A DNA stretch of 64,000 bases. Source: an uncultured Gammaproteobacteria bacterium. Lineage in GTDB: Bacteria; Patescibacteriota; Patescibacteriia; Magasanikbacterales; UBA922. Below are positions 1 to 64,000 of this stretch, piece after piece (within the stretch, counting starts at the first letter, position 1; the number at the start of each line of letters is the position of its first letter). The stretch is taken from positions 166,546 through 230,545 of the forward strand of contig CAYMVY010000001.1 of NCBI GenBank assembly GCA_964394405.1, given 5' to 3'. Position numbers and translations under genes: made by a program. The notes below the pieces were generated by a model that was not told the origin of the DNA, made no database searches, and saw only the letters and a list, made by a program, of their open reading frames with translations.

Positions 1-211
1 CCAGAAATCCGTTGGCAAAGACTGGTTGCGAGAAAAGAAAATCCGGGTGATAGTGAAAAAACATTTGAGCAGTTTTTACATGATGAAGAAGCAGAAGCAG
101 ATCGTATGATCAAAGAACTTGGGGCGACTGCAGAGAAAAAAATAGAAAATGATAAAGGATACGAAGAATTTTATAGAGCACTTGATGAACTAGTAGCAAG
201 CTATGGAAATT
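1..211 (+). CDS. C-terminal 69 codons of an upstream gene, hypothetical; open frame from window edge to TAA at 209-211
   Basis: Uninterrupted frame from position 1 (…EEFYRALDELVASYGN*), overlapping the dut start by 9 nt; no recognisable motif. Confidence 0.35.
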
Positions 212-637
212 AACATCAGACGAATCGATACTTCCCTACCTCTCCCTGAATACAAGACTAAAGGAGCAGTGGCATTCGATCTCTATGCACGAACAAATGA
301 TGCAATCGCACCAAAAGAAATAAAACTAATCCCTACAAACCTTATTATCGAGACGCCCGAGGGATACATGCTTATGATTGCTGCTCGATCGAGTCTTGCA
401 AAGAAAAAAGGACTCATGATGGCAAATAATGTAGGAATTATTGATCAAGATTACTGTGGTGAAAATGATGAATTAGGGTTATTACTCTATAATTTTACTG
501 ACAAAGAAGTAGCGATTGAAAAAGGTGAACGACTCGCTCAAGGGATTTTTGTAAAAATAGAAAAAGGAAATTGGAATGAAGTTAATAAAATGGCTGATGA
601 AAGCCGTGGCGGATTTGGAACTACCGGACAATTTTAA
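203..637 (+). CDS. dut: dUTP diphosphatase (dUTPase)
   Basis: 144 aa; dUTPase fold motifs including C-terminal GGFGTTG motif 5 and the IIDQDYCGE region. Confidence 0.85.
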   Translation: MEINIRRIDTSLPLPEYKTKGAVAFDLYARTNDAIAPKEIKLIPTNLIIETPEGYMLMIAARSSLAKKKGLMMANNVGIIDQDYCGENDELGLLLYNFTDKEVAIEKGERLAQGIFVKIEKGNWNEVNKMADESRGGFGTTGQF

Positions 638-646
638 TTTTCTTAA

Positions 647-697
647 CCCTCCCCTAAGAGGGGAGGGAAGGGTGGGGTTGAGTGCAAAAACAAAAAC
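647..697. repeat. G-rich REP-like hairpin element (ccctcccct-aag-aggggaggg + ggtggggtt + aaaaacaaaaa), copy 1
   Basis: Perfect 9-bp stem hairpin seen directly; near-identical copy at 27366 with the 3-nt loop inverted. Confidence 0.6.
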
Positions 698-721
698 TAT
701 CCTAAACAATCTCAACAAATT

Positions 722-1595
722 TATGAAAACCTATCTCGACCTCGTACAAAAAATCCTTAGTGAAGGGGTTCTCAAATCAAACCGTACTGGTACTGACGCC
801 TACGCTATCGCTGGAGCAATGTTTGAGCACGACATGTCGACTGGATTTCCCCTGCTCACTACCAAAAAAGTTCCCTTTCGTTTGATCGCAAGTGAACTAG
901 AATTTTTTATTAATGGAATCACTGATAAAGAATGGATGAAAGAGAGAAATAATCATATCTGGGATGAATGGGCGAGACCAAGCAAAGCTCCCTATGGACA
1001 TGATGAGGCAAGTAAAAAAAGAATGGCAGAAGAGCGAGATCTTGGACCCATTTACGGTTTCCAATGGAGACATTTCAATGCTCCGTATATTTCCTATGAT
1101 ACCGACTATACAGGACAAGGGGTAGATCAACTAAAAAATGTGGTAGAAAAACTAAAAAGTAATCCGAATGATCGACGTATGATTGTCATGGCATGGAATC
1201 CTAGTATGCTTTCTGACATGGGTCTCCCTCCGTGTCACTATGGATACCAGGTAACCGTAATTGATGGCAGACTAAATTTATTATGGAACCAACGTTCAGT
1301 TGATGTAATGCTCGGTCTCCCTTTTAATATCGCAAGCTACGCGCTACTTCTCCATCTCCTTGCCAAAGAAACTGGTCTAAAAGAAGGAAAGCTAGTAGGT
1401 TTTCTTGCTGATGTGCATATTTATGAAAATCATGTTGAAGGAGCCAGAGAACAACTCACCCGTGACCCAAATAAGTATCCACTTCCGAAAATAGAAACTC
1501 CTCAATTTACGTCAATTTTTGATTGGAAATATACTGACTCAACAATCACAGGTTACGAAAGTTATCCGACCATTAAATTCCCTATCGCAGTATGA
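722..1595 (+). CDS. thyA: thymidylate synthase ThyA (start moved from the track's 576 to MKTYLDLVQKIL at 722)
   Basis: Conserved ThyA motifs: RTGTD, DRRMIVMAWNP, LPPCH active-site Cys, HIYENH; the 576 start would overlap dut and the hairpin. Confidence 0.85.
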
Positions 1596-2059
1596 TCGCT
1601 CTCATTGCTGCAATTTCAGAAAACAATTGTATTGGCAAAAACAATACTTTACCTTGGCATATTCCCGAAGACATGAAGCATTTTCGTAAACTCACCAATG
1701 GAAAAACAGTCGTAATGGGAAGAAAAACCTGGGAATCAATTCCTGAAAAATTTCGTCCGCTCCCCAATCGAAAAAATGTGGTGATTACCAGAAATCTGGA
1801 CTACACAGTCCCTGATTCAGTTATGCTGTACCATTCGGTCAAAGAAGCGCTCGAGCATGAAGGTGGTGATGTCATGGTAATCGGAGGAGCAGAAATCTAC
1901 GTGCAATCGATCGAGCTCGCAGACACACTATACATTACTCACGTACACACCTTTATCGAAGACGGAACTGCATTTTTCCCTACAATTGATAAAAATATTT
2001 GGAAAGAAGCGGAGCGAGAAGATCATGAACATTTCTCGTTTGTTACGTATAAAAAATAA
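1592..2059 (+). CDS. folA: dihydrofolate reductase
   Basis: MIALIAAISENNCIGKNNTLPWHIPEDMKHF… classic DHFR N-terminus; ATGA overlap with thyA (thyA-folA operon). Confidence 0.85.
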   Translation: MIALIAAISENNCIGKNNTLPWHIPEDMKHFRKLTNGKTVVMGRKTWESIPEKFRPLPNRKNVVITRNLDYTVPDSVMLYHSVKEALEHEGGDVMVIGGAEIYVQSIELADTLYITHVHTFIEDGTAFFPTIDKNIWKEAEREDHEHFSFVTYKK

Positions 2060-2067
2060 GCCGATAT

Positions 2068-2655
2068 ATGTTTATCGTTCTCTACGGCATCAACAATCTA
2101 GGCAAAAGCACTCAAGCAAAAAAACTAGTCGAACGCATGAATAGGGAAGGTTATACTACCGAGTACCTCAAATACCCTCTCTACACGGAAGAGCCTGCAG
2201 GTCCGATTATCAATAACTACTTACGTGAAGGAAACACCTACAATTTAACCCCGCGTGAAGCACAACTTCTGTACGTTCTCGACCGCACCCAATATGAACC
2301 AACACTCAAAGAAAAGTTAAGTCAGGGAATTCATGTGGTTGCTGAAGATTATACAGGTACGGGTATTAGTTGGGGTATTGGTGCAGGAGTGGATGAAGCA
2401 TTTCTCAAACGAGTCAACAGCCACCTCTTGAAAGAGGATATCGCATTTCTCTTTGAGGGTGAGCGATTTACCGAGGCAACTGAGCAGGGACACAAACATG
2501 AGACAGATAACACACTCATCGAAACAGTCCGCAGAGCACACGATACACTAGGAACTGAAAATGGCTGGATACGAATCAATGCAAATGAAACAATCGAGGC
2601 AATTCATGAAAAACTCTGGAACACAGTTATTCTACGAATAAACCAAGGAGAATAA
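2068..2655 (+). CDS. tmk: thymidylate (dTMP) kinase-like P-loop kinase
   Basis: P-loop YGINNLGKST, size about 195 aa, position directly after dut-thyA-folA; family assignment from motif and context only. Confidence 0.55.
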   Translation: MFIVLYGINNLGKSTQAKKLVERMNREGYTTEYLKYPLYTEEPAGPIINNYLREGNTYNLTPREAQLLYVLDRTQYEPTLKEKLSQGIHVVAEDYTGTGISWGIGAGVDEAFLKRVNSHLLKEDIAFLFEGERFTEATEQGHKHETDNTLIETVRRAHDTLGTENGWIRINANETIEAIHEKLWNTVILRINQGE

Positions 2656-2735
2656 ACCAAAATCTCTATCTATGTTATACTAAACCCTAGAATTTTCTTT
2701 TGCCTTTTTACCTTTTACTTTTAACTTTGTAAAAT

Positions 2736-3509
2736 ATGCTTCTCCCCGTCTCAGACCTGTTCAAACGAGCATTCACCCCCTATCACAAATTTCCAAAACT
2801 AATCACTGGTTTTATTGTATTAATGTGTCTTCCAATACTATTCTTCGGAATCGCAAAATTTTCTTTTGATCTAATCGGTCTTGTGTACGGTACCATGGTT
2901 CCAGCTGCATATCTACTAGGCATTGGATCGCTTATTGTCTCAATACTCTCTCTATGGTTCACCCTCACCTATATTTTAGCAGTCGTCGATATTGATAGCG
3001 GGGTTGCACCACAAAAATTATCAGGATACCTCAAAAAATCTCGTATATATATCATCCCCGCAATTGGATTAACTCTTCTTGGAGGATTGATTGTGCTTGG
3101 AGGATTAATACTTCTCATCATACCAGGAATCATATTCAGTATTTGGCTCATGTTTACCCTACACGCCAGAGTTATAGATGAAAAAAAAGGATTAAGTGCT
3201 CTATCGTGGAGTAAAACCTTGGTAAGTGGAAATTGGTGGGGAGTATTTGGACGTAGTATATTGAGCGTCCTACTCGTTTCAATCCTTATGTCTGCCCTAG
3301 GAAGTATCCTAGGAGCGCTTTTCCAGGTAGACCTCGAGAATCTGACATTCCAAAAATTGACTATCGTAAACTTCATTTTGACAGTACTCATTGCACTAAT
3401 GCAGGCTGTATTTACCCCATTTGCCTCTGCTATCCCTACCATCCTTTACCTCGACCTCAAACGGTCAAAATCTGGGTCCCCTGACCCTCTTGAGCCACCG
3501 AAGGCATAA
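2736..3509 (+). CDS. multi-pass membrane protein, hypothetical
   Basis: 257 aa, at least 6 hydrophobic helices, no recognisable catalytic motif. Confidence 0.45.
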   Translation: MLLPVSDLFKRAFTPYHKFPKLITGFIVLMCLPILFFGIAKFSFDLIGLVYGTMVPAAYLLGIGSLIVSILSLWFTLTYILAVVDIDSGVAPQKLSGYLKKSRIYIIPAIGLTLLGGLIVLGGLILLIIPGIIFSIWLMFTLHARVIDEKKGLSALSWSKTLVSGNWWGVFGRSILSVLLVSILMSALGSILGALFQVDLENLTFQKLTIVNFILTVLIALMQAVFTPFASAIPTILYLDLKRSKSGSPDPLEPPKA

Positions 3510-3619
3510 ACTTTCTCTTAAATCAATCACATACCACCGGCTAAACACCGGTGGTTTTGTTCTACCGCATAACATGATAAAGACAAAGCCAAGATAAAGC
3601 GAGAGTATAGGGAATCAAA

Positions 3620-3679
3620 GGGGGTTCGAGGGTGACAACTGTCTGTCCCGACTCAGTCGGGATTGGTTACAAAAAGTAC
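3620..3679. repeat. 60-nt structured element (gggggttcgagggtgacaactgtc…cccgactcagtcgggattggttacaaaaagtac), copy 1
   Basis: Contains hairpin cccgac-tca-gtcggg; second copy at 18018-18137 shares both halves and carries a 55-nt internal insertion. Confidence 0.55.
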
Positions 3680-3757
3680 GGAAAAGAGTACAGATTTTCC
3701 CCTCTTTTCTTTTAGGATAAACAATGGTACGCTATTTTCATTATCAAAGAAAAAACT

Positions 3758-5278
3758 ATGCCAAAACTTATCCCAATTATTGGAATGGAGGTACATATAG
3801 AATTGAACACCGAATCAAAGATGTTTTGTTCCTGCCCGAATAACCCAGATGAAACAACGCCAAACAAAAACATTTGTGAAATCTGCACGGCACATCCAGG
3901 TACACTGCCAGTGCCCAATAAAGCAGCCATAACCTCTACGGTCAAAATTTCAAAAGCACTTGGTGCAACTGTTCGTGAACTCTCAAAATTCGACCGAAAA
4001 CATTATTTCTATCCTGATCTTCCCAAGGGATATCAGATTTCCCAATATGATGAACCTATCGGGGAACATGGGACGATCACTCTTGAATTCGAACCAGAAA
4101 GCAATATTCGAGATACTGCAAAAATCGGAGTGAGACGAATACATCTGGAGGAAGATACTGCAAAATTATTTCATGGAGAGAGTGGGACACTGGTTGATTT
4201 CAATCGCGCAGGAACACCGCTCGTGGAAATCGTGACTGACCCAGACTTTATGTCAGCACTTGAGGCAAAAACATACTGCCAAGAACTCCGAACTCTTATT
4301 CGTGCCCTAGGAGTCAGCGAAGCTGATATGGAAAAAGGTCACATGCGCTGCGAAGCCAATATTTCAGTGCAAACTGTAGGTACATTTGAAATAGTTGATG
4401 GCGAAGTCAAACCGCTCAGACACGCGACACTAAATCCAAAAGTTGAACTCAAAAATCTCAATTCTTTCAAGGCAGTAGAAAAGGGTATTGAATTTGAAAT
4501 CAAACGACAAACTACCATGATCGAAAAAGGAGAAAATTGGGTACAACAGACACGAGGCTGGAATGAAGACGAAGAAATCACAGTGCTCCAGCGAACCAAA
4601 GAAAATGCCGCAGACTATCGTTACTTCCCTGATCCAGATATTCCCCCATTTCATCCAATAAAAATCGCAGGTAATCTTTCCCTGCCCGAGCTACCTCAGG
4701 CAAAGCGAAAACGATTTAGAGAAGAATATGGGCTGTCATTTGCAGACGCTTCTTTGCTATCACAAGACAAGGCTTGGGCTCATTTTACCGAAGCAGTCAT
4801 GAGTGAAGTATCTGAGTGGATCACTGATGACGAAGAAGTACGACCAAAAGTTGCTCGTCTTGTAGGTGGCTGGATTACAAGTAAACTTATGGGCGGATTA
4901 ATCGAAAGAAAAAAAGAAATCAGTGATATACAATTCACTCCTGAAAACTTTGCTGAATTAATCTCACTTATTTATACTGAAAAAGTAAACTCGACCAATG
5001 CACAAAAAATTCTGAATATCATGCTAGACCATGATCGAGATATTGACCCAAGTCATATCATGGAAGAACAAGGTTTGGGGCAAGTGAGGGACACCGAAGC
5101 ATTGGGTGCCGTAGTTGACGAAGTTATCAAAAGCTATCCAAAACAAGTTGCTGATTTCAAAGCAGGCAAAGAACCAATTCTCAAATTCCTGATCGGTATG
5201 GCCATGAAAGCAACCGAAGGAAGTGCTGACCCAAAGATGCTTGAGGCATTATTCAAAGAAAAAATTAGTGTTCTCTAA
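3758..5278 (+). CDS. gatB: Asp/Glu-tRNA(Asn/Gln) amidotransferase subunit B
   Basis: 506 aa; N-terminus IGMEVHIELNTESKMFCSCPN and C-terminal GatB/YqeY domain are typical. Confidence 0.9.
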   Translation: MPKLIPIIGMEVHIELNTESKMFCSCPNNPDETTPNKNICEICTAHPGTLPVPNKAAITSTVKISKALGATVRELSKFDRKHYFYPDLPKGYQISQYDEPIGEHGTITLEFEPESNIRDTAKIGVRRIHLEEDTAKLFHGESGTLVDFNRAGTPLVEIVTDPDFMSALEAKTYCQELRTLIRALGVSEADMEKGHMRCEANISVQTVGTFEIVDGEVKPLRHATLNPKVELKNLNSFKAVEKGIEFEIKRQTTMIEKGENWVQQTRGWNEDEEITVLQRTKENAADYRYFPDPDIPPFHPIKIAGNLSLPELPQAKRKRFREEYGLSFADASLLSQDKAWAHFTEAVMSEVSEWITDDEEVRPKVARLVGGWITSKLMGGLIERKKEISDIQFTPENFAELISLIYTEKVNSTNAQKILNIMLDHDRDIDPSHIMEEQGLGQVRDTEALGAVVDEVIKSYPKQVADFKAGKEPILKFLIGMAMKATEGSADPKMLEALFKEKISVL

Positions 5279-5281
5279 ATT

Positions 5282-5713
5282 ATGAATAGTGTACAACTCT
5301 TCGTCGCAACCAAAGCCTTCATTGTTCATGAAGGAAAAGTATTAATCATCCGTGAATCAGGTACATACACCGATGGAACCAATTCAGGAAAATACGACGT
5401 AGTCGGTGGCAGAGTAAAACCAGGTGAAAAATTCGACGAAAGCCTCAAAAGAGAAGTAATGGAAGAAACTGGACTAATAGTAACGGTTGAAAAGCCAGTG
5501 CATGTAGGTGAATGGAGGCCTGTGGTGCGAGAGGAACAGTGGCAAATTATAGGAATTTTCTTTGTATGTAGAGCAAAATCCTCTGAAGTCACATTGAGCC
5601 AGGATCACGCAGAATACCAATGGATTGACCCAAAAGAATATATGAATTATCCGCTCATCGATAATTTAAAACCCGCCTTTGAAGCCTACCTCGAATATGA
5701 AAGAAAACAGTAA
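5282..5713 (+). CDS. NUDIX hydrolase
   Basis: Nudix box GGRVKPGEKFDESLKREVMEETGL (GX5EX7REUXEEXGU). Confidence 0.8.
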   Translation: MNSVQLFVATKAFIVHEGKVLIIRESGTYTDGTNSGKYDVVGGRVKPGEKFDESLKREVMEETGLIVTVEKPVHVGEWRPVVREEQWQIIGIFFVCRAKSSEVTLSQDHAEYQWIDPKEYMNYPLIDNLKPAFEAYLEYERKQ

Positions 5714-5843
5714 CACAGAAGCATGTTCCTACTGCTCAAACCCAAAACAAATAGTCTGGGTCCACGGACACGGACAATGCGCGCACTGTGGAATCAATAC
5801 TGACGAATGTTGCAGAGGAGAATCATGCGAAAATAAAACATAA
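5697..5843 (+). CDS. possible 48-aa Cys-rich zinc-ribbon peptide (MKENSNTEACSYCSNPKQIVWVHGHGQCAHCGINTDECCRGESCENKT), not in ORF track (<60 aa)
   Basis: CxxC…CxxC…CC…C pattern, ATG start, ends 1 nt before a strong rho-independent terminator; overlaps the Nudix 3' end by 17 nt. Confidence 0.3.
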   Translation: MKENSNTEACSYCSNPKQIVWVHGHGQCAHCGINTDECCRGESCENKT

Positions 5844-5873
5844 AAAAATCCCCGATGTGGGGATTTTTAATTA
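5844..5873. terminator. bidirectional rho-independent terminator (atccccgatgtggggat + T-run)
   Basis: 8-bp GC stem followed by TTTTTAATT; serves convergent genes 5282..5843 (+) and 5871..6488 (-). Confidence 0.7.
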
Positions 5874-6488
5874 ATATCCTGCTCCTGGTAAATCATTGAT
5901 CAAACTCTCCATATCTTTACTATCCGATCTCGACTTTACGATCCCCGCTCTCCTATCTTTCCATAATTGGCGCTTAATACGAAGCTTAGTGTTGTTACTA
6001 AATCCTCCGCCAGTTTTCAGACTTTTTGCATGCCCGGCTATCAAATTTTCAAAATATTTCAAATCCTCTGCACTCAAATTTTTATATTTATCCAGACGTC
6101 CATATTTCATATGGATGAGGCCTTTGCGCAATTTCTTTCTACTAAATGCTCCTCCAGTGCCTACTGCTCCAGGGTCAATATCACCCTTGGCAGCCTCGAG
6201 AGCGCGTTTCTCCTGCATCTTCCGTTGAATATATCGATACCTCATGCGATCCCTTGCTTCATCTGAATCAGCATCACTAGATGCCACAGGAGCAGCGCCT
6301 GGATGAAAAATCGAAGTCGATGCCGGAGTTCGGAGAGCACCTACGCGCGAGATAGAAGTACTTGGACCAGCACCAGATCCCTGGGATATATGTGAAATTG
6401 ACGAAGATACGTGTGACTGAGTAGAAAAAATACTACTACTCGTAGGACGTGTCTGATTGATTGAAGAAATAGGATTAACGACAGGCAT
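5871..6488 (-). CDS. hypothetical protein with Ser-rich low-complexity N-terminus
   Basis: 205 aa ORF ending at the shared terminator; no recognisable domain. Confidence 0.4.
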   Translation of the reverse strand: MPVVNPISSINQTRPTSSSIFSTQSHVSSSISHISQGSGAGPSTSISRVGALRTPASTSIFHPGAAPVASSDADSDEARDRMRYRYIQRKMQEKRALEAAKGDIDPGAVGTGGAFSRKKLRKGLIHMKYGRLDKYKNLSAEDLKYFENLIAGHAKSLKTGGGFSNNTKLRIKRQLWKDRRAGIVKSRSDSKDMESLINDLPGAGY

Positions 6489-6493
6489 AGTAT

Positions 6494-7435
6494 CTATGAT
6501 GCAAGAAAATTTTTAATTTCTTTGCGCGCTTCATCAATAGTATGGCACCAATGGATTTCTTGATCGCGTTTGAACCAGGTCATCTGACGCTTTGCATATC
6601 TCCGAGTATCTCGCTTGAGCTGTTCAATCACCGCACCAAGTGTTGCAGTACCTTCAAGCAATGGTCTGAAATGACGATACCCAATACCACTCATACTCGG
6701 CAAACTCCATCCATACTTTTGCTTTACCAAATATTTTACCTCATCTTCGAGTCCATCTGCAATCATCATGTCCACGCGCTTTTCAATGCGCGTATATAGT
6801 TCATCTCGCGGAACAGAAATTCCAATTTTTAATATATTAAAAATTTTATCACCTTTTTTCTTTTGTTTTGAAAATTGTTTTCCAGACAAAATACAGACCT
6901 CGAGTGCTCGAATAAGTCGGCGCTTATTATGTATATCAATCGTAAGCGCCATATCAGGATCAAGATTCTGAAGCCAGGAAAAAAGTTCCGGAGCACTTTT
7001 TTCCTCAAAACTAGCCCGTAACTTTTTATTCGGTGGAATGCGGGGAATATGAAAATTATCAGTCAATGCCTCAATATAGAGACCTGTACCCCCGACAATT
7101 ATAGGAAGTTTTCCTGCCCGTACAATTGTTTTAATATGCTTCATGGCACGATCTCGAAATTCGGCTGCAGTAAATACTTTCCCTGGATTTAAAAAATCAA
7201 TTAAATGATGTGGTATACCATCAATCATATACACTCTCCGAAGACCTGTATACTTCCATTCTCCTTGTGGTTTTGCCGTACCAACAGTCATGTGTTTAAA
7301 TATCTGACGCGAATCAGCGCATATTACCTCGCCATCAAATTTCTTCGCCAGCTTAATACCCCACTCGGTTTTCCCAGATGCAGTAGGGCCAACGAGAGCA
7401 ATAATTTTGGGGAGTGTGGAGGTTTCAATTCGCAT
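6494..7435 (-). CDS. miaA: tRNA dimethylallyltransferase
   Basis: P-loop GPTASGKT, ADSRQIFKHMTVGTAKP, typical MiaA length. Confidence 0.85.
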   Translation of the reverse strand: MRIETSTLPKIIALVGPTASGKTEWGIKLAKKFDGEVICADSRQIFKHMTVGTAKPQGEWKYTGLRRVYMIDGIPHHLIDFLNPGKVFTAAEFRDRAMKHIKTIVRAGKLPIIVGGTGLYIEALTDNFHIPRIPPNKKLRASFEEKSAPELFSWLQNLDPDMALTIDIHNKRRLIRALEVCILSGKQFSKQKKKGDKIFNILKIGISVPRDELYTRIEKRVDMMIADGLEDEVKYLVKQKYGWSLPSMSGIGYRHFRPLLEGTATLGAVIEQLKRDTRRYAKRQMTWFKRDQEIHWCHTIDEARKEIKNFLAS

Positions 7436-7577
7436 ATAGAGGGTAGAGTGTCAGAGGAAGACTCTAAATATAAAAATAAGATACCCCCCTTGTTGATCTT
7501 ATGTTCAAAAGCTATACTTAGGTTTGTCTGAACTGTACGTGAAATAATAAATAAAATCAAGAAACAAAAAGCAACCT

Positions 7578-8069
7578 ATGTACATCATCCTAAACAAACC
7601 GGTAGGCTATAACACATCTCAAATCACCCCATCATTATTTGAATTACTAGATGAGACACACTGCATTTCAAAACCAATTCCAGACATTCCAGACACTCTT
7701 TTCTCAATTGATGAACTGGAACAGAGTTCAGAGGGATTGATAGTGATTACAGATATACAGCACAATACAGAAGGATATGAAAGTGAGTATGAAATCACTA
7801 TTGATAAATACTTATCACCCCAAGCAATGACCATACTCAAAAAAGGTATGAATATAGAGGGAAAATTATACGCTGGTATTTCAATTATTGAAGAAAAACA
7901 CAAGGGAAAACGTTCAGTAGTACGAATCAATTCAAGAAAAACAAATGATAACGGAATACGTACCATGTTTGAGGCTATCGGATATCATGTAGTCGGATTA
8001 CGACGAATTAGAATAGAAAATTTCAAACTGGGAGTACTGTCTATTGGAAAATGGAAATATGCAGCGTAA
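7578..8069 (+). CDS. RsuA/RluB-family pseudouridine synthase lacking the S4 domain
   Basis: LNKPVGY start; catalytic-Asp region (SID…SEGLIVITD) aligns to RLD…SEGLLLLTND; C-terminal IRTMFEAIGYHVVGLRRIRI matches RsuA family. Confidence 0.55.
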   Translation: MYIILNKPVGYNTSQITPSLFELLDETHCISKPIPDIPDTLFSIDELEQSSEGLIVITDIQHNTEGYESEYEITIDKYLSPQAMTILKKGMNIEGKLYAGISIIEEKHKGKRSVVRINSRKTNDNGIRTMFEAIGYHVVGLRRIRIENFKLGVLSIGKWKYAA

Positions 8070-8143
8070 CCCAAAAAATACGCATGTGTTTGCAACCACA
8101 GCCCACTCCTGATACTATATATTCAAATATTATCCTCTCTATT

Positions 8144-9217
8144 ATGCCAAAAAATTCGACTAGATCGAATGTGAGCTTTGATCGAATACGAGCTATTTTC
8201 TTTTTTGGAATGCTCGGAATCTTAAGTCTCGGAATGCTCTATCTCTTCCGTCCATTTGCATTCCCAATATTTTGGGCAGCAGTTACGGCCGCAGTGTTTT
8301 ACCCCATGTATAAAAAAATTTTAAAAAGCACAAAAGAGCGTGAGGGCGCCAGTGCTTTAATTTCGGTATTCATCATCATTGTTATTATTTTTATCCCCCT
8401 TGTCACACTTTCAGCATTAGTAGTCAATGAGTCAGTAAGTTTATACCAAAAAATTTCACAATCAGGGGTATTTGATAGTCCACAAAACGTCTCTTCATGG
8501 CTCGAAGGAACGCCATTGGCACCTTATCTCGACACTATTCGCACCAATTGGACTGCATATGCCAGCAAAATCACACAAACAGTGAGCTCCCTCCTCTTCA
8601 ATGGACTCAAAAATGTGACACAAAATTCTGTTACATTTGTTATCATGGCAATTATCATGCTCTACACACTGTACTACTTCTTCAAAGATGGTAAGCGCAT
8701 GTTGAAGAGACTGGGTCATATCTCGCCTATTAGCGGAGAATATGAAGACATGTTGTATGATCGATTTACCTCAACAGTCCGATCAACACTAAAAAGTACA
8801 GTCATTATTGGTGGTATCCAAGGACTACTTGGTGGAGCACTATTCTGGATCACAGGAATTGAAGGAGTACTAGTCTGGAGTGTCATCATGGTGATTATTG
8901 CCATTCTCCCAGCTATGGGAACTCCACTCATCTTGGTTCCTGCGGCAATTATCATGTTTGCACTGGGTAATTTCTGGCAAGCAGTAGTACTTCTCATTGG
9001 TACAGGGGTGATCAGTGTCGTGGATAATTTCCTCCGTCCAATGCTTGTCGGACGAGATACACAGATGCACCCATTGATTATTTTCTTTAGCACACTTGGA
9101 GGAATATTTATCTTCGGAGTTTCTGGATTCGTCATTGGCCCGGTTATTGCAGCACTCTATATCTCAGTACTTTCAATCTACGACCACTACTACAATAAGC
9201 AGTTGAATGAAGAATAA
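8144..9217 (+). CDS. AI-2E family transporter (UPF0118/PerM-like permease)
   Basis: 8 TM helices; conserved GGIQGLLGGALFWITGIEGVLVWSVIMVIIAILPAMGTPL segment; start moved to internal Met at 8144. Confidence 0.7.
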   Translation: MPKNSTRSNVSFDRIRAIFFFGMLGILSLGMLYLFRPFAFPIFWAAVTAAVFYPMYKKILKSTKEREGASALISVFIIIVIIFIPLVTLSALVVNESVSLYQKISQSGVFDSPQNVSSWLEGTPLAPYLDTIRTNWTAYASKITQTVSSLLFNGLKNVTQNSVTFVIMAIIMLYTLYYFFKDGKRMLKRLGHISPISGEYEDMLYDRFTSTVRSTLKSTVIIGGIQGLLGGALFWITGIEGVLVWSVIMVIIAILPAMGTPLILVPAAIIMFALGNFWQAVVLLIGTGVISVVDNFLRPMLVGRDTQMHPLIIFFSTLGGIFIFGVSGFVIGPVIAALYISVLSIYDHYYNKQLNEE

Positions 9218-9220
9218 TAA

Positions 9221-9252
9221 AAAAAGACTCCCGATCGGGAGTCTTTTTTTAT
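9221..9252 (+). terminator. rho-independent terminator (gactcccgatcgggagtc + T7)
   Basis: 9-bp perfect stem followed by TTTTTTT. Confidence 0.75.
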
Positions 9253-9254
9253 TG

Positions 9255-9337
9255 TACCGCGGGTGGGAGTCGAACCCACACGACCTTGCGATCAAGGGAT
9301 TTTAAGTCCCTCATGTCTACCATTCCATCACCGCGGC
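9255..9337 (-). tRNA. tRNA-Leu(UAA), type II with long variable arm
   Basis: Reverse complement folds as a cloverleaf: acceptor gccgcgg, anticodon stem aggga/tccct with loop cuUAAaa, T-arm gtggg-ttcgact-cccac. Confidence 0.75.
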
Positions 9338-9579
9338 GTATTATTTTTTCTACTTCGTATCAAACCTATAATAGCAACAAGTCCCCAAAAAACTTGTAAT
9401 GCAGCAGCTGGCCAGGCTTTCTGATGCACCACGCTAACTCCAATACCTATTGCTCCTAATAAATTTGTTATCTGATACCATCGACTATCCCCTTTTACAG
9501 TCCCAGTGGAAACTAGAATATACGACACTCCAATGAGAAAAGTGCCGACCCAACCTATTATTTGAATAGTAAGTTCCAT
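9328..9579 (-). CDS. small membrane protein, hypothetical (2-3 TM)
   Basis: 83 aa hydrophobic ORF; 3' end overlaps the tRNA-Leu 5' end by 10 nt, which lowers confidence. Confidence 0.3.
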   Translation of the reverse strand: MELTIQIIGWVGTFLIGVSYILVSTGTVKGDSRWYQITNLLGAIGIGVSVVHQKAWPAAALQVFWGLVAIIGLIRSRKNNTPR

Positions 9580-9619
9580 ACAAAAGTCTGCTAAAATGTA
9601 CCACGCGCAAAGCCAAAAA

Positions 9620-10204
9620 TCAAGCCTTCTTGCGTTTTTTGATGGTAGTACGAGGTTTTTCCCATTGGATCTCCTTAATACCCTCCTTGAGGTTAAACCA
9701 GCGTGCTAGAGTGAATAAAAAGTCGCTCAGTCGGTTGAGATATTGGACCGCAATGGGACTAAGTAGTGCATTCTCTTTTTTGAGCTCCACTACCCTACGC
9801 TCCGCACGCCGACATATTGCCCGTGCAAAGAAAGCTGCCGTTGCACACTCTCCCCCGCCAGGCAAAATAAACTGAGTAAGTGGCGGGAGCTCATCAGTCA
9901 TCACATCAATCCATTTTTCTAATTTTGTAATATCTGCTTTGATGAGCATGGGAATTTTTACCACAGTTGTCTGAGCTGCAGCGATCATTGAACCAAGAGT
10001 AAATAGATTATGCTGAATTGAGAGTAGTCTATTACGTACTCGCGCATATGATTCATCTTGTGCTTCCTCTACCAATATTCCGATAAAACTATTCAGTTCA
10101 TCCACCTCACCAATCGCATCAATTTCCATACAATCTTTGTCTACTCGAGTCCCGCCAAGAAGCGACGTTTTCCCTGTATCTCCAGTTTTAGTATAAATTT
10201 TCAT
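9620..10204 (-). CDS. ATP:cob(I)alamin adenosyltransferase, PduO type
   Basis: MKIYTKTGDTGKTSL N-terminus and …LSDFLFTLARW C-terminus typical of PduO/MMAB family. Confidence 0.8.
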   Translation of the reverse strand: MKIYTKTGDTGKTSLLGGTRVDKDCMEIDAIGEVDELNSFIGILVEEAQDESYARVRNRLLSIQHNLFTLGSMIAAAQTTVVKIPMLIKADITKLEKWIDVMTDELPPLTQFILPGGGECATAAFFARAICRRAERRVVELKKENALLSPIAVQYLNRLSDFLFTLARWFNLKEGIKEIQWEKPRTTIKKRKKA

Positions 10205-10281
10205 ATGAGTGTATAATCTTGATTTTAGCAGTAGAGCACTATATAGTAATAAAACAGTCTACACAGTATATCACCCTAACT

Positions 10282-10959
10282 ATGGAACACAATATCAGGC
10301 ATTTGGCATTAATTGTAGATGGAAATCGCACCTGGGCAACCCAAAAAGGTTTGCCCAAATTTTTGGGACACACAGAGGGTGTAAAAATGCTCAAACGGAT
10401 AATCAAAGCTGCGTCTAAAAAAAATATTCCCTACCTCACCGCATGGTTGCTTTCAACTGAAAACTTACAAAGAGCAGAAGACGAACTCAAACATTTATTT
10501 TCATTATTCATCACATTTAACGACAAAGAATTAACGGAAAACAATGTACAACTGAGAGCAATAGGCGACCTTTCTCGCGTACCCGAAAACGTTCAAAATA
10601 AAGTGAAAGAATTACAAGAAAAAACAAAAAATAATACAGGCATGGTTCTAAATCTCGCAATTGCGTATGGGGGTCGAGATGAAATCGTTCGTGCTACAAA
10701 AAAAATTATCGAAGCGGGGCTACAACCTGGAGAAATAACCGAAAATACATTTGAAAAATTTCTCGATACCGCAGGAATACCCGAAGTCGATCTAGTCATT
10801 CGTACTGGCGGCCATCAACGCCTCTCAGGATATTTCCCTTGGCAATGCACGTATGCTGAGCTTTATTTCACAGACACTCGATTTCCTGATTTTTCACCAG
10901 AAGAACTAGATAAAGCAATTGAATGGTTTAGTCAGCAAGAAAGAAAGAGAGGGAAATAA
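10282..10959 (+). CDS. uppS: undecaprenyl-diphosphate synthase (cis-isoprenyl transferase)
   Basis: HLALIVDGNRTWA, AYGGRDEI, IRTGG…RLSGYFPWQCTYAELYF motifs; start moved to Met at 10282. Confidence 0.85.
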   Translation: MEHNIRHLALIVDGNRTWATQKGLPKFLGHTEGVKMLKRIIKAASKKNIPYLTAWLLSTENLQRAEDELKHLFSLFITFNDKELTENNVQLRAIGDLSRVPENVQNKVKELQEKTKNNTGMVLNLAIAYGGRDEIVRATKKIIEAGLQPGEITENTFEKFLDTAGIPEVDLVIRTGGHQRLSGYFPWQCTYAELYFTDTRFPDFSPEELDKAIEWFSQQERKRGK

Positions 10960-10978
10960 TTAACACAAACCTTTTACA

Positions 10979-11039
10979 CGTCATTCCCGCGAAAGCGGGA
11001 ATCTAGAGTTTTTAAGATCCCCGTTTTCACGGGGATGAC
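10979..11039. repeat. two-hairpin element (cgtcat-ttcccgcGAAAgcgggaa-…-atccccgttttcacggggat-gac), copy 1
   Basis: Second copy at 42864-42930; first stem differs by a compensatory pair (cgc/gcg vs cac/gtg) with GAAA loop preserved. Confidence 0.6.
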
Positions 11040-11042
11040 AAC

Positions 11043-11068
11043 CAAAAAACCGGCAGGTTGCCGGTTTA
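11043..11068 (+). terminator. terminator-like hairpin aaccggcaggttgccggtt downstream of uppS
   Basis: 8-bp stem, A/T flanks. Confidence 0.5.
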
Positions 11069-11173
11069 ATCATTGGTTACTGACTTTTAGCAATATCAAT
11101 GTTTGTCATTGTACAGTGCTTCTCCACATATCAATTTCTCTACAGTTATCAGCATCTTTAGATTTTAAACACT

Positions 11174-11407
11174 TTAACCTTCGGGAGGAAACGGATCTTT
11201 CTTACCGTACGTATTCTTCTCTCGTATTTTTCCATCTTTGCCATGTAAGATAAGTTCACCGCCACTTTTTTGCAAACGTTTCCTAAATTCCTCAAAAGCT
11301 AAGCCTTGGATATTATAAACCGCAGAAACTCTTTTTGAATGAGGACGTCTTGCAGCCCATCTATCCTTATAAGGAACTATATGAATGCTTTCCATAGTAT
11401 TTATCAA
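11174..11407 (-). CDS. DUF2188-family small protein
   Basis: …ELILHGKDGKIREKNTYGKKDPFPP matches the conserved DUF2188 C-terminal signature. Confidence 0.5.
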   Translation of the reverse strand: MINTMESIHIVPYKDRWAARRPHSKRVSAVYNIQGLAFEEFRKRLQKSGGELILHGKDGKIREKNTYGKKDPFPPEG

Positions 11408-11517
11408 CTTCTAAAACCTTTCGGTTATTTAAAAATAAATGAATCTTAGGACTTACGACGATACTCCATAATTCAATAGAGCTACCAAATATTGGCAGCT
11501 CTATGATCTATTGAGTT

Positions 11518-14500
11518 TTAACTACACCCGAGACTATCTCCACAATTCAGACACTTATAGCACGCACCATTGCGTACCGTGATGTGGCCACAGGTTGGGC
11601 ATGCTGGAGCATCGCCCATCATAGTTCCCAGCGCTGCATCAGACTGATTCACCGGACCACTTATTGCTTCATCCTGAAGCAATTGAGGCTGAGCTTCTAC
11701 CACAGCAGATGCTTTTGCAGGAACTGTTTCAAGAGGCATTGTCTCCTGAAGAGGTTGCGTAATGCGAGCGAGATTCTCAAATTTATTTTTCTGAATTCCC
11801 TTTGGTGGAACCTGGACAAAATCAGTTCGTCCGAGATATTCCATACCCAATACGCGGAATACGAAGTCGATTATTGAAGTACAGTTCTTGATATTTGGAT
11901 GATCAGTAAATCCACTAGGTTCAAATCGGGTGAAGACAAAGTTTTCTACATACTTTTCCAGTGGTACTCCATACTGTAATCCCATAGATACTGAAACCGC
12001 AAACATATTGAGAAGACTTCTGACAGCCGCACCCTCTTTGTACATGTCAATAAATATTTCAGCGAGCTTTCCATCTGGATATTCACCAGTTCGAAGCCAC
12101 ACCTGTTGATTTCCCACTTTTGCAGCGACCGTAATTCCACTTCTCTTTGCTGGCAATCTTCGTTTCTCACCATGGAGATACACACGTCTCTCAGCTACTT
12201 CTCCATCTCTCGTATAGGATTCGAGTGGAGTATGTATGCCCGCGTGCTTACTCAATATCTGACTTGCCTGTTCTAGAGCCGTCGTCATAGGAACTGACTC
12301 TGTTTGTGTGACTGGAGATGGTACTACAGGAGCTTCTGCAACAACTTCTTTTTGTGGTACATCTTCCTTTTTCTCTTCCTTCTTTGAACTAGTTGATGAT
12401 AATGGTTGAGATAATTTGCACCCATCACGATAAATTGCAACTGCTTTTAGTCCCACTCTCCACGATTCTTCGTAGGCATGTTTCACTTCGGCAATAGTCA
12501 CCTCATTTGGCATGTTGATCGTCTTTGAAATTGCACCAGAAAGAAAAGGCTGTACTGCTGCCATCATCTTCACATGACCCATGTAGTGAATAAATCGCTT
12601 TCCTTTCTTTCCATTTTTATTTGCAGTATCAAATACAGGATAATGCTCTTTTTGTAGATGTGGTGCACCTTCAATAGTCATGGTTCCACAGGTATAATCA
12701 TTTGCTTCTTCAATTTCTTTATCAGTGAATCCAAGTGCCTTGAGCATGTTGAATTTAGGATCATTGTATTGTGCTTCACTAAATCCTGCACGCTTCATCG
12801 CTTCTTCGCCAAGTGTCCAGACATTACATGCAAACTTGATATCAAAGGCTCCTTCAAGTGCTTTATTAATTGCGAGAATATCACTATCCACAAATCCTTT
12901 TTTCTTGAGTGTCGCCGCATTGATATGTGGAGCATTCGTAATATCTGCAGTTCCACGCATGTAGTTGAGAATATCTTGCATCTGACTTGGAGTATACCCG
13001 AGCTGTTGCAATGCCATCGGTACTGCATCGTTTACAATGCGGAAATATCCTCCCCCAGCAAGTTTTTTGAATTTTACCAAAGCAAAATCTGGTTCAACTC
13101 CAGTCGTAGCACAGTCCATCAAAAGTCCGATAGTGCCTGTAGGAGCAAGAAGTGTGGTCTGAGCGTTCCGATATCCGTATTTTTCTCCCATTTCTACAGC
13201 TTCATTCCAACTCTCACGCGCTGCAGCAAGAAGATACGCAGGCGCATGTTGCGGATTGATTCCAATCGGTTTTACGACTAATTTTTCATATTCATTGTCT
13301 GGAGCATCAAACGCTGCTCGACGATGATTACGCATCACACGAAGCATGTGTTCACGATTGAGTTCAAATTTGGGGAATGTGCCCAAAAACTTTGCCATCT
13401 CAGCTGATGTCTTGTAACTCTCTGCAGTCATAATTGCAGTCACTGATCCTGCAAATGCATACGCTTCTTCTGATTCGTAGGGAATACTTGAAGTCATGAG
13501 TACTGAACCAATATTTGCATATCCCAGTCCGAGTGTTCGGAAATCAAAACTTCCTTGCGCAATCTCTTTACTTGGGAACTGTGCCATGAGTACGCTAATT
13601 TCAAGTACCACCGTCCACACACGGACACCATGTTTGAATCCATCTACATCAAAAGTGCTCGTATGGGGATCAAAAAAGTGCTTGAGATTAAGTGAGGCAA
13701 GATTACATGCAGTATTGTCGAGGAACATGTATTCAGAACAAGGATTTGATCCATTGATTCTGCCTGATTCTGGACAAGTGTGCCATTCATTAATGGTACC
13801 GTCATACTGAACACCAGGATCAGCACATGCCCATGCAGCAAATGCAATTTTATCCCAGAGATCCCGAGCTTTCAGTGTCTTACATACACTACCATCAGTT
13901 CTCCAGGTCAGATTCCATGATGAGCCATTCTTCACTGCATCCATAAACTTGTGTGGAACACGAACAGAGTTATTTGAATTCTGTCCTGCAATAGTCTGAT
14001 AGGCCTCACCTTCATAGTCAGATGGATACCCTGCAGCAATAAGCGCTGCGACTTTTTGTTCTTCTTTTACTTTCCAGTCAATAAATGTCTCAACATCTGG
14101 ATGATCCAGGTCAACAATTACCATTTTTGCAGCGCGTCTCGTCGTTCCACCAGATTTGATTGCACCAGCCGCGCGGTCGCCAATTTTCAACCAACTCATG
14201 AGTCCACTTGATCTTCCACCACCAGAAAGCGGTTCTCCTGAACCACGAAGATTAGAAAAATTAGTACCAGTTCCTGATCCGTATTTGAAAAGTCGTGCCT
14301 CACGCGTCCAGAGATCCATGATTCCACCCTCTCCGACCAAATCATCTTTTACCGATTGAATAAAGCATGCGTGTGGCTGTGGATGAGAATACGCATCTTT
14401 GGCACGTGTCATGACTCCTGTGTCTGGATCTACATAATAATGTCCTTGTGCCCCACTATTGATGTTATACGCCCAATGCAAGCCCGTATTGAACCACTGT

Positions 14501-14997
14501 GGAGAATTTGGCGCTGCCATCTGACGAAGAAGCATGACCACAAGTTCATCATAAAAAATCTCCGCATCCTTGGGGGTGGCAAAATATCCGTAGCGCTCAC
14601 CCCAATATCTCCAGGTTCCTGCCAATCGATGGATCGTCTGTTTCGCTGAGGTTTCGGGTCCAAGCATGGGAGACCCGTCAGCATTCTTTTTTGGCGAACC
14701 ATCCGCGTTTATCTGAGGAACACCAGTTTTTCGAAAATATTTTTGAGCAATAATATCAGTTGCAACCTGTGACCAGCTCTTTGGAATTTCGATATCTTTC
14801 ATTTCAAATACAACCGTTCCATCTGGTTCTCGGATAATGGAAGTTCGTTTTTCGTATTCAATCAAATCAAATGGACTCTTGCCTTCCTCACTAAATACGC
14901 GTTTAAATCGCAGACCATTTTCATTATAAAAAAATTGAGTATCAGTGCTTTGGCCGAGTTTTAAACCCTGGACAAATTTAGAGTCAGTGGGACCCAT
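11518..14997 (-). CDS. nrdJ: adenosylcobalamin-dependent ribonucleotide reductase, class II
   Basis: 1159 aa; class II active-site block SNPCSEYMFLDNTACNLASLNL and C-terminal CPTCG…CYKCLNCG zinc ribbon; no intein blocks seen. Confidence 0.9.
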   Translation of the reverse strand: MGPTDSKFVQGLKLGQSTDTQFFYNENGLRFKRVFSEEGKSPFDLIEYEKRTSIIREPDGTVVFEMKDIEIPKSWSQVATDIIAQKYFRKTGVPQINADGSPKKNADGSPMLGPETSAKQTIHRLAGTWRYWGERYGYFATPKDAEIFYDELVVMLLRQMAAPNSPQWFNTGLHWAYNINSGAQGHYYVDPDTGVMTRAKDAYSHPQPHACFIQSVKDDLVGEGGIMDLWTREARLFKYGSGTGTNFSNLRGSGEPLSGGGRSSGLMSWLKIGDRAAGAIKSGGTTRRAAKMVIVDLDHPDVETFIDWKVKEEQKVAALIAAGYPSDYEGEAYQTIAGQNSNNSVRVPHKFMDAVKNGSSWNLTWRTDGSVCKTLKARDLWDKIAFAAWACADPGVQYDGTINEWHTCPESGRINGSNPCSEYMFLDNTACNLASLNLKHFFDPHTSTFDVDGFKHGVRVWTVVLEISVLMAQFPSKEIAQGSFDFRTLGLGYANIGSVLMTSSIPYESEEAYAFAGSVTAIMTAESYKTSAEMAKFLGTFPKFELNREHMLRVMRNHRRAAFDAPDNEYEKLVVKPIGINPQHAPAYLLAAARESWNEAVEMGEKYGYRNAQTTLLAPTGTIGLLMDCATTGVEPDFALVKFKKLAGGGYFRIVNDAVPMALQQLGYTPSQMQDILNYMRGTADITNAPHINAATLKKKGFVDSDILAINKALEGAFDIKFACNVWTLGEEAMKRAGFSEAQYNDPKFNMLKALGFTDKEIEEANDYTCGTMTIEGAPHLQKEHYPVFDTANKNGKKGKRFIHYMGHVKMMAAVQPFLSGAISKTINMPNEVTIAEVKHAYEESWRVGLKAVAIYRDGCKLSQPLSSTSSKKEEKKEDVPQKEVVAEAPVVPSPVTQTESVPMTTALEQASQILSKHAGIHTPLESYTRDGEVAERRVYLHGEKRRLPAKRSGITVAAKVGNQQVWLRTGEYPDGKLAEIFIDMYKEGAAVRSLLNMFAVSVSMGLQYGVPLEKYVENFVFTRFEPSGFTDHPNIKNCTSIIDFVFRVLGMEYLGRTDFVQVPPKGIQKNKFENLARITQPLQETMPLETVPAKASAVVEAQPQLLQDEAISGPVNQSDAALGTMMGDAPACPTCGHITVRNGACYKCLNCGDSLGCS

Positions 14998-15321
14998 ACG
15001 ACAGGAAAATTAATAAGGTTGTTAAAATGGTGTCTCGCACAAAAATGTTTCTTTCCCGAGCTCTCGATTCCTGAAAATACTAGAACGAATAGCTTAGGAA
15101 GATGCCCCCTTCATTTTCTACATCTTGTGTCTTAAAATATTTTTGACCACAAGCTGTTGTGTTTTTGTAGCGACAATACACAGTATAGCACAGTTAAAAA
15201 ACATGACCAAGCATGACTATCCCGATAGTACTGACAGGTTATCCACACATGTATAAAAAAATAAAAACACAAAAAAATTTTCGTGTACTAAATCTAAAAA
15301 AATATCCATAAAAATCAGAAT

Positions 15322-15350
15322 CCCCGCACCAGCCTAAAGCCAATGCGGGG
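15322..15350 (-). terminator. terminator for the GC-island gene (ccccgca…tgcgggg then T-rich on minus strand)
   Basis: 7-bp GC stem; minus-strand downstream sequence ttctgattttt. Confidence 0.5.
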
Positions 15351-15427
15351 TAAGTGCCCATAGCCGGGACCAGCATTTTCCAATGATTCATGCGTTACAT
15401 TGGATCGCCATAAGTTTTTGCCACGCA

Positions 15428-15733
15428 TCAGCTTTGTCTCGAAAGCCGATGTTTTCTGCGACACCTCCAGTCTCGAAGATCGAGAATACAAAAGAGGATG
15501 AAGAGGACGGTCCCCTTGGTGCCGAGCACCGCGATGAGAAGCCCGAACCCGATGTTGTCGTCCAGGTACCTTCCGTCCATGGTATGCATGGCCAGACCAA
15601 AGACGGTCAGACCAAACAAAAGTCCGCACACCCACCCGAACCACGAGCCCACAAGCATACGCACTCCTTCTAAACAAAGAACACACCGTAATTGGTAACG
15701 GATGAGAATAACACAAGGGAGGGGTTGTGTCAA
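15428..15733 (-). CDS. small hydrophobic protein encoded in a GC-rich island, hypothetical
   Basis: 101 aa; local GC far above flanks; own terminator; competing ORFs on both strands make frame choice uncertain. Confidence 0.3.
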   Translation of the reverse strand: MTQPLPCVILIRYQLRCVLCLEGVRMLVGSWFGWVCGLLFGLTVFGLAMHTMDGRYLDDNIGFGLLIAVLGTKGTVLFILFCILDLRDWRCRRKHRLSRQS

Positions 15734-15798
15734 TACAAACTCCCCACTTTTGACTTTTTACTTTCGACTTTTAACTTTTTTGTGTACACTATCCTCAT

Positions 15799-16866
15799 AT
15801 GTCTACGCTCCAACCCGAAGAACAAGACTGGTTCACTCAACAAGACGAAACCGAACGAATCGTGCAGCCAGAAACTCTCGAGAATACTCCAGAGGTTGAA
15901 TTTGATGTAACCCTCCGACCACAGTCACTAGGCGACTTTGTGGGCCAAGAACATATCAAGAACCCCCTCTCAATCTCTATCGAAGCTGCAAAAAAACGAG
16001 AAGAGCCACTAGAGCATGTCCTACTCTATGGCAACCCGGGATTAGGAAAAACAACACTTGCAACGATTATTGCCCGCGAGATGAACGTGGATATCAAAGT
16101 GACTGCGGGACCAGCGCTTGAACGCGTAGGCGACCTCGCAGCAATATTATCTAACCTGAAACGAGGTGATGTATTATTTATTGACGAAATTCATCGTATC
16201 AATAAATCTGTCGAAGAAGTCTTATATAGTGCAATGGAAGACTATGCGCTTGATATTATTATTGGAAAAGGTCCCGCAGCGCGTACCCTCCGCATGCCAC
16301 TCGAGCGATTTACATTAATTGGCGCGACAACAAAATTGAATTTACTCTCTCCCCCACTTCGCGACCGATTTGGACATGTGTTCCATCTCAATTTTTATGA
16401 AAATAGTGACATTGCAAAAATAGTTTCGAGAAATGCAAAACTTCTTGAGGTAGAAATAGATGCAGACGCGACCACACTTATTGCAGAGCGATCACGCCGA
16501 ACTCCTCGTGTTGCAAATCGACTACTCAAACGCGTTCGTGATTATGCTGAAGTAAAACACAGTGGTATAATAAACAAAGAGATAGCGGCTTCAGCTCTCG
16601 AAATGCTGAATGTTGATCATTATGGATTAGATGAAGTAGATCGAAAAATTCTGGTATCCATTATTACTCTATTTGAAGGTGGTCCAGTAGGCTTGAACAC
16701 ACTTGCAGCAGCAGTTGCCGAAGAAATGGAAACAATTGAACAAGTGTACGAACCCTACTTGATCCAAATCGGCATGCTCGAGAGAACTCCTCGCGGAAGA
16801 AAAGTCACGATCAAAAGCTACGAACACTTGAAATTAAATATCGTAAACCCAAATAAACTTTTGTAA
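15799..16866 (+). CDS. ruvB: Holliday junction branch-migration ATPase
   Basis: Walker [12 protein letters not shown], sensor motifs, RuvB C-terminal winged helix. Confidence 0.9.
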
Positions 16867-16903
16867 TTTAATTTGAGCTTTGACATTTGAATTTTGAACT
16901 TTT

Positions 16904-17146
16904 ATGATCGCCTTCCCTCTCTACATTTTCCTCTTCATTTACCTCGCGTTCTTGTGCATTTTTGTTATATTCTCATGTATCAATGCCTATCACATATTTT
17001 CAGCCGGTGTTTTTACCATCGCTAGTTTTACCATGACAGCAATCGTGACCATACTCACACTCGCTACACTCTATTTTACCTGGCAACATGTCTCAGTAAT
17101 TGATTGGAGACAGCCGTTTATTCTATTTGAAGGTGCAAATTTCTAG
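16904..17146 (+). CDS. small membrane protein, hypothetical (possible YdbS-like partner of the next gene)
   Basis: 80 aa, 2 TM; 4-nt gap to next gene. Confidence 0.35.
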   Translation: MIAFPLYIFLFIYLAFLCIFVIFSCINAYHIFSAGVFTIASFTMTAIVTILTLATLYFTWQHVSVIDWRQPFILFEGANF

Positions 17147-17150
17147 TAGT

Positions 17151-17705
17151 ATGCATATTTCTCATTTTATCAAACAAAAAAATTACGAAAAAATCATTCA
17201 CATACTAAGGCGTCACCCGATAACGTTTGTGCCAACCATACTACTATTTATTACTCTGTTTGCGATTCCGATTGTCTTATACATGATTATCAAAAACGCA
17301 TTTCCTGATTTTGTGTCAGGTACACAGATGTATCCTCTATTTGTCCTAGGAGGAAGTATTTACTACCTCTCGACCTATCTGTTTCTCTACGCGCATTTTA
17401 TTGATTATTATCTTGATATTTGGATAGTTACCAATGACCGTATTATTGATAATGAGCAACACGGACTATTCCACCGCACCACGACTGAGCTTGAATTACA
17501 CAGTATCGAAGATGTCACTTCACAGGTAAGCGGAATCTTGGGTACCGTATTCAAATACGGTGATCTCACGATCAAAACTTCATCAGTCACCACCACAATT
17601 GTATTCCGACAAATCCCACATCCGGAAAAAATCCGTGGTGAACTCATCCGTCTGGCAGATGAAGATCGAAAATACCACGATATCTCAACTACTCCAAAAC
17701 CATGA
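17151..17705 (+). CDS. bacterial PH-domain (bPH_2) membrane protein, YdbT-like
   Basis: N-terminal TM hairpin followed by a PH-like beta region (…VFKYGDLTIKTSSVTTTIVFRQIPHPEKI…); track start 17100 is a TTG, first ATG at 17151. Confidence 0.45.
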   Translation: MHISHFIKQKNYEKIIHILRRHPITFVPTILLFITLFAIPIVLYMIIKNAFPDFVSGTQMYPLFVLGGSIYYLSTYLFLYAHFIDYYLDIWIVTNDRIIDNEQHGLFHRTTTELELHSIEDVTSQVSGILGTVFKYGDLTIKTSSVTTTIVFRQIPHPEKIRGELIRLADEDRKYHDISTTPKP

Positions 17706-18007
17706 TCAATTTTTCAATTTTCAATCCTATCAACCTTCTCTTCACATATCTCATAGTGATTAACCTGATCACTATTTTATTTTTTTCATTTGATAAATCA
17801 CGTTCAAAGACTAATGGGAGAAGAATTTCTGAAAAAACATTATTACTACTTGCCCTGGTTGGCGGCTCACCAGCAGCGATCTATGCAATGAACACATTTC
17901 GCCATAAAACAAAAAAATATTCATTCCAATTACCACTATATCTGATTATATTGTTCCAAATAATTTTAGTATTTTGGATTTTGCATAATTTGAATTTAAA
18001 ATTTTAG
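17702..18007 (+). CDS. DUF1294 membrane protein
   Basis: ISEKTLLLLALVGGSPAAIYAMNTFRHKTKK is the DUF1294 signature. Confidence 0.55.
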   Translation: MINFSIFNPINLLFTYLIVINLITILFFSFDKSRSKTNGRRISEKTLLLLALVGGSPAAIYAMNTFRHKTKKYSFQLPLYLIILFQIILVFWILHNLNLKF

Positions 18008-18017
18008 AGGCACACTT

Positions 18018-18137
18018 GGGGGGGGGGTTCGGGGATGGAAACTGTCCGAGCTACGAATGTAGAATCACTAACAATACTTAAGAAGGCGAGTTTTTTGACC
18101 CCCGTCCCGACTCAGTCGGGATTGGTTACAAAAAGTA
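18018..18137. repeat. structured element copy 2 (same family as 3620-3679) with 55-nt insertion at 18047-18101
   Basis: Shares ggggttcgRgg…aactgtc and cgtcccgactcagtcgggattggttacaaaaagtac with copy 1. Confidence 0.55.
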
Positions 18138-18159
18138 CAAAATATCTCCACTAAAACAA

Positions 18160-18198
18160 AAAGCACCCCGCCCTTCGCGAAGGGCGGGGTGCTTTTTT
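18160..18198. terminator. bidirectional terminator (gcaccccgcccttcgcgaagggcggggtgc + T6)
   Basis: 13-bp stem between convergent genes. Confidence 0.75.
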
Positions 18199-18213
18199 AA
18201 AATCTCTGTAGAC

Positions 18214-18780
18214 TTATTCCTGCGCTCGTCCACCGTACTCACCAGTCTCAGTATTTACGACAATTTCCTCACCGTCAGTGATAAATATAGGCGCCTGAAT
18301 TTTGAGTCCATTATCAAGCTCAATCTCTTTGGTCACGTTTCCACTACTACTATCACCCTTTACAGCAGGAGGTGCAGATTTTACGGTGTAGGTTACTTTC
18401 TTAGGAAGTTGAATCGCAACCACCGCACCTTCATGCAATGAAGCAACTACCTCAAGACCTTCCTTGAGATATGCCGCATCGTCCCCAAGAATATCTTTCG
18501 AAACATCGACAGTTTCATAACTATCTTTATTCATAAAAGAATAAAATTCTCCATTCTGATAGAGAAACTGCAAATTATCGTGGAATACTTCAACCACATC
18601 AACACTTTCTCCGCTTTTGAATGTAAGTTCAGTTCCTTTGGTCCCATCAATAGATTTGAGCTTTGTTTTTACAAATGCTTGCCCCTTTCCAGGGTTTACA
18701 AACTGACATGCTGTCACAACAAAAAGATTGTTATTATGTCGGATGACCGCGCCCTTTTTAATATCTGTTGTATCTGCCAT
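18214..18780 (-). CDS. efp: elongation factor P
   Basis: 188 aa; conserved loop VNPGKGQAFVKTK with the modifiable Lys. Confidence 0.9.
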   Translation of the reverse strand: MADTTDIKKGAVIRHNNNLFVVTACQFVNPGKGQAFVKTKLKSIDGTKGTELTFKSGESVDVVEVFHDNLQFLYQNGEFYSFMNKDSYETVDVSKDILGDDAAYLKEGLEVVASLHEGAVVAIQLPKKVTYTVKSAPPAVKGDSSSGNVTKEIELDNGLKIQAPIFITDGEEIVVNTETGEYGGRAQE

Positions 18781-18789
18781 AGATAATAA

Positions 18790-19821
18790 TTAAAAAATTT
18801 TCTTCATGGGCAATACTAACACGTCTTCGACATTTTTGCAACCCGTGAAGGCCATGACCAATCGATCGACCCCGAGAGCAATTCCCGAGGATTCTGGCAT
18901 ATGTCGGAGAGCCTCAATAAATTCCTCGTCAATATCATAGACTGGTTTTCCATATTGTTTTCGCTCTTCTTGCTCTCCTACAAATCGCGCTCGCTGCTCG
19001 TCTGCGTCCGTAAGTTCCTCAAATCCATTGGCCAGCTCAATTCCATCTATATACACTTCTACTCTTCGTGCGTATTGCCCGTCTGGTGTGAGACGTGAGA
19101 GGGATGCCATGGGCGCTGGATAGTTATAAATCATAACCAATCCCATATCAACTAATTTTGGCTCAATTTCTTGCAAAAATATTCGATAAAATATTTCTTC
19201 ATATTGCTCAGCATCTTTCACGTCATACCCACGAGCCTTAGCAACGGCAACAAATTCTTCTCGCGTGACTATTGTATCAAGATCAATTGAAACAGTTTGA
19301 AGCCACAGATCTCGCATCGTAATTCGTTTCCATTTTTCTGTAGTAAACCGTTTTGCAAATTTTTCAAACTGAGGATATTGAGTAATCAATCGCTCAGCCG
19401 CAGTTTTGCTCAAATTTTCAATATCGTTCATTAAATCATCGAGTGTTGCACCGACTCGATACCACTCAGCCATCGTAAATTCAGGATGATGCAAATCAGC
19501 CATGCTTTCCTGATTACGAAATACTTTCCCAAGGTAAAATATCTTTTCAAATCCAGCAGCAAGCATTTTTTTCATAGTATATTCGGGTGACGTATGCAAA
19601 TATCCTTGAAACTGCTGTTTCTGGCTATCCTGTATAGAGATAGACATTACATCGATATTCGGCTCTTGTCCGGGATGTCGGACAATAATTGGAGATTCAA
19701 TTTCCAAAAAATGTTCCGACCAAAAAAACTCACGAATACTCCGGAGAATTTCATAGCGCGCAGAAAGAACAATTTTGTGCGCAGAAACATGATAAAGTTG
19801 TTCACCTTTCCCGATAGTCAT
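18790..19821 (-). CDS. epmA: EF-P beta-lysyl ligase (class II LysRS paralog, PoxA/GenX)
   Basis: Class II aaRS core motifs (FRNQE…, GIALGVDRLVM) without anticodon-binding domain; adjacent to efp. Confidence 0.8.
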   Translation of the reverse strand: MTIGKGEQLYHVSAHKIVLSARYEILRSIREFFWSEHFLEIESPIIVRHPGQEPNIDVMSISIQDSQKQQFQGYLHTSPEYTMKKMLAAGFEKIFYLGKVFRNQESMADLHHPEFTMAEWYRVGATLDDLMNDIENLSKTAAERLITQYPQFEKFAKRFTTEKWKRITMRDLWLQTVSIDLDTIVTREEFVAVAKARGYDVKDAEQYEEIFYRIFLQEIEPKLVDMGLVMIYNYPAPMASLSRLTPDGQYARRVEVYIDGIELANGFEELTDADEQRARFVGEQEERKQYGKPVYDIDEEFIEALRHMPESSGIALGVDRLVMAFTGCKNVEDVLVLPMKKIF

Positions 19822-19942
19822 AATAGTCGGGAGAATATAAGAAAAAAGGCTCTATGTCAATCTAGCATGTGTCCCACTTGAGCTTCTTGACTTTTATTAG
19901 CATCATTGTTATACTTGTCTTCGTTATTTTGTCCCAACTATG

Positions 19943-19995
19943 GGCCAGTAACCTGGCTGGTTAGAGCGATCCGATGTACATCGGATAGGTAGGGT
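19943..19995 (+). pseudogene. truncated tRNA-Ala-like copy (acceptor 5' half, D region, anticodon arm, variable region; T-arm replaced by GIY-YIG start)
   Basis: gggccagta-acctggctggttagagcg-atccgatgtacatcggat-aggtagggt parallels the tRNA-Ala at 20256 (gggccagta-gctcacctggtagagcg-…-aggtaggggg). Confidence 0.45.
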
Positions 19996-19998
19996 TTT

Positions 19999-20265
19999 AT
20001 GAAAGGATATCTCTACATTCTCCAGAGTAACAAAAACGGTCGATATTATATTGGAAGCACGAATAATCCAGATCGACGTTTAGAAGAACACAACGGAAAA
20101 CTCGTCACAACCACACAATATCTTGTGCCACTTAAAATGGTATTTTGCAAAGAATACCAAGAACTAAGCGAGGCACGAAATATTGAACGAAAATTAAAAA
20201 GACAAAAAAGTAGGATCTTGATAGAAAAGATAATAAAAGATCAAAATATATTCATGGGCCAGTAG
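19999..20265 (+). CDS. GIY-YIG domain protein (UPF0213-like), copy 1
   Basis: GYLYILQS…GRYYIGSTNNPDRRLEEHN = GIY-YIG motif; stop codon overlaps first 10 nt of tRNA-Ala. Confidence 0.7.
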   Translation: MKGYLYILQSNKNGRYYIGSTNNPDRRLEEHNGKLVTTTQYLVPLKMVFCKEYQELSEARNIERKLKRQKSRILIEKIIKDQNIFMGQ

Positions 20266-20331
20266 CTCACCTGGTAGAGCGCCTCGTTTGCACCGAGGAG
20301 GTAGGGGGTTCGAGTCCTCTCTGGTCCACCA
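20256..20331 (+). tRNA. tRNA-Ala(UGC) with encoded CCA
   Basis: Cloverleaf with G3:U70 identity pair, anticodon loop uuUGCac, T-loop GGTTCGAGT, 3' CCA. Confidence 0.85.
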
Positions 20332-20394
20332 GGCTTCATCCTGATTACATCAGGATTTCGCCCGGCAAGCCGTTTACATAACTTTGGAGGGAGT

Positions 20395-20679
20395 ATGTAC
20401 TACGTTTACATTTTATTGTGTAGTGATCGTACTTACTACACCGGGTATACAACTAACCTTAAGCGGAGGTTACAGGAACATGAACTGGGTCAAAATGAAA
20501 GTACGAAATACAAAAGACCGGTTCGACTCGTCTTTTTTTGTTCTTTTTCAAACATGGACAAAGCAATCCAGTTTGAAAAATATTTAAAAACAAATTCAGG
20601 ACGGGCATTTAGAAACAAACATCTGATAAATAATTCGTTATCCGAGCCTGCTCGGCGTAGCGAAGCGAAGCCGAGGTAG
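20395..20679 (+). CDS. GIY-YIG domain protein (UPF0213-like), copy 2
   Basis: MYYVYILLCSDRTYYTGYTTNLKRRLQEHE; C-terminal 10 nt overlap the tRNA-Phe 5' end. Confidence 0.65.
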   Translation: MYYVYILLCSDRTYYTGYTTNLKRRLQEHELGQNESTKYKRPVRLVFFCSFSNMDKAIQFEKYLKTNSGRAFRNKHLINNSLSEPARRSEAKPR

Positions 20680-20741
20680 CTCAGTGGTAGAGCAGAGGCC
20701 TGAAGAGCCTTGTGTCGCCAGTTCGATCCTGGCTCTCGGCA
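20670..20741 (+). tRNA. tRNA-Phe(GAA)
   Basis: gccgagg acceptor, anticodon stem gaggc/gcctt with loop cuGAAga, T-arm gccag-ttcgatc-ctggc; close to bacterial tRNA-Phe consensus. Confidence 0.8.
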
Positions 20742-20759
20742 CGGGTAAAATCGAACAAT

Positions 20760-20836
20760 CGGAGTGTAGCTCAGTTGGCTAGAGCATCTGGTTTGGGACC
20801 AGAGGGTCGAAGGTTCAAGTCCTTTCACTCCGACCA
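20760..20836 (+). tRNA. tRNA-Pro(UGG) with encoded CCA
   Basis: C1:G72 start typical of tRNA-Pro, anticodon loop uuUGGga, 3' CCA. Confidence 0.8.
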
Positions 20837-20845
20837 AAAACACAA

Positions 20846-20876
20846 AACCCTGTACCATTTCGGTGCAGGGTTTTTG
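20846..20876 (+). terminator. terminator (accctgtaccatttcggtgcagggt + T5) ending the plus-strand tRNA set
   Basis: 8-bp stem plus TTTTT. Confidence 0.65.
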
Positions 20877-20965
20877 CGTTGGCCATACAGTAGGGGACTT
20901 TTGTAATCCCATGTGTATGAGTAATATGTTGCCATATCACTCGTGAACTGTCAAACAGTTCACTG

Positions 20966-21039
20966 AGCGGTAAACCAGATTCGAACTGGCGACCTTCTCC
21001 TTGGCAAGGAGACGCTCTAACCAACTGAGCTACTACCGC
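20966..21039 (-). tRNA. tRNA-Gly(GCC)
   Basis: Reverse complement gcggtagtagctcagttggttagagcg-tctcc-ttGCCaa-ggaga…gccag-ttcgaat-ctggt-ttaccgc. Confidence 0.8.
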
Positions 21040-21122
21040 ACGTCTTCGCTACACTACACCATGCACACACCTTTGAGGTGAGCATGCTCGGCATAGTCCT
21101 CCGAAGGAGGGCGAAGTCTGAG

Positions 21123-21196
21123 TTGCGGGGGAGGGATTTGAACCCCCGACCTTCGGGTTATGGGCCCGACGAGCTGCCTGGCTGCTCTACCCCGCG
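21123..21196 (-). tRNA. initiator tRNA-fMet(CAU)
   Basis: Near-identical to E. coli tRNA-fMet: C1·A72 mismatch, three G:C pairs in anticodon stem, loop cCATaa. Confidence 0.85.
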
Positions 21197-21231
21197 ATAT
21201 ACTGAAACTATGTTAGTGGAAACTATTCCCG

Positions 21232-21303
21232 AGCGGGTAGCGGGAGTCGAACCCGCGTCATCAGTTTGGAAAACTGAGATAATAGCCGTTATACGATACC
21301 CGC
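21232..21303 (-). tRNA. tRNA-Gly(UCC)
   Basis: Reverse complement gcgggtatcgtataacggctattatctcagttTTCCaaactgatgacgcgggttcgactcccgctacccgct closely matches E. coli glyT. Confidence 0.85.
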
Positions 21304-21384
21304 GTACCATAAGTAGGACCATAATACGTGATTTTCAACGTATTGTCAATTATTAAGCACAATAGAACACGACGCAACAAGAGA

Positions 21385-21414
21385 TTGACAGTACGACGAG
21401 AGTAGTGCTAGTAT
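21385..21414 (+). promoter_or_regulatory. sigma-70-like promoter TTGACA-18-TAGTAT for the downstream plus-strand gene
   Basis: Consensus -35 hexamer and near-consensus -10 read directly. Confidence 0.4.
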
Positions 21415-21566
21415 CTATATACTATGAATTATAGAAATCAGCACTCACACACCATGATGATGCGCATGACTCTTTCTTGCGAAGGCTGATATTGTATTTA
21501 GAATCAACATCTGGCCCTCGCTACCCGAGGGTCATTTTATTTTTAAGACTGTATCGAATCACCCAT

Positions 21567-22340
21567 ATGTTTGTCACTATAATCAACGACTGCCGAGATG
21601 CAAACGCATTTGGAAGACAAGTAACACGAGTAGTAGCGCTCCTGTCATGCCCTGTATCAACCGTGGGCGTACAGAGTGATATTGAAGCTTCGGGGATGCT
21701 TGTGGATATACTTGACGCGTCACTAGGAAAAAAAGGAGTGATACTAGTAAATGTCGCGCCTCGTGAAAAAACAAAAAATAAATGGGAAAACGGCACCCCT
21801 TTTGGATATTTTTCTGTAGGAAATACAATTGTATGTTCTTCAATTGCCGGAGAAACACTACGTTTGGTTTATGAACTAGGTATCACCAATTCAATAGAGG
21901 TATTCGATATCCCAAAAGTGATGAAAAGCGCACAAAAACAAGGACTCGCCACAAAAAAAGAAGTGGAACATATTATTCATACACAATTTAGAAGTTATGA
22001 ATTCTTGCCACGCATTGCTTCATGGGTCACACAAGGATATTCATTCCCCACTCGCACTCTTAATCTAAAAAAACAATTCTCTTCTAAGCAACCAAAAGTA
22101 TGGTGGGTTGATTGTTTTGGAAATTGCAAAACTACGATTATCTCTTCAAAAACAAATGGTAAAATAAAAACAAAATTCGGAACATTTCCTCTCTTCAATC
22201 GATTAACCGATGTGCCAGACCACACCATTGCCTATGTGAAAGGAAGTTCAGGATACGGAGAAAAAAGATTTATAGAAATTGTGGTACAGGGCGATAGTGC
22301 TGCAAGAAAGCTAAAAATTGAATCTGGCAATCTACTCTAG
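21567..22340 (+). CDS. SAM hydroxide adenosyltransferase / SAM hydrolase family (DUF62) protein
   Basis: C-terminal VWWVDCFGNCKTTI…GSSGYGEKRFIEIVVQGDSAARKLKIESG matches the DUF62 C-terminal beta domain; start moved to Met at 21567. Confidence 0.45.
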   Translation: MFVTIINDCRDANAFGRQVTRVVALLSCPVSTVGVQSDIEASGMLVDILDASLGKKGVILVNVAPREKTKNKWENGTPFGYFSVGNTIVCSSIAGETLRLVYELGITNSIEVFDIPKVMKSAQKQGLATKKEVEHIIHTQFRSYEFLPRIASWVTQGYSFPTRTLNLKKQFSSKQPKVWWVDCFGNCKTTIISSKTNGKIKTKFGTFPLFNRLTDVPDHTIAYVKGSSGYGEKRFIEIVVQGDSAARKLKIESGNLL

Positions 22341-24031
22341 ATTCCGTGTGTGGAGTAGCGCATCTTGAGCTCATTATCCTGATCTTTGCGTAAATGAGAA
22401 AACGTTCGAGCTGTCCAAGGCTTTTTGAGTAATACTTCAGAAATCCATTGCCCTCCAAGCAGATGAGGCATCATCACAAATGTAGCACCCGAACGATACA
22501 TTTCTTTTGCCCGATCCATATCATACAAATTTCCAATAATGCACGTTTGCGATGAACTTCTCCGAACATGAGAAATCAACGCAAGCTGATCTTCAAAACT
22601 AGGAATAGTGGAAATAATAATTTTGGATTTTTCCAAATGTAAACTTTCCAAAAACTCCACATCTGCAGCATCACCAAAATATGCAGTAATTCCTTGGCGT
22701 CGGAGCTTAGTAATCGTCTCAGGATTATAATCAACTACAGCAAACGAAATCTTTTGTGAGATAAGCACCTGGGCTATTTTCCACCCAATTCGATGATACC
22801 CAAATATCCATGCATCGACTTTCTGTGGATGAGTCTCTCTCTGTTGATACTTATCACGACCAAATAATGTAAAGACAGGGAGCAACAGGCGGTATAATTG
22901 CTCACTATACGTAATCATATATGAGGATACAAAGATGGTGGTGAGGGCTACTATTGTAAACACAGGTAATTCTCTCCCATCAATATGACCCAATTTAATA
23001 CCCGTGAGAAGTAGAATAAAACCAAACTCACTCACCTGTGCCGCCGTCACTCCCGCAAGAAAACTATTTCGTCTCGTAAATTTAAGTTTTCTGAATGTGT
23101 AATACAAAATAAAAGGATTGCCGAAGAGTATAAACAGTGAAAAAATAATTCCTGGTAATGCGACGGCTCGCACATCGGTTATAATCATTTGAGCTCCGAG
23201 AATGATAAAAAATAATACAATAAAAAAATCGCGCAATGGCTTGATACGACTAATAATTTCAGGCTGGTATTTGGAAGAACCAAGAGTAAGTCCTGCAATA
23301 ATTGCACCAATCTCCAGTGAAAAACCTGCCCAATACAACAAACTAGCGAGCCAAAAACACCACGAGAGGGTAAAAATAAACAAAAATTCAGCCGACCGAG
23401 CGACCTGATCCAATATCCACGAAAGTGCATATTTACTCAATACATACACCAAAGCAATAAGCGCAAACCCTTTAAGAATTAAAGCACCAAAATGTTCAGT
23501 GACAGAACCCGATGTTTCTCCAAATGTCGCAAGAGCAACCATGATAATAATTGCAACAATGTCTTGTACGATCATGAGCCCAAACACATGTCGCCCATAC
23601 ACTGTCTCGGTATCTTTTTTATCAGTAAGCAATTTGACGATAATAATCGTACTAGAGAATGTGAGTGCAACTGCCAAATATGTAGATGAAACCCACGAAA
23701 AGCCCAGTAATCGCGCAATCACTACGCCAATACTTGCAGTAAACACTACTTGCGCAAGCCCAGTAATCGCTGATGATTTTCCAATAGCCTTAATGTGCGA
23801 CATATTAAGACTAAGTCCGACCATAAAGAGCAAAAGTATTACCCCAAACTCTGCAAATGTTTTAAACGTAGTACTCCCCTCTCCAATCAATCCAAAAACC
23901 AGCGGGCCAGCAATAATTCCTGCCATGATATAGGCAATAAGCATGGGTTGTCGTAAAAACCTGACAACGCATGCAATGGTCACGGTAATTCCCAAAAGTA
24001 TAGATATTTCAAAAAAAATATTGTGTGGCAT
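22337..24031 (-). CDS. CPA2-family monovalent cation:proton antiporter with C-terminal TrkA-N (RCK) domain
   Basis: 12-13 TM Na/H-exchanger domain followed by a Rossmann RCK domain (FAVVDYNPETITKLRRQGITAYFGDAAD). Confidence 0.8.
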   Translation of the reverse strand: MPHNIFFEISILLGITVTIACVVRFLRQPMLIAYIMAGIIAGPLVFGLIGEGSTTFKTFAEFGVILLLFMVGLSLNMSHIKAIGKSSAITGLAQVVFTASIGVVIARLLGFSWVSSTYLAVALTFSSTIIIVKLLTDKKDTETVYGRHVFGLMIVQDIVAIIIMVALATFGETSGSVTEHFGALILKGFALIALVYVLSKYALSWILDQVARSAEFLFIFTLSWCFWLASLLYWAGFSLEIGAIIAGLTLGSSKYQPEIISRIKPLRDFFIVLFFIILGAQMIITDVRAVALPGIIFSLFILFGNPFILYYTFRKLKFTRRNSFLAGVTAAQVSEFGFILLLTGIKLGHIDGRELPVFTIVALTTIFVSSYMITYSEQLYRLLLPVFTLFGRDKYQQRETHPQKVDAWIFGYHRIGWKIAQVLISQKISFAVVDYNPETITKLRRQGITAYFGDAADVEFLESLHLEKSKIIISTIPSFEDQLALISHVRRSSSQTCIIGNLYDMDRAKEMYRSGATFVMMPHLLGGQWISEVLLKKPWTARTFSHLRKDQDNELKMRYSTHGI

Positions 24032-24089
24032 AAAAAATACTATAGTGCATCAAAGTATACCACATAACACATTTTACGTACTACGTATC

Positions 24090-24218
24090 AAAAAAATCTC
24101 AAAACTTAAAATTCAAAACTAAAAACTATAACTCAAATTTTAAAACTTTATCTTGAGCTTACCGAAAGATTTTAATTTTTAGTTCCAGTTTTGCGTTTTG
24201 AGATTTGAGTTTTAACAT
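24090..24218. repeat. long imperfect inverted low-complexity element built from caaaact units (…ctcaaaacttaaaattcaaaactaaaaact… / …agttccagttttgcgttttgagatttgagtttt)
   Basis: A-rich arm switches to complementary T-rich arm around a central region; same architecture recurs at 47076, 53214 and 53985 with different unit sequences. Confidence 0.5.
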
Positions 24219-27200
24219 TTATGTAAACTTATTCTTCAATATCTCCTTAATTCTTCCCCCATACAATTTAACTCCCAAAATAACCGCAAGTCCTGCAAGC
24301 AAAAGCACGACAGCGCGTATGATTTCAATTCGAGAATAACCTTCCCCTTCTTCTACCATTTCTACCATCGCAACTTTCTCCCCTTTTATCACCCCCTCGA
24401 TCCGCACATCTTTCATATCACGCGGAGAAACCATATACCCACTCTTGGTTTCCTGCACGATTCCAGTTACCGAAACACGTGCCCCTTCAGTAAAAAGTGA
24501 TTTATCAATTCCAGATCCTCCACGAATATAGAGTCGCACTTCATCAGTACCATCATCAAGATATACATATGAACCTTTGATGCCCGTCACCTCCCCTGTG
24601 ATCTCGGTTAGCCAGCCCTCATACGGCTCATCAATATCAGCAATAGCAAGCTCAAGCGGAGTGTAGGTCTCGCTCTTTCCCACAATTGATATATCAGTAG
24701 CCGCATCAATTTTCAATCGCGCTTCCCCAGAAGTTTCAGCTAGTTCGCCCGTGATTTTTACCTTATCTCCACGAGCAAGTGTAGGAAAATCTTTTTTATA
24801 TGAATAAATCTGCAATCCCGGAGATCCTGCAATATAAAAATACTGCGAACTCATGACACCAGGCTCTACAACCACCGTTCCAGTTAAAGATACAACCGTT
24901 CCCACATCAAAATTCCGCACGTCAGTAAGTGTCGTCTCTACTTTTGGTTTTGTAGCAATTGTCTTCACCTTCGACTTTACAACCTCGACTGTTGGAACCA
25001 GTGGATTCTTCTCCCCTGGAGTAAGTTCCGCAGTCCAGAACCACATATCACCTCCATACGTATATGACTTCCCTTCTTTTGAAGAAGCATATTCTATTTC
25101 GTACAAAACCAATCCATCAGAATCGATAATCCATACACTCTCTCCAGAATTAGTAAGCGAAAGTTTTGTGTCTTTTGAATAAAACGCTCGATATTCCCCT
25201 TTTTTCAGAATTGTTTCTTCTGGAAATAGATATGGCTTTGAACCACCCTCACCATCATCCAGTGATAATCCTGCCAAATAAATATCTCGATCATGCGGAT
25301 TAAAAAGTTCAATGTATTCATTCTTCGTATCGCTTCCTAGAGGATTAGGTAATATTTCCACAATTACCGGAATAAACTCCGGAGAATAACTATGTTCAAT
25401 AATCCCAAAACCAACTTCTTCTACTGACGACGAAGAAGTTGAAATCGTAGTGGTAGTAGACACGCGGGAAATTATTTTTTCTGTTTTAAAAAAAATATTT
25501 TCACCACCCTTGGTGATCGTCTCAGTAATGATAAAATCTTCTTCATAATTCCCCGAATCTTTGCCTGATATACGCATGAGAGAAGTTCCCTTCGGAGGAG
25601 CTTTAGCAGCCACATCTTCACCATTCCATTCTCCATATACCACTCGATCAATTTCTGTACCGCTCGGATCAGTAAGGGTAAGCAAATCACCAGAATTATT
25701 CAGACTACCTTTGGGTTTTTCTATGACAAAAAATTGTCTCGAAGCAATCGTGCCAGTTAATGTAGTTTTTGCAAGACTTCCGTCCTGAAAAATCCAACCA
25801 TCAAGAGAAATAGACGAACTTGTTATATTTAACAATTCCACAAACTCAGTCTGGTTATCAGAAGGAATTGAGACAAATTCATTAATCAGAATACTCCCTT
25901 CGGCAAATGCTGGCTTAGGTGTTTCAAGAGTTACCACAGATGAATTATTCCCGCCTGTCTGAATTGGTGAAGAAACTACTACTTTTGGAGTAATATTATT
26001 TGGACTTCCGGGTGTCGGAGTAATTGTATAGGCAAAATCTGTGTGATCAATAGTAGTATCTTCCCCATCACTCACCCGAGCGACCGAATGTCCTTTACTG
26101 GGTATTGGAGCCGCACTATTGTCTTCCCCATAAACTACTGCATCAATAATTTCTTGTCCTGCATTTTTTAGTACAATCGAATCGCCCGACTGATTCAGCT
26201 TACTTGAAGATAAATAAACTAACCGGAATCCTGATGTTTCAATCGTTCCAGTAACTGTGGCAATTTTACCCACACCATCATAGAGTGTACATCCATCAAG
26301 CAACACATCTTCTTCTCCTGCATTATACAATTCAATCCACTCTTTCTCTCCGGAATTCGGATCACTCAAAAATTCATTAATAACAATTTTTAGTGTACTA
26401 CTCGGCGCTTCGTCACCACCCCCCTCCTCTTCATCTTCTGGTTCAGGAATTACAGATGGCAGAATTTCAATGGTATGGAAAACCGTACTCGAAGCCTGCT
26501 CTGTATCATACACAGTGAGTATTACCTGTTTAGTCCCCGTAGTTGCAAATGCATATACGACACTCACACCCTCATACATCTCATTTTCAATTATCCATAC
26601 ATACCGCTCAATACCACTCTCGAGATCAGATGAACCAGAAGCATCAAAAAATATTGATTCATCTACCAGTACACTCTGTGGTCCATCAATACGGGCACTC
26701 GGGGCATGATTTACAATCTCTTCCTCAGAATCAGTCCACCAATAATTTTGCGTGCCTGGAGTCGAGGAGACTGGATGTTCTTTCCATTGGAAAATATCAT
26801 CAGACTCGCCTATGTCACTAATCCGCTCAAGTGAATTATTGTTTACACCAGCGTATACAAATTTTTCTACAAAATCATCACTACCACTTCCCTTCTTAAT
26901 CCCAATTTCTTCTCCAGTTTTAGTAAGCGTAGTCCACACACTATCGAATACAGTTGAAGTAGTGTCTGGATGATCTGCAAAAAATACCCTATCGTTTTGT
27001 GCAATAACTGCATAAGTACCTGGAAGAAGAATGGTCGAAGTAATCGTACTGCTCGGACTTATCGTGAGTCCATGATTCGCCCCTCCCTCCCAAAATTTCC
27101 ATCCAGTTAAATCTACAGCCTCAGCGCTTTTATTATAAATCTCAATCCACTGATGATCACTCGAGGCACATCCGCTCGGACATATTTCAGTGATGATAAT

Positions 27201-27296
27201 ATTCTCCGAAACTGTCTTTACATTTTTTGTGAATAAAAAAATACTTAATGCAATCACAAATACAATAAGTACTATTTCCCTCCATTGTTCTTTCAT
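24219..27296 (-). CDS. large cell-surface protein with multiple lamin-tail-domain (LTD) repeats, N- and C-terminal membrane anchors
   Basis: 1025 aa; N-terminal signal/TM; repeated LTD signatures INEFLSDPNSGEKEWIELYN, EFVELLN, EYIELFN; C-terminal TM IIRAVVLLLAGLAVILGV. Confidence 0.65.
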   Translation of the reverse strand: MKEQWREIVLIVFVIALSIFLFTKNVKTVSENIIITEICPSGCASSDHQWIEIYNKSAEAVDLTGWKFWEGGANHGLTISPSSTITSTILLPGTYAVIAQNDRVFFADHPDTTSTVFDSVWTTLTKTGEEIGIKKGSGSDDFVEKFVYAGVNNNSLERISDIGESDDIFQWKEHPVSSTPGTQNYWWTDSEEEIVNHAPSARIDGPQSVLVDESIFFDASGSSDLESGIERYVWIIENEMYEGVSVVYAFATTGTKQVILTVYDTEQASSTVFHTIEILPSVIPEPEDEEEGGGDEAPSSTLKIVINEFLSDPNSGEKEWIELYNAGEEDVLLDGCTLYDGVGKIATVTGTIETSGFRLVYLSSSKLNQSGDSIVLKNAGQEIIDAVVYGEDNSAAPIPSKGHSVARVSDGEDTTIDHTDFAYTITPTPGSPNNITPKVVVSSPIQTGGNNSSVVTLETPKPAFAEGSILINEFVSIPSDNQTEFVELLNITSSSISLDGWIFQDGSLAKTTLTGTIASRQFFVIEKPKGSLNNSGDLLTLTDPSGTEIDRVVYGEWNGEDVAAKAPPKGTSLMRISGKDSGNYEEDFIITETITKGGENIFFKTEKIISRVSTTTTISTSSSSVEEVGFGIIEHSYSPEFIPVIVEILPNPLGSDTKNEYIELFNPHDRDIYLAGLSLDDGEGGSKPYLFPEETILKKGEYRAFYSKDTKLSLTNSGESVWIIDSDGLVLYEIEYASSKEGKSYTYGGDMWFWTAELTPGEKNPLVPTVEVVKSKVKTIATKPKVETTLTDVRNFDVGTVVSLTGTVVVEPGVMSSQYFYIAGSPGLQIYSYKKDFPTLARGDKVKITGELAETSGEARLKIDAATDISIVGKSETYTPLELAIADIDEPYEGWLTEITGEVTGIKGSYVYLDDGTDEVRLYIRGGSGIDKSLFTEGARVSVTGIVQETKSGYMVSPRDMKDVRIEGVIKGEKVAMVEMVEEGEGYSRIEIIRAVVLLLAGLAVILGVKLYGGRIKEILKNKFT

Positions 27297-27365
27297 ACCC
27301 CTCCGTATGTTAGAAATAAATTGTTGATAAATTCAATATACCACACTCAGAAAGCAACGTAAACT

Positions 27366-27420
27366 CCCTCCCCTCTTAGGGGAGGGCCAGAGTGGGGTTA
27401 AACCTATAAAACAAAAAAAC
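27366..27420. repeat. G-rich REP-like hairpin element copy 2 (ccctcccct-ctt-aggggaggg + agtggggtt + aaaacaaaaaaa)
   Basis: Same stem as copy 1 at 647; loop is the reverse complement (ctt vs aag) while flanks keep orientation. Confidence 0.6.
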
Positions 27421-27528
27421 ACCTTTCGGTGATCTATTTTTCAGAATTGAGTCAGACGGGCCACGCGAAATGCGCAGCCCGCCCGTTCATCTACGACCCC
27501 CGAATTAGGGTCGCAGGTTCGACATGGT

Positions 27529-28491
27529 TCATTTATCGGCAGTCGTCGGCAGCTTGATTTTACTAAACCACGGACAACGCACAAGGAAAGATTCCTCATG
27601 CTCAGCCCAGGTACAGTCATCGAACGCCGGGTCCCCTTCGTCAATACGACCATCACAGTCGTTGTCGCCCCCATCCTGGAAGTCGTACCCTTCTCGATGC
27701 GGCCCAACGAGTATGGACTCACCAGTCTGCATGAGAGAGATCCCGTAGGGACAAACAAGGCGGTCCAAGAAGAGAAGCCTCTCCTCATGAAACTCACAGA
27801 GCACAGCCGCGTGCCCCAGCCTAGGGTCATCAGCGCAGTCGCAAGTTGTCTGACCAAGTGCAGGCAGACCATCGCATGCAGGATAGCCATCGCGGTCGCA
27901 GTCGTTGCCAGGCAGAGAATAGCACTCAACAAAGAAGAGGGTAGCCGGGGAATTCAGTGTGGAGTCGTTAGCTTCCTCTTCTTGACCGACGGTACCCAAA
28001 CCGAGAGCTCCATCAACCACCCCATCGCAGTTGTCACCTTTCCAGTCTGTAGCGCCAGGATGGTTGAGATTACTCCCATCCATCTTGAACGCACCGCTAT
28101 CAGACCCAACAGTGGGGCGTTCACCATCGCTCGGATTGTCATCGCAGTCGCCGCCACGAAGTTCGTTGACCTGGAAGACGGGATTCAGTGATCCGACGCA
28201 GGGCGCCGTCTCGCAGAACCCATCTCCATCGTCGTCGTAGTTGTCGGCGGTCATGTCTGCCATGAGCCCGCCGTCAGAGCCAGAAGCGCCGATCGGAACT
28301 CTGCCATGACGATCGACGAAGAGGTGGCACATGCCCGTGCTAGGGATGCAGTAGTGCCCGTTGTCACAGTCCGAGTTCACGGAACAGCTCTTCGCCTCTC
28401 CACCAGACTGACGCTCGATGAGCAGGTAGACGGCGGTCGCGAGGAGGACAGCGGCGAGCGAGAGGAGAGCGATCAGAGAAAACTTCTTCAT
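27529..28491 (-). CDS. secreted Cys/Asp-rich repeat protein (MopE-like putative metal-binding motifs), GC-rich island gene
   Basis: Signal peptide MKKFSLIALLSLAAVLLA; repeated DGDGFCE, DCDRDGYPACDG, DNDCDGRIDEGD motifs; SD aagga 7 nt upstream; local GC about 58%. Confidence 0.55.
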   Translation of the reverse strand: MKKFSLIALLSLAAVLLATAVYLLIERQSGGEAKSCSVNSDCDNGHYCIPSTGMCHLFVDRHGRVPIGASGSDGGLMADMTADNYDDDGDGFCETAPCVGSLNPVFQVNELRGGDCDDNPSDGERPTVGSDSGAFKMDGSNLNHPGATDWKGDNCDGVVDGALGLGTVGQEEEANDSTLNSPATLFFVECYSLPGNDCDRDGYPACDGLPALGQTTCDCADDPRLGHAAVLCEFHEERLLFLDRLVCPYGISLMQTGESILVGPHREGYDFQDGGDNDCDGRIDEGDPAFDDCTWAEHEESFLVRCPWFSKIKLPTTADK

Positions 28492-28734
28492 CTCATTTTC
28501 CTTTTCTGTGTGTGTTTACCCCACTTCAAGCCGGGGTGCATAGCATTTCACATACCAAATTTGATATGCACAATGCTACGCACCCGCATATAAACCATGT
28601 CGAATTGTAATGAACTATTTTATTTTCTTTTTCGGATTTCGTCCTAATTTTCAGGACTCATCAGTGCCGATTTAATCGACAGATCCTTTGGAGCCAGCTC
28701 GACCTAGTGTCGAGTCTGGCTCCGGTTGAGAACG

Positions 28735-29577
28735 TTACTGCTGCGGAGGCAGGGCAAACCACCAGGTGATCTGATAGGTGTTGCCCGACTCAACGTCTGT
28801 CACGTTGATGCTGACGGACATTTGGATCTCGGCAGCCTGAGCTTCAGTAATATCGGGGAGATACACCCCAGCCAAAATTTCCATTTCGGCGCTCGGCGGA
28901 ACGGTATACCCGCCCATCTCGCAGGTTGCGAAGACTGTGTGCTCGAACGTCGTCTCATCGCACGAGCGTGGAAAGAAAGCGGCACGTCCCACATCTCCGA
29001 GATACAGCGAGACCTGATCATCGTCTGCATCACCCTGAGTGGGAATATTGTGACCCTGCACGATGACGTGATTGATCACGACTCCGTATCCGCAATTGTC
29101 TTCGATCGCGACCCTCATCTCAACCCACATATTCGCAATACCCGGAGCGGTGTTGATCATCAGATCACTGGTCCATGTCGTTTCAATGAGCGAGCTGATG
29201 TACGCGCCACGCTGAGGGTAGTCGGTGTACGGCTCGCACAAGTCTTCCTCAGCCTGCCGATCGCCGAGCGGCAAGCTGGTGCCGTCCGGACACACGAGGT
29301 TCGCTGTACCGTCACCATTGTCGACGAGAGTACAACTCTCTCCATCCTCACCATCCTGCCCCGGGATTCCCTGCGGACCCTGGGGCCCCATGGCACCGTC
29401 GGTACCATCTTCCCCATCGATCCCGCTCTTGCCCGGGTCTCCTCGGTCCCCCTTGTCACCCTTCTCACCCGCCGGACCCTGGGGGCCCGGTTCTCCCTCG
29501 ACGACGTACGTATCGCACGCGAAGAGGAAGAGGTTGAAGAACGAGACGAGAACGACGAGAAAACGAATCGTGGCCAT
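28735..29577 (-). CDS. secreted collagen-like (Gly-X-Y) repeat protein, GC-rich island gene
   Basis: Signal peptide then GEPGPQGPAGEKGDKGDRGDPGKSGIDGEDGTDGAMGPQGPQGIPGQDGEDG; SD ggaggtg upstream. Confidence 0.55.
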   Translation of the reverse strand: MATIRFLVVLVSFFNLFLFACDTYVVEGEPGPQGPAGEKGDKGDRGDPGKSGIDGEDGTDGAMGPQGPQGIPGQDGEDGESCTLVDNGDGTANLVCPDGTSLPLGDRQAEEDLCEPYTDYPQRGAYISSLIETTWTSDLMINTAPGIANMWVEMRVAIEDNCGYGVVINHVIVQGHNIPTQGDADDDQVSLYLGDVGRAAFFPRSCDETTFEHTVFATCEMGGYTVPPSAEMEILAGVYLPDITEAQAAEIQMSVSINVTDVESGNTYQITWWFALPPQQ

Positions 29578-29928
29578 GATACACCTCCATAGGCGTAGTT
29601 GATCCCTTCAGCCGGCCAGGCCAAAAGGATAGTTGTGTATGGTACTAGTCAACGTGACTACCCATTGGTGTGCCAAGCATTTAGCAGACCAATATGTAGT
29701 CACGTTAGTAAAAATCAATTGGAAAGGACTATTATTTTAACGAGCTAGTATAACATATATGCGCAAATTTGTCAAGGTAATTGGGTAATATTTTGGCTAA
29801 TTTTAGCAAAATTTGCTTAACTCAGTATACTATTTTTCTTCTGCTCAATGTTATATACCCCAGTCTTCATGTTTTCCCCAACCTATCCCCCACCAAAAGC
29901 CCTAATTTGTATACAATATTCTACACAT

Positions 29929-29969
29929 TGTGGATAATTATGTGGAAAAGTACGCACATATGTGGATAA
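29929..29969. promoter_or_regulatory. DnaA-box cluster distant from dnaA: tgtggataa (x2, perfect reverse complement of TTATCCACA) plus tgtggaaaa
   Basis: Boxes at 29929-29937, 29941-29949, 29961-29969, all same orientation; flanked by palindromic ttttggctaaNtttagcaaaat copies at about 29786 and 30022. Confidence 0.45.
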
Positions 29970-30066
29970 ACTATGCTTGTATACACTATTATATACAAAC
30001 AAAAAAAGAAAAAACAAGATAATTTTGGCTAAAATTAGCAAAATAAAAACAGTTTTGGTCAAATCC

Positions 30067-30095
30067 TTGACGATATGTTCAAAAAATGCTATACT
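30067..30095 (+). promoter_or_regulatory. strong sigma-70 promoter TTGACG-17-TGcTATACT
   Basis: Near-consensus -35, 17-nt spacer, extended -10 TG, read directly. Confidence 0.5.
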
Positions 30096-30101
30096 GTATT
30101 T

Positions 30102-30428
30102 GTTGATCTTTGACATATTGAGATTCTCCCCCTAGTGGGAATTGGAATCTCCTACACCGATTGCACTACTCACCGTCCGGCCAAGGCCGGATAAACACCA
30201 ACATCAAAAACAAACACGGTCTGAATGTGGCACCTCGCCCTTTCAACACCCTTTGAGTGGTCAATCAGGTACTATTTTCCAGGGAATATCTGGCGTTTCC
30301 CAAGCGATCTCAGTCGTTATCAACGAAGACGATTGAGACAGCTTGGGGAAAACCGAACCCTAGAAAACTACCGGCTTTCCAGCCATAAAATATTATTTCA
30401 TGGGTCTCGGACAGCCGGTTTTTATATT
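30102..30428 (+). ncRNA. candidate structured non-coding RNA (about 330 nt) downstream of the promoter, unknown family
   Basis: No convincing ORF (only 64 and 84 aa overlapping frames). Stable hairpins: gagattc…gaatctc, tccggcc-aa-ggccgga, 10-bp stem tctcagtcgt…acgattgaga. GC higher than flanks. Ends at a weak hairpin + T5 near 30419. Confidence 0.3.
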
Positions 30429-30534
30429 TACAATAAAAAATTTGCTTTCTTTATTCTTTTTGGTATAATTTGTGCATAATTGATTTTTCTTGAAATACTC
30501 CTCGCAAGCCCCCTCTCTCATAAGCACCCATCCT

Positions 30535-30933
30535 ATGATCAAAGTACATCCTGATTCTGGACTTACCGAACAATTCATACTAGAAATGAAAGATCTTTTG
30601 ATACAAGAGAGGGAAAAACTCGAAGAAGATTTGAGCACCTTTACCGTCAAAGATGAACACGTACCGAATAATACCAACACGGTTTTCCCTGACTACGGTA
30701 CTGAGCCAGAAGATAATGCGCACGAAGTTGAGGATTTTATCACCAACAAATCTCTTGAAGAAGTTTTAGAAAAACAACTCCGCGATATCGAATCAGCGCT
30801 CAAACGGATTGAAAATGGTACTTACGGTATCTGCAAATTTACTGGGAAAGCGATCGGGGAAAAACGTCTCCGCGCACGGCCTACATCTAGCACAACCGTG
30901 GAAGCAAAAAAATTCCTCACCGATGAAGCATAA
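30535..30933 (+). CDS. DksA/TraR-family protein lacking the C4 zinc-finger cysteines
   Basis: Coiled-coil then ENGTYGICKFTGKAIGEKRLRARP (DksA C-terminus with only one Cys). Confidence 0.45.
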   Translation: MIKVHPDSGLTEQFILEMKDLLIQEREKLEEDLSTFTVKDEHVPNNTNTVFPDYGTEPEDNAHEVEDFITNKSLEEVLEKQLRDIESALKRIENGTYGICKFTGKAIGEKRLRARPTSSTTVEAKKFLTDEA

Positions 30934-31387
30934 TCTCTATACAGTATTTCAAAATATCTCTAGACGCCATTGGCTCAGTATATTCAGTGGCGTTTTTTGT
31001 ATTACGATCGATCAGATAGCAAAATTTGGCGCACGAGCTTTTCCCGAATACACGCTCTATATAATTCCAAACCTAGTGGGGTGGGAATATTTTGAAAACC
31101 CTGGTATCGCATTTGGAATCCCCCTACCACAATTCATTGTAATTCCACTAAGTATAGTAATCATACTTGCCGGAATCATATTTCTCAAAAAAGAAAACAT
31201 ACATAAAACACAAATACTTGGGTGCTCTCTGCTTATCGCAGGAGCTATCTCGAACCTATATGATCGCATGATGTACGGGATAACAATTGACTATATCCGA
31301 ATATTTACCTCAATTTTCAATCTAGCTGATAGTGCGATTGTACTCGGAGGAATTTTACTTCTCAAAAAAAATAAAATTAAAGATTAA
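30923..31387 (+). CDS. lspA: lipoprotein signal peptidase (signal peptidase II)
   Basis: 4 TM; conserved LYDRMMYGITIDYI and FNLADSAIVLG blocks with catalytic Asp residues; start overlaps previous gene by 11 nt. Confidence 0.75.
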   Translation: MKHNLYTVFQNISRRHWLSIFSGVFCITIDQIAKFGARAFPEYTLYIIPNLVGWEYFENPGIAFGIPLPQFIVIPLSIVIILAGIIFLKKENIHKTQILGCSLLIAGAISNLYDRMMYGITIDYIRIFTSIFNLADSAIVLGGILLLKKNKIKD

Positions 31388-31482
31388 AAATTGGAAAATT
31401 TGTAATGTAATCTCCAGTCTTCAATCTTCATTTTTTTCTCTTCTGTGTTATACTGACTATATTATCCTTAAGGAGGGACAAT

Positions 31483-33003
31483 ATGTTTACTTCGGTTCCA
31501 TCAGCCGCTGTACTCGGTCTTGACTGTACATCAATTAGTGTTGAAGTAGATATCTCTGGCACCTGGCCAGGATTTACCATCGTAGGACTCCCCGATGCTG
31601 CGATACAAGAAGCACGCGAGCGTATTCGAACTGCATGGAAAAATAGCAACATCTCTTTCCCAAACAATAGTCGAATCATCGTCAATCTCGCTCCAGCAGA
31701 CGTACGAAAAGAGGGTTCATCATATGATCTCCCAATTGCTCTTGGCATGTACCTGTCTGTAGAAAAAATTGAACTTGATATCTCAAAAATGCTTTTTGTC
31801 GGAGAATTGGCGCTCGATGGTACACTCCGGCATACAACAGGAATTCTACCCCTTGCAATATTTGCAAAAGAAAAAGGAATACGTGCATTATTTATTCCCG
31901 AGGTAGATGCTCCTGAGGCTTCGATAATTGAAGGAATTACCATCTACCCAGTACGATCATTTCAAGCATTACTTGATCATCTGCGTGGAATAAAACCAAT
32001 ACCCCCACAACCAACCTTAGATATTTCCACCTGGACTGAGCAGTACATGAGCGATATGGATATGTCTCTAGTCAAAGGTCAAGAATTTGTAAAACGTGGG
32101 TTAGAAATAGCGGCAAGTGGTGCACACAATATTCTCTTAAGTGGTCCTCCCGGTTCAGGAAAAACACTCCTCGCACGCACGCTCCCCTCAATTCTTCCAA
32201 AAATGACAGTGGATGAAATGATTGAAGTCACCAAAATCTACTCGGTTGCCGGATTACTCCCAAGTAATCGACCTATTGTTACGACACGTCCTTTTAGATC
32301 ACCACATCATAGTGCGTCTGGTGTTGCCCTCGTAGGTGGAGGAAAATTTCCAAAACCAGGTGAAATCTCTCTCGCGCACCGAGGAGTTCTATTCTTAGAT
32401 GAATTCCCTGAATTTCCTCGATTAGTACTAGAAAATTTGCGCCAACCTCTGGAGGATGGTGTCATTAGTATCTCTCGAGCACAGGGTACCGTTGCATTCC
32501 CAGCGCGCTTTTCACTGGTCGCGAGCCAGAATCCCTGTCCATGTGGGTATGCAACTGACCCAGGAAGATCATGTTCTTGCTCGCCTATCCAAGTGGAACG
32601 ATACAAGAAAAAAATTAGTGGTCCACTGATTGATCGTATTGACTTGCATGTTGAAGTGCCAAAAGTACAATTCGAAAAACTTTCAAATAATGAAATTGGA
32701 GAAACTTCCGACTCTATCAGAGCACGCGTTGAAGAAGCCCGTGCACGACAAACTCGCCGTTTTAAAAATGTACCAATAGAAACAAATGCTGAGATGAAAA
32801 ATAGAGAATTAAAAGAATTTTGTATATTAAATGAAACCTCAATTGAGTTGATGCGTCAGGCAGTGACTCATATGAATTTGTCAGCAAGAAGTTATTATCG
32901 AATTATCAAAGTCGCACGCACGATTGCAGATCTCGGTGCACATGATGACATTCAAACTGAACATGTTGCGGAAGCACTACAATACCGAACCAAAGCCGAA
33001 TAA
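31483..33003 (+). CDS. YifB/ComM-family Mg-chelatase-like AAA+ ATPase
   Basis: Lon-like N-domain, Walker A GPPGSGKT, sensor motifs, C-terminal Mg-chelatase subunit ChlI domain. Confidence 0.85.
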   Translation: MFTSVPSAAVLGLDCTSISVEVDISGTWPGFTIVGLPDAAIQEARERIRTAWKNSNISFPNNSRIIVNLAPADVRKEGSSYDLPIALGMYLSVEKIELDISKMLFVGELALDGTLRHTTGILPLAIFAKEKGIRALFIPEVDAPEASIIEGITIYPVRSFQALLDHLRGIKPIPPQPTLDISTWTEQYMSDMDMSLVKGQEFVKRGLEIAASGAHNILLSGPPGSGKTLLARTLPSILPKMTVDEMIEVTKIYSVAGLLPSNRPIVTTRPFRSPHHSASGVALVGGGKFPKPGEISLAHRGVLFLDEFPEFPRLVLENLRQPLEDGVISISRAQGTVAFPARFSLVASQNPCPCGYATDPGRSCSCSPIQVERYKKKISGPLIDRIDLHVEVPKVQFEKLSNNEIGETSDSIRARVEEARARQTRRFKNVPIETNAEMKNRELKEFCILNETSIELMRQAVTHMNLSARSYYRIIKVARTIADLGAHDDIQTEHVAEALQYRTKAE

Positions 33004-33104
33004 CATGCAATATACGTAGAAAAAAATACAAGATTCTGTCTTGTATTTTTGTATATTTTCCCCTGCCTACCAGGCAGATTTACATGTATATTGTATGTTA
33101 CAAA

Positions 33105-34487
33105 TTATTTTCGCACGTATGACAATGGATTCTGGTATTTATTGTTAACTCGGATCTCAAAATGTACGTGAGGTCCTGTAGTTCGCCCCGTCAACCCAAT
33201 AAGTGCTATGGTTTGACCCTGAGTTACGGTATCTCCTACCTCTACGTACATCTGCCCAGCATGCGCATACCACGATACCACACCACCTCCGTGATCTACT
33301 TTGATATAACATCCATACCCACCATTATACCCACACTGCGAGGTGATGACGGTACCTGCTTTTATTGCGTAAATTGGTGTGCCGAGCGGACCGGCGATAT
33401 CAAGACCTGTGTGGCGAAGACCGAAATACTGGGTAATGGTTTTTGCTCCAGTTGGCCAAATGTACCCACCTCCAGCAGGAACATCGACTGAAGGTGGAGG
33501 TGCGGTCACCCCATCAATCACATCAGGTTTACCAATAATAGCAGGGGTCTGAGTGATCACTGGCTTTGGACGTGGTTTTACTCCACCTGGTACAATAAGC
33601 TTCTCACCCACAGTTAATACTGCACCAGTCTCTCCCAGATCATTAAATTCAGAAATATTTTCAGTATTTGCAGCATAAGTACGGGCAATTTTTGAAAGCG
33701 TATCCCCTTTTACAACTGTATGCACCACACCGTCAACAGGAAGAATGATTAATTTCTGACCAGGTCGAATATATGAGCGTGCAGTCATGTTGTTTGCAGA
33801 CAAAATTGTTTCCATAGTAAGTCCAAATTGCGCAGCAATTGAGCCAAGCACATCACCGGACTGGACTTCGTAAGTTATAATGTCAGTACGGGCGTCACTA
33901 GGTCCTGACTGTTGAGGATCCACCAGACCAAAATCTACTCCAGGCATAATAATTGGTTTGGTAAGAGCAGTTCCGCCTGCCACAATACTCGTGAATTCAA
34001 TTGGATTAGTGCGCAAAGACTGTGTATCACCACTATAGAGGGCTACCTGTCTCCATGAATCAGCAGGAGTGATGGTCGACACATCCATTGTATTCAGAAT
34101 CTCGTCAGACTCATACGCCTGATCACCTGGTCCAACTAGTGCATACAGCATGGTATGACGGCCCGCAATCTCATCATAGGCTCGTGTATATAGCCTACTG
34201 TGAGGAAGCATAATACATAACGCTACAATAAAAAGTACTATTTGTAATACACCCCTTCTCCCAAAGACATCAAGCGGTCCTTGCTGTTTGGTGAGTGAAA
34301 ATTTTTGAAATCTTTTTTTTATTCGATCAATCCCACGATAGATATAAAAGCCGAGTGTCCGTGAGTAGAGATAATTGATAGAGAGGATAACATTCCATAA
34401 AAAATGTAATATCCAAAAAACAAACCTTTTGATATATATGGCCACCCGAAGCAATGCTAACCCAATTGTATACCAGTTGATTTTCAT
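33105..34487 (-). CDS. M23 family metallopeptidase with two LysM domains
   Basis: LysM (YTVKSGDTLSKIA; YEVQSGDVLGSIA) and M23 active site HxxxD…GTTGPHVHFEI. Confidence 0.75.
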   Translation of the reverse strand: MKINWYTIGLALLRVAIYIKRFVFWILHFLWNVILSINYLYSRTLGFYIYRGIDRIKKRFQKFSLTKQQGPLDVFGRRGVLQIVLFIVALCIMLPHSRLYTRAYDEIAGRHTMLYALVGPGDQAYESDEILNTMDVSTITPADSWRQVALYSGDTQSLRTNPIEFTSIVAGGTALTKPIIMPGVDFGLVDPQQSGPSDARTDIITYEVQSGDVLGSIAAQFGLTMETILSANNMTARSYIRPGQKLIILPVDGVVHTVVKGDTLSKIARTYAANTENISEFNDLGETGAVLTVGEKLIVPGGVKPRPKPVITQTPAIIGKPDVIDGVTAPPPSVDVPAGGGYIWPTGAKTITQYFGLRHTGLDIAGPLGTPIYAIKAGTVITSQCGYNGGYGCYIKVDHGGGVVSWYAHAGQMYVEVGDTVTQGQTIALIGLTGRTTGPHVHFEIRVNNKYQNPLSYVRK

Positions 34488-34600
34488 ACAGATGTACTGT
34501 CTATCATACCTTAAAATCCGACTTTTTTCAACGGGTACAGTCGTGCTTGAAAAATAGACTTTGCTATGATATTATATGGCTGAGTTATCATGTTCTACAC

Positions 34601-34671
<71 letters not shown>

Positions 34672-34695
34672 CTAATACATTATCTTAAAAATGTA

Positions 34696-34752
34696 AGACA
34701 GAGGTCTGCAACCCCGCACCGTTCGGATGCAGGGCGATTCCCATCGGTACCT
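34696..34752 (+). pseudogene. partial duplicate of tRNA-Cys 3' portion (agaggtctgcaa…attcccatcggtacctc) with replaced middle
   Basis: 12 nt of anticodon region and last 17 nt identical to the tRNA 25 nt upstream; no acceptor 5' half or D-arm. Confidence 0.45.
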
Positions 34753-34761
34753 CAAAATAAA

Positions 34762-34792
34762 AAAGAGCCGCATTACAATGCAGCTCTTTTGT
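34762..34792. terminator. bidirectional terminator (agagccgcattacaatgcagctct + T4)
   Basis: Hairpin between tRNA-Cys locus and convergent minus-strand gene. Confidence 0.55.
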
Positions 34793-34799
34793 ATTTATG

Positions 34800-35336
34800 T
34801 TATTTCGAGTAAATTTCCATAGTCACCTTCTTCACACCAAATTGTTTTGCCTCTGCTTTGGTAGGCATCCAAATATCTCCTCTACCCACACCATACCGAG
34901 CATTCATACGATCACGTACCGTGAACACCTTATCACCGTAGAGATCAGGAAAACGTACTTTGGTCCCTAGAGGTAAAAAATTTGCCGCAATAGTATCTCG
35001 TTCCCCATATTTCTCATACTGTTCACAGAGATTGTATTTCCAATCTGCAGGAATACAAGGGGTTGCGTCAGTCTGAGCAACTTCACTTGAGTATGCAGTC
35101 ATAACTGCAGCAATAACACGAGTTGGCTTACGATCTTCTACTTCAGGAAATGAATTTTCTTGAGTTTCGACGATGGCTTCATTTGAAGAAAAAAAGTTCG
35201 CTATACCCTTGAGAGCCGAAGAAACCGCACCGGCCTGAGCATGTACAGGAGTGGCTACAAAAACTGAGGCTACAAAAAGACTAATCATGACAACTAAAGC
35301 CCCACGAGACACCCTACTATAGATAGTATTAATCAT
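34800..35336 (-). CDS. 3D-domain (MltA-like/YuiC-like) cell-wall-associated protein
   Basis: Signal peptide; VMTAYSSEVAQTDATP … DRMNARYGVGRGDIWMP matches the 3D domain signature. Confidence 0.55.
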   Translation of the reverse strand: MINTIYSRVSRGALVVMISLFVASVFVATPVHAQAGAVSSALKGIANFFSSNEAIVETQENSFPEVEDRKPTRVIAAVMTAYSSEVAQTDATPCIPADWKYNLCEQYEKYGERDTIAANFLPLGTKVRFPDLYGDKVFTVRDRMNARYGVGRGDIWMPTKAEAKQFGVKKVTMEIYSK

Positions 35337-35455
35337 AGAGTCTGCAGTTTGATTACTGTGAGGGTACACCCCTCTCCAGGGCCACTGAATCAAAAAGATA
35401 CCGTGTATGGTATCTTGCGTTCAGTAACGGCATATAGTACCATATAAAAGAAGTT

Positions 35456-38407
35456 TTGTCAAGGGTAACGGGCCAAAAAACCCGTATTTTAGCCAAATTT
35501 TGTCTGTCTATGCCTATTCCAAGTCTCAAGACCCGCTCATACGGATATCTGACGGGTAGAGGTGGTGCCGCCCCAAACACACGGGACACTGGGAGACCCC
35601 CCCGACCGAGAAATCCCAAACATAAGAGATTCTTTAGTAAAAAAAACATTTTTCTTGCTCTTTTTACATTTGCGGTGATGGGATTCTTGGGAGGTACTAT
35701 TCTAATTGCATGGGCAAGCAAAGATTTACCTGATCCAAACCGACTTACCGACCGAGAAGTAGCAGAAAGCACCAAAATATACGATCGTACAGGCACCCAC
35801 CTACTCTATGAAATTTTTGCTGATGAAAAACGCACACTGGTTAGATTAGAAGATATCCCAAAGGATCTGGTTAATGGACTCATAGCAACTGAAGATAAAA
35901 CCTTCTACGAACACAAAGGAATCAGACCACTCAGTATTCTGAAAGCCCAAATTCAGGGTATTTTCAGTACAGAAAGAACCCGTGGTGCCTCGACAATCAC
36001 CCAACAGCTAGTTAAAAACGCGATCCTCACCGATGAACGTTCGTATGTACGAAAAATTAAAGAAGCTATCCTCTCAATAAGACTTGAACAAAAATATACC
36101 AAAGACCAGATTCTCCAAATTTACTTTAATGAAATCCCGTATGGTTCAACAAATTATGGGGTACAGTCTGCTGCACAAAGCTATTTTGGCAAAGATGTAA
36201 AAGACCTGACACTCGCTGAGTCTGCTGCGCTTGCAGGTATGCCCCAATCCCCATCAAGATTTCTAAACAACATCGAAGCTTTTACAGAACGTCGAAATTT
36301 GGTTTTACATGAAATGTATAAAGAGGGTCATATCACTGAAGAACAAAAAAATGAGGCGCAAGCAGAGGAGCTTGTCATAAAACCAATAGCCTATAATATC
36401 AAAGCGCCCCACTTTGTACTGTATGTAAAACAACTCCTCGTTGATAAATACGGCGAGGCGCTCACCGAACGTGGGGGATTAAGCGTCATCACAACACTTG
36501 ATTGGGATAAGCAACAAATCGCAGAAGAAGTGATCGGTGGAGCTGCTGGCCAAAAAACACTCGCAGATGCAGATGCAGATAATGCAGCGCTCGTGGCTTT
36601 AGATCCAAAAACTGGACAAGTGCTCGCAATGGTTGGATCACGCGACTTTTACAATGAAGAAATCAGTGGTCAATTCAATGTTGCAACCCAGGGCAAACGT
36701 CAGCCAGGATCTTCATTTAAACCTATTATTTATGCTGCTGCATTTGAGCGCGGATATACACCTGATACCATTCTATACGATGTACTCACCAATTTCAGCA
36801 CCACCGAAGGAAAGCCGTACATCCCAACAAATTATACACTCAAAGAATACGGACCACTCACCATGCGCCAAGCACTCGCTGGCTCACTGAATATTCCCGC
36901 AGTCAAAACAATGTATTTACTCGACCCAAAGCGAGGAATTGATTTTGCCAAGCGACTTGGCTACACCACCCTGGATAATCGAGAAAATTGCGGTCTCGCT
37001 CTTGTTCTTGGGTGCGGAGAAGTAACCGTACTAGAACACACAAATGCATATGCGACATTTGCAAATAAGGGTATCCGCTATGAACCCGTGAGTATACTTA
37101 AAGTGGAGGACAGTACTGGAAAAATACTTGAAGAGTGGAAACGAGAAAAAGGAATCGAGGCAATAAAGCCAGAACTCGCCGCAACCATTACCAATGTCCT
37201 CAGTGATGATGGAGCTCGATCTTTTATATTCGGAAGTGGTGGAGTACTCACGCTCCCAGGACGACCTGTTGCTGCAAAAACTGGAACGACCAATAATTAT
37301 ATTGATGCCTGGACAGTCGGCTATACACCTAGCTTAGCAACGGGAGTCTGGACAGGGAACACTTCAAACACTCCGATGAAGTCTGGTTCAAGTGGAAGCA
37401 TGCTTGCAGCAAAACTTTGGAATCTATTTATGCGTGATGCGGTAAAAGGCATGCCCGTGGAGCAATTCCCACCTGCACCACCAAACACCGCTGAGAAGGC
37501 TGTTTTACGCGGCTCAAGCGGTGGTGGAGTAACACTCAAAGTTAACAAAATAACCGGTAAACTGGTATCAAGTTCAACACCTCCAGATCTTATTGAAGAG
37601 CGAACGTACATGCAACCACACGAAATTCTTCAGTACGTGGACAAAAATAATCCGCGAGGACCAATTCCTGAACATCCTGAGAATGATCCTCAATATTACG
37701 CATGGGAAAAAGGAATCCAAGAGTGGATTATACGGAAACAAGAATCAGACCCTACGTGGGTTCCAAATTTTGGAGAGCCTCCTACAGAGTATGATGATGC
37801 GTATTCAATTGAATTAATTCCAACACTAGATGTTTCCTATCCACAGCAAAACTCAACACTTACCTCTCGTTTTATCACCACAAACATCTCTGTGTCTGCT
37901 CCAAGAGGAGTAAGTGAGGTACTATACAAAATTGATGGAACATTAATCGAAACCAAGCGTTCACAACCATTCAACCTCTCGTATAATGCTGAAACATTAG
38001 ATTCAGGAGAGCACACACTTACCATCATAGTAATGGATGATATTGGAAACCGCATAGAAAAAAACATTCCTTTCTCACTCGATGTTCCCCCTCTCCCTCC
38101 AGGAGTACGTTTCAAAGAACGATCGTACACAACACCAAAAAATAATTTCCCTCTGGGAATCCTACTCTCATACCGGAGATTAGAGGAACTAGCAAAAGTA
38201 TCGATTTTCTTTCAACCATCAATGGGTGGTGAAAAAAAACTCATAGCTTCAATCACTGATTTCGACAATGCAACATACTTTAATAACCTACTCTCGATTA
38301 TCTGGTATGATGCGCCAAGTACAGGAAATTATCTCCTGAGCGCCGAAGTAGAATTACGGTCTGGATCTATTAATACACTCGACCAAATCACAATTGAAGT
38401 GAAATAG
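35456..38407 (+). CDS. class A penicillin-binding protein (PBP1A: GT51 transglycosylase + transpeptidase) with about 230-aa C-terminal extension
   Basis: GT51 motifs EDKTFYEHKGI, RGASTITQQL; TPase SSFKP, SLN, KTGT. Confidence 0.85.
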   Translation: MSRVTGQKTRILAKFCLSMPIPSLKTRSYGYLTGRGGAAPNTRDTGRPPRPRNPKHKRFFSKKNIFLALFTFAVMGFLGGTILIAWASKDLPDPNRLTDREVAESTKIYDRTGTHLLYEIFADEKRTLVRLEDIPKDLVNGLIATEDKTFYEHKGIRPLSILKAQIQGIFSTERTRGASTITQQLVKNAILTDERSYVRKIKEAILSIRLEQKYTKDQILQIYFNEIPYGSTNYGVQSAAQSYFGKDVKDLTLAESAALAGMPQSPSRFLNNIEAFTERRNLVLHEMYKEGHITEEQKNEAQAEELVIKPIAYNIKAPHFVLYVKQLLVDKYGEALTERGGLSVITTLDWDKQQIAEEVIGGAAGQKTLADADADNAALVALDPKTGQVLAMVGSRDFYNEEISGQFNVATQGKRQPGSSFKPIIYAAAFERGYTPDTILYDVLTNFSTTEGKPYIPTNYTLKEYGPLTMRQALAGSLNIPAVKTMYLLDPKRGIDFAKRLGYTTLDNRENCGLALVLGCGEVTVLEHTNAYATFANKGIRYEPVSILKVEDSTGKILEEWKREKGIEAIKPELAATITNVLSDDGARSFIFGSGGVLTLPGRPVAAKTGTTNNYIDAWTVGYTPSLATGVWTGNTSNTPMKSGSSGSMLAAKLWNLFMRDAVKGMPVEQFPPAPPNTAEKAVLRGSSGGGVTLKVNKITGKLVSSSTPPDLIEERTYMQPHEILQYVDKNNPRGPIPEHPENDPQYYAWEKGIQEWIIRKQESDPTWVPNFGEPPTEYDDAYSIELIPTLDVSYPQQNSTLTSRFITTNISVSAPRGVSEVLYKIDGTLIETKRSQPFNLSYNAETLDSGEHTLTIIVMDDIGNRIEKNIPFSLDVPPLPPGVRFKERSYTTPKNNFPLGILLSYRRLEELAKVSIFFQPSMGGEKKLIASITDFDNATYFNNLLSIIWYDAPSTGNYLLSAEVELRSGSINTLDQITIEVK

Positions 38408-38409
38408 AA

Positions 38410-38440
38410 AAAAATCCCTCCGAGCTGGAGGGATTTTTTT
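38410..38440. terminator. bidirectional terminator (atccctccgagctggagggat + T7)
   Basis: 8-bp stem; between PBP1A and dnaN ends. Confidence 0.75.
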
Positions 38441-39566
38441 ACTGTCTGATCGGCATCACAATATACTTGAAAGTTTCATCTCCATCTACCGTAAACAAAC
38501 ACGGAGAGTCAGGAGAATTGATATGCATCTGTGCTTCCTCTTTTTCGATCTGCTGTAGACCATCCAATACATACCGGTGATTGAGTAGTACGGTCATTTT
38601 TTCCCCGACCACCTCGCCCTCCACGTATGACGAATGTTCACCCGTTTGTGCACTTACCGAGGTTACACCGATTTGTTTTTTCTCAGGATCTAATTCAAAA
38701 GAAATCGAATTAACTCCAGCAATAGTAAATAAACTCGCTGCTTTTATTTTATTACTAATCTCTGAAACAGAAAAAGTCGCTGTGTTTTTGAAAGTAGTGG
38801 GTATAATCTGTGTATAATCTGGATAGCGTCCTTCAATAAGTCGACTAACCATTTCAAATTTATCATACCGAATTGCAATTTGATTTTGACTCACGGTCAC
38901 TCGTACGTTTTCCTCCCCCTCATGTTGTCGTCCGAGTTGTATGAGACGTGCCATTTCATAAGCCACTCTCCCAGGCACAATACAGGTTACCTCAGCATCT
39001 TCGCCTTGTGCGATAGGAACCCGCGCTTCAGAAAGTCGGTACGAGTCAGTTGCTGCCATTAGCAAACCTTCGTAACGCTCGCTTTTGAATCTACAAAAAA
39101 TACCAGAAAACTCAGGACGTATTTCATTTTTTGCACAGGAAATTACCACTTTCCCAATCTGATCTTTGAATGTTTGAGCGTGTATCAAGTAGGTGTGTCC
39201 TTCCTCAATCGCAGGAATTACTGGGTACTCTTCTGCAGGGAATCCTTTTATTTTTGTCTGAGATCCGGAAGAGTGGATAACGAGCTCGTTTGACTCAAGT
39301 GTGAGCTCCACCTGATCATTCGTGAGAAGTCGCACGTATTCAGTCAGCGTACGAGCAGGGACAGTAAAAGTTCCTGGTTCATCCACCTTTGCTCGTATGT
39401 GTGTTTTGACTGAGACTTCAAGATTGGTAGCACTTATCTCTACTCCAGACTCATGTGCACGTATAAGCACATTCTGTAGTATAGGGAGATTTACATGTTT
39501 ACTTGCAAATGCATTTACAATCTCTAGACTATATAATAAATTTTCACGTGTGGATGTTAGTTTCAT
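38439..39566 (-). CDS. dnaN: DNA polymerase III beta sliding clamp
   Basis: 375 aa, three-domain clamp; N-terminus MKLTSTRENLLYSLEIV typical. Confidence 0.9.
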   Translation of the reverse strand: MKLTSTRENLLYSLEIVNAFASKHVNLPILQNVLIRAHESGVEISATNLEVSVKTHIRAKVDEPGTFTVPARTLTEYVRLLTNDQVELTLESNELVIHSSGSQTKIKGFPAEEYPVIPAIEEGHTYLIHAQTFKDQIGKVVISCAKNEIRPEFSGIFCRFKSERYEGLLMAATDSYRLSEARVPIAQGEDAEVTCIVPGRVAYEMARLIQLGRQHEGEENVRVTVSQNQIAIRYDKFEMVSRLIEGRYPDYTQIIPTTFKNTATFSVSEISNKIKAASLFTIAGVNSISFELDPEKKQIGVTSVSAQTGEHSSYVEGEVVGEKMTVLLNHRYVLDGLQQIEKEEAQMHINSPDSPCLFTVDGDETFKYIVMPIRQ

Positions 39567-39813
39567 ATGTATTTCTCTTTTTATATTATAATCTAGTAGA
39601 TAATAATAGAGGCTGTGAATGGAGGGGATAAATCGTTTTTATTGCTAACTGTAGATATTTTTTTGATTTTATTGTGTGCACAAGTCAGGGATACTTTTTG
39701 AACAGAGGGTGAATAGGTTTTGGTATGTGTGTGGGGTGTGTGCAAAACTTTTAGTTAGTACCAGTTTATTAACCCACTTAAATACAGGTATTGGGCTAAG
39801 TTATGCACAGAAA

Positions 39814-41202
39814 TTAAATTTTATTTGAGTATAAACGTTGTTTGATAAGTTCAATATCCTGCTTTAATTTAAGATCATTATCAACTTCTTTTACAATCTT
39901 TGAGTGTGCGTGCATAGCAGTAGTGTGATCACGTCCACCAAGCTCTTCTCCAATACTTGGGTAGGAAAGCTTGAGCTCTTCTCTCATAAGATACATAATA
40001 ATCTGTCGAGGGAACGCAAAGCGCTTCTCTCTGCTTTTGCCCACAATATCTTCCATTTTAATATCATAAAATTTTATAATCTCCTCAATCAGGTCTTTAG
40101 GAGTAAGCGAGCGACGCATATTCTGTTCTTGAAAGCTTGAGAGAATGTGTCGGATCGATTCTTCTGTCGGGGTCGCATTTTTGAGCTCATGAAAAGCAAT
40201 AATCTTGTTCAAAGCGCCCTCGAGCTCACGAATATTGCTCTGGATACTCACTGCAATGAGGTTCTGAATATCAGGGGAAATAGGAAATTGGCGTTCTGCA
40301 GCCTTTTTTTGGATGATGGCCATGCGAGTTTCCAAATCAGGAGCCGAAATATCAGCAATCATCCCCCACTCAAACCTGCTGCGAAGACGATCTTCGAGAG
40401 CAGGAATAGCTTTTGGAGGTCGGTCACTCGTCATTACCACCTGCTTTCCCTGCTGATGGAGCTCATTGAAGGTGTGGAAGAATTCTTCCTGGGTCTGTTC
40501 TTTACCCCCGATGAATTGAATATCATCAATAAGTAGTAAATCAACATTGCGATAACGATCCTTAAATTCTTTTGCACGACCTTCTTTGACTGAGGAGACA
40601 AACTCATTGGTAAACTTTTCAGAACTTACGTACAAGATTTTTACATTTGGGTCAGCCGCAAGCATGGTGTGGCCAATCGCCTGGATAAGGTGTGTTTTGC
40701 CAAGACCGACGCCTCCATAGATAAAGAGAGGGTTATACGCATCTCCAGGTCGAGAAGCTACAGCCTGAGCCGCAGCATGTGCCAATTCATTACCTTTTCC
40801 GACCACAAAAGTCTCAAAAACGTATTTGGAATTAAGACCGAATTGTTGAACTAGAAGCGCTTTCTTTGGTAAGGGGGCAATAGACGGGTGGATAATAGGA
40901 GCTCTCTGAGCATCAGAAGTATTGGGAGTACACTCCTGTTCTTTGATATTCCGGACATTATCAACCACATAATCAGTTTTTTTGACTGGTTTTCCGGTTA
41001 CACGCTCCAATATTTTTACGATGGTTCCGTGGTATTTTTTTTCAAGCCAGCTTTTGGTAAATGCATTGGGTACACAGACCACCACCTGACCATTCTCATA
41101 GCTAGCAATTCCAGTATTTTTGAACCAGGTTGTGAAGTTGGCTTTTGAAAGAGTGAGTTCAAATTCAGCCAAAACTGCCTGCCAGATTTCGTAATTAGTC
41201 AT
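39814..41202 (-). CDS. dnaA: chromosomal replication initiator
   Basis: AAA+ Walker A GGVGLGKTHL, DnaA signature, C-terminal DNA-binding HTH. Confidence 0.9.
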   Translation of the reverse strand: MTNYEIWQAVLAEFELTLSKANFTTWFKNTGIASYENGQVVVCVPNAFTKSWLEKKYHGTIVKILERVTGKPVKKTDYVVDNVRNIKEQECTPNTSDAQRAPIIHPSIAPLPKKALLVQQFGLNSKYVFETFVVGKGNELAHAAAQAVASRPGDAYNPLFIYGGVGLGKTHLIQAIGHTMLAADPNVKILYVSSEKFTNEFVSSVKEGRAKEFKDRYRNVDLLLIDDIQFIGGKEQTQEEFFHTFNELHQQGKQVVMTSDRPPKAIPALEDRLRSRFEWGMIADISAPDLETRMAIIQKKAAERQFPISPDIQNLIAVSIQSNIRELEGALNKIIAFHELKNATPTEESIRHILSSFQEQNMRRSLTPKDLIEEIIKFYDIKMEDIVGKSREKRFAFPRQIIMYLMREELKLSYPSIGEELGGRDHTTAMHAHSKIVKEVDNDLKLKQDIELIKQRLYSNKI

Positions 41203-41282
41203 AGTTTGTGTTTATGAGGGGAATTGTAACACAGTTTATAAATCCAAAAAATGCTCTAAATTAAGCGAAAAGTGTATATTAT

Positions 41283-41310
41283 GTGGATTACCTGTGGATG
41301 GTGTGGATAA
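41283..41310. promoter_or_regulatory. three tandem DnaA boxes upstream of dnaA (tgtggatta, tgtggatgg, tgtggataa)
   Basis: Perfect and 1-2-mismatch reverse-complement TTATCCACA boxes read directly; candidate oriC / dnaA autoregulation site. Confidence 0.55.
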
Positions 41311-41455
41311 TACATAGAAAACAAGCATACGCGAAAACAAAATAGTTGACAATACATACTTTTTCATGTTTACTATCACCCGTCTCTTGCGAACACTGCA
41401 CGCGCAGTTATGTAGGCGACGCAACCACCGTCAACAGCTTCAGGAGGAATTCCGC

Positions 41456-41746
41456 ATGATGGATCTGAGTATCGCGCTCAAGGGTCGTGCTCACAAGAGC
41501 AAGAAGCCGAAGAAGCAGGTCGTCAAGGGCATGCTCGAGGTCATCGAGACCAATGCCAGGGGGCGTGGCGGTAGGCCGCGCTGCCAGGTGGTCACGGCCC
41601 GGAACACCTCGGCCAACCTCATGGACGTCACCCTCACGGGAGACGGCAGCCTGCTGATGACGGCCGTGCTCAAGCGGGGCGAGCAGCGCTCGTTCAGCGT
41701 GCCCCCGGGCACCGTCGCGAAGAAGATCGACATCATCGCGTTCTAA
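41456..41746 (+). CDS. small basic protein encoded by a GC-rich island in the dnaA-rpmH interval, hypothetical
   Basis: 96 aa from ATGATG with strong SD caggagg 9 nt upstream; about 62% GC; followed by an 11-bp-stem terminator. Confidence 0.45.
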   Translation: MMDLSIALKGRAHKSKKPKKQVVKGMLEVIETNARGRGGRPRCQVVTARNTSANLMDVTLTGDGSLLMTAVLKRGEQRSFSVPPGTVAKKIDIIAF

Positions 41747-41761
41747 CGCGCGTACGCTAGA

Positions 41762-41806
41762 GTACCGTCTCGCACCATCCCACACGGGCTCTGGTGCGAG
41801 ACTTTC
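41762..41806 (+). terminator. terminator hairpin gtctcgcacca…tggtgcgagac + tttcaaatt
   Basis: 11-bp perfect stem. Confidence 0.6.
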
Positions 41807-41833
41807 AAATTCACTAAAATTAGAGATTTTTTC

Positions 41834-41862
41834 TTGACAAAACACAAAAAATAGTGTATAGT
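41834..41862 (+). promoter_or_regulatory. sigma-70 promoter TTGACA-17-TGTATAGT for rpmH
   Basis: Consensus -35, 17-nt spacer, extended -10, 36 nt upstream of rpmH ATG. Confidence 0.5.
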
Positions 41863-41897
41863 ATCTATATTATATAACTTCTTAAGGAGCAATCTGT

Positions 41898-42074
41898 ATG
41901 CCAAAACGCAAGTATCAACCAAAAAAACGAAAACGAGCAAAAACCCATGGGTTTTTGAAAAAAATGAGAACAAAAAATGGTCGCGATGTATTGAAACGTC
42001 GTCGTGATAAGGGACGAAAGAAACTTACCGTAAGTAGTGAACGAAAAGGTAAACGAACACGAAAGACAAGATAA
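41898..42074 (+). CDS. rpmH: 50S ribosomal protein L34 (with short basic C-terminal extension); not in ORF track (<60 aa)
   Basis: [45 protein letters not shown] matches L34 consensus; SD aaggag upstream. Confidence 0.85.
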
Positions 42075-42084
42075 TTTTTTCATC

Positions 42085-42133
42085 AACAAAATAACCCCGC
42101 CCACTTCGACTTTGCTCAGGGCGGGGTTATTGT
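42085..42133 (+). terminator. terminator/attenuator hairpin aaccccgccc…gggcggggtt + ATTGTTT between rpmH and rnpA
   Basis: 10-bp GC stem. Confidence 0.6.
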
Positions 42134-42165
42134 TTATACTGTGTGTACATAGCTTATCACGTTCT

Positions 42166-42543
42166 ATGCTTCCCCAGGAAAATCGTCTCAAACGTATGAA
42201 AGATTTTGAAATCCTTTTTTCCGAGGGTAGATTTGTGTCAGGCAATCTGCTCAATGCAAAAGTGTGGAAAATAGAACCGGCCAAGTATCCAAAACGTGGA
42301 TACAGTGTCGATGATTTAAAGATTGGATTTGTCGCAAGTGTGAAGCATGAGAAGAAGGCTGTTGGGCGCAACCGTGCCAAGCGGCAGATGAGAGAAGTGG
42401 TACGATTACTTTTGAAAGATGCAAAAATCAAACACGGATATATGATAGCGTTTCTTTCCACTCCAAAAGTTTTTGGTGCTGAGTATGGTGAGATTGCAAA
42501 GGATATTGAATCAATTCTCAGGAAAGCGCGGTTACTTACCTAG
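42166..42543 (+). CDS. rnpA: RNase P protein component
   Basis: Start moved to [18 protein letters not shown] (RnpA N-terminus); basic RNR-like motif KRQMREVVR. Confidence 0.8.
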
Positions 42544-42568
42544 TGTCATTCTCAAACTAAATAACGAT

Positions 42569-42829
42569 ATGCGTTTTTTTCGCTTCCTAATTAATATTCC
42601 CAAAAACATCCTTCTTTTGTTAATTCGTTTGTATCAAAAAACTCTTTCTCCAGACCATGGTCCCATGAAAACAAAATTTCCTTATGGATATTGCAAATTC
42701 TACCCCACGTGCAGTGAATATGGATATCAGGCAATCAAAAAATATGGCGTAATTCGAGGCGTTCCCAAAACAATCTGGCGGATTATACGATGTAATCCGT
42801 GGTCGAAGGGTGGGATAGACAAACCATAA
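42569..42829 (+). CDS. yidD: membrane protein insertion efficiency factor YidD
   Basis: [15 protein letters not shown]…[19 protein letters not shown]…RIIRCNPW is the YidD signature; start moved to Met at 42569. Confidence 0.8.
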
Positions 42830-42831
42830 AA

Positions 42832-42862
42832 ATAAAACCGCCATACGGCGGATTTTTTTATA
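42832..42862 (+). terminator. terminator (aaccgccatacggcggatt + T7)
   Basis: 7-bp stem plus T-run. Confidence 0.7.
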
Positions 42863-42863
42863 T

Positions 42864-42930
42864 CGTCATTCCCACGAAAGTGGGAATCTATAATTACAAA
42901 TAAAAAGATCCTCATTTTCACGGGGATGAC
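42864..42930. repeat. two-hairpin element copy 2 (cgtcat-ttcccacGAAAgtgggaa-…-atcctcattttcacggggat-gacg)
   Basis: Same family as 10979-11039, with compensatory stem changes. Confidence 0.6.
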
Positions 42931-42933
42931 GCA

Positions 42934-44007
42934 TTAAGCTATGTGGAAATAGCAAACATCTCCATCTTTCACTTCATAATCTTTTCCTACCAATTGCATC
43001 TTTCCTTTTTCTTTCACCCCTGGCCAGCCACCCAGCGCTACAAAATCTGCAACACTCGCAACATCAGCTTTCACATATCCTTTGACAAAATCAGTATGGA
43101 TTACACCGGCAGCTTCAGGTCCTAGTGTCCCACGAGTTACGGTCCATGCGCGAGTTTCTTGTTCTCCGGAAGTAAAATAGGTAATGAGATTGAGTAATTT
43201 GTATCCAGCTACAATCAATCGGTCAAGCCCAGTCTCTTTCATTCCCAAATCTTCCATAAACATTTTCGCATCCTCAGAAGAAAGTTCTGCAATTTCTGAT
43301 TCTATCTTTGCACTGATTTCAATATATGGAGTGGTACCAAAAATTGGGGAGAAATCTGCCTTTCCGATCATGTCTTCTTTTACATTTACTACATACATCA
43401 TTGGTTTCATGGTAAGTAAATGCAAATCGCGCACGATAAGTTTTTCTTCTTCATTGAATTCCAACTCTCGAGTTGCTTTTCCAGCTTCGAGTTGCGCATT
43501 GAGTTTCTCTAGTACTGCAATTTCGATTTCTTTTCCTTTTGCAGCCGCACCTTTTGCATCACGTTTTGTTTTGTCTAATCGTTTTGAGACAGTTGCGAGG
43601 TCTGCGAGTGCAAGTTCAAGATTGATTACATCGCTATCATCTTTCGGGTCCACTTTTCCTGCCACATGAATAATATTTCCATCTTCAAATGCACGAACCA
43701 CTTGTACAATCGCATCAGCTTCACGAATGTGTGTGAGAAATTTATTTCCCAATCCTTCTCCTTCTGAAGCACCTTTTACAATTCCCGCAATGTCAACGAA
43801 TTGGATCGCAGTCGGAATGATTTTTCCAGATTTTGAAGTAGTGGCCAGTGGTGCGAGTCGTGCGTCTGGAACCTCAACAACACCAACATTGGGTTCAATG
43901 GTACAAAAAGGGTAGTTTGCAGCCTCAGCCAGCTTACTTTTGGTGAGTGCATTGAAGAGTGTTGATTTTCCTACATTAGGGAGTCCGACAATTCCGATAG
44001 ATAACAT
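42934..44007 (-). CDS. ychF: ribosome-binding ATPase YchF (Obg-family GTPase)
   Basis: [19 protein letters not shown]1 motif, TGS C-terminal domain. Confidence 0.9.
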
Positions 44008-44148
44008 AGCAACAAGTTAGTTTTGTACTGCGGAGTGTAACAGAAGAATGATAAAAAATCAACCGTTAAAATAAAAAAGAAAGAGGGGTGGTCTTTCAAA
44101 AGTTGACGTGGAAGGGGGTCTCTGCGTGCGCAGGGACCCCCTTCTTCC

Positions 44149-44826
44149 TCATGCAGCCCCATCGTCATTTCCGCCTCGGTAGAGACGAAGATGTGGTGGA
44201 GGGGGCGATCGGGGGTTGTGTCGGGAATGATAACCTGTCCCATATTTGCCGCCATGAATGCAGCGTAGAGGTGCCCTATGTGGAGGTGGAATTTGAGCAG
44301 GTTGTGCTAGCGGCTGAGCAATCGGGGCATCTGCATTCGACACCTCACTCATTACAGACCCGAACAATTCTTCACGCAAGATAGAGAGCACTTCAAGTCT
44401 GAAGAAGAAGTGTCCGTTTTCATGTGAAGTCGATCGGATTGCCCACTCCAGTTCGTTGCGGACTCTCGGTGAAGAGAGGATCGCGTCAACGGGGTATTTT
44501 CCGATAGTTGTTCGGATGGGGGCAATGAGGTCAAGGGTTGATCGGAAGTTTACCCTTTGAAACTCAGTCCAGTCGACCGCGATTCGCACGTGGACACGAG
44601 CACCATCTCGAGACGATACGCAGTAGGTCTGCTTATCCGAGTTGTAGAAGTGGAAGTCGTGCCTCTCGAAGTGCTGCCAGGGCCATCGGAGGTGGATTCC
44701 AGGGGCAAGTCCGCGGAAATGATTGTGAGTCTTTCGGACCGCAATCGTACCTGCAGGAACCATGATGATCAGACGTGCGGCCAGAAAGAGGACGCACAGA
44801 CACAGTACAATGATACCGTACAACAT
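44149..44826 (-). CDS. SPFH/band-7-like domain protein with Pro-rich tail, GC-rich island gene
   Basis: N-terminal TM then VPAGTIAVRKTHNHFRGLAPGIHLRWPW… resembling SPFH; SD aagga upstream of Met at 44826; perfect 11-bp terminator hairpin at 44106-44144. Confidence 0.4.
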   Translation of the reverse strand: MLYGIIVLCLCVLFLAARLIIMVPAGTIAVRKTHNHFRGLAPGIHLRWPWQHFERHDFHFYNSDKQTYCVSSRDGARVHVRIAVDWTEFQRVNFRSTLDLIAPIRTTIGKYPVDAILSSPRVRNELEWAIRSTSHENGHFFFRLEVLSILREELFGSVMSEVSNADAPIAQPLAQPAQIPPPHRAPLRCIHGGKYGTGYHSRHNPRSPPPPHLRLYRGGNDDGAA

Positions 44827-45230
44827 GTGCAATCCTTGGTAAGGGTGGGGAGAATGAACTGTGTACAACATAGCATAAAGAATAAAAAAAATAAAGGCAC
44901 AACATAAAATATTGTACGACGTTAAAAATTATTAATATTAAGCTATTTTATTACTGTTTTATAAAAAATGTTAGAAAATGGGTAAGATCTTCTCTCTATT
45001 ATTTTAATAAATACTATCCCCGCTCATTTGATTCTGATTTCTAATACAGAAAACAAACACGGACTGTAAATCCGTGTTTAGTAAAGAGTCTGTGTTTGTT
45101 TTTCCCGACAGGAACCAATCTACATCCTTCGATGGACAGATAGAACCTTATGTATTGTGCCCCCCCCACCGCGAATCGAACGCGGATCTAGACGTGATTG
45201 AGTGTCTTGTTCCCCGCCTGCCATCGCCTG

Positions 45231-45302
45231 TACCCTCGACAGGAATCGAACCTGTATCTAGACGTTAGGAGTGTCTTGTTCTATCCATTGAACTACGAGA
45301 GC
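45231..45302 (-). tRNA. tRNA-Arg(CCU), argW-like
   Basis: Reverse complement gctctcg-ta-gttcaatggatagaac-a-agaca-cuCCUaa-cgtct-agata-caggttcgattcctg-tcgagggt-a parallels E. coli argW; two G·U pairs in acceptor and A·C at 31-39 lower confidence. Confidence 0.55.
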
Positions 45303-45351
45303 ATAGGCCATGGCGGGCAGGTAACCATTGAACTATGGGAGCTTGTTAATT

Positions 45352-46119
45352 TTAAGTCGTTTCATGTGAAACATCTCTCTCTGTATTAATTAAAGTATAC
45401 ATTAGTGTGTACATTCCGCTCACTGTAGCTTGATGAGTAATGATATCAGCGTATAATTCTCCATATTTATTACTAATAGTGTAGATCGTATCCTCTGTTA
45501 CGATCGTTTCAATATTTTTGTATACATCTGTATGTACTTCTGGAGCCTGTATCCACTGGAACTCAGGAGCTTTAGAAAGTTGTAGCAAAGATTGTCTATT
45601 TGCAGGAGTATCAAATACACAACAAGTACTGCTAGAGGCTGTAGTGATTTTAATGTCACAAAAATCTTTTAAAGTTTCCTGATCAATAGCACTTGGATTA
45701 AAGAGAGATAAAAGAGAAACTTTATTTGTATACAGTGTTCTATACAAATCCAAAATAGCTTCTTTTCCTACTCGATTTGAAAGAAATGGGTGCCCGAGCA
45801 TTGTATATGACGACTCAAGTTTTGGCAAGAGATTTTCCGCGTCATTTATGCGACTATTCCACAAGTTTTTTTGTCGTTCTGCATACTCAATTATTTTTCG
45901 CGGGTGTTTCACGTGGAACTCTGCGGGTTGTGAATTCTTTTTTTGTTCAATCAAATCTAATTCAATTAATCGATCAAGTGAGTGGTAGCCAAGGGTGCGG
46001 GTAATACCAGCTCGGTGGGTGATTGATGTCACAGTTCCTGATCCAAGTTCAAGAAGAGCAAGATAGGTCTTTGCTTCAGTTTCCGCTAATCCAATTTTTA
46101 TAAGCTCCTCAATCTGCAT
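45352..46119 (-). CDS. TrmB-family transcriptional regulator (N-terminal winged HTH)
   Basis: LAETEAKTYLALLELGSGTVTSITHRAGITRTLGYHSLDRLIELDLI matches TrmB HTH. Confidence 0.6.
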   Translation of the reverse strand: MQIEELIKIGLAETEAKTYLALLELGSGTVTSITHRAGITRTLGYHSLDRLIELDLIEQKKNSQPAEFHVKHPRKIIEYAERQKNLWNSRINDAENLLPKLESSYTMLGHPFLSNRVGKEAILDLYRTLYTNKVSLLSLFNPSAIDQETLKDFCDIKITTASSSTCCVFDTPANRQSLLQLSKAPEFQWIQAPEVHTDVYKNIETIVTEDTIYTISNKYGELYADIITHQATVSGMYTLMYTLINTERDVSHETT

Positions 46120-46297
46120 AATTGTAAATATAAATTTACAATAGATAATAATTAAGCATAAATATAGTATATATTAGTAAATATAAATTTACAAGATAGT
46201 TCTAAAACAAAATAAACACACATTATTTAACCTTGACAAAACAGGTGTTTTGTGATACAATTTTTGGTCCTCACAACCAAGGACACTGGAGAGTCTC

Positions 46298-46765
46298 ATG
46301 TTTACGATCATTCTGTCGTTCCTTCTCCTCGTTACTCTCGTGACCGCCATCTTCCTCGCGAAGGAACTCGTGAAGAAGTTCACCTTCCTCAAGGGGTACA
46401 CAGACGGTAACAAAAACTGTATCCGTTGGCACTACCGAGGGAGCGATGTGGAGGGGCATAAACCGGGCATGTACACGATCGTGCTCCACAACACCAGGGG
46501 CGGTGAATTCACGGCCGTGGCCGCGTTTGAACTCCTGCTCCCGTTCGGGATCAAGGGGGTGGACCAGTTCGGACTCATCAAGAGTAGAGGGGCTGGTGTG
46601 GTCGCGTTCTCGACGTATCTGGGCAAGGGGGAGTGTGAATTCATTTTCCTCCTCAACGGGGCAAAGCCCGAACAGGTCGAGCGCTCGATCGACGTGACCG
46701 GCGAGATCACCCCAACCCAGACATATCCGCCGCACTGGTGGCAGCGACTCGGATTCTGGGGCTGA
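46298..46765 (+). CDS. N-terminally anchored hypothetical protein, GC-rich island gene
   Basis: 155 aa; TM helix MFTIILSFLLLVTLVTAIFLA; about 60% GC; followed by 10-bp-stem hairpin at 46811-46838; antisense ORF also open. Confidence 0.35.
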   Translation: MFTIILSFLLLVTLVTAIFLAKELVKKFTFLKGYTDGNKNCIRWHYRGSDVEGHKPGMYTIVLHNTRGGEFTAVAAFELLLPFGIKGVDQFGLIKSRGAGVVAFSTYLGKGECEFIFLLNGAKPEQVERSIDVTGEITPTQTYPPHWWQRLGFWG

Positions 46766-47075
46766 ACGCCTGAGCGCATCGCGCGCTCCTTCCAATGGCA
46801 CGGAAGTAAAGCCTGTACAAACTGCGGAGTTCTGCCAAAGAACTCCGCCCAAACCAAAAGTACATCACACACGTGGTGTCTTTTTGTTTTACCCCCCTCC
46901 TGTCCTCCCCCTTGTGAAGAGGGGGGAACCTACTTACGCAAGGATGACACAAAGTAATGCTTGTGTTACTATGAATAATACTATGGATGGATTTTTATCA
47001 ATTCTTATTCTTATCGTTGGTACAGTAGGAGCTGTGCTTATTGCTTTTTTCTTTGGTAAGATTGGGAAGAAATAA

Positions 47076-47152
47076 CTGAAGAATAAAGATTAAAGATTGA
47101 AGATTATCAAAACATTCTGATCTTTAATCTTTAGTCTTCAATCTTTTATTGT
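47076..47152. repeat. inverted low-complexity element built from aagatt units (gaagaataaagattaaagattgaagatt…aatctttaatctttagtcttcaatctt)
   Basis: Arms are nearly perfect reverse complements around the center caaaacattctg; directly upstream of rmuC. Confidence 0.55.
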
Positions 47153-48244
47153 ATGCAGACAGGACTCCTGATTCTATTCGCTATATTACTCCTCGCCATG
47201 TTTGGAGTAATTATATTAATGTATAAAAAATTAAGTGAGGCGGGGAAGAAAAATCCAGATGAAGAAAAAGGGGTGTTTCTCATGTTGCAACAGCAATTGC
47301 AAGATATGCAGAAAACCATGGACATGAAAATTTCAGAAACATATAAAATTGTCGGAGATGGTCAGCAGAATTTGCATCACACACTCCAAACACAATTTGC
47401 ACAAAGTTCAAAAATTATTACCGACATTACTGAAAAATTAACCACCCTTGATAAAACCAATCAACAAGTAATTGGTTTTTCTGCGCAATTGAGTGATCTT
47501 GAAAAAGTATTAAAACACCAAAAACAGAGAGGAAATCTGGGCGAAGTAGGGCTTAATTTACTTTTAGAAAATATTCTATCTCCCAATGATTTTAAAACTC
47601 AACATCGTTTTAATAATGGAGATGTGGTAGATGTCGCGATATTTACCAAAGAGGGGATTATTCCGGTGGATGCAAAATTTTCACTGGATAATTATGAACG
47701 CTTGATCCATGAACCAGACGGTCTTCAGCGTGACAACCTAGAAAAAGATTTCAAAAATGATTTGAAAAAACGAATTGATGAAACAGCAAAATATATCAAG
47801 CCTGATGAAGGGACACTTGAGTTTGCATTCATGTATATCCCATCTGAAGCAATCTACTACGACCTTCTTGTAAACGAAGTGGGAGCAGTGAAGGTGAATA
47901 CTCGGAATCTGATTGATTACGCGTTCAATGAAAAGAAGGTGGTAATAGTATCACCGACAACTTTCTCAGCATATCTCCAGACCGTACTCTTTGGTCTTCG
48001 AGCCCTGAAGATTGAAGAAGGTGCTAAAATGATTCGAAAAAACGTGGAAATGCTCGGGAAGCATATCAATGCCTATGATGAGTATATGAAGAAGCTGGGA
48101 CTGAGTATGTCGACCACGGTAAATCACTTTAATACTGCATATAAGGAGCTCGGTAAAATTGATAAAGATGTAGTACGGATCACCGGGGCGAGCGAGAAGG
48201 CAATTGTACCTGATCTCCTTGATAAGCCTCAGCTTGACAATTAG
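47153..48244 (+). CDS. rmuC: DNA recombination protein RmuC
   Basis: N-terminal TM plus coiled coil, C-terminal RmuC nuclease-like domain (…VIVSPTTFSAYLQTV…). Confidence 0.85.
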   Translation: MQTGLLILFAILLLAMFGVIILMYKKLSEAGKKNPDEEKGVFLMLQQQLQDMQKTMDMKISETYKIVGDGQQNLHHTLQTQFAQSSKIITDITEKLTTLDKTNQQVIGFSAQLSDLEKVLKHQKQRGNLGEVGLNLLLENILSPNDFKTQHRFNNGDVVDVAIFTKEGIIPVDAKFSLDNYERLIHEPDGLQRDNLEKDFKNDLKKRIDETAKYIKPDEGTLEFAFMYIPSEAIYYDLLVNEVGAVKVNTRNLIDYAFNEKKVVIVSPTTFSAYLQTVLFGLRALKIEEGAKMIRKNVEMLGKHINAYDEYMKKLGLSMSTTVNHFNTAYKELGKIDKDVVRITGASEKAIVPDLLDKPQLDN

Positions 48245-48313
48245 GCTACGCTTAGCTATACTTCGCTACACTCTCACATATTTATTTAAAAACCGAAGAA
48301 TTACATAATATTT

Positions 48314-48583
48314 ATGCCAATTTTACGAAATGCGAAGAAAGCTCTTCGCCAGTCAAAGAAGCGTGAAGCTGAAAACCTGGTTTTCAAGCGCGCGTACAAG
48401 GAAGCCCTGAAAAAGGCTCGAAACGCAGTAGAAAAAGGTGAAAAAGACGTGGTAGAAAAAATCAAGCTTGCTCAGAAGAAGCTGGATAAGGCAGTAAAGA
48501 AAGGTGTACTGAAGCAGAATGCTGCATCACGATACCTCTCTCGCATGACCTCAAAAGCTGCAAAACTTGTAAAGAAAGTGTAA
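48314..48583 (+). CDS. rpsT: 30S ribosomal protein S20
   Basis: 89 aa basic helical protein, MPILRNAKKALRQSKKR start. Confidence 0.85.
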   Translation: MPILRNAKKALRQSKKREAENLVFKRAYKEALKKARNAVEKGEKDVVEKIKLAQKKLDKAVKKGVLKQNAASRYLSRMTSKAAKLVKKV

Positions 48584-48646
48584 ACGAAATATAATCCCTA
48601 CATGAAATACGTGTGGGGATTATTTTTTTACTTTAAACTATTTTTT

Positions 48647-49747
48647 ATGACGAGAGAAAGAGGTAATAACCCTGGGTTGGAGGAGGCGGCGGAAAAAAAA
48701 CCACGGGGAGTGCGTAAAAAAGTTACGACTGAAGTATTGGTGCCAGGTAAAAGTTCTGAAGAAGAACAGGTTTTTGTAGCTTCATCTGAGGTACCGAGAA
48801 CAGTTGAAGAAATAGTAGAATCAGCAAAGAAAATCTTACCTGCAGAAGTGGTAGTAAATATCACAGATCAGTATGAGCGGGCGATTACCCGTGGAATGAA
48901 AAGTATTGAAGAGATGCGAACAGCTGATTTAGAGTATGATGCCTCTAAGGCTCGAGGAGCACTCTATTCAGCAAAATTAGAAATGTTGGATCATTTGATA
49001 AAAAGCGCCATACAAAATGTCATGAGTAAAGAAACAGAAGATCGGTTGATACCAGAACTTTTTAATCGGAGCCGTGCACGTACGGAGTATATAAAACTAG
49101 TTGGAGAACTAGAAGAGGGCGAAGAAATTATCTTTGTATCAATGGATTTGGATGGCTTTAAAAGGGTAAACGATATTTTGGGGCATGAGGCAGGTGATCG
49201 AGTACTCCGATCCTTTGGCACATCCCTGATTCGCGCAACACGTCCCGGAGATGTAGTGGTACATTTTAGCGGAGATGAATTTGGTCTTATCCTGAAAGTT
49301 CCGAAACAAGAAAATATTAATATTCAAAAAATTCTTGAGCGTGTTATTGGAAATACTCAGGCAGAAGTAGTAAAAATAGGACAGAAAAATGGAGGTACTC
49401 AGGAAGTAAGTACCGGATATACACGTATTGAATTTGGTGATAAAGATCAAATAGATTTTGAAAATGCGCGGGATCGATCTGACCAGGCTTCAAGCTTATC
49501 GAAATTGGTTGATATTTTGTCTTATATGAGGCAAGATACGGTAGGATCTACTGGACGTATTGTGGCACATGAAAAAATATCAGAAATCTTGTCGCAATAC
49601 TCAGATGAAGAAATTGAAACAGCAAAAATTATTAGAGGTATCCATCGGGAGATGCAAGGAAAACTTACGATGCAAGAGATGGTAAAGCTCGCGAAACTCT
49701 TGCAGAATGGGGAAATGAAAAAAATTCTTGCTACGATAGCAGGCTAA
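48647..49747 (+). CDS. GGDEF-domain protein with SGDEF active-site variant
   Basis: IIFVSMDLDGFKRVNDILGHEAGDRVLR … HFSGDEFGLIL. Confidence 0.6.
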   Translation: MTRERGNNPGLEEAAEKKPRGVRKKVTTEVLVPGKSSEEEQVFVASSEVPRTVEEIVESAKKILPAEVVVNITDQYERAITRGMKSIEEMRTADLEYDASKARGALYSAKLEMLDHLIKSAIQNVMSKETEDRLIPELFNRSRARTEYIKLVGELEEGEEIIFVSMDLDGFKRVNDILGHEAGDRVLRSFGTSLIRATRPGDVVVHFSGDEFGLILKVPKQENINIQKILERVIGNTQAEVVKIGQKNGGTQEVSTGYTRIEFGDKDQIDFENARDRSDQASSLSKLVDILSYMRQDTVGSTGRIVAHEKISEILSQYSDEEIETAKIIRGIHREMQGKLTMQEMVKLAKLLQNGEMKKILATIAG

Positions 49748-50718
49748 GCAACAGAAATCTTTCCAACCAACAGATCAATTTCGACCGGCATACTACCTTT
49801 GCCGGTTTTTGTTGCAATGTCGATTGATAAGAGTTTTTGGTAAATAGACTTGAGATCATCGAGACTATATTGGCGGAGCAATGGAATGGTTTTTTTGACC
49901 ACAAACGGGTGAATTCCTAGTGCTTTTGCGAGGATATCCGGGGGAGTGGTTGGAGCAGTGTTCAGTGCATCTTTCAGCTCAAGCATAATTCGAAATTGTC
50001 TCACCAGCATTGCAAAAATATAATGTGCATCCTGACCTTGTTCATATTGTTCACGGATCATCGCATATACTTTTTCGGGTTTCTTGGCAACGATTGCATC
50101 AATGAGGTTAAAAATATTATCGTCAGTTGTCTCATTGAGAAACAGACGGACGGTCTCAGTCGAGCAAGTCACTTCTTTGCAGTAACTAGCCAACTGCTGG
50201 ATCAACGAATGAATAAACCACGTGTCACCCTTGGAATGGTTGGTGATAAAATCAAGTGCTGGCAAATCAAGGGTGAGTCCGTGGTCTTTTGCATGCTCAG
50301 AAATCCATTTTTTGAGATTCATTCCCTCGAGAATATCAAAATATTGAGCATATTTTGTTTCTTTGAGTTTTTTTAGTAAGTCTTTTTGTATTTTTGTCTT
50401 GTATGTGTCAGTTCGCTCAAACAATATACAAATGGTAGTCGAAGGCAGGAGGTTTTCATTGGAGACTATCGCATCAATTTTTTCATGAAGTTCAGTGTGT
50501 TTTGACTCAAGCGCATACTCAATAATAACCATGCGTTTTTCAGCGAGAAAAGGTGCGTTTTGTAGTTCGGTTAAAATAGTGCCAGGCTTTTCATTGAGTG
50601 CATCAAGACGAATTACGTTGTAGCCTGAAGGATCGCGGTCTATTTTGAACTTTTCAATCATTTTGCGCAGGCGTTCACGACTTCGGAACGTGTCTTTGCC
50701 ATACAAAAATATAAGCAT
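49744..50718 (-). CDS. holA: DNA polymerase III delta subunit
   Basis: MLIFLYGKDTFRSRERLRKMIEKF start and overall helical delta architecture; start moved to internal Met. Confidence 0.6.
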   Translation of the reverse strand: MLIFLYGKDTFRSRERLRKMIEKFKIDRDPSGYNVIRLDALNEKPGTILTELQNAPFLAEKRMVIIEYALESKHTELHEKIDAIVSNENLLPSTTICILFERTDTYKTKIQKDLLKKLKETKYAQYFDILEGMNLKKWISEHAKDHGLTLDLPALDFITNHSKGDTWFIHSLIQQLASYCKEVTCSTETVRLFLNETTDDNIFNLIDAIVAKKPEKVYAMIREQYEQGQDAHYIFAMLVRQFRIMLELKDALNTAPTTPPDILAKALGIHPFVVKKTIPLLRQYSLDDLKSIYQKLLSIDIATKTGKGSMPVEIDLLVGKISVA

Positions 50719-50840
50719 ACTACTAGGTGTCTTGGGGTAAGTATAATATCTTACGATAGATGGCATTGTACCTGTTTTCTAGGCGATACTCAATCCTTAA
50801 AAAAAATGCTATACTAAGCATGTATTTTAATTGTGCAACT

Positions 50841-51257
50841 ATGAATCCATTACACAAACCAAACTCTGCAAGCTTTCATTACGAAGTGCTAAAGAAAAGA
50901 AAAGCAACTATAGGGGAACGAGCAGCAGACCGAATGACTGCCTTTATTGGGAGTTGGAAATTTATTATTAGCTTCATATTATTCATAGTAATTTGGATTT
51001 TGATAAATATTTTTGCATGGTGGACACGATGGGATCCGTTTCCTTTTATTTTGCTTAATCTCACTCTTTCCTCTCTCACTGCGTTGCATGCTCCGATAAT
51101 TATGATGAGTCAAAATCGCCAGACTGCGCGTGACCGACTACAGGCGGGGTATGATTATGCGATTGATAAAAAAGCTGAAAGAGAGATTGAGGAAATTCAG
51201 GCAGAATTACAAGAAATAAAGGCGCGATTAGATGTGCTTATTTCATCAAAGAAATAA
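50841..51257 (+). CDS. DUF1003 membrane protein
   Basis: …GSWKFIISFILFIVIWILINIF…ILLNLTLSSLTALHAPIIMMSQNRQ is the DUF1003 signature. Confidence 0.65.
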   Translation: MNPLHKPNSASFHYEVLKKRKATIGERAADRMTAFIGSWKFIISFILFIVIWILINIFAWWTRWDPFPFILLNLTLSSLTALHAPIIMMSQNRQTARDRLQAGYDYAIDKKAEREIEEIQAELQEIKARLDVLISSKK

Positions 51258-51343
51258 ATTGTTCACATACTTGAAGAAAAAAGAATCTTCAGGTACACTA
51301 GCAACCGCACTATAATAATTTATGTAAACTAAAAGAATAGTCT

Positions 51344-51838
51344 ATGTGGAAACATACTCCAGGAAAATGTGTAAATTGGGGACTTTTGGCCCTCCGCGTT
51401 GCGGTTGGTGTTGTATTTATCTACCATGGCTGGACAAAATTGATTGGAATGGAAGGGGTGGTAGGGATGATGGTAAGTATCGGTTTGCCTGTACCACTAT
51501 TCTGGGCATGGTTAGTCGCTCTAGTTGAATTCGTTGGAGGTATTGCACTCATTCTTGGCCTCTGCACTCGAACAGTAGCCGTACTTCTCGCGATTGATAT
51601 GGTCGTAGCATTGCTTGCTGTGCATACCAAAATGCCATACAAGGCAGCAGAACTCCCCATCATGCTCCTCGGGGCAACTATAGCACTCTACACTACCGGA
51701 GCTGGAAAATTTGCTCTTATGGGAAGAAAAAGTGGTGATTGTATGTGTGACGGGGCATGTGGCGCGAATGCAAAGGACGGATGTTGTGGTGGCGACGGTG
51801 GTCATGAACACGAGAGGGAAGAAAAAGATGAAGTATAA
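51344..51838 (+). CDS. DoxX-family membrane protein with Cys/His/Asp-rich C-terminal tail
   Basis: DoxX helices (LLALRVAVGVVFIYHGWTKL…); tail CMCDGACGANAKDGCCGGDGGHEHE. Confidence 0.7.
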   Translation: MWKHTPGKCVNWGLLALRVAVGVVFIYHGWTKLIGMEGVVGMMVSIGLPVPLFWAWLVALVEFVGGIALILGLCTRTVAVLLAIDMVVALLAVHTKMPYKAAELPIMLLGATIALYTTGAGKFALMGRKSGDCMCDGACGANAKDGCCGGDGGHEHEREEKDEV

Positions 51839-51845
51839 TTATTCT

Positions 51846-51885
51846 AAAAAAGAAAAACTCGCCTTGATTCATTAGGCGAGTTTTG
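51846..51885 (+). terminator. terminator (aaactcgcctaatgaatcaaggcgagttt family hairpin + T)
   Basis: actcgcc…ggcgagt stem followed by tttggttt. Confidence 0.6.
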
Positions 51886-51977
51886 GTTTAATACCCCACT
51901 AATCAAGACACTGTGTTATCTAGGCAATACACCAGAGACCCTGCTATACTATTGGAGTCTTTTAGACATTCAAAATT

Positions 51978-53213
51978 ATGAAAAAAATATTCAAAACAGA
52001 TATCGTAATTCTAGGTGCAGGAATAGGTGGGTATGAAGCATTTCGTACACTAAACCGAATATTAAAACGAAGGGGAATTGGGGCACACATCACCATTATT
52101 GACCAAAATAATTATTTCACTTTCGTGCCACTCCTCCATGAAGTCGCAACTGGGTCAGTAGAACCTACACATGCATCAATTCCTTTGCGTGAATTAGTCT
52201 ATGGGACACCGCATAATTTTATTAAAGCAAAGATTGAGAAATTGGATCGATCAAAAAGAGAAGTACACACGTCTGCAGGTATTGTGTCATACACGTATTG
52301 TGTTATTGCGCTTGGGAGCACTACGAATTTTTATGGAGTACCTGGGGCGGAAAAATACGCATATCATGTACGAAATTTAGAAGATGCATTAGTGCTTAAA
52401 CACTCTTTGGTAAGTAAATTAGAAACATGTGTTTCAGACGAGTTTGTGATCACTATTGTTGGAGGCGGTTTTGTGGGAGTTGAGATTGCAGGACAATATG
52501 GAACTCTAAAGAAAGGCGATATTCAAAAATTATATCCAGAAAAAAAACTTCGAATTCAAATAATTGAACCTAATGCATCAATTCTCTCGACTCTGGGGGA
52601 AAAAGTACAATCGCATGTGAAAAAAAGATTGGAGAGTATGGGTATTGAATTCATATTCAATTCCTCAGCCTCAGAAGTAACAGCAGATACAGTAGTTCTG
52701 AGTACAGGAGAGAAAATACAAAGTGATATCACTATATGGGCAGCAGGTTTTGCAAACATGGGCACAGAATTTGTAGAGACCGAGGCGTGCGAAAGAGGGC
52801 GGATAAAGGTGGAAAAAAATTTACGCATGGTAGACGATACACATTGCTATGCAATTGGGGATATTGCGCATGTTCAAATTGCTGGGAGCAGCAGACCGTT
52901 ACCGCAATTGGCAGAAGTTGCACATAGGCAAGGAAGATATGTGGGGAGACACATTGCAGATATGTTGTCAGAGAAAAAAACAAAACCTTTTGTGTTTAAA
53001 TCAAAGGGGCAATTAATGCCGGTAGGTGATTGGTACGGAGTTGCGATAATGGGCACTATTACTTTTTATGGTTGGTTTGCATGGTGGATTCGTCGCACGG
53101 TGTATGTGATGTATATGCCAGGAATTCTCCGGAAACTTCGGATTGTATTTGATTGGACGGTACATAGTCTTGGATTTGGGCATTTTATATATATTGAAAA
53201 AAGTAAAAAGTAA
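51978..53213 (+). CDS. ndh: type II NADH dehydrogenase (NDH-2)
   Basis: Two Rossmann dinucleotide-binding motifs (VILGAGIGG; VGGGFVGVE) and NDH-2 length. Confidence 0.8.
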   Translation: MKKIFKTDIVILGAGIGGYEAFRTLNRILKRRGIGAHITIIDQNNYFTFVPLLHEVATGSVEPTHASIPLRELVYGTPHNFIKAKIEKLDRSKREVHTSAGIVSYTYCVIALGSTTNFYGVPGAEKYAYHVRNLEDALVLKHSLVSKLETCVSDEFVITIVGGGFVGVEIAGQYGTLKKGDIQKLYPEKKLRIQIIEPNASILSTLGEKVQSHVKKRLESMGIEFIFNSSASEVTADTVVLSTGEKIQSDITIWAAGFANMGTEFVETEACERGRIKVEKNLRMVDDTHCYAIGDIAHVQIAGSSRPLPQLAEVAHRQGRYVGRHIADMLSEKKTKPFVFKSKGQLMPVGDWYGVAIMGTITFYGWFAWWIRRTVYVMYMPGILRKLRIVFDWTVHSLGFGHFIYIEKSKK

Positions 53214-53330
53214 AAAGTAAAAGCGCAAAAGGCAAAAGAAAATACACGACAGTGAGTCCGTGTATTTTTTGTATTATGTATTTGCATTATCTTTTTACTT
53301 TTAACCTTTTACTTTTTATATGCTATAGTC
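53214..53330. repeat. inverted low-complexity element built from aaaagt units (gtaaaaagtaaaaagtaaaagcgcaaaaggcaaaag … ctttttacttttaaccttttacttttt)
   Basis: A-rich arm and complementary T-rich arm flank acacgacagtgagtccgtgt. Confidence 0.55.
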
Positions 53331-53453
53331 GAAATACAGCCCGCCGATAAAGGAGCGGCGGGCGTAGGCTTACGTTTGTCTCAGGATACGGAACAAAAGT
53401 TCGGTGGACTATTGTTCCAACGAGCATGTGCTTTTCTGACGCATACGTGAGAA

Positions 53454-53909
53454 ATGAGGGTCAAGGTGTTTGAGATGATTGTGACATTCGGGACTGTGCC
53501 GGAAGTGCCGGCAGGTCATAGAAAGTACAAGCGTCACGACGAGACGCTCGTGGTGCATTCGTACGAGAGAAAGTCGGATGAATGGGATGACCCGGAACTC
53601 ATCTACCGATACCTCACTCGTCACGAGCTCACTCGGGCCGATACGGTGTATGTCTACGTCGGAGACGTGGAGCAGGCATGCGCAACGCGAGAGCAATCAT
53701 GGCTTCTGGTTCGCCGGATCCTCAAGGACCTCAATGGTCGCAGGAAAGAGGTTGCGGTGGTGACCAGCTTCGAAGGACTCGATCCCGAAGTTCGGGAAAA
53801 GGAGAATCGCGAAGCAGAACAACTCGGAGTTCGGGTGGTCGAACTGAAGGGCGTGTCGGCGGAGAAGTTCTTCGCAGACATTGTTCGGAAGTATCGACCG
53901 GCAGCCTGA
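53454..53909 (+). CDS. hypothetical acidic protein, GC-rich island gene
   Basis: 151 aa spanning the island (about 57% GC); frame choice uncertain because antisense ORFs of about 100 aa also exist. Confidence 0.3.
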   Translation: MRVKVFEMIVTFGTVPEVPAGHRKYKRHDETLVVHSYERKSDEWDDPELIYRYLTRHELTRADTVYVYVGDVEQACATREQSWLLVRRILKDLNGRRKEVAVVTSFEGLDPEVREKENREAEQLGVRVVELKGVSAEKFFADIVRKYRPAA

Positions 53910-53984
53910 ATTCATCTTCGCCAGGGACACTGACGGCGCAATAGCGCTTTCATGTACCCTGGCCGTTTCATTTAAAGGAAACAT

Positions 53985-54100
53985 AAACTGAAAACTCAAA
54001 TGTCAAAACGAAAAACTACAACTCAAAATGCAAAACTAAACCTCGTATTAGGGTTTTTAGTTTTAAGTTTCGGTTTTTAGTTTTGAGCTTTACGTTTTGA
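53985..54100. repeat. inverted low-complexity element built from caaaact/aaaacg units between convergent genes
   Basis: aaactgaaaactcaaatgtcaaaacgaaaaactacaactcaaaatgcaaaactaaacc … ggtttttagttttaagtttcggtttttagttttgagctttacgttttgac. Confidence 0.55.
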
Positions 54101-54104
54101 CTCT

Positions 54105-56789
54105 CTACTTCATTTCTCCCCACCGATCTCCAATTTCTACTCCCACCTCAATTGGCACTCTAAGTTTTGCAACATTTTGCATTTCATTTTTTACAATCTC
54201 CGCAACTGCTTCTGCATATTTTTCTTCAACCTCAAGGACTAATTCATCATGTATCTGTAAGGTCATTCGAGTATGGGTATCAAGCATTTTTTCTTTTTTG
54301 AGTGCGTGGTAGACTGCAATCATGGCCATTTTCATAAGATCCGCCGCAGTTCCCTGAATTGGCATATTGATTGCCATACGTTCGCCTGCAGCAGCAATTT
54401 GTCTATTGGGTGATTGTAATTCAGGTACATATCGTTTGCGTCCAAATAGTGTTTCTACATATCCAGTTTTTTTTGCTTCTTCGAGTGTGCTATCCAAATA
54501 TGCTTTTACACCAGAAAATGTTTCAAAATATTTTTTTATAAAATCTTTTGCTTCAAATTGACTTATACCAGTTCGAGAAGCTAGGCCAAAGGCACCCATA
54601 CCGTATAAGACTCCGAAGTTAACTTCTTTTGCTGATCTTCGAATGTCTTTGGTAACTTTATCCAGTGGAATATTGTGAATTGCAGCTGCGGTAGCTGTAT
54701 GAATATCCTCACCTTTTTTGAAGATTTCAATCATTTTTTCATCTTCAGCGAGGGATGCTACAATACGCAATTCAATTTGAGAATAATCAGCTGAAATCAG
54801 TTTATTTCCCTTATCTGCAATAAAGGCTTTACGTACATCTTTCCCAAGCTCAGTTCGTATTGGAATATTTTGTAAATTCGGGTCAATACTTGAAAGTCGT
54901 CCAGTTGCAGCAATTGCTTGATTGAAGGTCGTATGGATTCTCCCCGTTTTCGAATTAATCAAAGTAGGTAATACATCAATATAGGTATTTCGAAGCTTTT
55001 CTACTTCACGGTATTCTTCAATAAAAGGGATAATAGTATGCAGTTCTCTCAGTTTTTCAAGTTCGCTCGCTGCGGTCGAGTATCCAGTTTTACCTTTTTT
55101 GATCATGTCAGTCGGGAGCCCTAGATCTACAAAAAGAATGTCTCTCAATTGAGTTGAGGAAGATACATTGAACTCTTTTCCTGCTTCTTTCCAGATTTTC
55201 TGCTCGAGTTCTTTGATTGTTTTGGCAATTTTTTCTGATAATCTGCCCAAGAGTGGAATATCAATCGCAACCCCTGCAAGTTCCATATGCGCGAGTACGG
55301 GGATTAATGCCATTTCCACATCTTCGAATAATCCTTTTTCTGATTCACGTACTAATTGTTTTTCGTATTTCTCTTGTACCCGGAGCATGGCAGCAAGTTC
55401 GGTCGCAATAATTTGTGGGTCTATGCCAAATAATGATGACTGGTCAGTATTGGGTAATTCAATTCCCAATTCCCGAATCGCAATCGACTCCATATCATGC
55501 GCGCGAGTGCTCGAATTAAGCAGATACGACGCGATCATGACATCAAATAATTTTGCTTTAAATTCAGTTCCAGCATGCATGTACAGTTTCACCAATTGTT
55601 TCACATCATGCCCGACAATAGTTACATCTTTAGAATTAAAGGGAATTTTTTCGAGCATTGAAAATGGGATCATCCACGATGTATCCCCAATTACACACAC
55701 AATTCCAGTACAGGTTGAGGTGAGCACATTCCCATTTTCTTGCTGGAAACAAGGCCTGCACGCTACAACTTTGTATTTTTTGATGAGCGAACTTAATTCA
55801 GAAATATTTTTGGCATCAACATGTATCACTTCACCAACTTTCATTTTCTTTTCTTTCTTTTTAGAATTAGTGGTTTTTTCTTCAGTCGCTTCCGTGCCTC
55901 CTGATACACGTTTTACAAGAGAGTAAAAACCAAATTTCTTGAATAACTCAATAACATCTTCTCGTTTGTACGAAGTAGTCTCCATTTCTGGAAGCGAGTA
56001 ATCAATATTAGGAACATCAGTATCAATCGTTGCAAGTTTTTTACTCATGAGTGCTGACTCATGTCCTTCACTTAATTTCTTTTTTACACTTGCAGTAATT
56101 TTGTCACTATCTTTTCTGAGAGCATCGTAAATTTTTTCTAATGTTCCAAAATTCGTGAGTAATTCAGTTGCAGTTTTTTCTCCAATTCCTTTGACACCTG
56201 GAATATTATCAGAAGTGTCTCCGCGAAGAGATTTGTAGTCAATCATTTGTGCTGGAGAAAATCCAAATTTCTCCTGCATATGTGCTTCATTGAATAATTC
56301 AAAATCAGACATTCCTTTTTTCAATAAATACACTTCGATTTTATTATCATCAACGAGTTGAAGTAAATCTTTGTCACCAGTTACTACAATACAGGTAATA
56401 TCTTTGTGACTATCAGTAATTTTTTTTGCCAGTGTGCCGATCAGATCATCAGCCTCAAATCCTGTCTTCGTATAAATAGGTACATTAAAACCTTTCACTA
56501 GTTCATGTACGAGTGGAATCTGATCATAGAGTGCCTGATCAGTTTTTACTCGAGTAGCTTTGTATTCAGTATAGATTTCATCACGGAATGTTCCGCCGGC
56601 TACGTCAAATGTAGTCACCAGGTAGTCAGGCTTCAGATCTGCCATGACTTTGAGGAGCATGGACGCAAATCCGTAGACAGCATTAACCAGAGTTCCATCT
56701 GGAGCTGTGAGCGGGGGGAGTGCGTGGTACGCACGATGGATGATAGCGTTTCCGTCTATTATGACGACTGTTTTATTGGTTTTTGGCAT
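54105..56789 (-). CDS. polA: DNA polymerase I
   Basis: 5'-3' exonuclease domain, family A polymerase motifs (DYSQIELR, KRRSAKAINFGLIYG-like, QIHDELVLEV); start moved to MPKTNKTVVIIDGNAI. Confidence 0.9.
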   Translation of the reverse strand: MPKTNKTVVIIDGNAIIHRAYHALPPLTAPDGTLVNAVYGFASMLLKVMADLKPDYLVTTFDVAGGTFRDEIYTEYKATRVKTDQALYDQIPLVHELVKGFNVPIYTKTGFEADDLIGTLAKKITDSHKDITCIVVTGDKDLLQLVDDNKIEVYLLKKGMSDFELFNEAHMQEKFGFSPAQMIDYKSLRGDTSDNIPGVKGIGEKTATELLTNFGTLEKIYDALRKDSDKITASVKKKLSEGHESALMSKKLATIDTDVPNIDYSLPEMETTSYKREDVIELFKKFGFYSLVKRVSGGTEATEEKTTNSKKKEKKMKVGEVIHVDAKNISELSSLIKKYKVVACRPCFQQENGNVLTSTCTGIVCVIGDTSWMIPFSMLEKIPFNSKDVTIVGHDVKQLVKLYMHAGTEFKAKLFDVMIASYLLNSSTRAHDMESIAIRELGIELPNTDQSSLFGIDPQIIATELAAMLRVQEKYEKQLVRESEKGLFEDVEMALIPVLAHMELAGVAIDIPLLGRLSEKIAKTIKELEQKIWKEAGKEFNVSSSTQLRDILFVDLGLPTDMIKKGKTGYSTAASELEKLRELHTIIPFIEEYREVEKLRNTYIDVLPTLINSKTGRIHTTFNQAIAATGRLSSIDPNLQNIPIRTELGKDVRKAFIADKGNKLISADYSQIELRIVASLAEDEKMIEIFKKGEDIHTATAAAIHNIPLDKVTKDIRRSAKEVNFGVLYGMGAFGLASRTGISQFEAKDFIKKYFETFSGVKAYLDSTLEEAKKTGYVETLFGRKRYVPELQSPNRQIAAAGERMAINMPIQGTAADLMKMAMIAVYHALKKEKMLDTHTRMTLQIHDELVLEVEEKYAEAVAEIVKNEMQNVAKLRVPIEVGVEIGDRWGEMK

Positions 56790-56968
56790 AAGAATATTAG
56801 GTAGGGATAGTATAGCAGGTTTTTTGGAACACGTAACACATATCACATATCAAAAAACAAGTCTAGATTAAGTAAATTTTGCTAAATTAAGACAAAATGT
56901 TTATGAAAATAGTTGACAAATCAATCTATGTATGGTATCTGAGTTACAAACTGCCAAAGGAGGCATAC

Positions 56969-57340
56969 GTGTACAAAGTGCTGATCGTCGTAGTTCTGTG
57001 GTTGGTGGAAACAATGGCCTGTACCCCCACACAGCCACCGCAGCCATGCCCACCCCCGACACTGGAGAAGGGTCCAGAGCCAGTGGTGTCCGCGCACTTC
57101 AGGCTGGAGTTCAAGACTGTCGCAGGCGTAGAAGGTGTCAGGTTTTACGACCTACAGATGGCCACTGTGTGTCCTGGTGGAAGGACGTACGTGGCTGAAC
57201 TCGACACTCTCTACGAATCAACACAGTTTACATGGGCCGAATACAGGCGGTGGATGGAAAAAGTGGTGGCACAAGCGTGTCGTCTACCATCAGGGGCCCC
57301 CATACCACCCCTCGATAGCGGTACTGACCGGCTGCACTGA
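56969..57340 (+). CDS. small putative lipoprotein, GC-rich island gene (GTG start)
   Basis: Strong SD aaggagg 6 nt before GTG; N-terminus (M)YKVLIVVVLWLVETMAC with Cys after hydrophobic segment then Pro-rich linker; about 58% GC. Confidence 0.4.
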   Translation: MYKVLIVVVLWLVETMACTPTQPPQPCPPPTLEKGPEPVVSAHFRLEFKTVAGVEGVRFYDLQMATVCPGGRTYVAELDTLYESTQFTWAEYRRWMEKVVAQACRLPSGAPIPPLDSGTDRLH

Positions 57341-57397
57341 CGTGCTTCGCCCAATTAGACCGTTGGTCTTTATGCTCGGCAATTCGGCCGACGCAGA

Positions 57398-57440
57398 ACA
57401 AGCCCCCGCACCACAAGTGCGGGGTTCATGATTTTTATAG
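57398..57440 (+). terminator. terminator (ccccgcaccacaagtgcgggg + ttcatgattttta)
   Basis: 8-bp GC stem plus T-rich tail. Confidence 0.65.
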
Positions 57441-57453
57441 AGTAAAAGCACCT

Positions 57454-57482
57454 TTGACATTTTCCTCCTTTTCCACTATAAT
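57454..57482 (+). promoter_or_regulatory. consensus sigma-70 promoter TTGACA-17-TATAAT for tig
   Basis: Both hexamers perfect with 17-nt spacer; about 60-nt leader containing a UUCG tetraloop hairpin and a ggcaagcc motif. Confidence 0.55.
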
Positions 57483-57544
57483 CTCCAAACCCGTCTACGT
57501 CCTTCGGACTTCGCCGGGCAAGCCATTACACATAAATTACGACT

Positions 57545-58849
57545 ATGGAACACACAAGTAAAAAACTCAAAAACTCAGAAATCGAGTTGACGATTACCGT
57601 GACCCCTGCTGAATATGAAAAACATTTGCGAAAAGCAGCAGAGCGGATTTCAAATAGAACCACCATCAAAGGATTCCGCAAAGGACATGCTCCGTTTGAC
57701 ATGGTAAAGCGAGAAATCGGAGAAATGCATGTAATGAATGAAGCACTCGAGAGTATTCTCCAGGAAACATTCTATAATGCAGTCATGGAAGAAAAGCTTG
57801 ATACGATTGGAATGCCAAAAGTGAGTGTAGAAAAAATCGCTCCAGGCAATGATCTAGTCTATAAAGCTGTTGTTGCGCTCTTGCCAAAAGTTGAACTTCC
57901 AAAACTTGAAAAAATTAAGGTAGAGCACAAAGCAAAACCAGTGACTGAGTCTGATATTGACGCAGTTATCGAAAACCTTACTAAAATGCAGGCAACAGAA
58001 GTGATAAAAGAAGGTAAGGCTACTAAGGAAGATAAGGTGGTTGTCGACATGAACCTTTTTCTTGACGGAGTACCGATCGAAGGTGGCCAGGCAAAAGATT
58101 ACCAGGTGTATCTCTCAGAAAATCAACACATTCCTGGATTCAATGATGCACTTGTAGGTGTTTCAAAAGATGAAGAAAAAGAATTTGATATTCCATTTCC
58201 AAAAGACTATTACAACAAAATGCTTGCAGGAAACACGGGCCATTTTAAGATCAAAGTAAAAGAAGTATATACCCGTGTGTTCCCAGAAGTGAATGATGAG
58301 TTTGCAAAAAAAGTAGGACAAGAAAGTGTGATCAAACTCCGTGAGTTGTTGCAGCACAATATGGAGCATGAAGCGCTTCATAAAGCTGATGAAGTAGCTG
58401 AGATTGAAATGTTTGATACATTAATCGACAAATCAAAGTTCGATAGTATTCCAGAAGTATTGATTGATGCCGAGCGAAAGAAAATGTTCTATGAATTAAA
58501 ACGTGATCTTGAGAAAAATGGAATCACGATTGATCAATATCTTGCAGATTTGAAAAAGAGTGAAGAAGATATTCAGAAAGATTTTACTGAACAAGCAGAG
58601 AAACGAGCAAAAGCAGCGCTCGTGTCTCGGCAGATTGCAAAAGATGAAAGTATCACCGTAGATGATCAGGAACTCAAAGCAGAAATTGAAAAAATGAAAA
58701 AAGAGTATAAAGATCATCCAGAATATCTCGAGAATCTAAATAAAGCAGAAGTACAAGACTCAGTTCGAACGTACTTGGTAAATCGAAAAGTGATCAATTT
58801 CCTGCATGAGAAAATTCTCACTGGTAGACCAGAACACAAGCACGAATAA
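57545..58849 (+). CDS. tig: trigger factor
   Basis: 434 aa; N-terminal ribosome-binding motif region GFRKGHAP, PPIase and C-terminal arm domains. Confidence 0.9.
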   Translation: MEHTSKKLKNSEIELTITVTPAEYEKHLRKAAERISNRTTIKGFRKGHAPFDMVKREIGEMHVMNEALESILQETFYNAVMEEKLDTIGMPKVSVEKIAPGNDLVYKAVVALLPKVELPKLEKIKVEHKAKPVTESDIDAVIENLTKMQATEVIKEGKATKEDKVVVDMNLFLDGVPIEGGQAKDYQVYLSENQHIPGFNDALVGVSKDEEKEFDIPFPKDYYNKMLAGNTGHFKIKVKEVYTRVFPEVNDEFAKKVGQESVIKLRELLQHNMEHEALHKADEVAEIEMFDTLIDKSKFDSIPEVLIDAERKKMFYELKRDLEKNGITIDQYLADLKKSEEDIQKDFTEQAEKRAKAALVSRQIAKDESITVDDQELKAEIEKMKKEYKDHPEYLENLNKAEVQDSVRTYLVNRKVINFLHEKILTGRPEHKHE

Positions 58850-58852
58850 AAT

Positions 58853-58888
58853 AAAAAACAGATGGCGAGAGCTATCTGTTTTTTTATA
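58853..58888 (+). terminator. terminator (aacagatggcgagagctatctgtt + T7)
   Basis: 8-bp stem plus T-run. Confidence 0.7.
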
Positions 58889-58966
58889 GTAAGTTCATGG
58901 AACACAGATTTAAATCCTGGATTATCCTGGCAATCATGGTAATCTGTGTACTATTATTTTAGACAT

Positions 58967-59188
58967 ATGCATCTCACTATTACCGTAAAACCACGGTCAT
59001 CAAAAACAGAGGTAATAAAAATATCAGAAACAGAATATCAAGTTCGTCTCACTGCATCGCCAGTCGATGGGGAGGCAAATGAGCAACTTATTAAAATTTT
59101 AAGTGAGTATTTTAGTGTTGCAAAATCAAATATTTCAATTCGCAAAGGAAAAAAAGGAAAGAAGAAAATTATTGAAGTAAATCAATAA
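58967..59188 (+). CDS. DUF167/YggU-family protein
   Basis: …[10 protein letters not shown]…[36 protein letters not shown] matches DUF167. Confidence 0.6.
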
Positions 59189-59194
59189 ACAAAA

Positions 59195-59262
59195 CGCCGC
59201 CACATCTCCTTTGCTGCTCCGAAGTATTTCGGCCCAGCAAAGGCATGTGGCGGTGAATGGTA
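59195..59262. terminator. long near-perfect hairpin (ccgccacatctcctttgctgctccgaag-tatt-tcggcccagcaaaggcatgtggcgg), bidirectional terminator at a GC-island edge
   Basis: About 28-bp interrupted stem read directly. Confidence 0.55.
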
Positions 59263-59312
59263 GTGTTCGCTCGTAGGTTGTGTGTCGACCGCGACATGCC
59301 AGAAACGAATCT

Positions 59313-59678
59313 TCATGGTCTCGAGACATGGCTTGCCAGAGGGTCAGAGTCGAGGAAGCGCCAGTCGTGGCAGTGGTTCTGGTGGTCGCCATAGACAGCA
59401 ACGGGCCGATCGCGTACGAACTCCTTCATCCGAGGGCAGTCGGTGAACCAATACACCTCGTGGATGTCGAAGTTCGTGATGAAGATGGTGCGCACGCCGG
59501 GGAAGAATGGGTATCCGATGGCAGGTCGCCGACTCAGTTCATCCAGAGCAACATGTTGCTGCTCTGCACTCACGATGAGTAGACTCCCGAACACCGTGAT
59601 CAGGGAGATCATCCAGATGATGGCCTTATTTCGAAGCCTCCTGAGTTTTGTTTGGGCGATGTCGATGTGTACAGTCAT
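59313..59678 (-). CDS. signal-anchored hypothetical protein, GC-rich island gene
   Basis: MTVHIDIAQTKLRRLRNKAIIWMISLITVFGSLLIV… with SD gagg upstream; antisense ORF 59280..59582 also open. Confidence 0.3.
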   Translation of the reverse strand: MTVHIDIAQTKLRRLRNKAIIWMISLITVFGSLLIVSAEQQHVALDELSRRPAIGYPFFPGVRTIFITNFDIHEVYWFTDCPRMKEFVRDRPVAVYGDHQNHCHDWRFLDSDPLASHVSRP

Positions 59679-59768
59679 GGTGGACCTCTGTGGTACAAAA
59701 GAGCGAACACTAGTATCTAGTATTCTCAAAAAGGTTGAATGTTGTCAAGAAAATTTAAATAGACAAGT

Positions 59769-60896
59769 TTATTGTGCATGCCTAAATTTCCAAATTTCTC
59801 GTCCGACGTATTGGTTATCCCGAGAATAGAGAAGCGAAGTATGTTTTTCTGAAAAAGGGATGATGGTGAATCCAAGTTTTTCTATTTCTATATGCGCATT
59901 AGTCTTCACCCATTCTTTCCCTGTCTTGAAAATAGGAATGATAAAAATAATAACTCCATCAGGCGCAAGGATTGTTTTGAATACTTCAAAACTTTTCACA
60001 TATAATTCTCGGAGTTCTCGCGCCTGGGTTTCGAGGGTAATTTTGCTCTCGTGCCCCCGCAAGGGTTGGCCCATATAAGGCTCGGAAATAATCGCATCAA
60101 TACTTCCTGCAGGAAATACACGACCAAGGTTGGTAGCTGATACGAGGTGGACAGAGGTTTCAACTGTATTTCCAGGAAATTCTTTGAGAAACCAATTGAT
60201 ATTTTCAACAGAATCTTCGACAGCTTTTTCTGAGTTATCTGATCCCGTCACTTGGGTATATCCGAGTGACAATGCCTCGACAAGTACAGTCCCCGAACCG
60301 CAGAATGGATCGAGTATGTGAGAATCGAGTGACATCTCAGAGAGGTTTACCATAATTCTTGCAAGTTTGGGTGGGAGCATACCACTCTTGCTATCAATTC
60401 GTGGACGTTGGTAATCACGAGTGGAAAATGACTCAATGTCCTGAACTGCTAGGGTGACAAACCAGTCAGAACCAATTTTGGAAATATCACTTTTTCGTTC
60501 TACTAGATTATTATGTATGATGGTTGCAGCATTTTTTGACTCGATATATCTCACTGATCGTCCACGGGATTTAAGTTGTTTTTTGACCTCTAATGCAAGA
60601 GACTTTGTACTCGCCCCTGAGAGGGAAAAATGAATTTTACCTTCTGTTGTTTTTTCGAGATGATCAACGATAGTTGCGACATCTCCTCCCTTTTTTTCAA
60701 GAGCCTCTGCAATTTTGATAGTGCCCCCGAGAATTTTCATTAAGTCAGATGCAGGTAAATCATGTGAATATTCGATAATAAAATGTGAATCAGTTGATTT
60801 TATTTCTTGGTAGGAAAACACAAGACGCCGAAGCACAGATACTATCTCAGCTCGCGAGACATGCGGCTGATGTCCAAGCTCGAATGCATATATCAT
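59769..60896 (-). CDS. THUMP-domain RNA (guanine-N2) methyltransferase, UPF0020 family
   Basis: SAM-binding LDPFCGSGTVLVEA and motif IV-like DAIISEPYMG; N-terminal THUMP-like region. Confidence 0.65.
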   Translation of the reverse strand: MIYAFELGHQPHVSRAEIVSVLRRLVFSYQEIKSTDSHFIIEYSHDLPASDLMKILGGTIKIAEALEKKGGDVATIVDHLEKTTEGKIHFSLSGASTKSLALEVKKQLKSRGRSVRYIESKNAATIIHNNLVERKSDISKIGSDWFVTLAVQDIESFSTRDYQRPRIDSKSGMLPPKLARIMVNLSEMSLDSHILDPFCGSGTVLVEALSLGYTQVTGSDNSEKAVEDSVENINWFLKEFPGNTVETSVHLVSATNLGRVFPAGSIDAIISEPYMGQPLRGHESKITLETQARELRELYVKSFEVFKTILAPDGVIIFIIPIFKTGKEWVKTNAHIEIEKLGFTIIPFSEKHTSLLYSRDNQYVGREIWKFRHAQ

Positions 60897-61285
60897 AATT
60901 GTGTGGATGAAGGAGAAAGAGAATCGGAAGATTGGGTGGAAGAGGTACTGATAGCCATGTTCTCAGTTGAGGTGATAGATCGGTTATAAAAAGCATCTCT
61001 AGTGAGAGGGGGTAGAGTGAATGTCCGTTTTTTCTCATCGATACTCATAACTTGCTCAAATAGGGAAAAATCAAGAGGTGCGACTTTGCGCATGACAGTC
61101 TCAACTCCAAGCGGGTTTTCATAAAGTGCGATGCGATTGGACATGGTGTATACGACCCAGGTCGCATAGGCACTAAGTAACAGACAGATTATTCCCACAA
61201 TAACTGTGATCATTTTTAGGATGAAGACATTTGCGTATTCTGGGGGTATTGGATTGTGAATTTTTTTTGGTACAAGGTTCGCCAT
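60893..61285 (-). CDS. membrane protein in the pilus cluster, hypothetical (PilP-position)
   Basis: One TM helix then Ser/Thr-rich tail; start uncertain. Confidence 0.3.
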   Translation of the reverse strand: MANLVPKKIHNPIPPEYANVFILKMITVIVGIICLLLSAYATWVVYTMSNRIALYENPLGVETVMRKVAPLDFSLFEQVMSIDEKKRTFTLPPLTRDAFYNRSITSTENMAISTSSTQSSDSLSPSSTQL

Positions 61286-61289
61286 ATTT

Positions 61290-61844
61290 TTATAATTCAG
61301 AAGAGCTGTTAAGAGCCGCACTGAAACTAATGGTAACCATATTCTCACCTAGTTTTGGTGATTTTTCAATGGTAACGCGTCTGATATCTAGATAAAAAGG
61401 GAGTTTTTCGAGCTCTGCAAAGTATGCCCGAACCTGTTCGAGTAATCCTGCAGCGGTAAAACTAAATAAATAATAACCCGGGAATTCACTCGTGTCAGTA
61501 TGCGCTCGATATGATACCGACAAAACTTGATCAACTCCATGTTTATAAGCGATTGCTTCAACTTCCTCAATCAATTCTTCTTCCTCGTGCTTAGTTGCAG
61601 CTATGCTAGTCACCGTATCAAGACTTTTTTTGATAGTGCCAATTTCGGTGAGTGATCGACGGAGCAGTCGAATTCGCTCAAATTCATCATTTTCAGACTG
61701 AACATGTTTGGACATAGCGTTGCTCACTTCGGTAATCGATCTGAGAGAAGGTACTATGACTAAAAAGATGATACCAATACTACATACAATAAAGATAAGT
61801 ATAGTGATCGTTAATTTGTGGGTGATCGTTAATCGCATAGGCAT
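61290..61844 (-). CDS. pilO: type IV pilus assembly protein PilO-like
   Basis: N-terminal TM, coiled coil, C-terminal ferredoxin-like region; position after pilN. Confidence 0.5.
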   Translation of the reverse strand: MPMRLTITHKLTITILIFIVCSIGIIFLVIVPSLRSITEVSNAMSKHVQSENDEFERIRLLRRSLTEIGTIKKSLDTVTSIAATKHEEEELIEEVEAIAYKHGVDQVLSVSYRAHTDTSEFPGYYLFSFTAAGLLEQVRAYFAELEKLPFYLDIRRVTIEKSPKLGENMVTISFSAALNSSSEL

Positions 61845-62374
61845 TATTTTAATATCGCATCAACAGTAAAAGGAATATCTTCTTTTCGGGTAAGTTCACC
61901 GAGGGGAATTCTCACAGACTCAAGCGAGGGGAGTGCTTTTAATCTTTGTTCACACAATGCAAGAGCTTCACGTGTTTTTGCAATACCAGCAATCGCCAAT
62001 GCTTTTGCCTCTCGATCAAAAATAAGTGAATGAATTTCTGTGTCTGCGGGTAGTACTGAAAGTATCTCATCAATGAGGGGAGACCATAAGGTGAATTCTT
62101 GTTGAACCTGGTCAATTTTTTTGAGTTTTTTATTCGCCTCCTCAATGTATGTGATATCCACGTGATATGATACATGTCCTGAGGGGGTACTGTAGGTAAA
62201 TGCAGACTGATAATCAATGAAATAATTTTTTGAAACAGCAAGAAGTGCGGCAAGAATTGAAACTAGGGAAAATATAATTGCGCAAGCGCCTTTAAGATAG
62301 GTAAAAAGAGTGAGCCGTTTAAGGTGCGTTTTTTTTGACTTGGATAATACATTGATTCTAATTGGGAACATCAT
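61844..62374 (-). CDS. pilN: type IV pilus assembly protein PilN-like
   Basis: Short cytoplasmic N-terminus, single TM, periplasmic domain; immediately downstream of pilM. Confidence 0.5.
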   Translation of the reverse strand: MMFPIRINVLSKSKKTHLKRLTLFTYLKGACAIIFSLVSILAALLAVSKNYFIDYQSAFTYSTPSGHVSYHVDITYIEEANKKLKKIDQVQQEFTLWSPLIDEILSVLPADTEIHSLIFDREAKALAIAGIAKTREALALCEQRLKALPSLESVRIPLGELTRKEDIPFTVDAILK

Positions 62375-62378
62375 AGTA

Positions 62379-63485
62379 TTAGATAGTATCGCGCGTATTA
62401 AACGGATTATCAGCTGCTCTAAGGGCAAGTCCGATAGCTGTTGCATATGACAGTGCGACAGCATTGTCGATTGTTACTTCCTTTGGATCAATGCCAAGAT
62501 TTTTCCACACATTACCCTTAACACACTCAACCCCGAGCATTTCACCAAGAACAGTATCAAGATGTTTGAGATTACAGGTACCGCCACATAGAACAATTCG
62601 AGTTATTCGATTTGCCGCATTATTATGTCCATAATACGAGGAGAATGTACGCTCAAGTTGATGTGCAAATTCTTTTACATGTTTGAGGAGTGCGGTTGAA
62701 ACTTTTTTATCTTTTCCGATTTCAAGTCCAGTTTCTTTTTTTGCTTTTTCAGCATCTGGAATTGATAAATGAGCTTCTTTTGAAAGCGCTATCGTGAGTA
62801 ATTCTCCTGAAAATGGGAGTACGGTACTAAACTGTATCACGTCACGATCATAGATGATAACTTGTGTCCGAGTTGAACCAATGTCGATGATTGCACGTGC
62901 TTCTGCCTTATACTCTTTGTGTGCAGTCACCATAGAGCGAGCAATGGCGACTTCTTCAATTTCAAGTGCCATAACTCCGAGTCCAAGACTTTCAAGTAGG
63001 TAGGTGTAGCTGTCACCAATTCTTTTTGAAGTTGCACCCACGAGTACCTGTATATTAGTATCAGTGCTATTTGGCTGCACAATATGCCAATCAATTGAGT
63101 AGAGGTTCAAATCATCGACAGGTAAAAATTTTGATATATAAGGTGTGGGATCAAAATTTTCCACATCCCCCATTTGAGATTCAGGGATTGAGATAAGTTT
63201 AAGGAAGCTGTGATTCTCGGGGACTGAAGCCACTACCCATGGGCTTTTGATTGGGTGTTCACCTTTTTTTGCACCTTTGAGTAATTTTTCAATTTCCTTG
63301 CGGACCAGTTCAGGCTGTTCGATAACCCCATTTACTACCAATCCTGGCGCAAGAAAACAGGCGCGCATAGCGATAGGTTCAAATGTGGTACTGCGGATTT
63401 TTTCACGATTTTTAAGCTGCACCAGTTTGACAGACCGGTCTCCAATATCGATACCAAACGCATGTGGAAAAGGATGGGTAAGCAT
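62379..63485 (-). CDS. pilM: type IV pilus assembly ATPase-fold protein PilM
   Basis: Actin-like fold motifs (FGIDIGDRSVKLV; IDIGSTRTQVII; VLCGGTCNLKHL). Confidence 0.8.
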   Translation of the reverse strand: MLTHPFPHAFGIDIGDRSVKLVQLKNREKIRSTTFEPIAMRACFLAPGLVVNGVIEQPELVRKEIEKLLKGAKKGEHPIKSPWVVASVPENHSFLKLISIPESQMGDVENFDPTPYISKFLPVDDLNLYSIDWHIVQPNSTDTNIQVLVGATSKRIGDSYTYLLESLGLGVMALEIEEVAIARSMVTAHKEYKAEARAIIDIGSTRTQVIIYDRDVIQFSTVLPFSGELLTIALSKEAHLSIPDAEKAKKETGLEIGKDKKVSTALLKHVKEFAHQLERTFSSYYGHNNAANRITRIVLCGGTCNLKHLDTVLGEMLGVECVKGNVWKNLGIDPKEVTIDNAVALSYATAIGLALRAADNPFNTRDTI

Positions 63486-63494
63486 GTATGATCT

Positions 63495-64000
63495 TTAAAA
63501 TGCTTGAGTAAGTGAATACATGGGCATGATAATTGAGACGGCAATTCCTGCAACACCGACACCAAGGAGGATGATAATAACCGGCTCAATGATAGTTGAA
63601 AAATTTTTCATGGTTTTATCCACCTCATCAGAATAAAAAGATGCAAGTTCTTGGAGTAATCGGTCAATTTCACCGGTTTTTTCTCCCACCATAATCATTT
63701 CAGTAACCATGGGTGGAAATAACTTTGGATTTTTCGATAAAATGTCGGATAATTGTTCACCTTTTGAGAGAGTGTCAGTTGCACTGAGTAATGCATTTTT
63801 ATAATGAACATTTTTGCACGTTTCACCAGCAATACGTACGGCCTCCACAATAGGAATAGTACTTTTGAGAAGGGAAGAAAGGGTCATGGAAAACCGAGCA
63901 AGGTTTATTTTTTTTATGATAGATCCAAAAATAGGAAGTCGGAGAAGAATACCGTGGATGAGATGTCTAAACCCTACGTTTTTTTTGAGTCCAAAAATGA
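63495..64000 (-). CDS. pilC: type IV pilus platform protein PilC/GspF, C-terminal part (gene continues beyond window end)
   Basis: T2SS-F domain; the frame stays open upstream of the annotated Met through position 64000 (…LARFSMTLSSLLKSTIPIVEA…). Confidence 0.7.
   Translation of the reverse strand, partial: IFGLKKNVGFRHLIHGILLRLPIFGSIIKKINLARFSMTLSSLLKSTIPIVEAVRIAGETCKNVHYKNALLSATDTLSKGEQLSDILSKNPKLFPPMVTEMIMVGEKTGEIDRLLQELASFYSDEVDKTMKNFSTIIEPVIIILLGVGVAGIAVSIIMPMYSLTQAF

Follow-up and report, generated by a model that had tools for sequence, protein, structure and literature searches.

Among the described repeats closest to the element reported here are the CGTC-1 REPs (repetitive extragenic palindromes) of Di Nocera, De Gregorio and Rocco (2013). 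These carry a CGTC or TGTC tag, an 8-bp stem starting with AT, and a 4-nt loop, and occur mostly as head-to-head (HH) dimers with their tags outside (PMC3733652). CGTC-1 corresponds to dRS3 in Neisseria and to RPE-6 in Rickettsia conorii. The same authors found no dedicated transposase for CGTC repeats and argued that many REPs are transcribed (PMC3733652). Chenal et al. (2025) described the Neisseria Transformation Sequence (NTS), with the consensus CGTCATTCCCGCGMAVGCGGGAATCYRG and the wider name 'Ssn-related motif' (SRM). SsnA, a 94-aa single-domain GIY-YIG protein, bound the NTS as single-stranded DNA (ssDNA) only, not as RNA or duplex, and cut it a few nucleotides upstream; both the 5' GTC and the 3' C proved critical. 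Mobility of the repeat as a unit was only hypothesized (PMC11893778). Bertels and Rainey, for their part, gave ATTCCCGCGCAGGCGGGAATC as the seed of the Neisseria REPIN and linked it to a Group 2 RAYT (REP-associated tyrosine transposase, HUH/Y1 family).

We analyzed a 64-kb stretch of DNA (the window) from an uncultivated Magasanikbacteria genome. Candidatus Magasanikbacteria is the name carried by cluster mates sharing at least 90% identity with the window proteins and by YchF homologs sharing 93%, and the gene content of the window (GatB, Lamin-tail-domain proteins, and a class II RNR) fits that clade. The window contains two copies of a two-hairpin repeat, and both are members of this known family of hairpin-forming DNA repeats, the CGTC-1 REP, which is the dRS3/NTS of Neisseria. 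The element itself is familiar to bacterial-repeat specialists and opens no new category. Its occurrence in Candidatus Magasanikbacteria and other Patescibacteria, nearly base for base as in Neisseria and adjoining canonical Ssn genes, appears to extend the known host range beyond the 2013 and 2025 surveys.

Anatomy and genomic position of the doublets

Each copy consists of two 25-nt units, A and B, arranged as an inverted pair with tags pointing outward. The doublets are 61-67 bp long and both are intergenic, giving two HH dimers in 64 kb. The two sites comprise the following features.

10282..10959, plus strand: uppS (PF01255)
10979..11003, plus strand: copy 1 unit A; tag CGTC, 8-bp stem ATTCCCGC/GCGGGAAT, GAAA loop, 3' C
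11004..11015, no strand assigned: copy 1 spacer, 12 nt, TAGAGTTTTTAA
11016..11040, minus strand: copy 1 unit B; TGTC-ATCCCCGT-GAAA-ACGGGGAT-C
11047..11067, minus strand: intrinsic terminator of the DUF2188 gene
42838..42851, no strand assigned: bidirectional yidD/ychF terminator
42864..42888, plus strand: copy 2 unit A; compensated G:C to A:T change, stem ATTCCCAC/GTGGGAAT
42889..42906, no strand assigned: copy 2 spacer, 18 nt, TATAATTACAAATAAAAA
42907..42931, minus strand: copy 2 unit B; CGTC-ATCCCCGT-GAAA-ATGAGGAT-C, with two uncompensated changes, one G.T and one C.A
42934..44007, minus strand: ychF

The generic form of unit A is CGTC-ATTCCCGC-GAAA-GCGGGAAT-C on the plus strand, and that of unit B is YGTC-ATCCCCGT-GAAA-ACGGGGAT-C on the minus strand. 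The original prediction had placed two copies here and had described inverted ends and a GAAA-loop hairpin carrying a compensatory change. All of this was confirmed, with the copies at 10979-11039/40 and 42864-42930/31. The ends read CGTCAT...ATGAC(R), and the stem ATTCCCGC/GCGGGAAT of copy 1 is replaced by ATTCCCAC/GTGGGAAT in copy 2. The replacement is a true double change at stem pair 7, which is G:C in copy 1 unit A and A:T in copy 2 unit A. A second hairpin had also been proposed for both copies. It is intact in copy 1 only. In copy 2, where the sequence is ATCCTCAT...ACGGGGAT, two of the eight stem positions of unit B, a T.G and an A.C, are uncompensated and non-Watson-Crick. Nor is this hairpin a different motif. 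The second hairpin is a unit of the same kind on the opposite strand (GTCATCCCCGTGAAAACGGGGATC), and each copy is therefore an inverted pair.

The GTC tag and the 3' C are kept in all four units. Their 3' tails read CTA, CTT, CTA, and CTT, with the first C constant. The ends of the copy 1 spacer are complementary (ATCT...AGAT) and overlap both units. As DNA, copy 1 folded into two hairpins at -17.5 kcal/mol (z -5.3 against shuffles), while the fold of copy 2 was much poorer (-9.2 kcal/mol, z -2.7). Even when 8 mismatches were allowed, the window yielded four units in total.

Copy 1 starts 19 nt past the uppS stop codon and, seen from the other side, 3 nt beyond the T tract of the DUF2188-gene terminator. 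That terminator is kept in relatives with or without the element. Copy 2 lies between the yidD/ychF terminator and the ychF stop codon, ending 3 nt from the latter. The expectation that both copies sit just after gene terminators held for copy 2 (terminator at 42838-51), whereas copy 1 is bounded by the uppS stop codon on one side and, on the other, by the terminator of the opposite-strand gene. A terminator scan of the surroundings of both copies called neither unit a terminator, and the true terminators are separate neighboring hairpins. As no T tract follows the unit hairpins, we rejected their reading as intrinsic terminators. No IS or phage genes were seen adjoining either copy. GC skew flips sign near 44 kb, beside dnaN, dnaA, rpmH, rnpA, and yidD, and the segment at about 38400-46000, which contains copy 2, is probably the replication origin region.

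Correspondence with described repeat families

To place the units among known repeats, we compared them with the published consensus sequences. Copy 1 unit A together with the next 3 nt (to 11006) matched the NTS consensus at 28 of 28 positions, and copy 2 unit A at 25 of 28. Searching the 64-kb window with this 28-nt consensus at up to 3 mismatches gave 2 matches against 0.00 expected, and the palindrome ATTCCC-N8-GGGAAT gave 3 against 0.21 expected. Chance palindromes, considered as a candidate explanation, were ruled out by these two counts. The published SRM expression, HGTCWYN(0-2)YYVSBRHN(0-5)WNVSBRGN(0-2)RNCYNB, matched the window once (copy 1 unit A) against 0.18 expected. Compared by hand, copy 1 unit B appears to be off at the last base alone, and copy 2 unit A is off through its A:T pair.

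The palindrome, 5' GTC, and 3' C of the NTS/SRM (PMC11893778) are present in all four units. In patescibacterial loci (L179 and L170), canonical Ssn-like genes have the same units as neighbors. The window differs in having a CPR host of about 41% G+C and a low copy number without clusters, and in containing neither a canonical ssn gene nor an NTS-ssn-NTS arrangement. In addition, each A unit has as its partner a distinct B variant (ATCCCCGT/ACGGGGAT), 12-18 nt away. A protein-binding site had been one of the original suggestions, and it comes close, in that the unit is the published motif for ssDNA binding and cleavage by SsnA (PMC11893778); that the unit would be bound in the same way here is argued by analogy.

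Agreement with CGTC-1 (PMC3733652) extends to tag, stem, loop, and dimer. The tag is CGTC in copy 1 unit A and in both units of copy 2, and TGTC in copy 1 unit B. The 8-bp stem begins A-T, T-A and closes on a 4-nt loop. As in CGTC-1, the units form HH dimers with outward tags; they are heterodimers, as in H. neapolitanus and C. taiwanensis, and are intergenic, downstream of convergent genes. Dispersal is seen in the two dimers of the window and in further units elsewhere in relatives. Two features depart from the 2013 description. The 3' tail is CTA or CTT here, unlike the consensus CCA, which is found in many doublets of other genomes, and Patescibacteria lie outside the 5 phyla of the 2013 list.

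The NIMEs of Neisseria (dRS3-flanked RS repeats) likewise have inverted dRS3-type units around a short spacer, and the GCGAAAGC and ACGAAAGT variants both occur in Neisseria arrays. NIME spacers, however, are repeat modules of 50-150 bp in long arrays beside surface-protein genes, whereas here the doublets are isolated and their spacers measure 12-18 nt.

Structural constraint, turnover, and distribution

The suggestion that selection acts on the hairpin had been drawn from the two window copies. We collected units within 5 substitutions of A or B from about 1.7 Mb of fetched loci and discarded those whose pairing was forced by the search pattern, leaving 83 distinct sequences. Across these, 96.4% of pair cells were standard pairs. 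Double-sided changes occupied 59 cells, compared with 10.1 +/- 2.5 in shuffles (0 of 500 reached the observed value), and slid stem registers were all far worse. Pair 7, which was free in the search patterns, was GC in 194 cases and AT in 68, with 13 for all others. The test is conservative, because a substitution-only search penalizes double changes twice. From the covariation in unforced units and the pair 7 counts, we conclude that the structure is selected in the family, a result that upholds the original suggestion well beyond the two window copies. Single-sided stem changes comprised 11 G.T and 16 A.C. As G.T was not the commoner of the two, no RNA-specific signature is present. Copies with uncompensated stem changes, named in advance as a sign of neutral decay that would refute selection on the structure, do exist (copy 2 unit B and the copy in relative L226), but pairing is nonetheless kept family-wide. 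The family is under structural constraint while single copies decay.

We then compared the two sites with their counterparts in related genomes. At the ychF site, relatives with 97, 94, 93, and 91% YchF identity keep the terminator and lack the element. The uppS site was more varied. It is filled in the window and in L226 (A then B'), the latter with uncompensated changes. In L193 the element is flipped (B then A'), and its spacer aligns in the flipped sense only. In L228 the site is empty, with 9 nt between stop codon and terminator, and in L224 the region is replaced. From the window to L193 the element retains 95% identity and is thus more conserved than the genes on either side, at 69-81%. 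UppS sequence identities suggest the tree ((window, L224), (L226, L228), L193), which would mean that the element was there ancestrally and was later lost in one case and flipped in another, or that it inserted more than once at a single spot. Single units also occur in relatives at places that are empty in the window (L218:7389 and L220:582). A metagenome scan with UppS returned only relatives of 44% identity or less, none of them with units.

As the doublet is present, absent, or flipped at orthologous sites, it behaves as a discrete, mobile-like unit. Filled, empty, and inverted orthologous sites are direct comparative evidence for the doublet moving as a unit. The proposal of a MITE-like element was close in these respects: the arms are inverted, the element is a REPIN-like REP doublet, and it is present, absent, or flipped. 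It fell short in two others, as no target-site duplication was visible between filled and empty uppS sites and no related IS was found. Two further observations concern one relative. The MAG containing L193 and L221 (GCA_964565405.1, CAZMEW01) is titled 'uncultured Gammaproteobacteria bacterium'. It is syntenic with the window and its YchF is 93% identical; this label is probably wrong, the clade being otherwise named Candidatus Magasanikbacteria, and we rejected it as evidence on the host because of the Magasanikbacteria names of homologs at 90% identity or more. Downstream of ychF in L221 (11085-11110), ATCATTTTTGTGAAAATGGTCAT resembles unit B with C to T changes. Judged by its sequence, it may be a decayed remnant at a site occupied in the window, or a chance resemblance.

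These comparisons bear on whether the doublet is a passive landing pad or a relic without a current partner. It could be kept as a preferred target of IS110-type elements or filamentous phages, like Neisseria dRS3, or a duplex site for gyrase or nucleoid proteins, like E. coli REPs. Low copy number, the decay of copy 2 unit B and of the L226 copy, and the lack of a partner gene in the window are all compatible with such a relic, and REPs have been reported in the literature as IS targets and gyrase sites. We nevertheless consider this reading quite improbable. The uppS copy has stayed 95% identical where its flanking genes have diverged to 69-81%, the turnover seen among relatives whose YchF is 91-97% identical implies that it was recently active, and neither copy adjoins IS or phage genes.

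Beyond close relatives, the unit and the doublet are widespread. The 24-mer of unit A, matched exactly at all positions but pair 7, was found in at least 120 IMG/VR stretches, many of which are Neisseria-type arrays with GTCATTCCCACGAAAGTGGGAATC ... GATTCCCGCCTGCGCGGGAATGAC bracketing repeat modules. Scanning for doublets (unit A followed after 10-40 nt by the right arm of unit B) identified the A+B arrangement in 77 genome stretches from more than 10 phyla. The hosts include Magasanikbacteria and other Patescibacteria, Omnitrophota, Nitrospinota, Planctomycetes, Ignavibacteria, Sericytochromatia, Elusimicrobiota, Gemmatimonadales, Rickettsia, Coxiellaceae, Sphingobium, Devosia, and others. 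The layout does not vary: YGTCAT-TCCCGCGAAAGCGGGA-ATC(CAG) ... (CTG)GAT-CCCCGTTTTCACGGGG-ATGACR, with spacer ends that are often complementary. In nearly all of 80 doublets, the base before GTCAT is T or C. By a crude count, gene contexts in other genomes were unidirectional, convergent, and divergent, and some doublets lay inside long ORFs.

This variety of contexts is relevant to a possible role as RNA. The doublet might act as a 3'-UTR stem-loop that shields the uppS and ychF mRNAs from 3' exonucleases or modulates termination, or it might be a small RNA gene, as had originally been suggested. Transcription is expected, since each copy has a stop codon on one side and a terminator on the other, and Di Nocera et al. 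favor transcription of many REPs (PMC3733652); the window copies would both be transcribed as 3' UTR, which leaves some room for an RNA-level role. As RNA, copy 1 folded at -35.3 kcal/mol (z -7.3 against shuffles), and the minimum-energy form was a single long hairpin made by pairing of A with B. Near copy 1, Rfam gave one weak match, to FtrB, an sRNA of Francisella, at 27 bits where the threshold is 66, and nothing else at E values up to 1. At the gathering threshold, the whole window yielded tRNAs only. Other evidence makes an RNA role a low-probability reading, and the small RNA is the part of the original prediction that we set aside. We found no promoter-like site and no Rfam family at threshold. 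At the corresponding sites, close relatives retain the genes and terminators but lack the element or have it inverted, and its orientation to flanking genes is not preserved; elsewhere its gene contexts vary and, by the crude count, include the interior of long ORFs. G.T is not favored over A.C among the single-sided stem changes. In Neisseria, SsnA binds the motif as ssDNA and not as RNA (PMC11893778). The FtrB match itself covers 10955-11073 on the minus strand (E 0.013) and spans doublet and terminator; FtrB may derive from a similar arrangement of repeat plus terminator.

The window also holds repeats of other kinds. A second hairpin family occurs at 645-680, 27363-27400, and 46884-46920, with CCCTCCCCT..AGGGGAGGG followed by GGGTGGGGTT. 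Its third site (46884-46920) reads CCCCCCTC..GAGGGGGG and ends in GGATGACA, and relatives carry a CGTC unit there instead. Similar G/C-rich palindromes adjoin NTS units in three unrelated loci (L018, L061, and L066). An exact 35-nt direct repeat, GTCCCGACTCAGTCGGGATTGGTTACAAAAAGTAC, with an internal hairpin (GTCCCGAC/GTCGGGA), is found at 3645-3679 and 18104-18138; both copies are intergenic and follow G-rich stretches. AT-rich intergenic tracts of short AAAAGT- or AAAACT-like units in both orientations lie at 2692-2731, 15747-15792, 24087-24219, 53187-53322, and 53991-54100. Similar AT-rich tracts occur in relatives downstream of ychF, the place taken by the doublet in the window.

Candidate partner enzymes and proposed mechanism

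Two enzymes, RAYT and Ssn, have been proposed as partners of the same repeat, and we searched for both. Canonical Ssn-like genes were found beside A/B units in five loci (L039, L103, L170, L179, and L191), all of which had been chosen by the repeat alone. L170 belongs to a Magasanikbacteria MAG (RIFOXYD2_FULL_41_14), and its Ssn-like protein is annotated 'excinuclease ABC subunit C'. In the patescibacterial locus L179, the Ssn-like gene sits between 3 A/B units and an array of 8 tandem units. The tandem array (L179 6481-6780), directly beside the gene, has a period of 39-40 bp and comprises four type B CGTC units followed by four ATCCCCGC/GCGGGGAT variants.

The 64-kb window contains no canonical Ssn gene. 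Its only GIY-YIG genes are two divergent ones, 9 kb away, which we call g1 and g2.

19999..20265, plus strand: g1, encoding an 88-aa single-domain GIY-YIG protein; a possible partner nuclease, with an ambiguous PDB search
20395..20679, plus strand: g2, encoding a 94-aa single-domain GIY-YIG protein; more UPF0213-like (PDB 1zg2, 3e-11, in a database that holds no Ssn structure)

Against the repeat-flanked Ssn-like proteins, g1 and g2 scored 16-41 bits, compared with 73-123 bits within the Ssn-like group. Among the best 120 of 1284 homologs of the Magasanikbacteria (L170) Ssn, none was on the 596,879-bp contig of the window. In the matches listed, most close homologs of the L170 Ssn are recorded on contigs of 0.5-3 kb only; such very short contigs would be expected if the gene is usually embedded in assembly-breaking repeats.

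For RAYT, neither the window nor 210 repeat-bearing loci (about 1.9 Mb) contained a match in a single-sequence phmmer search, which may miss divergent RAYTs. The query has no Pfam match and scores 179 bits on the NCBIfam RAYT model. This result bears on a strict REPIN interpretation, in which the doublet is non-autonomous and copied by a single-copy RAYT, as Bertels and Rainey propose for the Neisseria REP. There is a good deal of likeness. Two inverted REPs lie less than 130 bp apart (spacers of 12 and 18 nt) and can fold into one long hairpin, the master sequence of the Neisseria REPIN is the same palindrome, and insertion/deletion polymorphism between related genomes appears as filled, empty, and flipped orthologous sites. 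Yet no RAYT was detected in these 1.9 Mb, against five Ssn-like genes in loci picked by the repeat, and Di Nocera et al. had found no dedicated transposase for CGTC repeats either (PMC3733652). Furthermore, the tag is CGTC here and GTAG for characterized RAYTs, the loop is GAAA rather than GCAG, and only two copies were seen. Copying by a RAYT is thus an unlikely account of the doublets, and in the sampled loci only Ssn-like genes co-occur with the repeat.

Our data point instead, with reasonable though not full confidence, to HH heterodimers of CGTC-1 REPs that act as ssDNA hairpins recognized by an Ssn-type GIY-YIG nuclease, in the form of a low-copy and largely selfish passenger. Recognition of the Ssn type is the most likely one by analogy, given Neisseria biochemistry and the co-occurrence seen here. 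The functional form would be a hairpin in single-stranded DNA. A small single-domain nuclease of the Ssn family would bind it through the palindrome and the 3' C and, if it resembles Neisseria SsnA, would make its cut a few nucleotides 5' of the GTC tag. With the tags facing outward on opposite strands, both ends of the doublet could be cut by an enzyme of this kind, which would explain how the whole unit comes to be gained, lost, or flipped. The element would most likely be a low-copy, largely selfish passenger that settles beside terminators in 3' intergenic DNA, and its effect on mRNA 3' ends, if any, would be secondary. Several findings sit less comfortably with this account. The window has no canonical Ssn gene, and its two GIY-YIG genes score low against the Ssn-like group and are flanked by tRNA genes. 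It has 2 doublets in 64 kb, compared with more than 200 motifs in typical Ssn-bearing genomes, only one of its four units fits the published SRM expression, and no target-site duplication is visible. To our knowledge, transposition by an Ssn enzyme has never been shown.

A bolder form of the Ssn proposal is that the doublet is a non-autonomous element which an Ssn-type GIY-YIG nuclease excises, inserts, and inverts by cutting outside each outward GTC tag. We regard this as a tentative possibility, on balance doubtful, and we know of no element for which a GIY-YIG enzyme has been shown to serve as a REP 'transposase'. If it did so here, the near-identical units in more than 10 phyla, including reduced CPR genomes, would reflect horizontal spread of the Ssn and repeat pair, and the filled, empty, and flipped uppS sites would be its footprints.

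The surroundings of g1 and g2 merit separate description. Both genes lie inside a tRNA cluster (19941-20742) without flanking CGTC repeats. GIY-YIG homologs were not found in the relatives' loci, of which only L226 reaches well past the neighboring tRNA-synthetase gene. The terminal TAG of each gene falls inside the very start of the tRNA gene that follows (tRNA-Ala at 20256 and tRNA-Phe at 20670). Upstream of g1, the segment 19941-19995 looks like a partial 5' copy of tRNA-Ala (GGGCCAGTA...AGAGCG...AGGTAGGG). The pair may be a tRNA-targeted mobile cassette.

Follow-up and report, generated by a model that had tools for sequence, protein, structure and literature searches.

Streamlined bacteria such as Prochlorococcus and SAR11 carry flexible islets and hypervariable regions, which are exchanged through homologous recombination of their conserved flanking sequences and are usually larger than the units described here, with a GC content similar to or below that of the genome. 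GC-rich islands are also familiar from AT-rich hyperthermophiles, in which they have been screened for to find structured RNA genes. Translation in the Bacteroidota is poor in Shine-Dalgarno (SD) sites, with most genes lacking one and a few special genes keeping it, and Bacillus mRNAs are known that have 5'-terminal stem-loops and SD-like 5' stabilisers (STAB-SD type).

The window, i.e. the whole stretch of DNA analysed (64,000 nt, 41.6% GC overall), is from an ultra-small CPR/Patescibacteria bacterium of the Candidatus Magasanikbacteria type. As in Prochlorococcus and SAR11, it holds fixed slots between core genes with content that is replaced, added or absent, envelope-related cargo, no mobility genes and allele identities discordant with those of core genes. 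Unlike the regions in those organisms, the units lie 15–20 points above the genome GC, use an SD where the genome at large has few, and show excess RNA folding. The reading we favour, to which we give about half of our confidence, is that these islets form a resident and flexible complement of genes for small envelope proteins, with GC-rich, structured and SD-dependent mRNAs, exchanged among relatives by recombination in the flanks.

All eight GC-rich segments named in an earlier, sequence-only reading were recovered by sliding GC within ~100 bp of their proposed positions (Table 1), and the GC contrast held on measurement, with 52–61% in the islands versus ~40% in the surroundings. The outer 100 nt at every island edge have 21–45% GC, the promoters of the islets are situated in this DNA, and the high GC spans only the stretch from transcription start to terminator, as judged from predicted promoters and terminators; the adjacent units I2a and I2b are kept apart by a 32% GC spacer. 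The nine genes in the eight islands have a GC3 of 0.53–0.90, with zero overlap with the backbone (0.34 ± 0.05, range 0.21–0.47, 53 ORFs), and codon choice is inverted, with AAG at 77% versus 20%, ATC at 74% versus 25% and TTA at 0% versus 15% in islets and backbone, respectively. The dinucleotide signature is clearly different from that of the backbone (delta* 99, null 32 ± 10), as would be expected of foreign DNA too. The sole other comparable GC peak in the window is a tRNA cluster at 20.2–21.3 kb.

Table 1. Positions of the GC-rich segments, islets and predicted features in the window (energies in kcal/mol)
Unit	Feature	Position	Strand	Description
I1	GC segment	15315-15724		52% (sliding GC)
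I1	islet	15315..15735	-	gene, promoter, SD and terminator
I1	sigma70-like promoter	15733-15705	-	promoter scan
I1	SD AAGGAG	15664-15669	-	energy -9.2
I1	gene	15428-15658	-	76-aa protein, two hydrophobic helices; GC3 0.69
I1	terminator hairpin	15322-15350	-	strict scan
I2	GC segment	27414-29668		56-57%; contains 32% GC valley 28545-28650
I2a	islet	27440..28560	-	
I2a	gene	27529-28491	-	320-aa cysteine-rich protein, predicted secreted; GC3 0.62
I2a	weak SD	28496-28504	-	
I2a	terminator stem	27455-27486	-	
I2b	islet	28690..29775	-	
I2b	promoter	29775-29747	-	scan
I2b	leader hairpin, 26-nt arms	29651-29706	-	long leader
I2b	SD GGAGGTG	29582-29588	-	energy -13.1
I2b	gene	28735-29577	-	280-aa collagen-repeat protein, lipobox-like N-terminus; GC3 0.68
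I2b	terminator	28690-28723	-	
I3	GC segment	41363-41818		60%
I3	islet	41346..41818	+	dnaA-rpmH intergenic
I3	TTGACA	41346-41351	+	-10 box uncertain
I3	SD CAGGAGGA	41441-41448	+	energy -10.3
I3	gene	41456-41746	+	basic 96-aa protein; GC3 0.90; public gene call is an antisense 145-aa ORF
I3	terminator	41767-41802	+	
I4	GC segment	44060-44852		53%
I4	islet	44095..44900	-	
I4	gene	44149-44826	-	225-aa protein, N-terminal membrane anchor; GC3 0.53
I4	weak SD AAGGA	44833-44837	-	
I4	terminator	44111-44144	-	
I5	GC segment	46265-46946		56%
I5	islet	46233..46946	+	
I5	promoter	46233-46261	+	11/12 positions match, TG extension
I5	gene	46298-46765	+	155-aa protein, predicted membrane-anchored; GC3 0.77
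I5	terminator	46824-46848	+	
I6	GC segment	53326-53982		54%
I6	islet	53301..53985	+	
I6	promoter	53301-53329	+	
I6	5'-terminal hairpin	53340-53362	+	AAGGAG in loop
I6	gene	53475-53909	+	144-aa predicted cytoplasmic alpha/beta protein
I6	conserved 3' hairpin	53920-53963	+	
I7	GC segment	56941-57444		56%
I7	islet	56913..57444	+	
I7	TTGACA	56913-56918	+	
I7	SD AAGGAGG	56957-56963	+	energy -12.1
I7	gene, GTG start	56969-57340	+	123-aa lipoprotein-like protein; GC3 0.60
I7	terminator	57403-57425	+	strict scan
I8	GC segment	59183-59658		55%
I8	islet	59183..59748	-	
I8	promoter	59748-59719	-	
I8	SD AGAGGT	59684-59689	-	
I8	gene	59313-59678	-	121-aa protein, one transmembrane segment; GC3 0.70

SD strength, expressed as the pairing energy to a presumed 16S anti-SD, averaged -8.8 kcal/mol in the nine island genes, with 9/9 reaching -5 or lower, and -1.7 kcal/mol in 58 backbone ORFs, of which 15% do so (Mann-Whitney p = 1.4e-5). 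The sequence-only reading had assigned a strong SD to every island ORF and none to native genes: an SD is indeed found in 9/9, though those of I4 and I6 are weak, and 85% of the backbone lacks one, while comM (-11.6) and an LTD/ExeM-like nuclease (-10.0) have strong ones. Its distinction of a separate gene class is borne out by composition and translation signals alike (GC3, SD). As in the Bacteroidota, most genes are SD-less with an AT-rich start region and a minority have a strong SD; here, unlike there, the SD is tied to a composition shift of the whole transcript and to a variable accessory gene class. A GC-stem terminator for each cassette, as had been claimed, can be read directly as hairpins after the stop codons, but a strict scan returned only those of I1 and I7. 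Similarly, the description of the products as secreted, lipo- or membrane-anchored proteins fits 7/9, in whose translations a signal, a lipobox-like or a transmembrane segment can be read at the N-terminus, whereas I3 and I6 appear cytoplasmic. A scan of 30 backbone ORFs turned up neither integrase nor transposase, in agreement with what had been noted.

No Pfam domain was found in most of the products. The I2a product has D-x-D-x-D-G/C-D-G motifs and an N-terminus resembling a signal peptide, with Lustrin_cystein and MopE, both sub-threshold, as its only Pfam matches; its homologs are confined to L089/L090 (44%, same slot) and L088, another AT-rich organism, in which the gene sits within a GC-rich island of 7.5 kb. 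The I2b product matches Pfam Collagen above the cut-off (1.2e-10). For I3, three weak repeat-protein matches were the only ones among 1.84 billion representatives, and I4 weakly resembles SPFH/Band-7 proteins (Band_7 E = 0.039, under the cut-off) in a family of three members among 5.8 billion proteins.

The SD-linked ORFs are true reading frames. Codon-position differences between orthologs of I4, I5 and I6 follow the order 3 > 1 > 2, a protein-coding pattern which shows the islet genes to be real and, as far as substitutions can tell, under protein-level constraint. It seems to us scarcely conceivable that the islands are assembly chimeras, or structured non-coding RNAs with the ORFs as high-GC by-products. 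Long spurious ORFs do arise in several frames of GC-rich DNA, the public annotation of I3 calls the antisense ORF, structure is strong in the transcripts, and the scarcity of Pfam domains would fit as well. However, the island junctions are the same in an independent assembly of this sample by Logan (L001, L002) and the same arrangement occurs in seven related genomes from other samples, so the islands are not an assembly artefact; the substitution pattern, the Collagen domain of I2b, the confident predicted structure of I6 (pLDDT 81) and the zero Rfam matches of the islets also stand against this reading, which is contradicted for I2b, I4, I5 and I6.

The lineage name comes from the NCBI label of P0013, a homolog of I6. 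The relatives compared were L083–L086, L089/L166, L170 and L171, with backbone identities of 64–97%; the slots of I1 and I3 lay outside the coverage of the relatives fetched. GC-rich, SD-led small genes occupy the same gaps between housekeeping genes in seven related genomes, and each of these intergenic slots is GC-rich in all relatives covering it, apart from empty alleles. I6 has an ortholog in 7/7 relatives (66–84% amino acid identity), with a GC3 of 0.62–0.65 in the five measured, so that the syntenic conservation with matching GC that would tell against foreign cassettes was largely observed. Orthologs of I2a, I4, I5 and I8 are present in some relatives only: in the same slot for I4 (L083 70%, L166 39%), in L083 and L084 (both 55%) and L166 (76%) for I5, and in L084 (52%) and L171 (48%) for I8. 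The remaining gaps are either empty or filled by GC-rich genes without relation to those of the window. Thus, the I5 slot of L086 is occupied by unrelated GC-rich genes and the I8 slot of L085 by an unrelated 115-aa gene (GC3 0.91), the I2b gene is missing from the corresponding slot in L089, and no ortholog of I7 was found in L084, L085, L166 or L171, whose polA|tig slots contain other GC-rich genes. The yidD|ychF gap, 110 bp in the window, holds a 758-bp GC-rich islet in L083, and the PF1765|methyltransferase gap, 586 bp in the window, measures 37 bp in L167, where the I8 slot is empty (37 bp); content is variable among relatives, with genuine empty alleles. Across 19 islet genes of relatives, SD energies ranged from -5.9 to -13.5 and GC3 from 0.52 to 0.91. 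These comparisons show that the slots are fixed between conserved housekeeping genes, with content that is orthologous, replaced or absent. Around the differing ORFs of the polA|tig slot, relatives have kept the terminator and the tig promoter, and in L084 the terminator plus an adjacent segment is duplicated.

The sequence-only reading had proposed that foreign cassettes were acquired repeatedly from a donor of high GC, with an episymbiont's host as one possibility. On this model, donor codon usage, SD and terminator would have been retained, older cassettes being fixed and their decay slowed by purifying selection. We regard this as unlikely for the set, although the most extreme islands, I3 (GC3 0.90) and I1, may be of host-donor origin. 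Like classical genomic islands, the islets are discrete segments with deviant GC, codon usage and dinucleotides, variable content, including some empty alleles, and cargo largely of unknown function, and DNA-uptake genes are present in the window. GC3 tends to be higher in lineage-unique islet genes (0.90–0.91 in I3, the 115-aa gene of L085 and a 91-aa gene of L125) than in widely shared ones (~0.6), which is consistent with acquired genes decaying in part and then reaching a plateau. A survey found many composition-defined islands in Patescibacteria, which exchange genes mostly among themselves (PMC12455944). In contrast to classical islands, the islets are tiny (0.4–1.1 kb per unit) and without integrase, transposase or flanking repeats, and their high GC ends with the transcript and not at an insertion junction; as the high GC ends at the transcription start, a foreign ORF lacking a promoter would have had to insert downstream of an AT-rich promoter of native type on eight occasions. 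Their dinucleotide signature is closer to related Magasanikbacteria loci (70–90) than to 37 GC-rich loci (minimum 108). Homologs of I2a, I4 and I6 among 5.8 billion proteins are lineage-internal only, and no donor-side homolog of I2a, I3, I4 or I6 was found in the 5.8 billion and 1.84 billion proteins or in IMG/VR.

Islet orthologs also hold their GC across diverged relatives. When third-position changes were polarised by parsimony in 3 taxa and two families (I5, I6) with fairly saturated sites, the islands gave 0.26 GC->AT changes per GC site and 0.52–0.60 AT->GC changes per AT site, compared to 0.54–0.62 and 0.38, respectively, in the backbone, i.e. no net third-position loss of GC. The implied equilibrium GC3 is 0.67–0.70 for I5 and I6 together (current 0.63) and 0.38–0.41 for the backbone, which on this polarisation shows island GC3 to be stationary, without decay toward the backbone. 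The presence of relatives' genes in the same gaps, together with GC that does not decay, argues for a resident set rather than fresh GC-rich imports.

Raised AT->GC and lowered GC->AT fixation in I5 and I6 is a signature that biased gene conversion would share with selection. A possible explanation is thus that the islets are variable parts of the chromosome with frequent homologous recombination, in which a repair bias toward G/C raises GC without any selection on RNA. The identities of I5 and I6 are at odds with the backbone order, which points to recombination: I5 is 76% identical in L166, whose backbone is more distant than those of L083 and L084, and I6 is 66–68% identical in L085 and L170 (polA 88–90%) and 80.5% in L166 (polA 80%). 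Flanking genes also have a slightly higher GC3 in the 80 codons next to the islets than in the rest of their length (0.358 versus 0.311; higher in 10/13 cases). Nevertheless, we consider this explanation rather improbable, since the jump in GC3 from ~0.3 to 0.6–0.9 within tens of bases is very sharp and large, and effects of conversion on bacterial GC3 reported so far are far smaller. The GC step matches transcription start and terminator and not recombination tracts, spacers and promoters within variable slots remain at 21–45% GC, and neither excess RNA folding nor compensatory pairs nor the coupling to SD would be predicted.

Turnover and allele exchange, the modular units with their own promoter and terminator, and the shared terminator module duplicated in L084 could also stem from an extrachromosomal pool of high GC, in the form of an unseen phage or plasmid that repeatedly reseeds or converts the chromosomal copies and sets their GC. 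We hold this to be highly unlikely: no relative of I2a, I4, I5 or I6 turned up in the 2.9 million viral contigs of IMG/VR, phage, plasmid and integrase genes were not found nearby, and the homolog contexts fetched, three small-contig homologs being left out, are all chromosome-like AT-rich contigs (syntenic slot or island).

Folding z-scores, computed against dinucleotide shuffles, averaged -2.9 for islet transcripts of the window (11 pieces) versus -0.4 for the backbone (33 pieces; p = 2.7e-5), and -2.83 for islets of the relatives (15 pieces, unrelated genes included) versus -0.06 for 18 backbone pieces (p = 1.3e-5). Islet coding regions alone gave -1.84 (22/23 negative). Values vary between islets, from -3.0 to -3.7 in I3 to moderate ones in several others (approximately -0.1 to -0.5 in I4; +0.6 for the I7 coding region alone). 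The islet RNAs are more stably folded than their composition predicts, an excess that is lacking in ordinary coding DNA of high GC (-0.42 over 28 pieces) and in this respect also speaks against foreign cassettes. The antisense strands of the islets are likewise negative (-1.85), making a DNA-level or strand-symmetric cause possible. As in the RNA-gene islands of hyperthermophiles, GC peaks rise from AT-rich surroundings at the positions of transcripts whose folding z is strongly negative, and the tRNA cluster is a peak of the same type; unlike those islands, the islets encode proteins under purifying selection and have zero Rfam matches. The GC of the tRNAs (53–55%) does not suggest a thermophile.

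In the resident-set reading, each islet would be a short monocistronic unit for a lineage-restricted small protein, usually envelope-anchored or exported, with an entire transcript that is GC-rich, highly structured and translated via its SD, in a housekeeping backbone that is AT-rich and mostly SD-less. A strong SD may be required since a GC-rich mRNA would not have an open start region by default, and selection on the RNA (stability, long half-life or regulated translation) could be what keeps GC high. Alleles or whole units probably spread among related cells that take up DNA and recombine it through the homology of the conserved flanks, which would make an integrase unnecessary; the window contains genes for uptake and recombination, namely comM/YifB, an ExeM/NucH-like extracellular nuclease, rmuC, ruvB and pilM with neighbouring pilus genes. 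The products may have cell-surface or host-contact roles under diversifying pressure.

A resemblance in sequence alone links I6 to the STAB-SD type of Bacillus. Its transcript, which has a conserved leader of ~110 nt, appears to begin with a conserved hairpin with compensatory changes. The loop of this hairpin carries an invariant AAGGAG(G), which precedes the start codon of the gene by ~110 nt and has no start codon directly following. Compensatory pairs occur throughout the I6 mRNA, the consensus structure being derived from the same alignment that was used for the pair count. No such 5' feature was seen in I7 or I8. In I5, a 5'-proximal hairpin (GTCCT/AGGAC) includes AAGGA, and in both I1 and I5 a hairpin adjoins the predicted start site.

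The GC-rich islets of the window (I1–I8) are a resident class of protein-coding genes that are GC-rich from transcription start to terminator and SD-led, occupy fixed gaps between core genes, turn over in content and are stationary in third-codon-position GC (GC3). A GC profile of the window at 300 nt, together with a threshold scan at 100 nt, recovered all eight segments named in the sequence-only reading, each offset within about 100 bp. Islet GC content ranges from 52 to 61%, compared to about 40% in the backbone of AT-rich housekeeping genes around them and 41.6% in the window overall, and the adjoining outer 100 nt at the islet edges are at 21–45% GC. The largest island is made up of two units (I2a and I2b) with a spacer of 32% GC between them, and the sole other comparable GC peak in the window is a tRNA gene cluster. 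The dinucleotide difference (delta*) between islets and backbone came to 99 (null 32 ± 10), while the islet signature lay 70–90 from related Magasanikbacteria loci and at a minimum of 108 (mean 168) from 37 GC-rich loci. The islets are thus atypical for their chromosome in composition and codon usage, as genomic islands are. Long AT-rich inverted repeats with AAAAGT/ACTTTT-type units occupy several intergenic regions and in many cases directly abut an islet; their appearance is that of native bidirectional terminators or spacers, unlike the GC-stem terminators of the islets.

Positions and properties of the islets and of other features in the window and in related loci (promoter, consensus match to a sigma70-like promoter; identities are of amino acids)
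Feature	Position	GC	Product or description	Promoter	Gap, and orthologs in relatives
I1	15315–15724	52%	76 aa; two predicted hydrophobic helices	10/12	
I2	27414–29668	56–57%			dksA–LTD
I2a			320 aa; predicted signal peptide, cysteine-rich		partial homolog L089 44%
I2b			280 aa; predicted lipobox-like N-terminus, collagen repeats	11/12	
I3	41363–41818	60%	96 aa; basic		
I4	44060–44852	53%	225 aa; predicted membrane anchor, sub-threshold SPFH resemblance		ychF–trmB; L083 70%, L166 39%
I5	46265–46946	56%	155 aa; predicted membrane anchor	11/12	trmB–rmuC; L083 and L084 55%, L166 76%
I6	53326–53982	54%	144 aa; predicted cytoplasmic	9/12	pyr-redox–polA; 7/7 relatives, 66–84%; GC 0.51–0.56 and GC3 0.62–0.65 in five measured
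I7	56941–57444	56%	123 aa; lipoprotein-like, GTG start		
I8	59183–59658	55%	121 aa; one predicted transmembrane segment	10/12	PF1765–methyltransferase; L084 52%, L171 48%
I6 5' UTR	53330–53474				
I3 public gene call	41408–41845 (−); L001 3418–3855		145-aa antisense ORF		
tRNA gene cluster	20.2–21.3 kb				
tRNA-Arg	45230–45302		neighbour of I4		
AT-rich inverted repeats	2692–2731, 15747–15792, 24087–24219, 47067–47150, 53187–53322, 53991–54100				
AAATTTTGCTAAATTAAG	29797–29814 (−), 56874–56891 (+)		18-nt motif		
GTCCCGACTCAGTCGGGATTGGTTACAAAAAGTAC	3645–3679, 18104–18138		exact 35-nt direct repeat		
CCCTCCCCTAAGAGGGGAGGGA	647–668, 27365–27386		perfect 22-nt palindromic hairpin		
DnaA boxes, TTATCCACA	15239–15247, 29929–29969, 41282–41310				
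rmuC-adjacent segments	L097 8585–9133; L103 2546–3278; L125 11019–11643; L138 11098–12592		GC-rich		
DUF559/MTES_1575 gene	L166 15247–15546; L171 6964–7335				
L088 block	L088 7500–15000	55–66%	five proteins		

The GC-rich DNA of the islets contains overlapping ORFs in several frames, from which one per unit was picked out by the SD in front, the highest GC3 and, where orthologs exist, the codon pattern of divergence, with differences at codon positions 3, 1 and 2 of 0.27, 0.12 and 0.07 for I6, 0.43, 0.20 and 0.18 for I4, and 0.65, 0.36 and 0.27 for I5. The nine islet genes have a GC3 of 0.53–0.90, a range disjoint from that of 53 backbone ORFs (0.34 ± 0.05, range 0.21–0.47), and codon preference is inverted between the two classes (islet versus backbone: AAG 77 and 20%, ATC 74 and 25%, TTC 77 and 25%, TTA 0 and 15%). 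Anti-SD pairing energies averaged −8.8 kcal/mol for the nine islet genes, every one at −5 or below, compared to −1.7 for 58 backbone ORFs, 15% of which reached −5 or below (p = 1.4e-5); none of the fetched loci contains a 16S rRNA 3' end. The earlier claim of strong SD sites in the islets and none in native genes holds in outline, the islets being SD-led and the backbone mostly not, but the LTD/ExeM-like nuclease gene and comM have strong sites, and I4 and I6 have weak ones.

Sigma70-like promoters, identified as consensus matches, sit in the AT-rich DNA immediately upstream of the islets; that of I7 was identified by reading the sequence, and for I3 the −10 box is uncertain. Reading also revealed a hairpin after every islet stop codon, in agreement with the view that each islet has its own GC-stem terminator, and the I7 terminator has no second copy in the window. 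An 18-nt motif, AAATTTTGCTAAATTAAG, which may be a shared operator, lies upstream of the I7 promoter and recurs in the window only upstream of that of I2b, being missing at the other islets, and the relatives L084 and L085 have related sequences ahead of islet promoters in their polA–tig gap.

The majority of the islet products are predicted envelope proteins. The collagen repeats of I2b scored 41.4 bits with Pfam PF01391 (cut-off 27.2, E = 1.2e-10), while I4 reached only 14.4 bits with the Band 7 family PF01145, below the cut-off of 23.6 (E = 0.039), and its relation to SPFH/Band 7 proteins is a resemblance only. For I3, the public gene call is an ORF on the opposite strand, and the 96-aa plus-strand ORF is uncalled, though it is SD-led, has a GC3 of 0.90 and is preceded by a promoter and followed by a terminator. 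In AT-rich genomes, GC-rich islets are easily annotated on the wrong strand, and their composition misleads gene finders.

Exact-sequence look-ups in an independent assembly (L001) of the sample, SRR12404947, returned identical junctions, which rules out a chimera. Seven related genomes (L083, L084, L085, L086, L089/L166, L170 and L171) were fetched as contigs carrying islet-protein homologs; their housekeeping proteins are 64–97% identical to those of the window, and one I6 homolog is labelled Candidatus Magasanikbacteria by NCBI. The key tests cover few families, one 64-kb window and about 13–20 kb per relative, with eight gaps compared in up to seven relatives. GC-rich segments occur in corresponding gaps of each of these relatives, and the gaps are GC-rich wherever occupied. 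In other cases an occupied gap holds unrelated genes that are also GC-rich and SD-led (GC3 0.52–0.91, SD energy −5.9 to −13.5), such as a 115-aa gene with a GC3 of 0.91 in the I8 gap of L085 and genes of 199 and 158 aa in the I5 gap of L086. The polA–tig gap holds three distinct gene sets across the window, L084 and L085, with the terminator and the tig promoter kept around the differing ORFs, and in L084 the terminator plus an adjacent segment is present twice.

The presence/absence polymorphism predicted by the sequence-only reading exists: the yidD–ychF gap, empty in the window at 110 bp, measures 758 bp in L083 and there includes a 111-aa gene, L167 has an empty PF1765–methyltransferase gap of 37 bp, and several gaps have replaced contents. 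Yet I6 is present in all seven relatives, and syntenic conservation with matching GC, which that reading had named as evidence against foreign cassettes, is found as well. In a YchF search for close relatives, the protein proved too conserved and the best match listed was just 61%. Among distant relatives anchored on RmuC (54–69% identity), GC-rich segments adjoin rmuC in several, with a weaker contrast; in L097, L103, L125 and L138 they carry SD-led genes with a GC3 of 0.56–0.91 (0.91 for a 91-aa gene in L125) and products with no relation to the window's. Islet-protein homologs were missing from all 75 metagenome loci of more distant relatives anchored on RmuC. A gene for a DUF559/MTES_1575 protein, a very-short-patch-repair-like endonuclease, separates tig from the PF1765-like gene in L166 and L171, and the window is without it.

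The islets were originally proposed to derive from repeated acquisition from a high-GC donor. Against this speak the syntenic orthologs with matching GC, the stationary GC3 described below and the searches for an outside source. Large protein-database searches, covering I2a, I3, I4 and I6, revealed no plausible donor homolog outside the lineage. Among 5.8 billion proteins, matches to I4 (3), I6 (10) and I2a (5) were lineage-internal only and came solely from contigs with an AT-rich backbone, and for I3 the three weak matches among 1.84 billion representatives were all internal repeats of large proteins. Four IMG/VR scans for a viral origin, I5 being among the genes scanned, were empty. A different organism (L088; JGI 3300005689, Ga0074438_1000350), whose backbone has a GC content of about 42%, carries a GC-rich block of 7.5 kb in which at least three of the proteins are cysteine-rich and I2a-like (Dicty_CTDC-type weak matches), so the phenomenon reaches beyond the close clade and larger blocks can form. 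Donor acquisition with slowed decay is an unlikely account, least so for I3 and I1, whose gaps, dnaA–rpmH and nrdJ–ruvB, lie outside the loci fetched from relatives; lineage-unique genes do tend toward the highest GC3.

As had been noted from the sequence, no integrase or transposase is evident: the island ORFs include none, and 30 scanned backbone ORFs are ordinary housekeeping genes. Neither the repeat search of the window nor the junctions of empty and occupied alleles gave flanking direct repeats, no common target motif or boundary element was found at the islets, and I4 is the only islet with a tRNA neighbour. C-rich/G-rich hairpins (CCCTCCCC...GGGGAGGG) were considered as a shared boundary element and rejected, being present at few places only. 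The islets also differ from integron gene cassettes, which are promoterless and stand in a tandem array beside the integrase gene intI, each with an attC imperfect inverted repeat at its end; the islets are scattered over 44 kb, mostly come with their own match to a sigma70-like promoter, and show neither an integrase nor a shared inverted-repeat family at unit ends. Two other repeats were observed in the window, namely GTCCCGACTCAGTCGGGATTGGTTACAAAAAGTAC, which has a small hairpin and occurs upstream of gatB and near the efp terminator, and CCCTCCCCTAAGAGGGGAGGGA, which is terminator-like by scan and has its second copy between the LTD-nuclease gene start and the end of I2.

With regard to how units and alleles move, we infer an exchange within the lineage, through uptake of DNA and its homologous recombination at the conserved flanks. 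Such exchange would fit the lack of an integrase, the promoter and terminator modules kept around differing ORFs and the uptake and recombination genes of the window (comM, an ExeM/NucH-like extracellular nuclease, rmuC, ruvB and pilus genes). It would likewise fit the I5 and I6 identities, which are at odds with the backbone: I5 is 76% identical in L166, compared to 55% in the closer L083 and L084, and I6 is 66–68% identical in L085 and L170 (polA 88–90%) and 80.5% in L166 (polA 80%), an order conflicting with that of polA and rmuC, though these are pairwise identities rather than trees and unequal rates could mimic the conflict. The islets resemble flexible islets exchanged by flank recombination in their fixed core-gene positions and variable content among relatives, and a survey reported that Patescibacteria exchange genes mostly among themselves, probably via competence (PMC12455944).

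The balance of third-position substitutions was assessed in 3-taxon alignments in which the state shared by two against one was taken as ancestral; a 5-taxon polarisation was dropped because its outgroup L086, being richer in GC, confounded it. In the islets I5 and I6, GC→AT changes amounted to 0.26 per third-position GC site and AT→GC changes to 0.52–0.60 per AT site, compared to 0.54–0.62 and 0.38 in the backbone. The implied equilibrium GC3 is 0.67–0.70 for I5 and I6 (currently 0.63) and 0.38–0.41 for the backbone, these being parsimony estimates from two families with partly saturated sites. The raw GC→AT/AT→GC counts were 46/62 for I5 and I6 in the window, L083 and L084, and 22/26 for I6 alone in the window, L084 and L085, where arithmetic from the counts gives about 53 expected GC→AT changes at backbone rates. 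Amelioration toward host composition was not seen in these 3-taxon sets. The method is crude, but the direction is clear, and the high GC of the islets is not decaying.

The islet transcripts are also folded in excess of their composition, as scored against dinucleotide-preserving shuffles. In the window, islet transcripts had a mean z of −2.9 (11 pieces, all below −1.2, with I6 at −7.5) and backbone coding sequence −0.4 (33 pieces; p = 2.7e-5); in the relatives, islets including unrelated genes had −2.83 (15 pieces) and backbone −0.06 (18 pieces; p = 1.3e-5). The ychF coding sequence of bacteria of 53–66% GC had a mean z of −0.42 (28 pieces), so high GC by itself does not account for the folding. 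Islet coding regions alone had a mean z of −1.84 (22 of 23 pieces negative), and the antisense strands, at −1.85, indicate that the effect is partly strand-symmetric. Pure non-coding RNA islands were ruled out by the codon-position pattern in I4, I5 and I6, and an Rfam gathering scan of the window returned tRNAs only; RNA structure is present on top of coding. For the better-sampled islets, both chimeras and pure non-coding RNAs are excluded.

Selection on RNA is the likeliest cause of the high GC, at about even odds. Selection on the transcript would keep GC high, with stable, long-lived or tightly regulated mRNA as the gain, and a GC-rich mRNA lacking an open AT-rich start region would require a strong SD, which would couple GC and SD without a donor. 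GC-biased gene conversion would leave the same substitution signature, and in the 13 gene ends flanking islets the nearest 80 codons have a mean GC3 of 0.358, compared to 0.311 in the rest (higher in 10 of 13), which may reflect either an end-of-gene effect or a slight leakage of the process that raises GC in the islets; however, gene conversion predicts neither the sharp, transcript-bounded GC step nor the AT-rich spacers inside the gaps nor the excess folding, and we regard it as unlikely. That a GC-rich extrachromosomal reservoir sets the islet GC is very improbable, as no finding speaks for it. We tentatively propose, as a reading short of even odds, that Magasanikbacteria, and perhaps many CPR bacteria, write their genes in two dialects. 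One would be AT-rich, SD-less and used for housekeeping; the other, GC-rich, SD-dependent and with structured mRNA, would be kept GC-rich by RNA selection and serve small, fast-turnover envelope and host-contact proteins circulating via transformation and flank recombination.

The searchable literature contains no description that we could find of such a pattern in Magasanikbacteria and no mention of the sample accession; a paper on hypervariation in Gracilibacteria proved unrelated to it. The islets are best filed as a variant of flexible, compositionally atypical islands whose atypical composition is upheld, confined to the transcript and linked to SD use and RNA structure. Atypical GC is a standard cue for foreign DNA, and here it marks inherited, lineage-restricted and non-decaying genes, which composition-based island callers would consequently misread. 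If the proposal of two dialects is true, orphan genes that are GC-rich within a reduced, AT-rich genome would reflect the design of a gene class and not a foreign footprint. The islets would then offer a natural system for selection on synonymous sites and whole-transcript composition, given RNA selection and its coupling to SD, as well as for selective SD use in an SD-poor bacterium and for surface-protein renewal in ultra-small episymbionts without mobile-element machinery. For an uncultured group, their products also provide a set of candidate proteins of host interaction.

The I6 transcript was strongly structured. In a consensus of eight sequences 94.9% of cells were paired, and 17 compensatory pairs were counted, compared to 8.0 ± 2.1 in shuffles (none of 500 reaching 17) and 4–9 in slid controls, the structure being derived from the same alignment. 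At its predicted start lies a conserved 5'-terminal hairpin with an invariant AAGGAG(G) in the loop and compensatory variants in the stem (CCGCT/AGCGG, CCACT/AGTGG and CCGCCG/CGGCGG). Downstream of the hairpin, the 5' UTR continues as a leader of about 110 nt (GGATAAGGAACAAAAGTTCGGTGGACTATTGTTCCAACGAGCATGTGCTTTCCTG...) that hardly varies, has no Rfam match and is kept in L083, L084, L085, L166, L170 and L171, more strongly conserved than coding third positions. In L086 the leader element is missing, and a second SD directly follows the hairpin. The leader may act in cis as a regulatory RNA or serve to bind a protein. In sequence alone it resembles the SD-like 5' stabilisers, in which a stem-loop or SD-like sequence right at the 5' terminus serves no start codon and prolongs mRNA half-life, its sequence features being conserved with compensatory changes.

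All four perfect DnaA boxes of the window lie less than 300 bp from an islet edge. Two of their three clusters are in the nrdJ and dnaA promoter regions, which are plausible native targets, so the boxes are not tied to the islets. The three-box cluster, which lies upstream of I2b and its promoter, may belong to oriC, and the cumulative GC skew has its minimum near 43.8 kb.

Follow-up and report, generated by a model that had tools for sequence, protein, structure and literature searches.

We identify two short GIY-YIG genes interleaved with a tRNA operon and propose, with a probability of roughly 0.6, that both are copies of a selfish, homing-like mini-element of ~0.35 kb that lies in or against tRNA genes and recombines through tRNA homology. 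They are the only GIY-YIG ORFs in the window, by which we mean the whole 64,000-nucleotide stretch of DNA that was analysed. Comparison with close relatives shows, at the level of sequence, that the copy 1 element sits inside a tRNA-Ala gene. As far as could be found, ~350-bp GIY-YIG elements in tRNA genes form a large, undescribed family: neither small GIY-YIG genes embedded in tRNA genes nor hairpin pseudo-tRNAs are described in the searched literature, and PADLOC, PHROGs and NCBIfam matched no specific family.

Two small GIY-YIG genes in a tRNA operon

The original prediction described a six-tRNA cluster with three genes on each strand, and ARAGORN and Rfam agree on all six (57–69 bits with Rfam). 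The plus strand carries tRNA-Ala(TGC) (20256–20331) and tRNA-Phe(GAA) (20670–20742), both intact, and tRNA-Pro(TGG) (20760–20836), the final gene of its operon. On the minus strand, tRNA-Gly(GCC) (20965–21039), tRNA-Met(CAT) (21122–21196) and tRNA-Gly(TCC) (21231–21303) form a divergent operon (20965–21303) with its own promoter (21349–21321) and without a GIY-YIG element; the 1-72 mismatch of the tRNA-Met and the three G-C pairs of its anticodon stem are initiator features. A TG-extended, sigma-70-like promoter, TTGACT-17-TATACT (19887–19915, plus strand; 10 of 12 matches), is the predicted promoter of the tRNA-Ala operon and would now drive the pseudo-tRNA described below, ORF1 and tRNA-Ala. 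By-eye inspection finds a terminator-like hairpin, CCCTGTACC-ATTT-CGGTGCAGGG followed by TTTTT (20848–20875, plus strand), 3' of tRNA-Pro, where the terminator scanner made no call.

The two GIY-YIG ORFs, copy 1 (88 aa; 19999–20265) and copy 2 (94 aa; 20395–20679), both lie on the plus strand. They had been described as paralogs that overlap a tRNA 5' end by about 10 nt, which holds: the proteins are 34% identical, and the last 10 nt of each ORF are also the first 10 nt of the next tRNA, in the same phase, its TAG stop codon being U8-A9-G10 of tRNA-Ala (copy 1) or tRNA-Phe (copy 2). The leader of the copy 2 element (20332–20394, plus strand) begins directly after the tRNA-Ala CCA and contains a GGAGG Shine-Dalgarno sequence and a hairpin variant, HP2 (ATCCTGATTACATCAGGAT; 20338–20356, plus strand).

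Both proteins belong to the GIY-YIG superfamily, with matches to Pfam PF01541 at 1.4e-14 for copy 1 and 3.3e-17 for copy 2 (54.6 and 63.0 bits against a curated cut-off of 22.6); T5orf172 and MUG113 are the only other Pfam models matched. In a 26-sequence alignment that includes both window copies, the catalytic motif residues Y6, Y16/Y17, G19, R27, H31 and E63 are invariant. The AF2 model (pLDDT 92) is a single domain. The best sequence matches are to the UPF0213 proteins BH0048 (PDB 1zg2; E = 1.5e-12) and EF2693 (PDB 1ywl; 2.5e-10) and to SLX1 (2e-5), and in structure the Slx1 nuclease domain (TM 0.6–0.7) is a closer match than I-TevI (only ~0.45). By sequence and predicted fold, the window proteins are thus assigned to the UPF0213/Slx1-like (URI) branch, with which they have the motif residues in common, although identity is just ~31–35%. 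They are not Slx1 proper, which has a C-terminal zinc-finger/RING domain and an Slx4 partner, both absent here. An NCBIfam group I intron endonuclease model covers no more than residues 2–34 and scores 21 bits, below its cut-off of 56. The substrates of Slx1 include branched and stem-loop DNA, which fits the predicted hairpin cis-site discussed below. UPF0213 has no tie to tRNA genes or mobility in the searched literature.

A tRNA-Ala duplicate and its empty sites

A partial duplicate of the tRNA-Ala 5' portion had been predicted immediately upstream of copy 1. Its similarity to tRNA-Ala positions 1–51 is significant (53-column local alignment, z = 8.75, with 0 of 1000 shuffles reaching the score; z = 9.1 in a repeat test), and its start shifts from 19943 to 19942. 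The first part (19942–19968, plus strand) copies tRNA-Ala positions 1–26 (the 5' strand of the acceptor stem, and the D arm) apart from 5 mismatches and 1 indel, and occupies the original place of the tRNA 5' end. The last part, AGGTAGGG (19987–19994, plus strand), is identical to the tRNA-Ala variable region and T-stem start; it lies 4 nt 5' of the ORF1 start codon and, from its sequence, could act as the Shine-Dalgarno of that gene. The acceptor start, D region and variable region of the prediction therefore stand. What had been described between them as an anticodon-like, diverged arm is instead an 18-nt perfect palindrome, ATCCGATGTACATCGGAT (19969–19986, plus strand), hereafter HP, which replaces the 17-nt anticodon arm and belongs to a conserved hairpin family of the form NYCCGRY..RYCGGRN. 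The conservation of HP over phyla and isotypes rules out plain decay of a tRNA duplicate.

More stringent searches capture the fragment poorly. The Rfam tRNA model makes no call on it at E<=1, blastn-short does not find it, and its local alignment at +2/-3 scoring is weak, with 26 of 2000 shuffles as good; the similarity was settled by gentler scoring together with the register-wide match. Elsewhere in the window, pseudo-tRNAs at tRNA-Cys and tRNA-Arg have no GIY-YIG gene alongside, so partial tRNA duplication also occurs without one adjacent.

The six tRNAs are all present in close relatives, which lack one or both GIY-YIG ORFs. In three syntenic relatives (L083, L084 and L085) the same promoter, ~23 nt 5' of tRNA-Ala, leads straight into an identical tRNA-Ala (100% identity to the window's intact gene) with no copy 1 between them, and the window fragment aligns column by column with the tRNA-Ala of these relatives at an equal distance from the promoter. 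Because the promoter meets tRNA-Ala in the relatives where it meets the fragment in the window, the element lies within the tRNA gene, in agreement with the prediction that a GIY-YIG unit had inserted into or duplicated it. ORF-less remnants occur in L082 and L085. Copy 1 looks old and may have lost mobility: its fragment is decayed, and L082 shares a remnant there.

Copy 2 has a patchy distribution: the window and L083 carry it, and L082, L084 (the nearest relative to L083) and L085 lack it. All 92 nt of the spacer are replaced in the filled allele. The elements of the window and L083 are 93.2% identical in DNA, compared with 78.7% for EpmA, 81.3% for EF-P and 85.8% for the Na/H exchanger gene, the excess over the last being modest (93 vs 86%), and HP2 shows a compensatory change between the two. 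Presence and absence at a conserved site among close relatives, coupled with lower divergence than host genes, is the behaviour of homing genes and supports the suggestion of a homing-like, tRNA-associated selfish element. The coding sequence of copy 2 differs synonymously at 10 codons and non-synonymously at 4 (dN/dS ~0.12 by a rough calculation) and appears to be under purifying selection. Scanning metagenomes with the window's promoter for filled and empty alleles of the same species gave 0 matches. A protein identical to that of copy 1 does occur in sample SRR12404947.

tRNA adjacency and a conserved hairpin across the family

Homologous loci from many phyla (n = 80) were gathered with a narrow protein alignment, and 79 ORFs were scored. 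Adjacency to a tRNA, with a partial tRNA duplicate, is the rule: 67 of the 79 homologs abut a same-strand tRNA, compared with 48 of 416 control ORFs (11.5%) at the same loci. The overlap of exactly 10 nt recurs in 18 homologs, all 18 of which stop on TAG, and at hairpin-type loci with the tRNA upstream the ORF begins 0–3 nt past the tRNA 3' end. In most tests the other flank of the ORF carries a partial copy of the adjacent tRNA (~43 of 68 at z>5), in some cases of its 5' two-thirds and in others of its 3' part. Proteins group by tRNA isotype, and one pair of sisters (L020 and L025) occupies the same tRNA-Val(GAC), with opposite arrangements. The isotype varies across loci, paralogs accumulate in single operons, and tandem arrays exist, including one (L046) with a recent duplicate whose ORFs are identical. 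The family comprises 3,898 clusters at 50% identity (E<=1e-10), has no relatives in the viral contigs searched, and is especially frequent in tiny Patescibacteria genomes.

Such breadth could also be expected of a nuclease that serves its host, a housekeeping or beneficial factor placed in tRNA operons for co-expression that might process tRNA precursors or resolve DNA structures where tRNA genes are heavily transcribed, leaving pseudo-tRNAs as by-products. The conserved motif residues, the apparent purifying selection on copy 2, the structure-specific nuclease fold, and the co-transcription with the tRNA predicted from strand, promoter and layout are all consistent with this account. We nonetheless consider it unlikely, given that one or both genes are missing from close relatives with 100% identical tRNAs, that the tRNA isotype varies while paralogs are heaped in one operon, and that ORF-less remnants and tandem arrays typify selfish DNA. 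The coming and going of the genes among close relatives likewise leaves the original suggestion of a tRNA-processing accessory unsupported.

HP is found beside tRNAs of many isotypes, within 120 nt upstream of the ORF at 43 of the 79 loci and within 150 nt downstream at 26, against a background of 0.14 per kb, and is largely restricted to one protein clade. Its stems (n = 22) are paired at 100% of positions with double changes in 6 of 8 pairs, which 0 of 500 shuffles match, and the CCG/CGG core is almost invariant. Reciprocally, a GIY-YIG ORF lies within 450 nt of 42 of 91 metagenome HP sites, and a further 22 sites are at contig ends; the ~27 of 91 HP pseudo-tRNAs with no ORF nearby are a point against the selfish-element reading. 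HP flanks are often identical to the neighbouring tRNA even though ORFs differ by ~50% between loci, an identity for which youth, gene conversion or selection could each be the cause.

Integrase-driven islands classically leave partial tRNA repeats. The partial copies could accordingly be scars, either leftover attachment sites of such islands or products of general tRNA-region recombination, with GIY-YIG ORFs gathering in permissive spacers and playing no causal part. Pseudo-tRNAs that lack a GIY-YIG gene, both those at tRNA-Cys and tRNA-Arg in the window and the common ORF-less HP copies, would suit this explanation. We find it improbable, as the repeats enclose just ~0.3 kb with a single 88-aa ORF and no integrase, HP is tied to one protein clade, the ORF boundary next to the tRNA has a fixed position (the 10-nt overlap, or, at hairpin-type loci with the tRNA upstream, 0–3 nt past the tRNA 3' end), and the family is absent from the viral contigs searched.

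Nor do we give much credence to the idea that the product is the HP pseudo-tRNA itself, whether as a decoy, as an RNA that regulates the ORF or tRNA or partners the nuclease, or as a tRNA whose anticodon loop has 8 nt, with the ORF as an accessory. Strong conservation and co-variation of HP would be expected of such an RNA. At six loci (L020, L092, L100, L107, L113 and L123) ARAGORN calls full-length pseudo-tRNAs as tRNAs with 4-nt anticodons, at L088 HP is the tRNA-Ala(GGC) anticodon arm plus one nucleotide, and at some loci a real tRNA is nested within a complete pseudo-tRNA. A palindromic DNA site would co-vary equally well, however, and which side of the ORF HP lies on, upstream or downstream, depends on the arrangement. 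Most pseudo-tRNAs, that of the window included, lack a T arm or an acceptor strand and cannot form a tRNA fold, and the copy 1 leader RNA folds no better than shuffles (z = -0.84).

Proposed mobility and relation to known systems

Under the reading we favour, a selfish mini-element moving through tRNA homology, the element would consist of two parts: a single-domain Slx1/UPF0213-like GIY-YIG ORF set against a tRNA, whose promoter would transcribe it, and a tRNA-derived segment in which the anticodon arm has been swapped for the palindromic HP. We infer that the protein is an active nuclease, with HP, as cruciform or hairpin, as its cis-site, and that recombination through tRNA homology carries the element into a cognate tRNA gene. 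If the crossover falls 5' of the HP/anticodon difference, the product would be pseudo-tRNA(5' part-HP)-ORF-intact tRNA, the layout of window copy 1; if it falls 3' of that difference, the product would be intact tRNA-ORF-pseudo-tRNA(HP-3' part). Either would keep one working tRNA, and the element would also decay into ORF-less remnants. Since tRNA sequences are conserved across genomes, homing-like movement between lineages would be possible. A point against this scheme is that the 88-aa protein is without a separate DNA-binding domain to give target specificity. Cutting of the normal anticodon arm by the nuclease is unlikely, because the adjoining intact copy would be cut too, and ends-in gap repair was set aside because, starting at a break in HP, it would erase HP.

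Several known systems resemble these elements in part. Integrative elements that target tRNA genes, such as prophages and genomic islands, likewise insert in a tRNA gene, carry a replacement part that restores an intact tRNA and have partial tRNA direct repeats at their flanks, as here. Those elements, however, are kilobases long with a tyrosine or serine integrase, whereas ours are ~0.35 kb with a nuclease gene as the sole ORF between the repeats; in addition, the anticodon arm of the duplicate is specifically replaced, and the duplication can take in the 5' two-thirds or the 3' part. REP/RAYT and IS200/IS605 systems also pair a small nuclease-type gene with conserved palindromic hairpins, and in them too ORF-less hairpin copies outnumber gene-bearing ones. 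Their enzymes are HUH (Y1) single-strand transposases in contrast to the GIY-YIG proteins here, and their hairpins are genome-wide and not within tRNA mimics.

Phage T4 SegB, a free-standing GIY-YIG homing endonuclease gene within the T4 tRNA gene cluster, has been linked to segmental amplification of its own locus (PMC2330249; PMC13096335). Genes of the SegB type share with the window copies a GIY-YIG domain, a position between tRNA genes, patchy presence among relatives and, in our reading, a selfish character and spread by recombination with conserved flanking sequence. They differ from the present elements, which are bacterial-chromosomal with none in the viral contigs searched, and which have a conserved hairpin and partial tRNA duplicate undescribed for Seg genes. 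Homing endonucleases such as I-TevI join the catalytic domain to a separate DNA-binding domain. The window proteins (88/94 aa; 85–95 aa across the family) are, by comparison, a catalytic domain alone, nearer to UPF0213/Slx1 in sequence and fold. A group I intron in the tRNA gene was rejected: no intron family matches 19700–21600 at E<=1 in Rfam, the tRNA is intact, and the insert is ~0.3 kb.

We raise, as a tentative possibility, that these are the smallest autonomous mobile elements known in bacteria (~350 bp), in which HP, carried in a tRNA mimic, is the substrate of the element's own 88-aa structure-specific nuclease and DNA homology to the tRNA gene determines the target. Homing of this kind would be "homology-programmed", retargeted by swapping tRNA-like arms and not by protein-DNA recognition; guidance of the nuclease by a pseudo-tRNA transcript is very unlikely for a protein so small. 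If HP is the nuclease site and tRNA homology sets the target, the parts of this minimal insertion system (an 88-aa protein, an 18-nt hairpin and ~25-nt arms) would be small enough to re-engineer. A selfish origin would account for the way genes annotated "GIY-YIG nuclease family protein", and odd tRNA calls (partial or "tRNA-???"), cluster at tRNA genes, and for the tendency of assemblies to break at such tRNA genes. If correct, our proposal would reveal a class of selfish DNA that is very common but has been overlooked, its proteins forming thousands of clusters, and it offers a testable function for the long-uncharacterised UPF0213/Slx1-like nucleases of bacteria.

An interrupted tRNA-Ala gene and its empty relatives

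ARAGORN and Rfam concordantly identify the six-tRNA cluster of the original prediction in the window (G+C 41.6%), with tRNA-Ala(tgc) (20256-20331), tRNA-Phe(gaa) (20670-20742) and tRNA-Pro(tgg) (20760-20836) on the plus strand, and tRNA-Gly(gcc), an initiator-like tRNA-Met(cat) and tRNA-Gly(tcc) on the minus strand. The two ORFs described as GIY-YIG paralogs, copy 1 (19999-20265, 88 aa) and copy 2 (20395-20679, 94 aa), match the Pfam GIY-YIG family (1.4e-14 and 3.3e-17, respectively), are 34% identical in protein and are the only GIY-YIG ORFs in the 64-kb window. Their predicted overlap of about 10 nt with a tRNA is borne out, as each ORF stops, in identical phase, at a TAG that is U8-A9-G10 of the tRNA following it. 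No intron family was matched by Rfam across 19700-21600 (E<=1), ruling out an intron.

The proposed tRNA-Ala fragment upstream of copy 1 does resemble tRNA-Ala over positions 1-51 (z = 8.75; 0 of 1000 shuffles equal that score), starting at 19942 rather than 19943; under harsher local scoring (+2/-3) the match is weak, with 26 of 2000 shuffles as good. Four syntenic relatives (L082-L085), fetched through the neighboring EpmA gene (78-85% protein identity), share all six tRNAs, and none of the four differs from the window in tRNA-Ala or tRNA-Phe. At the tRNA-cluster locus, GIY-YIG ORFs are absent from L082, L084, and L085, and L083 has copy 2 only. The promoter TTGACT-17-TATACT is followed after ~23 nt by tRNA-Ala in L083, L084, and L085, whereas in the window the same promoter precedes the fragment instead of a complete tRNA-Ala. 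The fragment matches the relatives' real tRNA column by column; the anticodon arm and the part past AGGTAGGG are the exceptions. Given the shared promoter spacing and this column-wise alignment, the 5' part of the fragment marks the original tRNA position. These comparisons indicate that the element sits inside the tRNA-Ala gene, with a complete tRNA restored after the ORF, in keeping with the predicted insertion into, or duplication of, a tRNA gene. ORF-less traces include a remnant in L082 at the site of copy 1, a pseudo-tRNA-Phe with the hairpin in L085, and a solitary hairpin segment after tRNA-Phe in L083.

With EpmA and the Na/H exchanger as reference, the entire six-tRNA cluster of L083-L085 is inverted compared with the window and L082. 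An ORF at 21477-22340 (+; 257-287 aa) has no Pfam match; the exchanger-EpmA interval of L084 and L085 is only ~1 kb, with no room for it, and it is another insertion/deletion beside the cluster. The window holds other pseudo-tRNAs without GIY-YIG ORFs. tRNA-Arg(CCT) (45230-45302, minus strand) is bracketed by an inverted repeat and nested in a pseudo-tRNA-Arg (45161-45342), whose 5' part lies at 45342-45322 (minus strand) and whose positions 22-70 (~45212-45161, minus strand; z = 15) have one inserted nucleotide in the anticodon loop and compensatory changes in the T-stem. tRNA-Cys (34601-34672, plus strand) is followed 20 nt on by a 5'-truncated pseudo-tRNA-Cys (34693-34753; tRNA positions 18-72, z = 14.8) with an altered variable/T region and a terminator after it. 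Two intergenic copies of one further element (3619-3680 and 18020-18140, plus strand) resemble each other in a 5' motif, GGGGGTTCG, and in a 3' block, GTCCCGACTCAGTCGGGATTGGTTACAAAAAGTAC, that is almost the same in both; Rfam gives no family for the element at E<=1, and it may be an unannotated RNA or repeat.

tRNA adjacency and a conserved hairpin across homologs

A scan of species-representative genomes yielded 80 loci from Patescibacteria, Omnitrophota, Bacteroidota, Ignavibacteria, Chloroflexota, KSB1, and other groups; named homologs of the copy 1 protein are mostly from Patescibacteria. The adjacency to tRNAs extends to these relatives, since 67 of 79 homologs have a same-strand tRNA within 120 nt, compared with 48 of 416 control ORFs from the same loci. 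Among the 12 exceptions, two have a tRNA inside an extended ORF call and six more have <160 nt of flank to the contig end. Many tRNA isotypes serve as hosts, in two arrangements. With a downstream tRNA, the ORF overlaps it by exactly 10 nt in 18 loci, always with a TAG stop, and the remaining loci have a gap of ~0-13 nt; with an upstream tRNA, the tRNA 3' end lies 0-60 nt ahead of the start codon. Most tests recovered a partial copy of the adjacent tRNA on the far side of the ORF (z>5 in ~43 of 68).

At Ala, Val, Asp, Pro, Gly, Lys, Thr, and Ile tRNAs, these copies often nearly match their neighbor on both sides of the anticodon arm, and the 17-nt arm itself is swapped for a palindrome, e.g. 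TCCCGATGTACATCGGGA. This conserved palindrome, present across isotypes, displaces the earlier reading of the fragment's anticodon-like arm as a diverged tRNA arm and, together with the often closely tRNA-like flanks, rules out decayed tRNAs. Of 79 loci, 43 have the motif in the 120 nt preceding the ORF and 26 have it in the 150 nt following the ORF, against a background of 0.14 per kb; an unbiased hairpin scan recovered the same family, with 3 of 237 control segments positive. Across 22 aligned hairpins, every one of the 172 stem cells is paired, six of eight pairs change on both sides (matched by 0 of 500 shuffles), and the CCG/CGG core is nearly invariant. A palindrome co-varies as an RNA, a DNA cruciform, or a dimeric-protein site, so this covariation demonstrates constraint without identifying the kind of molecule. 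The hairpin occurs largely with a single protein clade, to which copy 1 belongs. Copy 2 is accompanied by a variant hairpin, in which a compensatory change distinguishes the window from L083. The anticodon arm of a real tRNA-Ala(GGC) in L088, TCCCGATGGCATCGGGA, equals the hairpin minus one nucleotide, and we infer that the hairpin descends from such an arm and was later carried with the element to other isotypes.

Reciprocally, a search of metagenome contigs with the hairpin in its D-arm/variable-loop context, made independently of the protein, gave at least 120 stretches, of which 80 loci with 91 sites were scored. A same-strand GIY-YIG ORF lies within 450 nt of 42 sites, a further 22 are within 350 nt of a contig end, and ~27 lack an ORF, most of these directly adjoining a real tRNA. 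The sites repeat the known arrangements, with tandem arrays of hairpin pseudo-tRNAs in L146 and also L013.

Several configurations are distinctive. In the metagenome contigs L125, L159, and L106, which have no ORF here, the D-loop of a complete hairpin pseudo-tRNA contains a real tRNA-Val between inverted repeats (CTTGCCCC..CCAC / GTGG..GGGGTGAAG); L115, L144, and L138 are probably also nested. ARAGORN reports full-length hairpin pseudo-tRNAs as 'tRNA-???' with 4-nt anticodons and an 8-nt loop, AUGNNCAU, directly 5' of a real tRNA-Val(GAC) and then a GIY-YIG ORF in L020, L092, L100, L107, L113, and L123, and downstream of tRNA-Ile and tRNA-Val(TAC) in L132. In a hairpin-less clade from Bacteroidota and relatives (L065, L073, L048, L077), the ORF follows tRNA-Phe or tRNA-Asn and is flanked by direct repeats of the tRNA 3' end (~16-31 nt) plus the tRNA terminator hairpin, and ~45 nt of small hairpins split the downstream T-loop in L065 and L073. 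We note that many GIY-YIG and hairpin sites, genomic and metagenomic, are at most a few hundred bases from a contig end, suggesting that these repeats break short-read assemblies.

A family of small GIY-YIG proteins with signs of mobility

The protein has no second domain. Its AlphaFold model is confident (pLDDT 92), Y6, Y16/Y17, G19, R27, H31, and E63 are invariant among 26 aligned sequences that include both window copies, and the nearest solved structures are the UPF0213 proteins 1zg2 and 1ywl, then the Slx1 nuclease domain, with I-TevI and UvrC more distant. When 1.84 billion cluster representatives were scanned in full, 3,898 proteins reached E<=1e-10, mostly 85-130 aa long among the best 150; no family members were found in viral contigs.

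The copy 2 elements of the window and L083 show 93.2% DNA identity; the values for EpmA, EF-P, and the Na/H exchanger are 78.7%, 81.3%, and 85.8%, respectively. Ten synonymous and four non-synonymous codon differences give a rough dN/dS of ~0.12, which indicates purifying selection on copy 2. L084 is closest to L083 (87% EpmA DNA identity), yet lacks copy 2. Alleles filled with copy 2 have the entire 92-nt spacer replaced, and tRNA-Ala ends in CCACCA in the window and L083 and in CCACAAG in two of three alleles without copy 2, a pattern consistent with crossovers inside the flanking tRNAs. Proteins group by tRNA isotype in their tree, the L020 and L025 proteins, which are sisters, occupy the same tRNA-Val(GAC) in opposite arrangements, and the tandem unit of L046 has identical ORF copies.

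Proposed recombination through a tRNA mimic

The element would work similarly to a free-standing homing endonuclease gene, but its protein lacks the defining DNA-binding domain, and similarly to a tRNA-targeting integrative element, but it lacks the defining integrase. The literature searched, with incomplete coverage, gave no description of a tRNA-embedded small GIY-YIG element, which we provisionally regard as new.

We propose that part of the element is a tRNA mimic in which the hairpin substitutes for the anticodon arm; the hairpin is the nuclease's putative cis-site, as suggested by the resemblance to Slx1 in fold and by the protein and hairpin occurring together. Recombination with the cognate tRNA gene on one side of the hairpin/anticodon difference would yield one of the two arrangements, each leaving an intact tRNA, and the element would capture a strong tRNA promoter. 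In the tRNA-downstream type, RNase P cleavage would remove the ORF stop codon; in hairpin-type loci of the tRNA-upstream type, 0-3 nt separate the tRNA 3' end from the start codon, so that tRNA 3' processing would give a nearly leaderless mRNA. Recombination through the tRNA mimic is the most likely mode of working and would account for the fixed junctions, for protein clades that follow tRNA isotype, for sister proteins lying in opposite arrangements at one tRNA, and for the tandem arrays and ORF-less derivatives.
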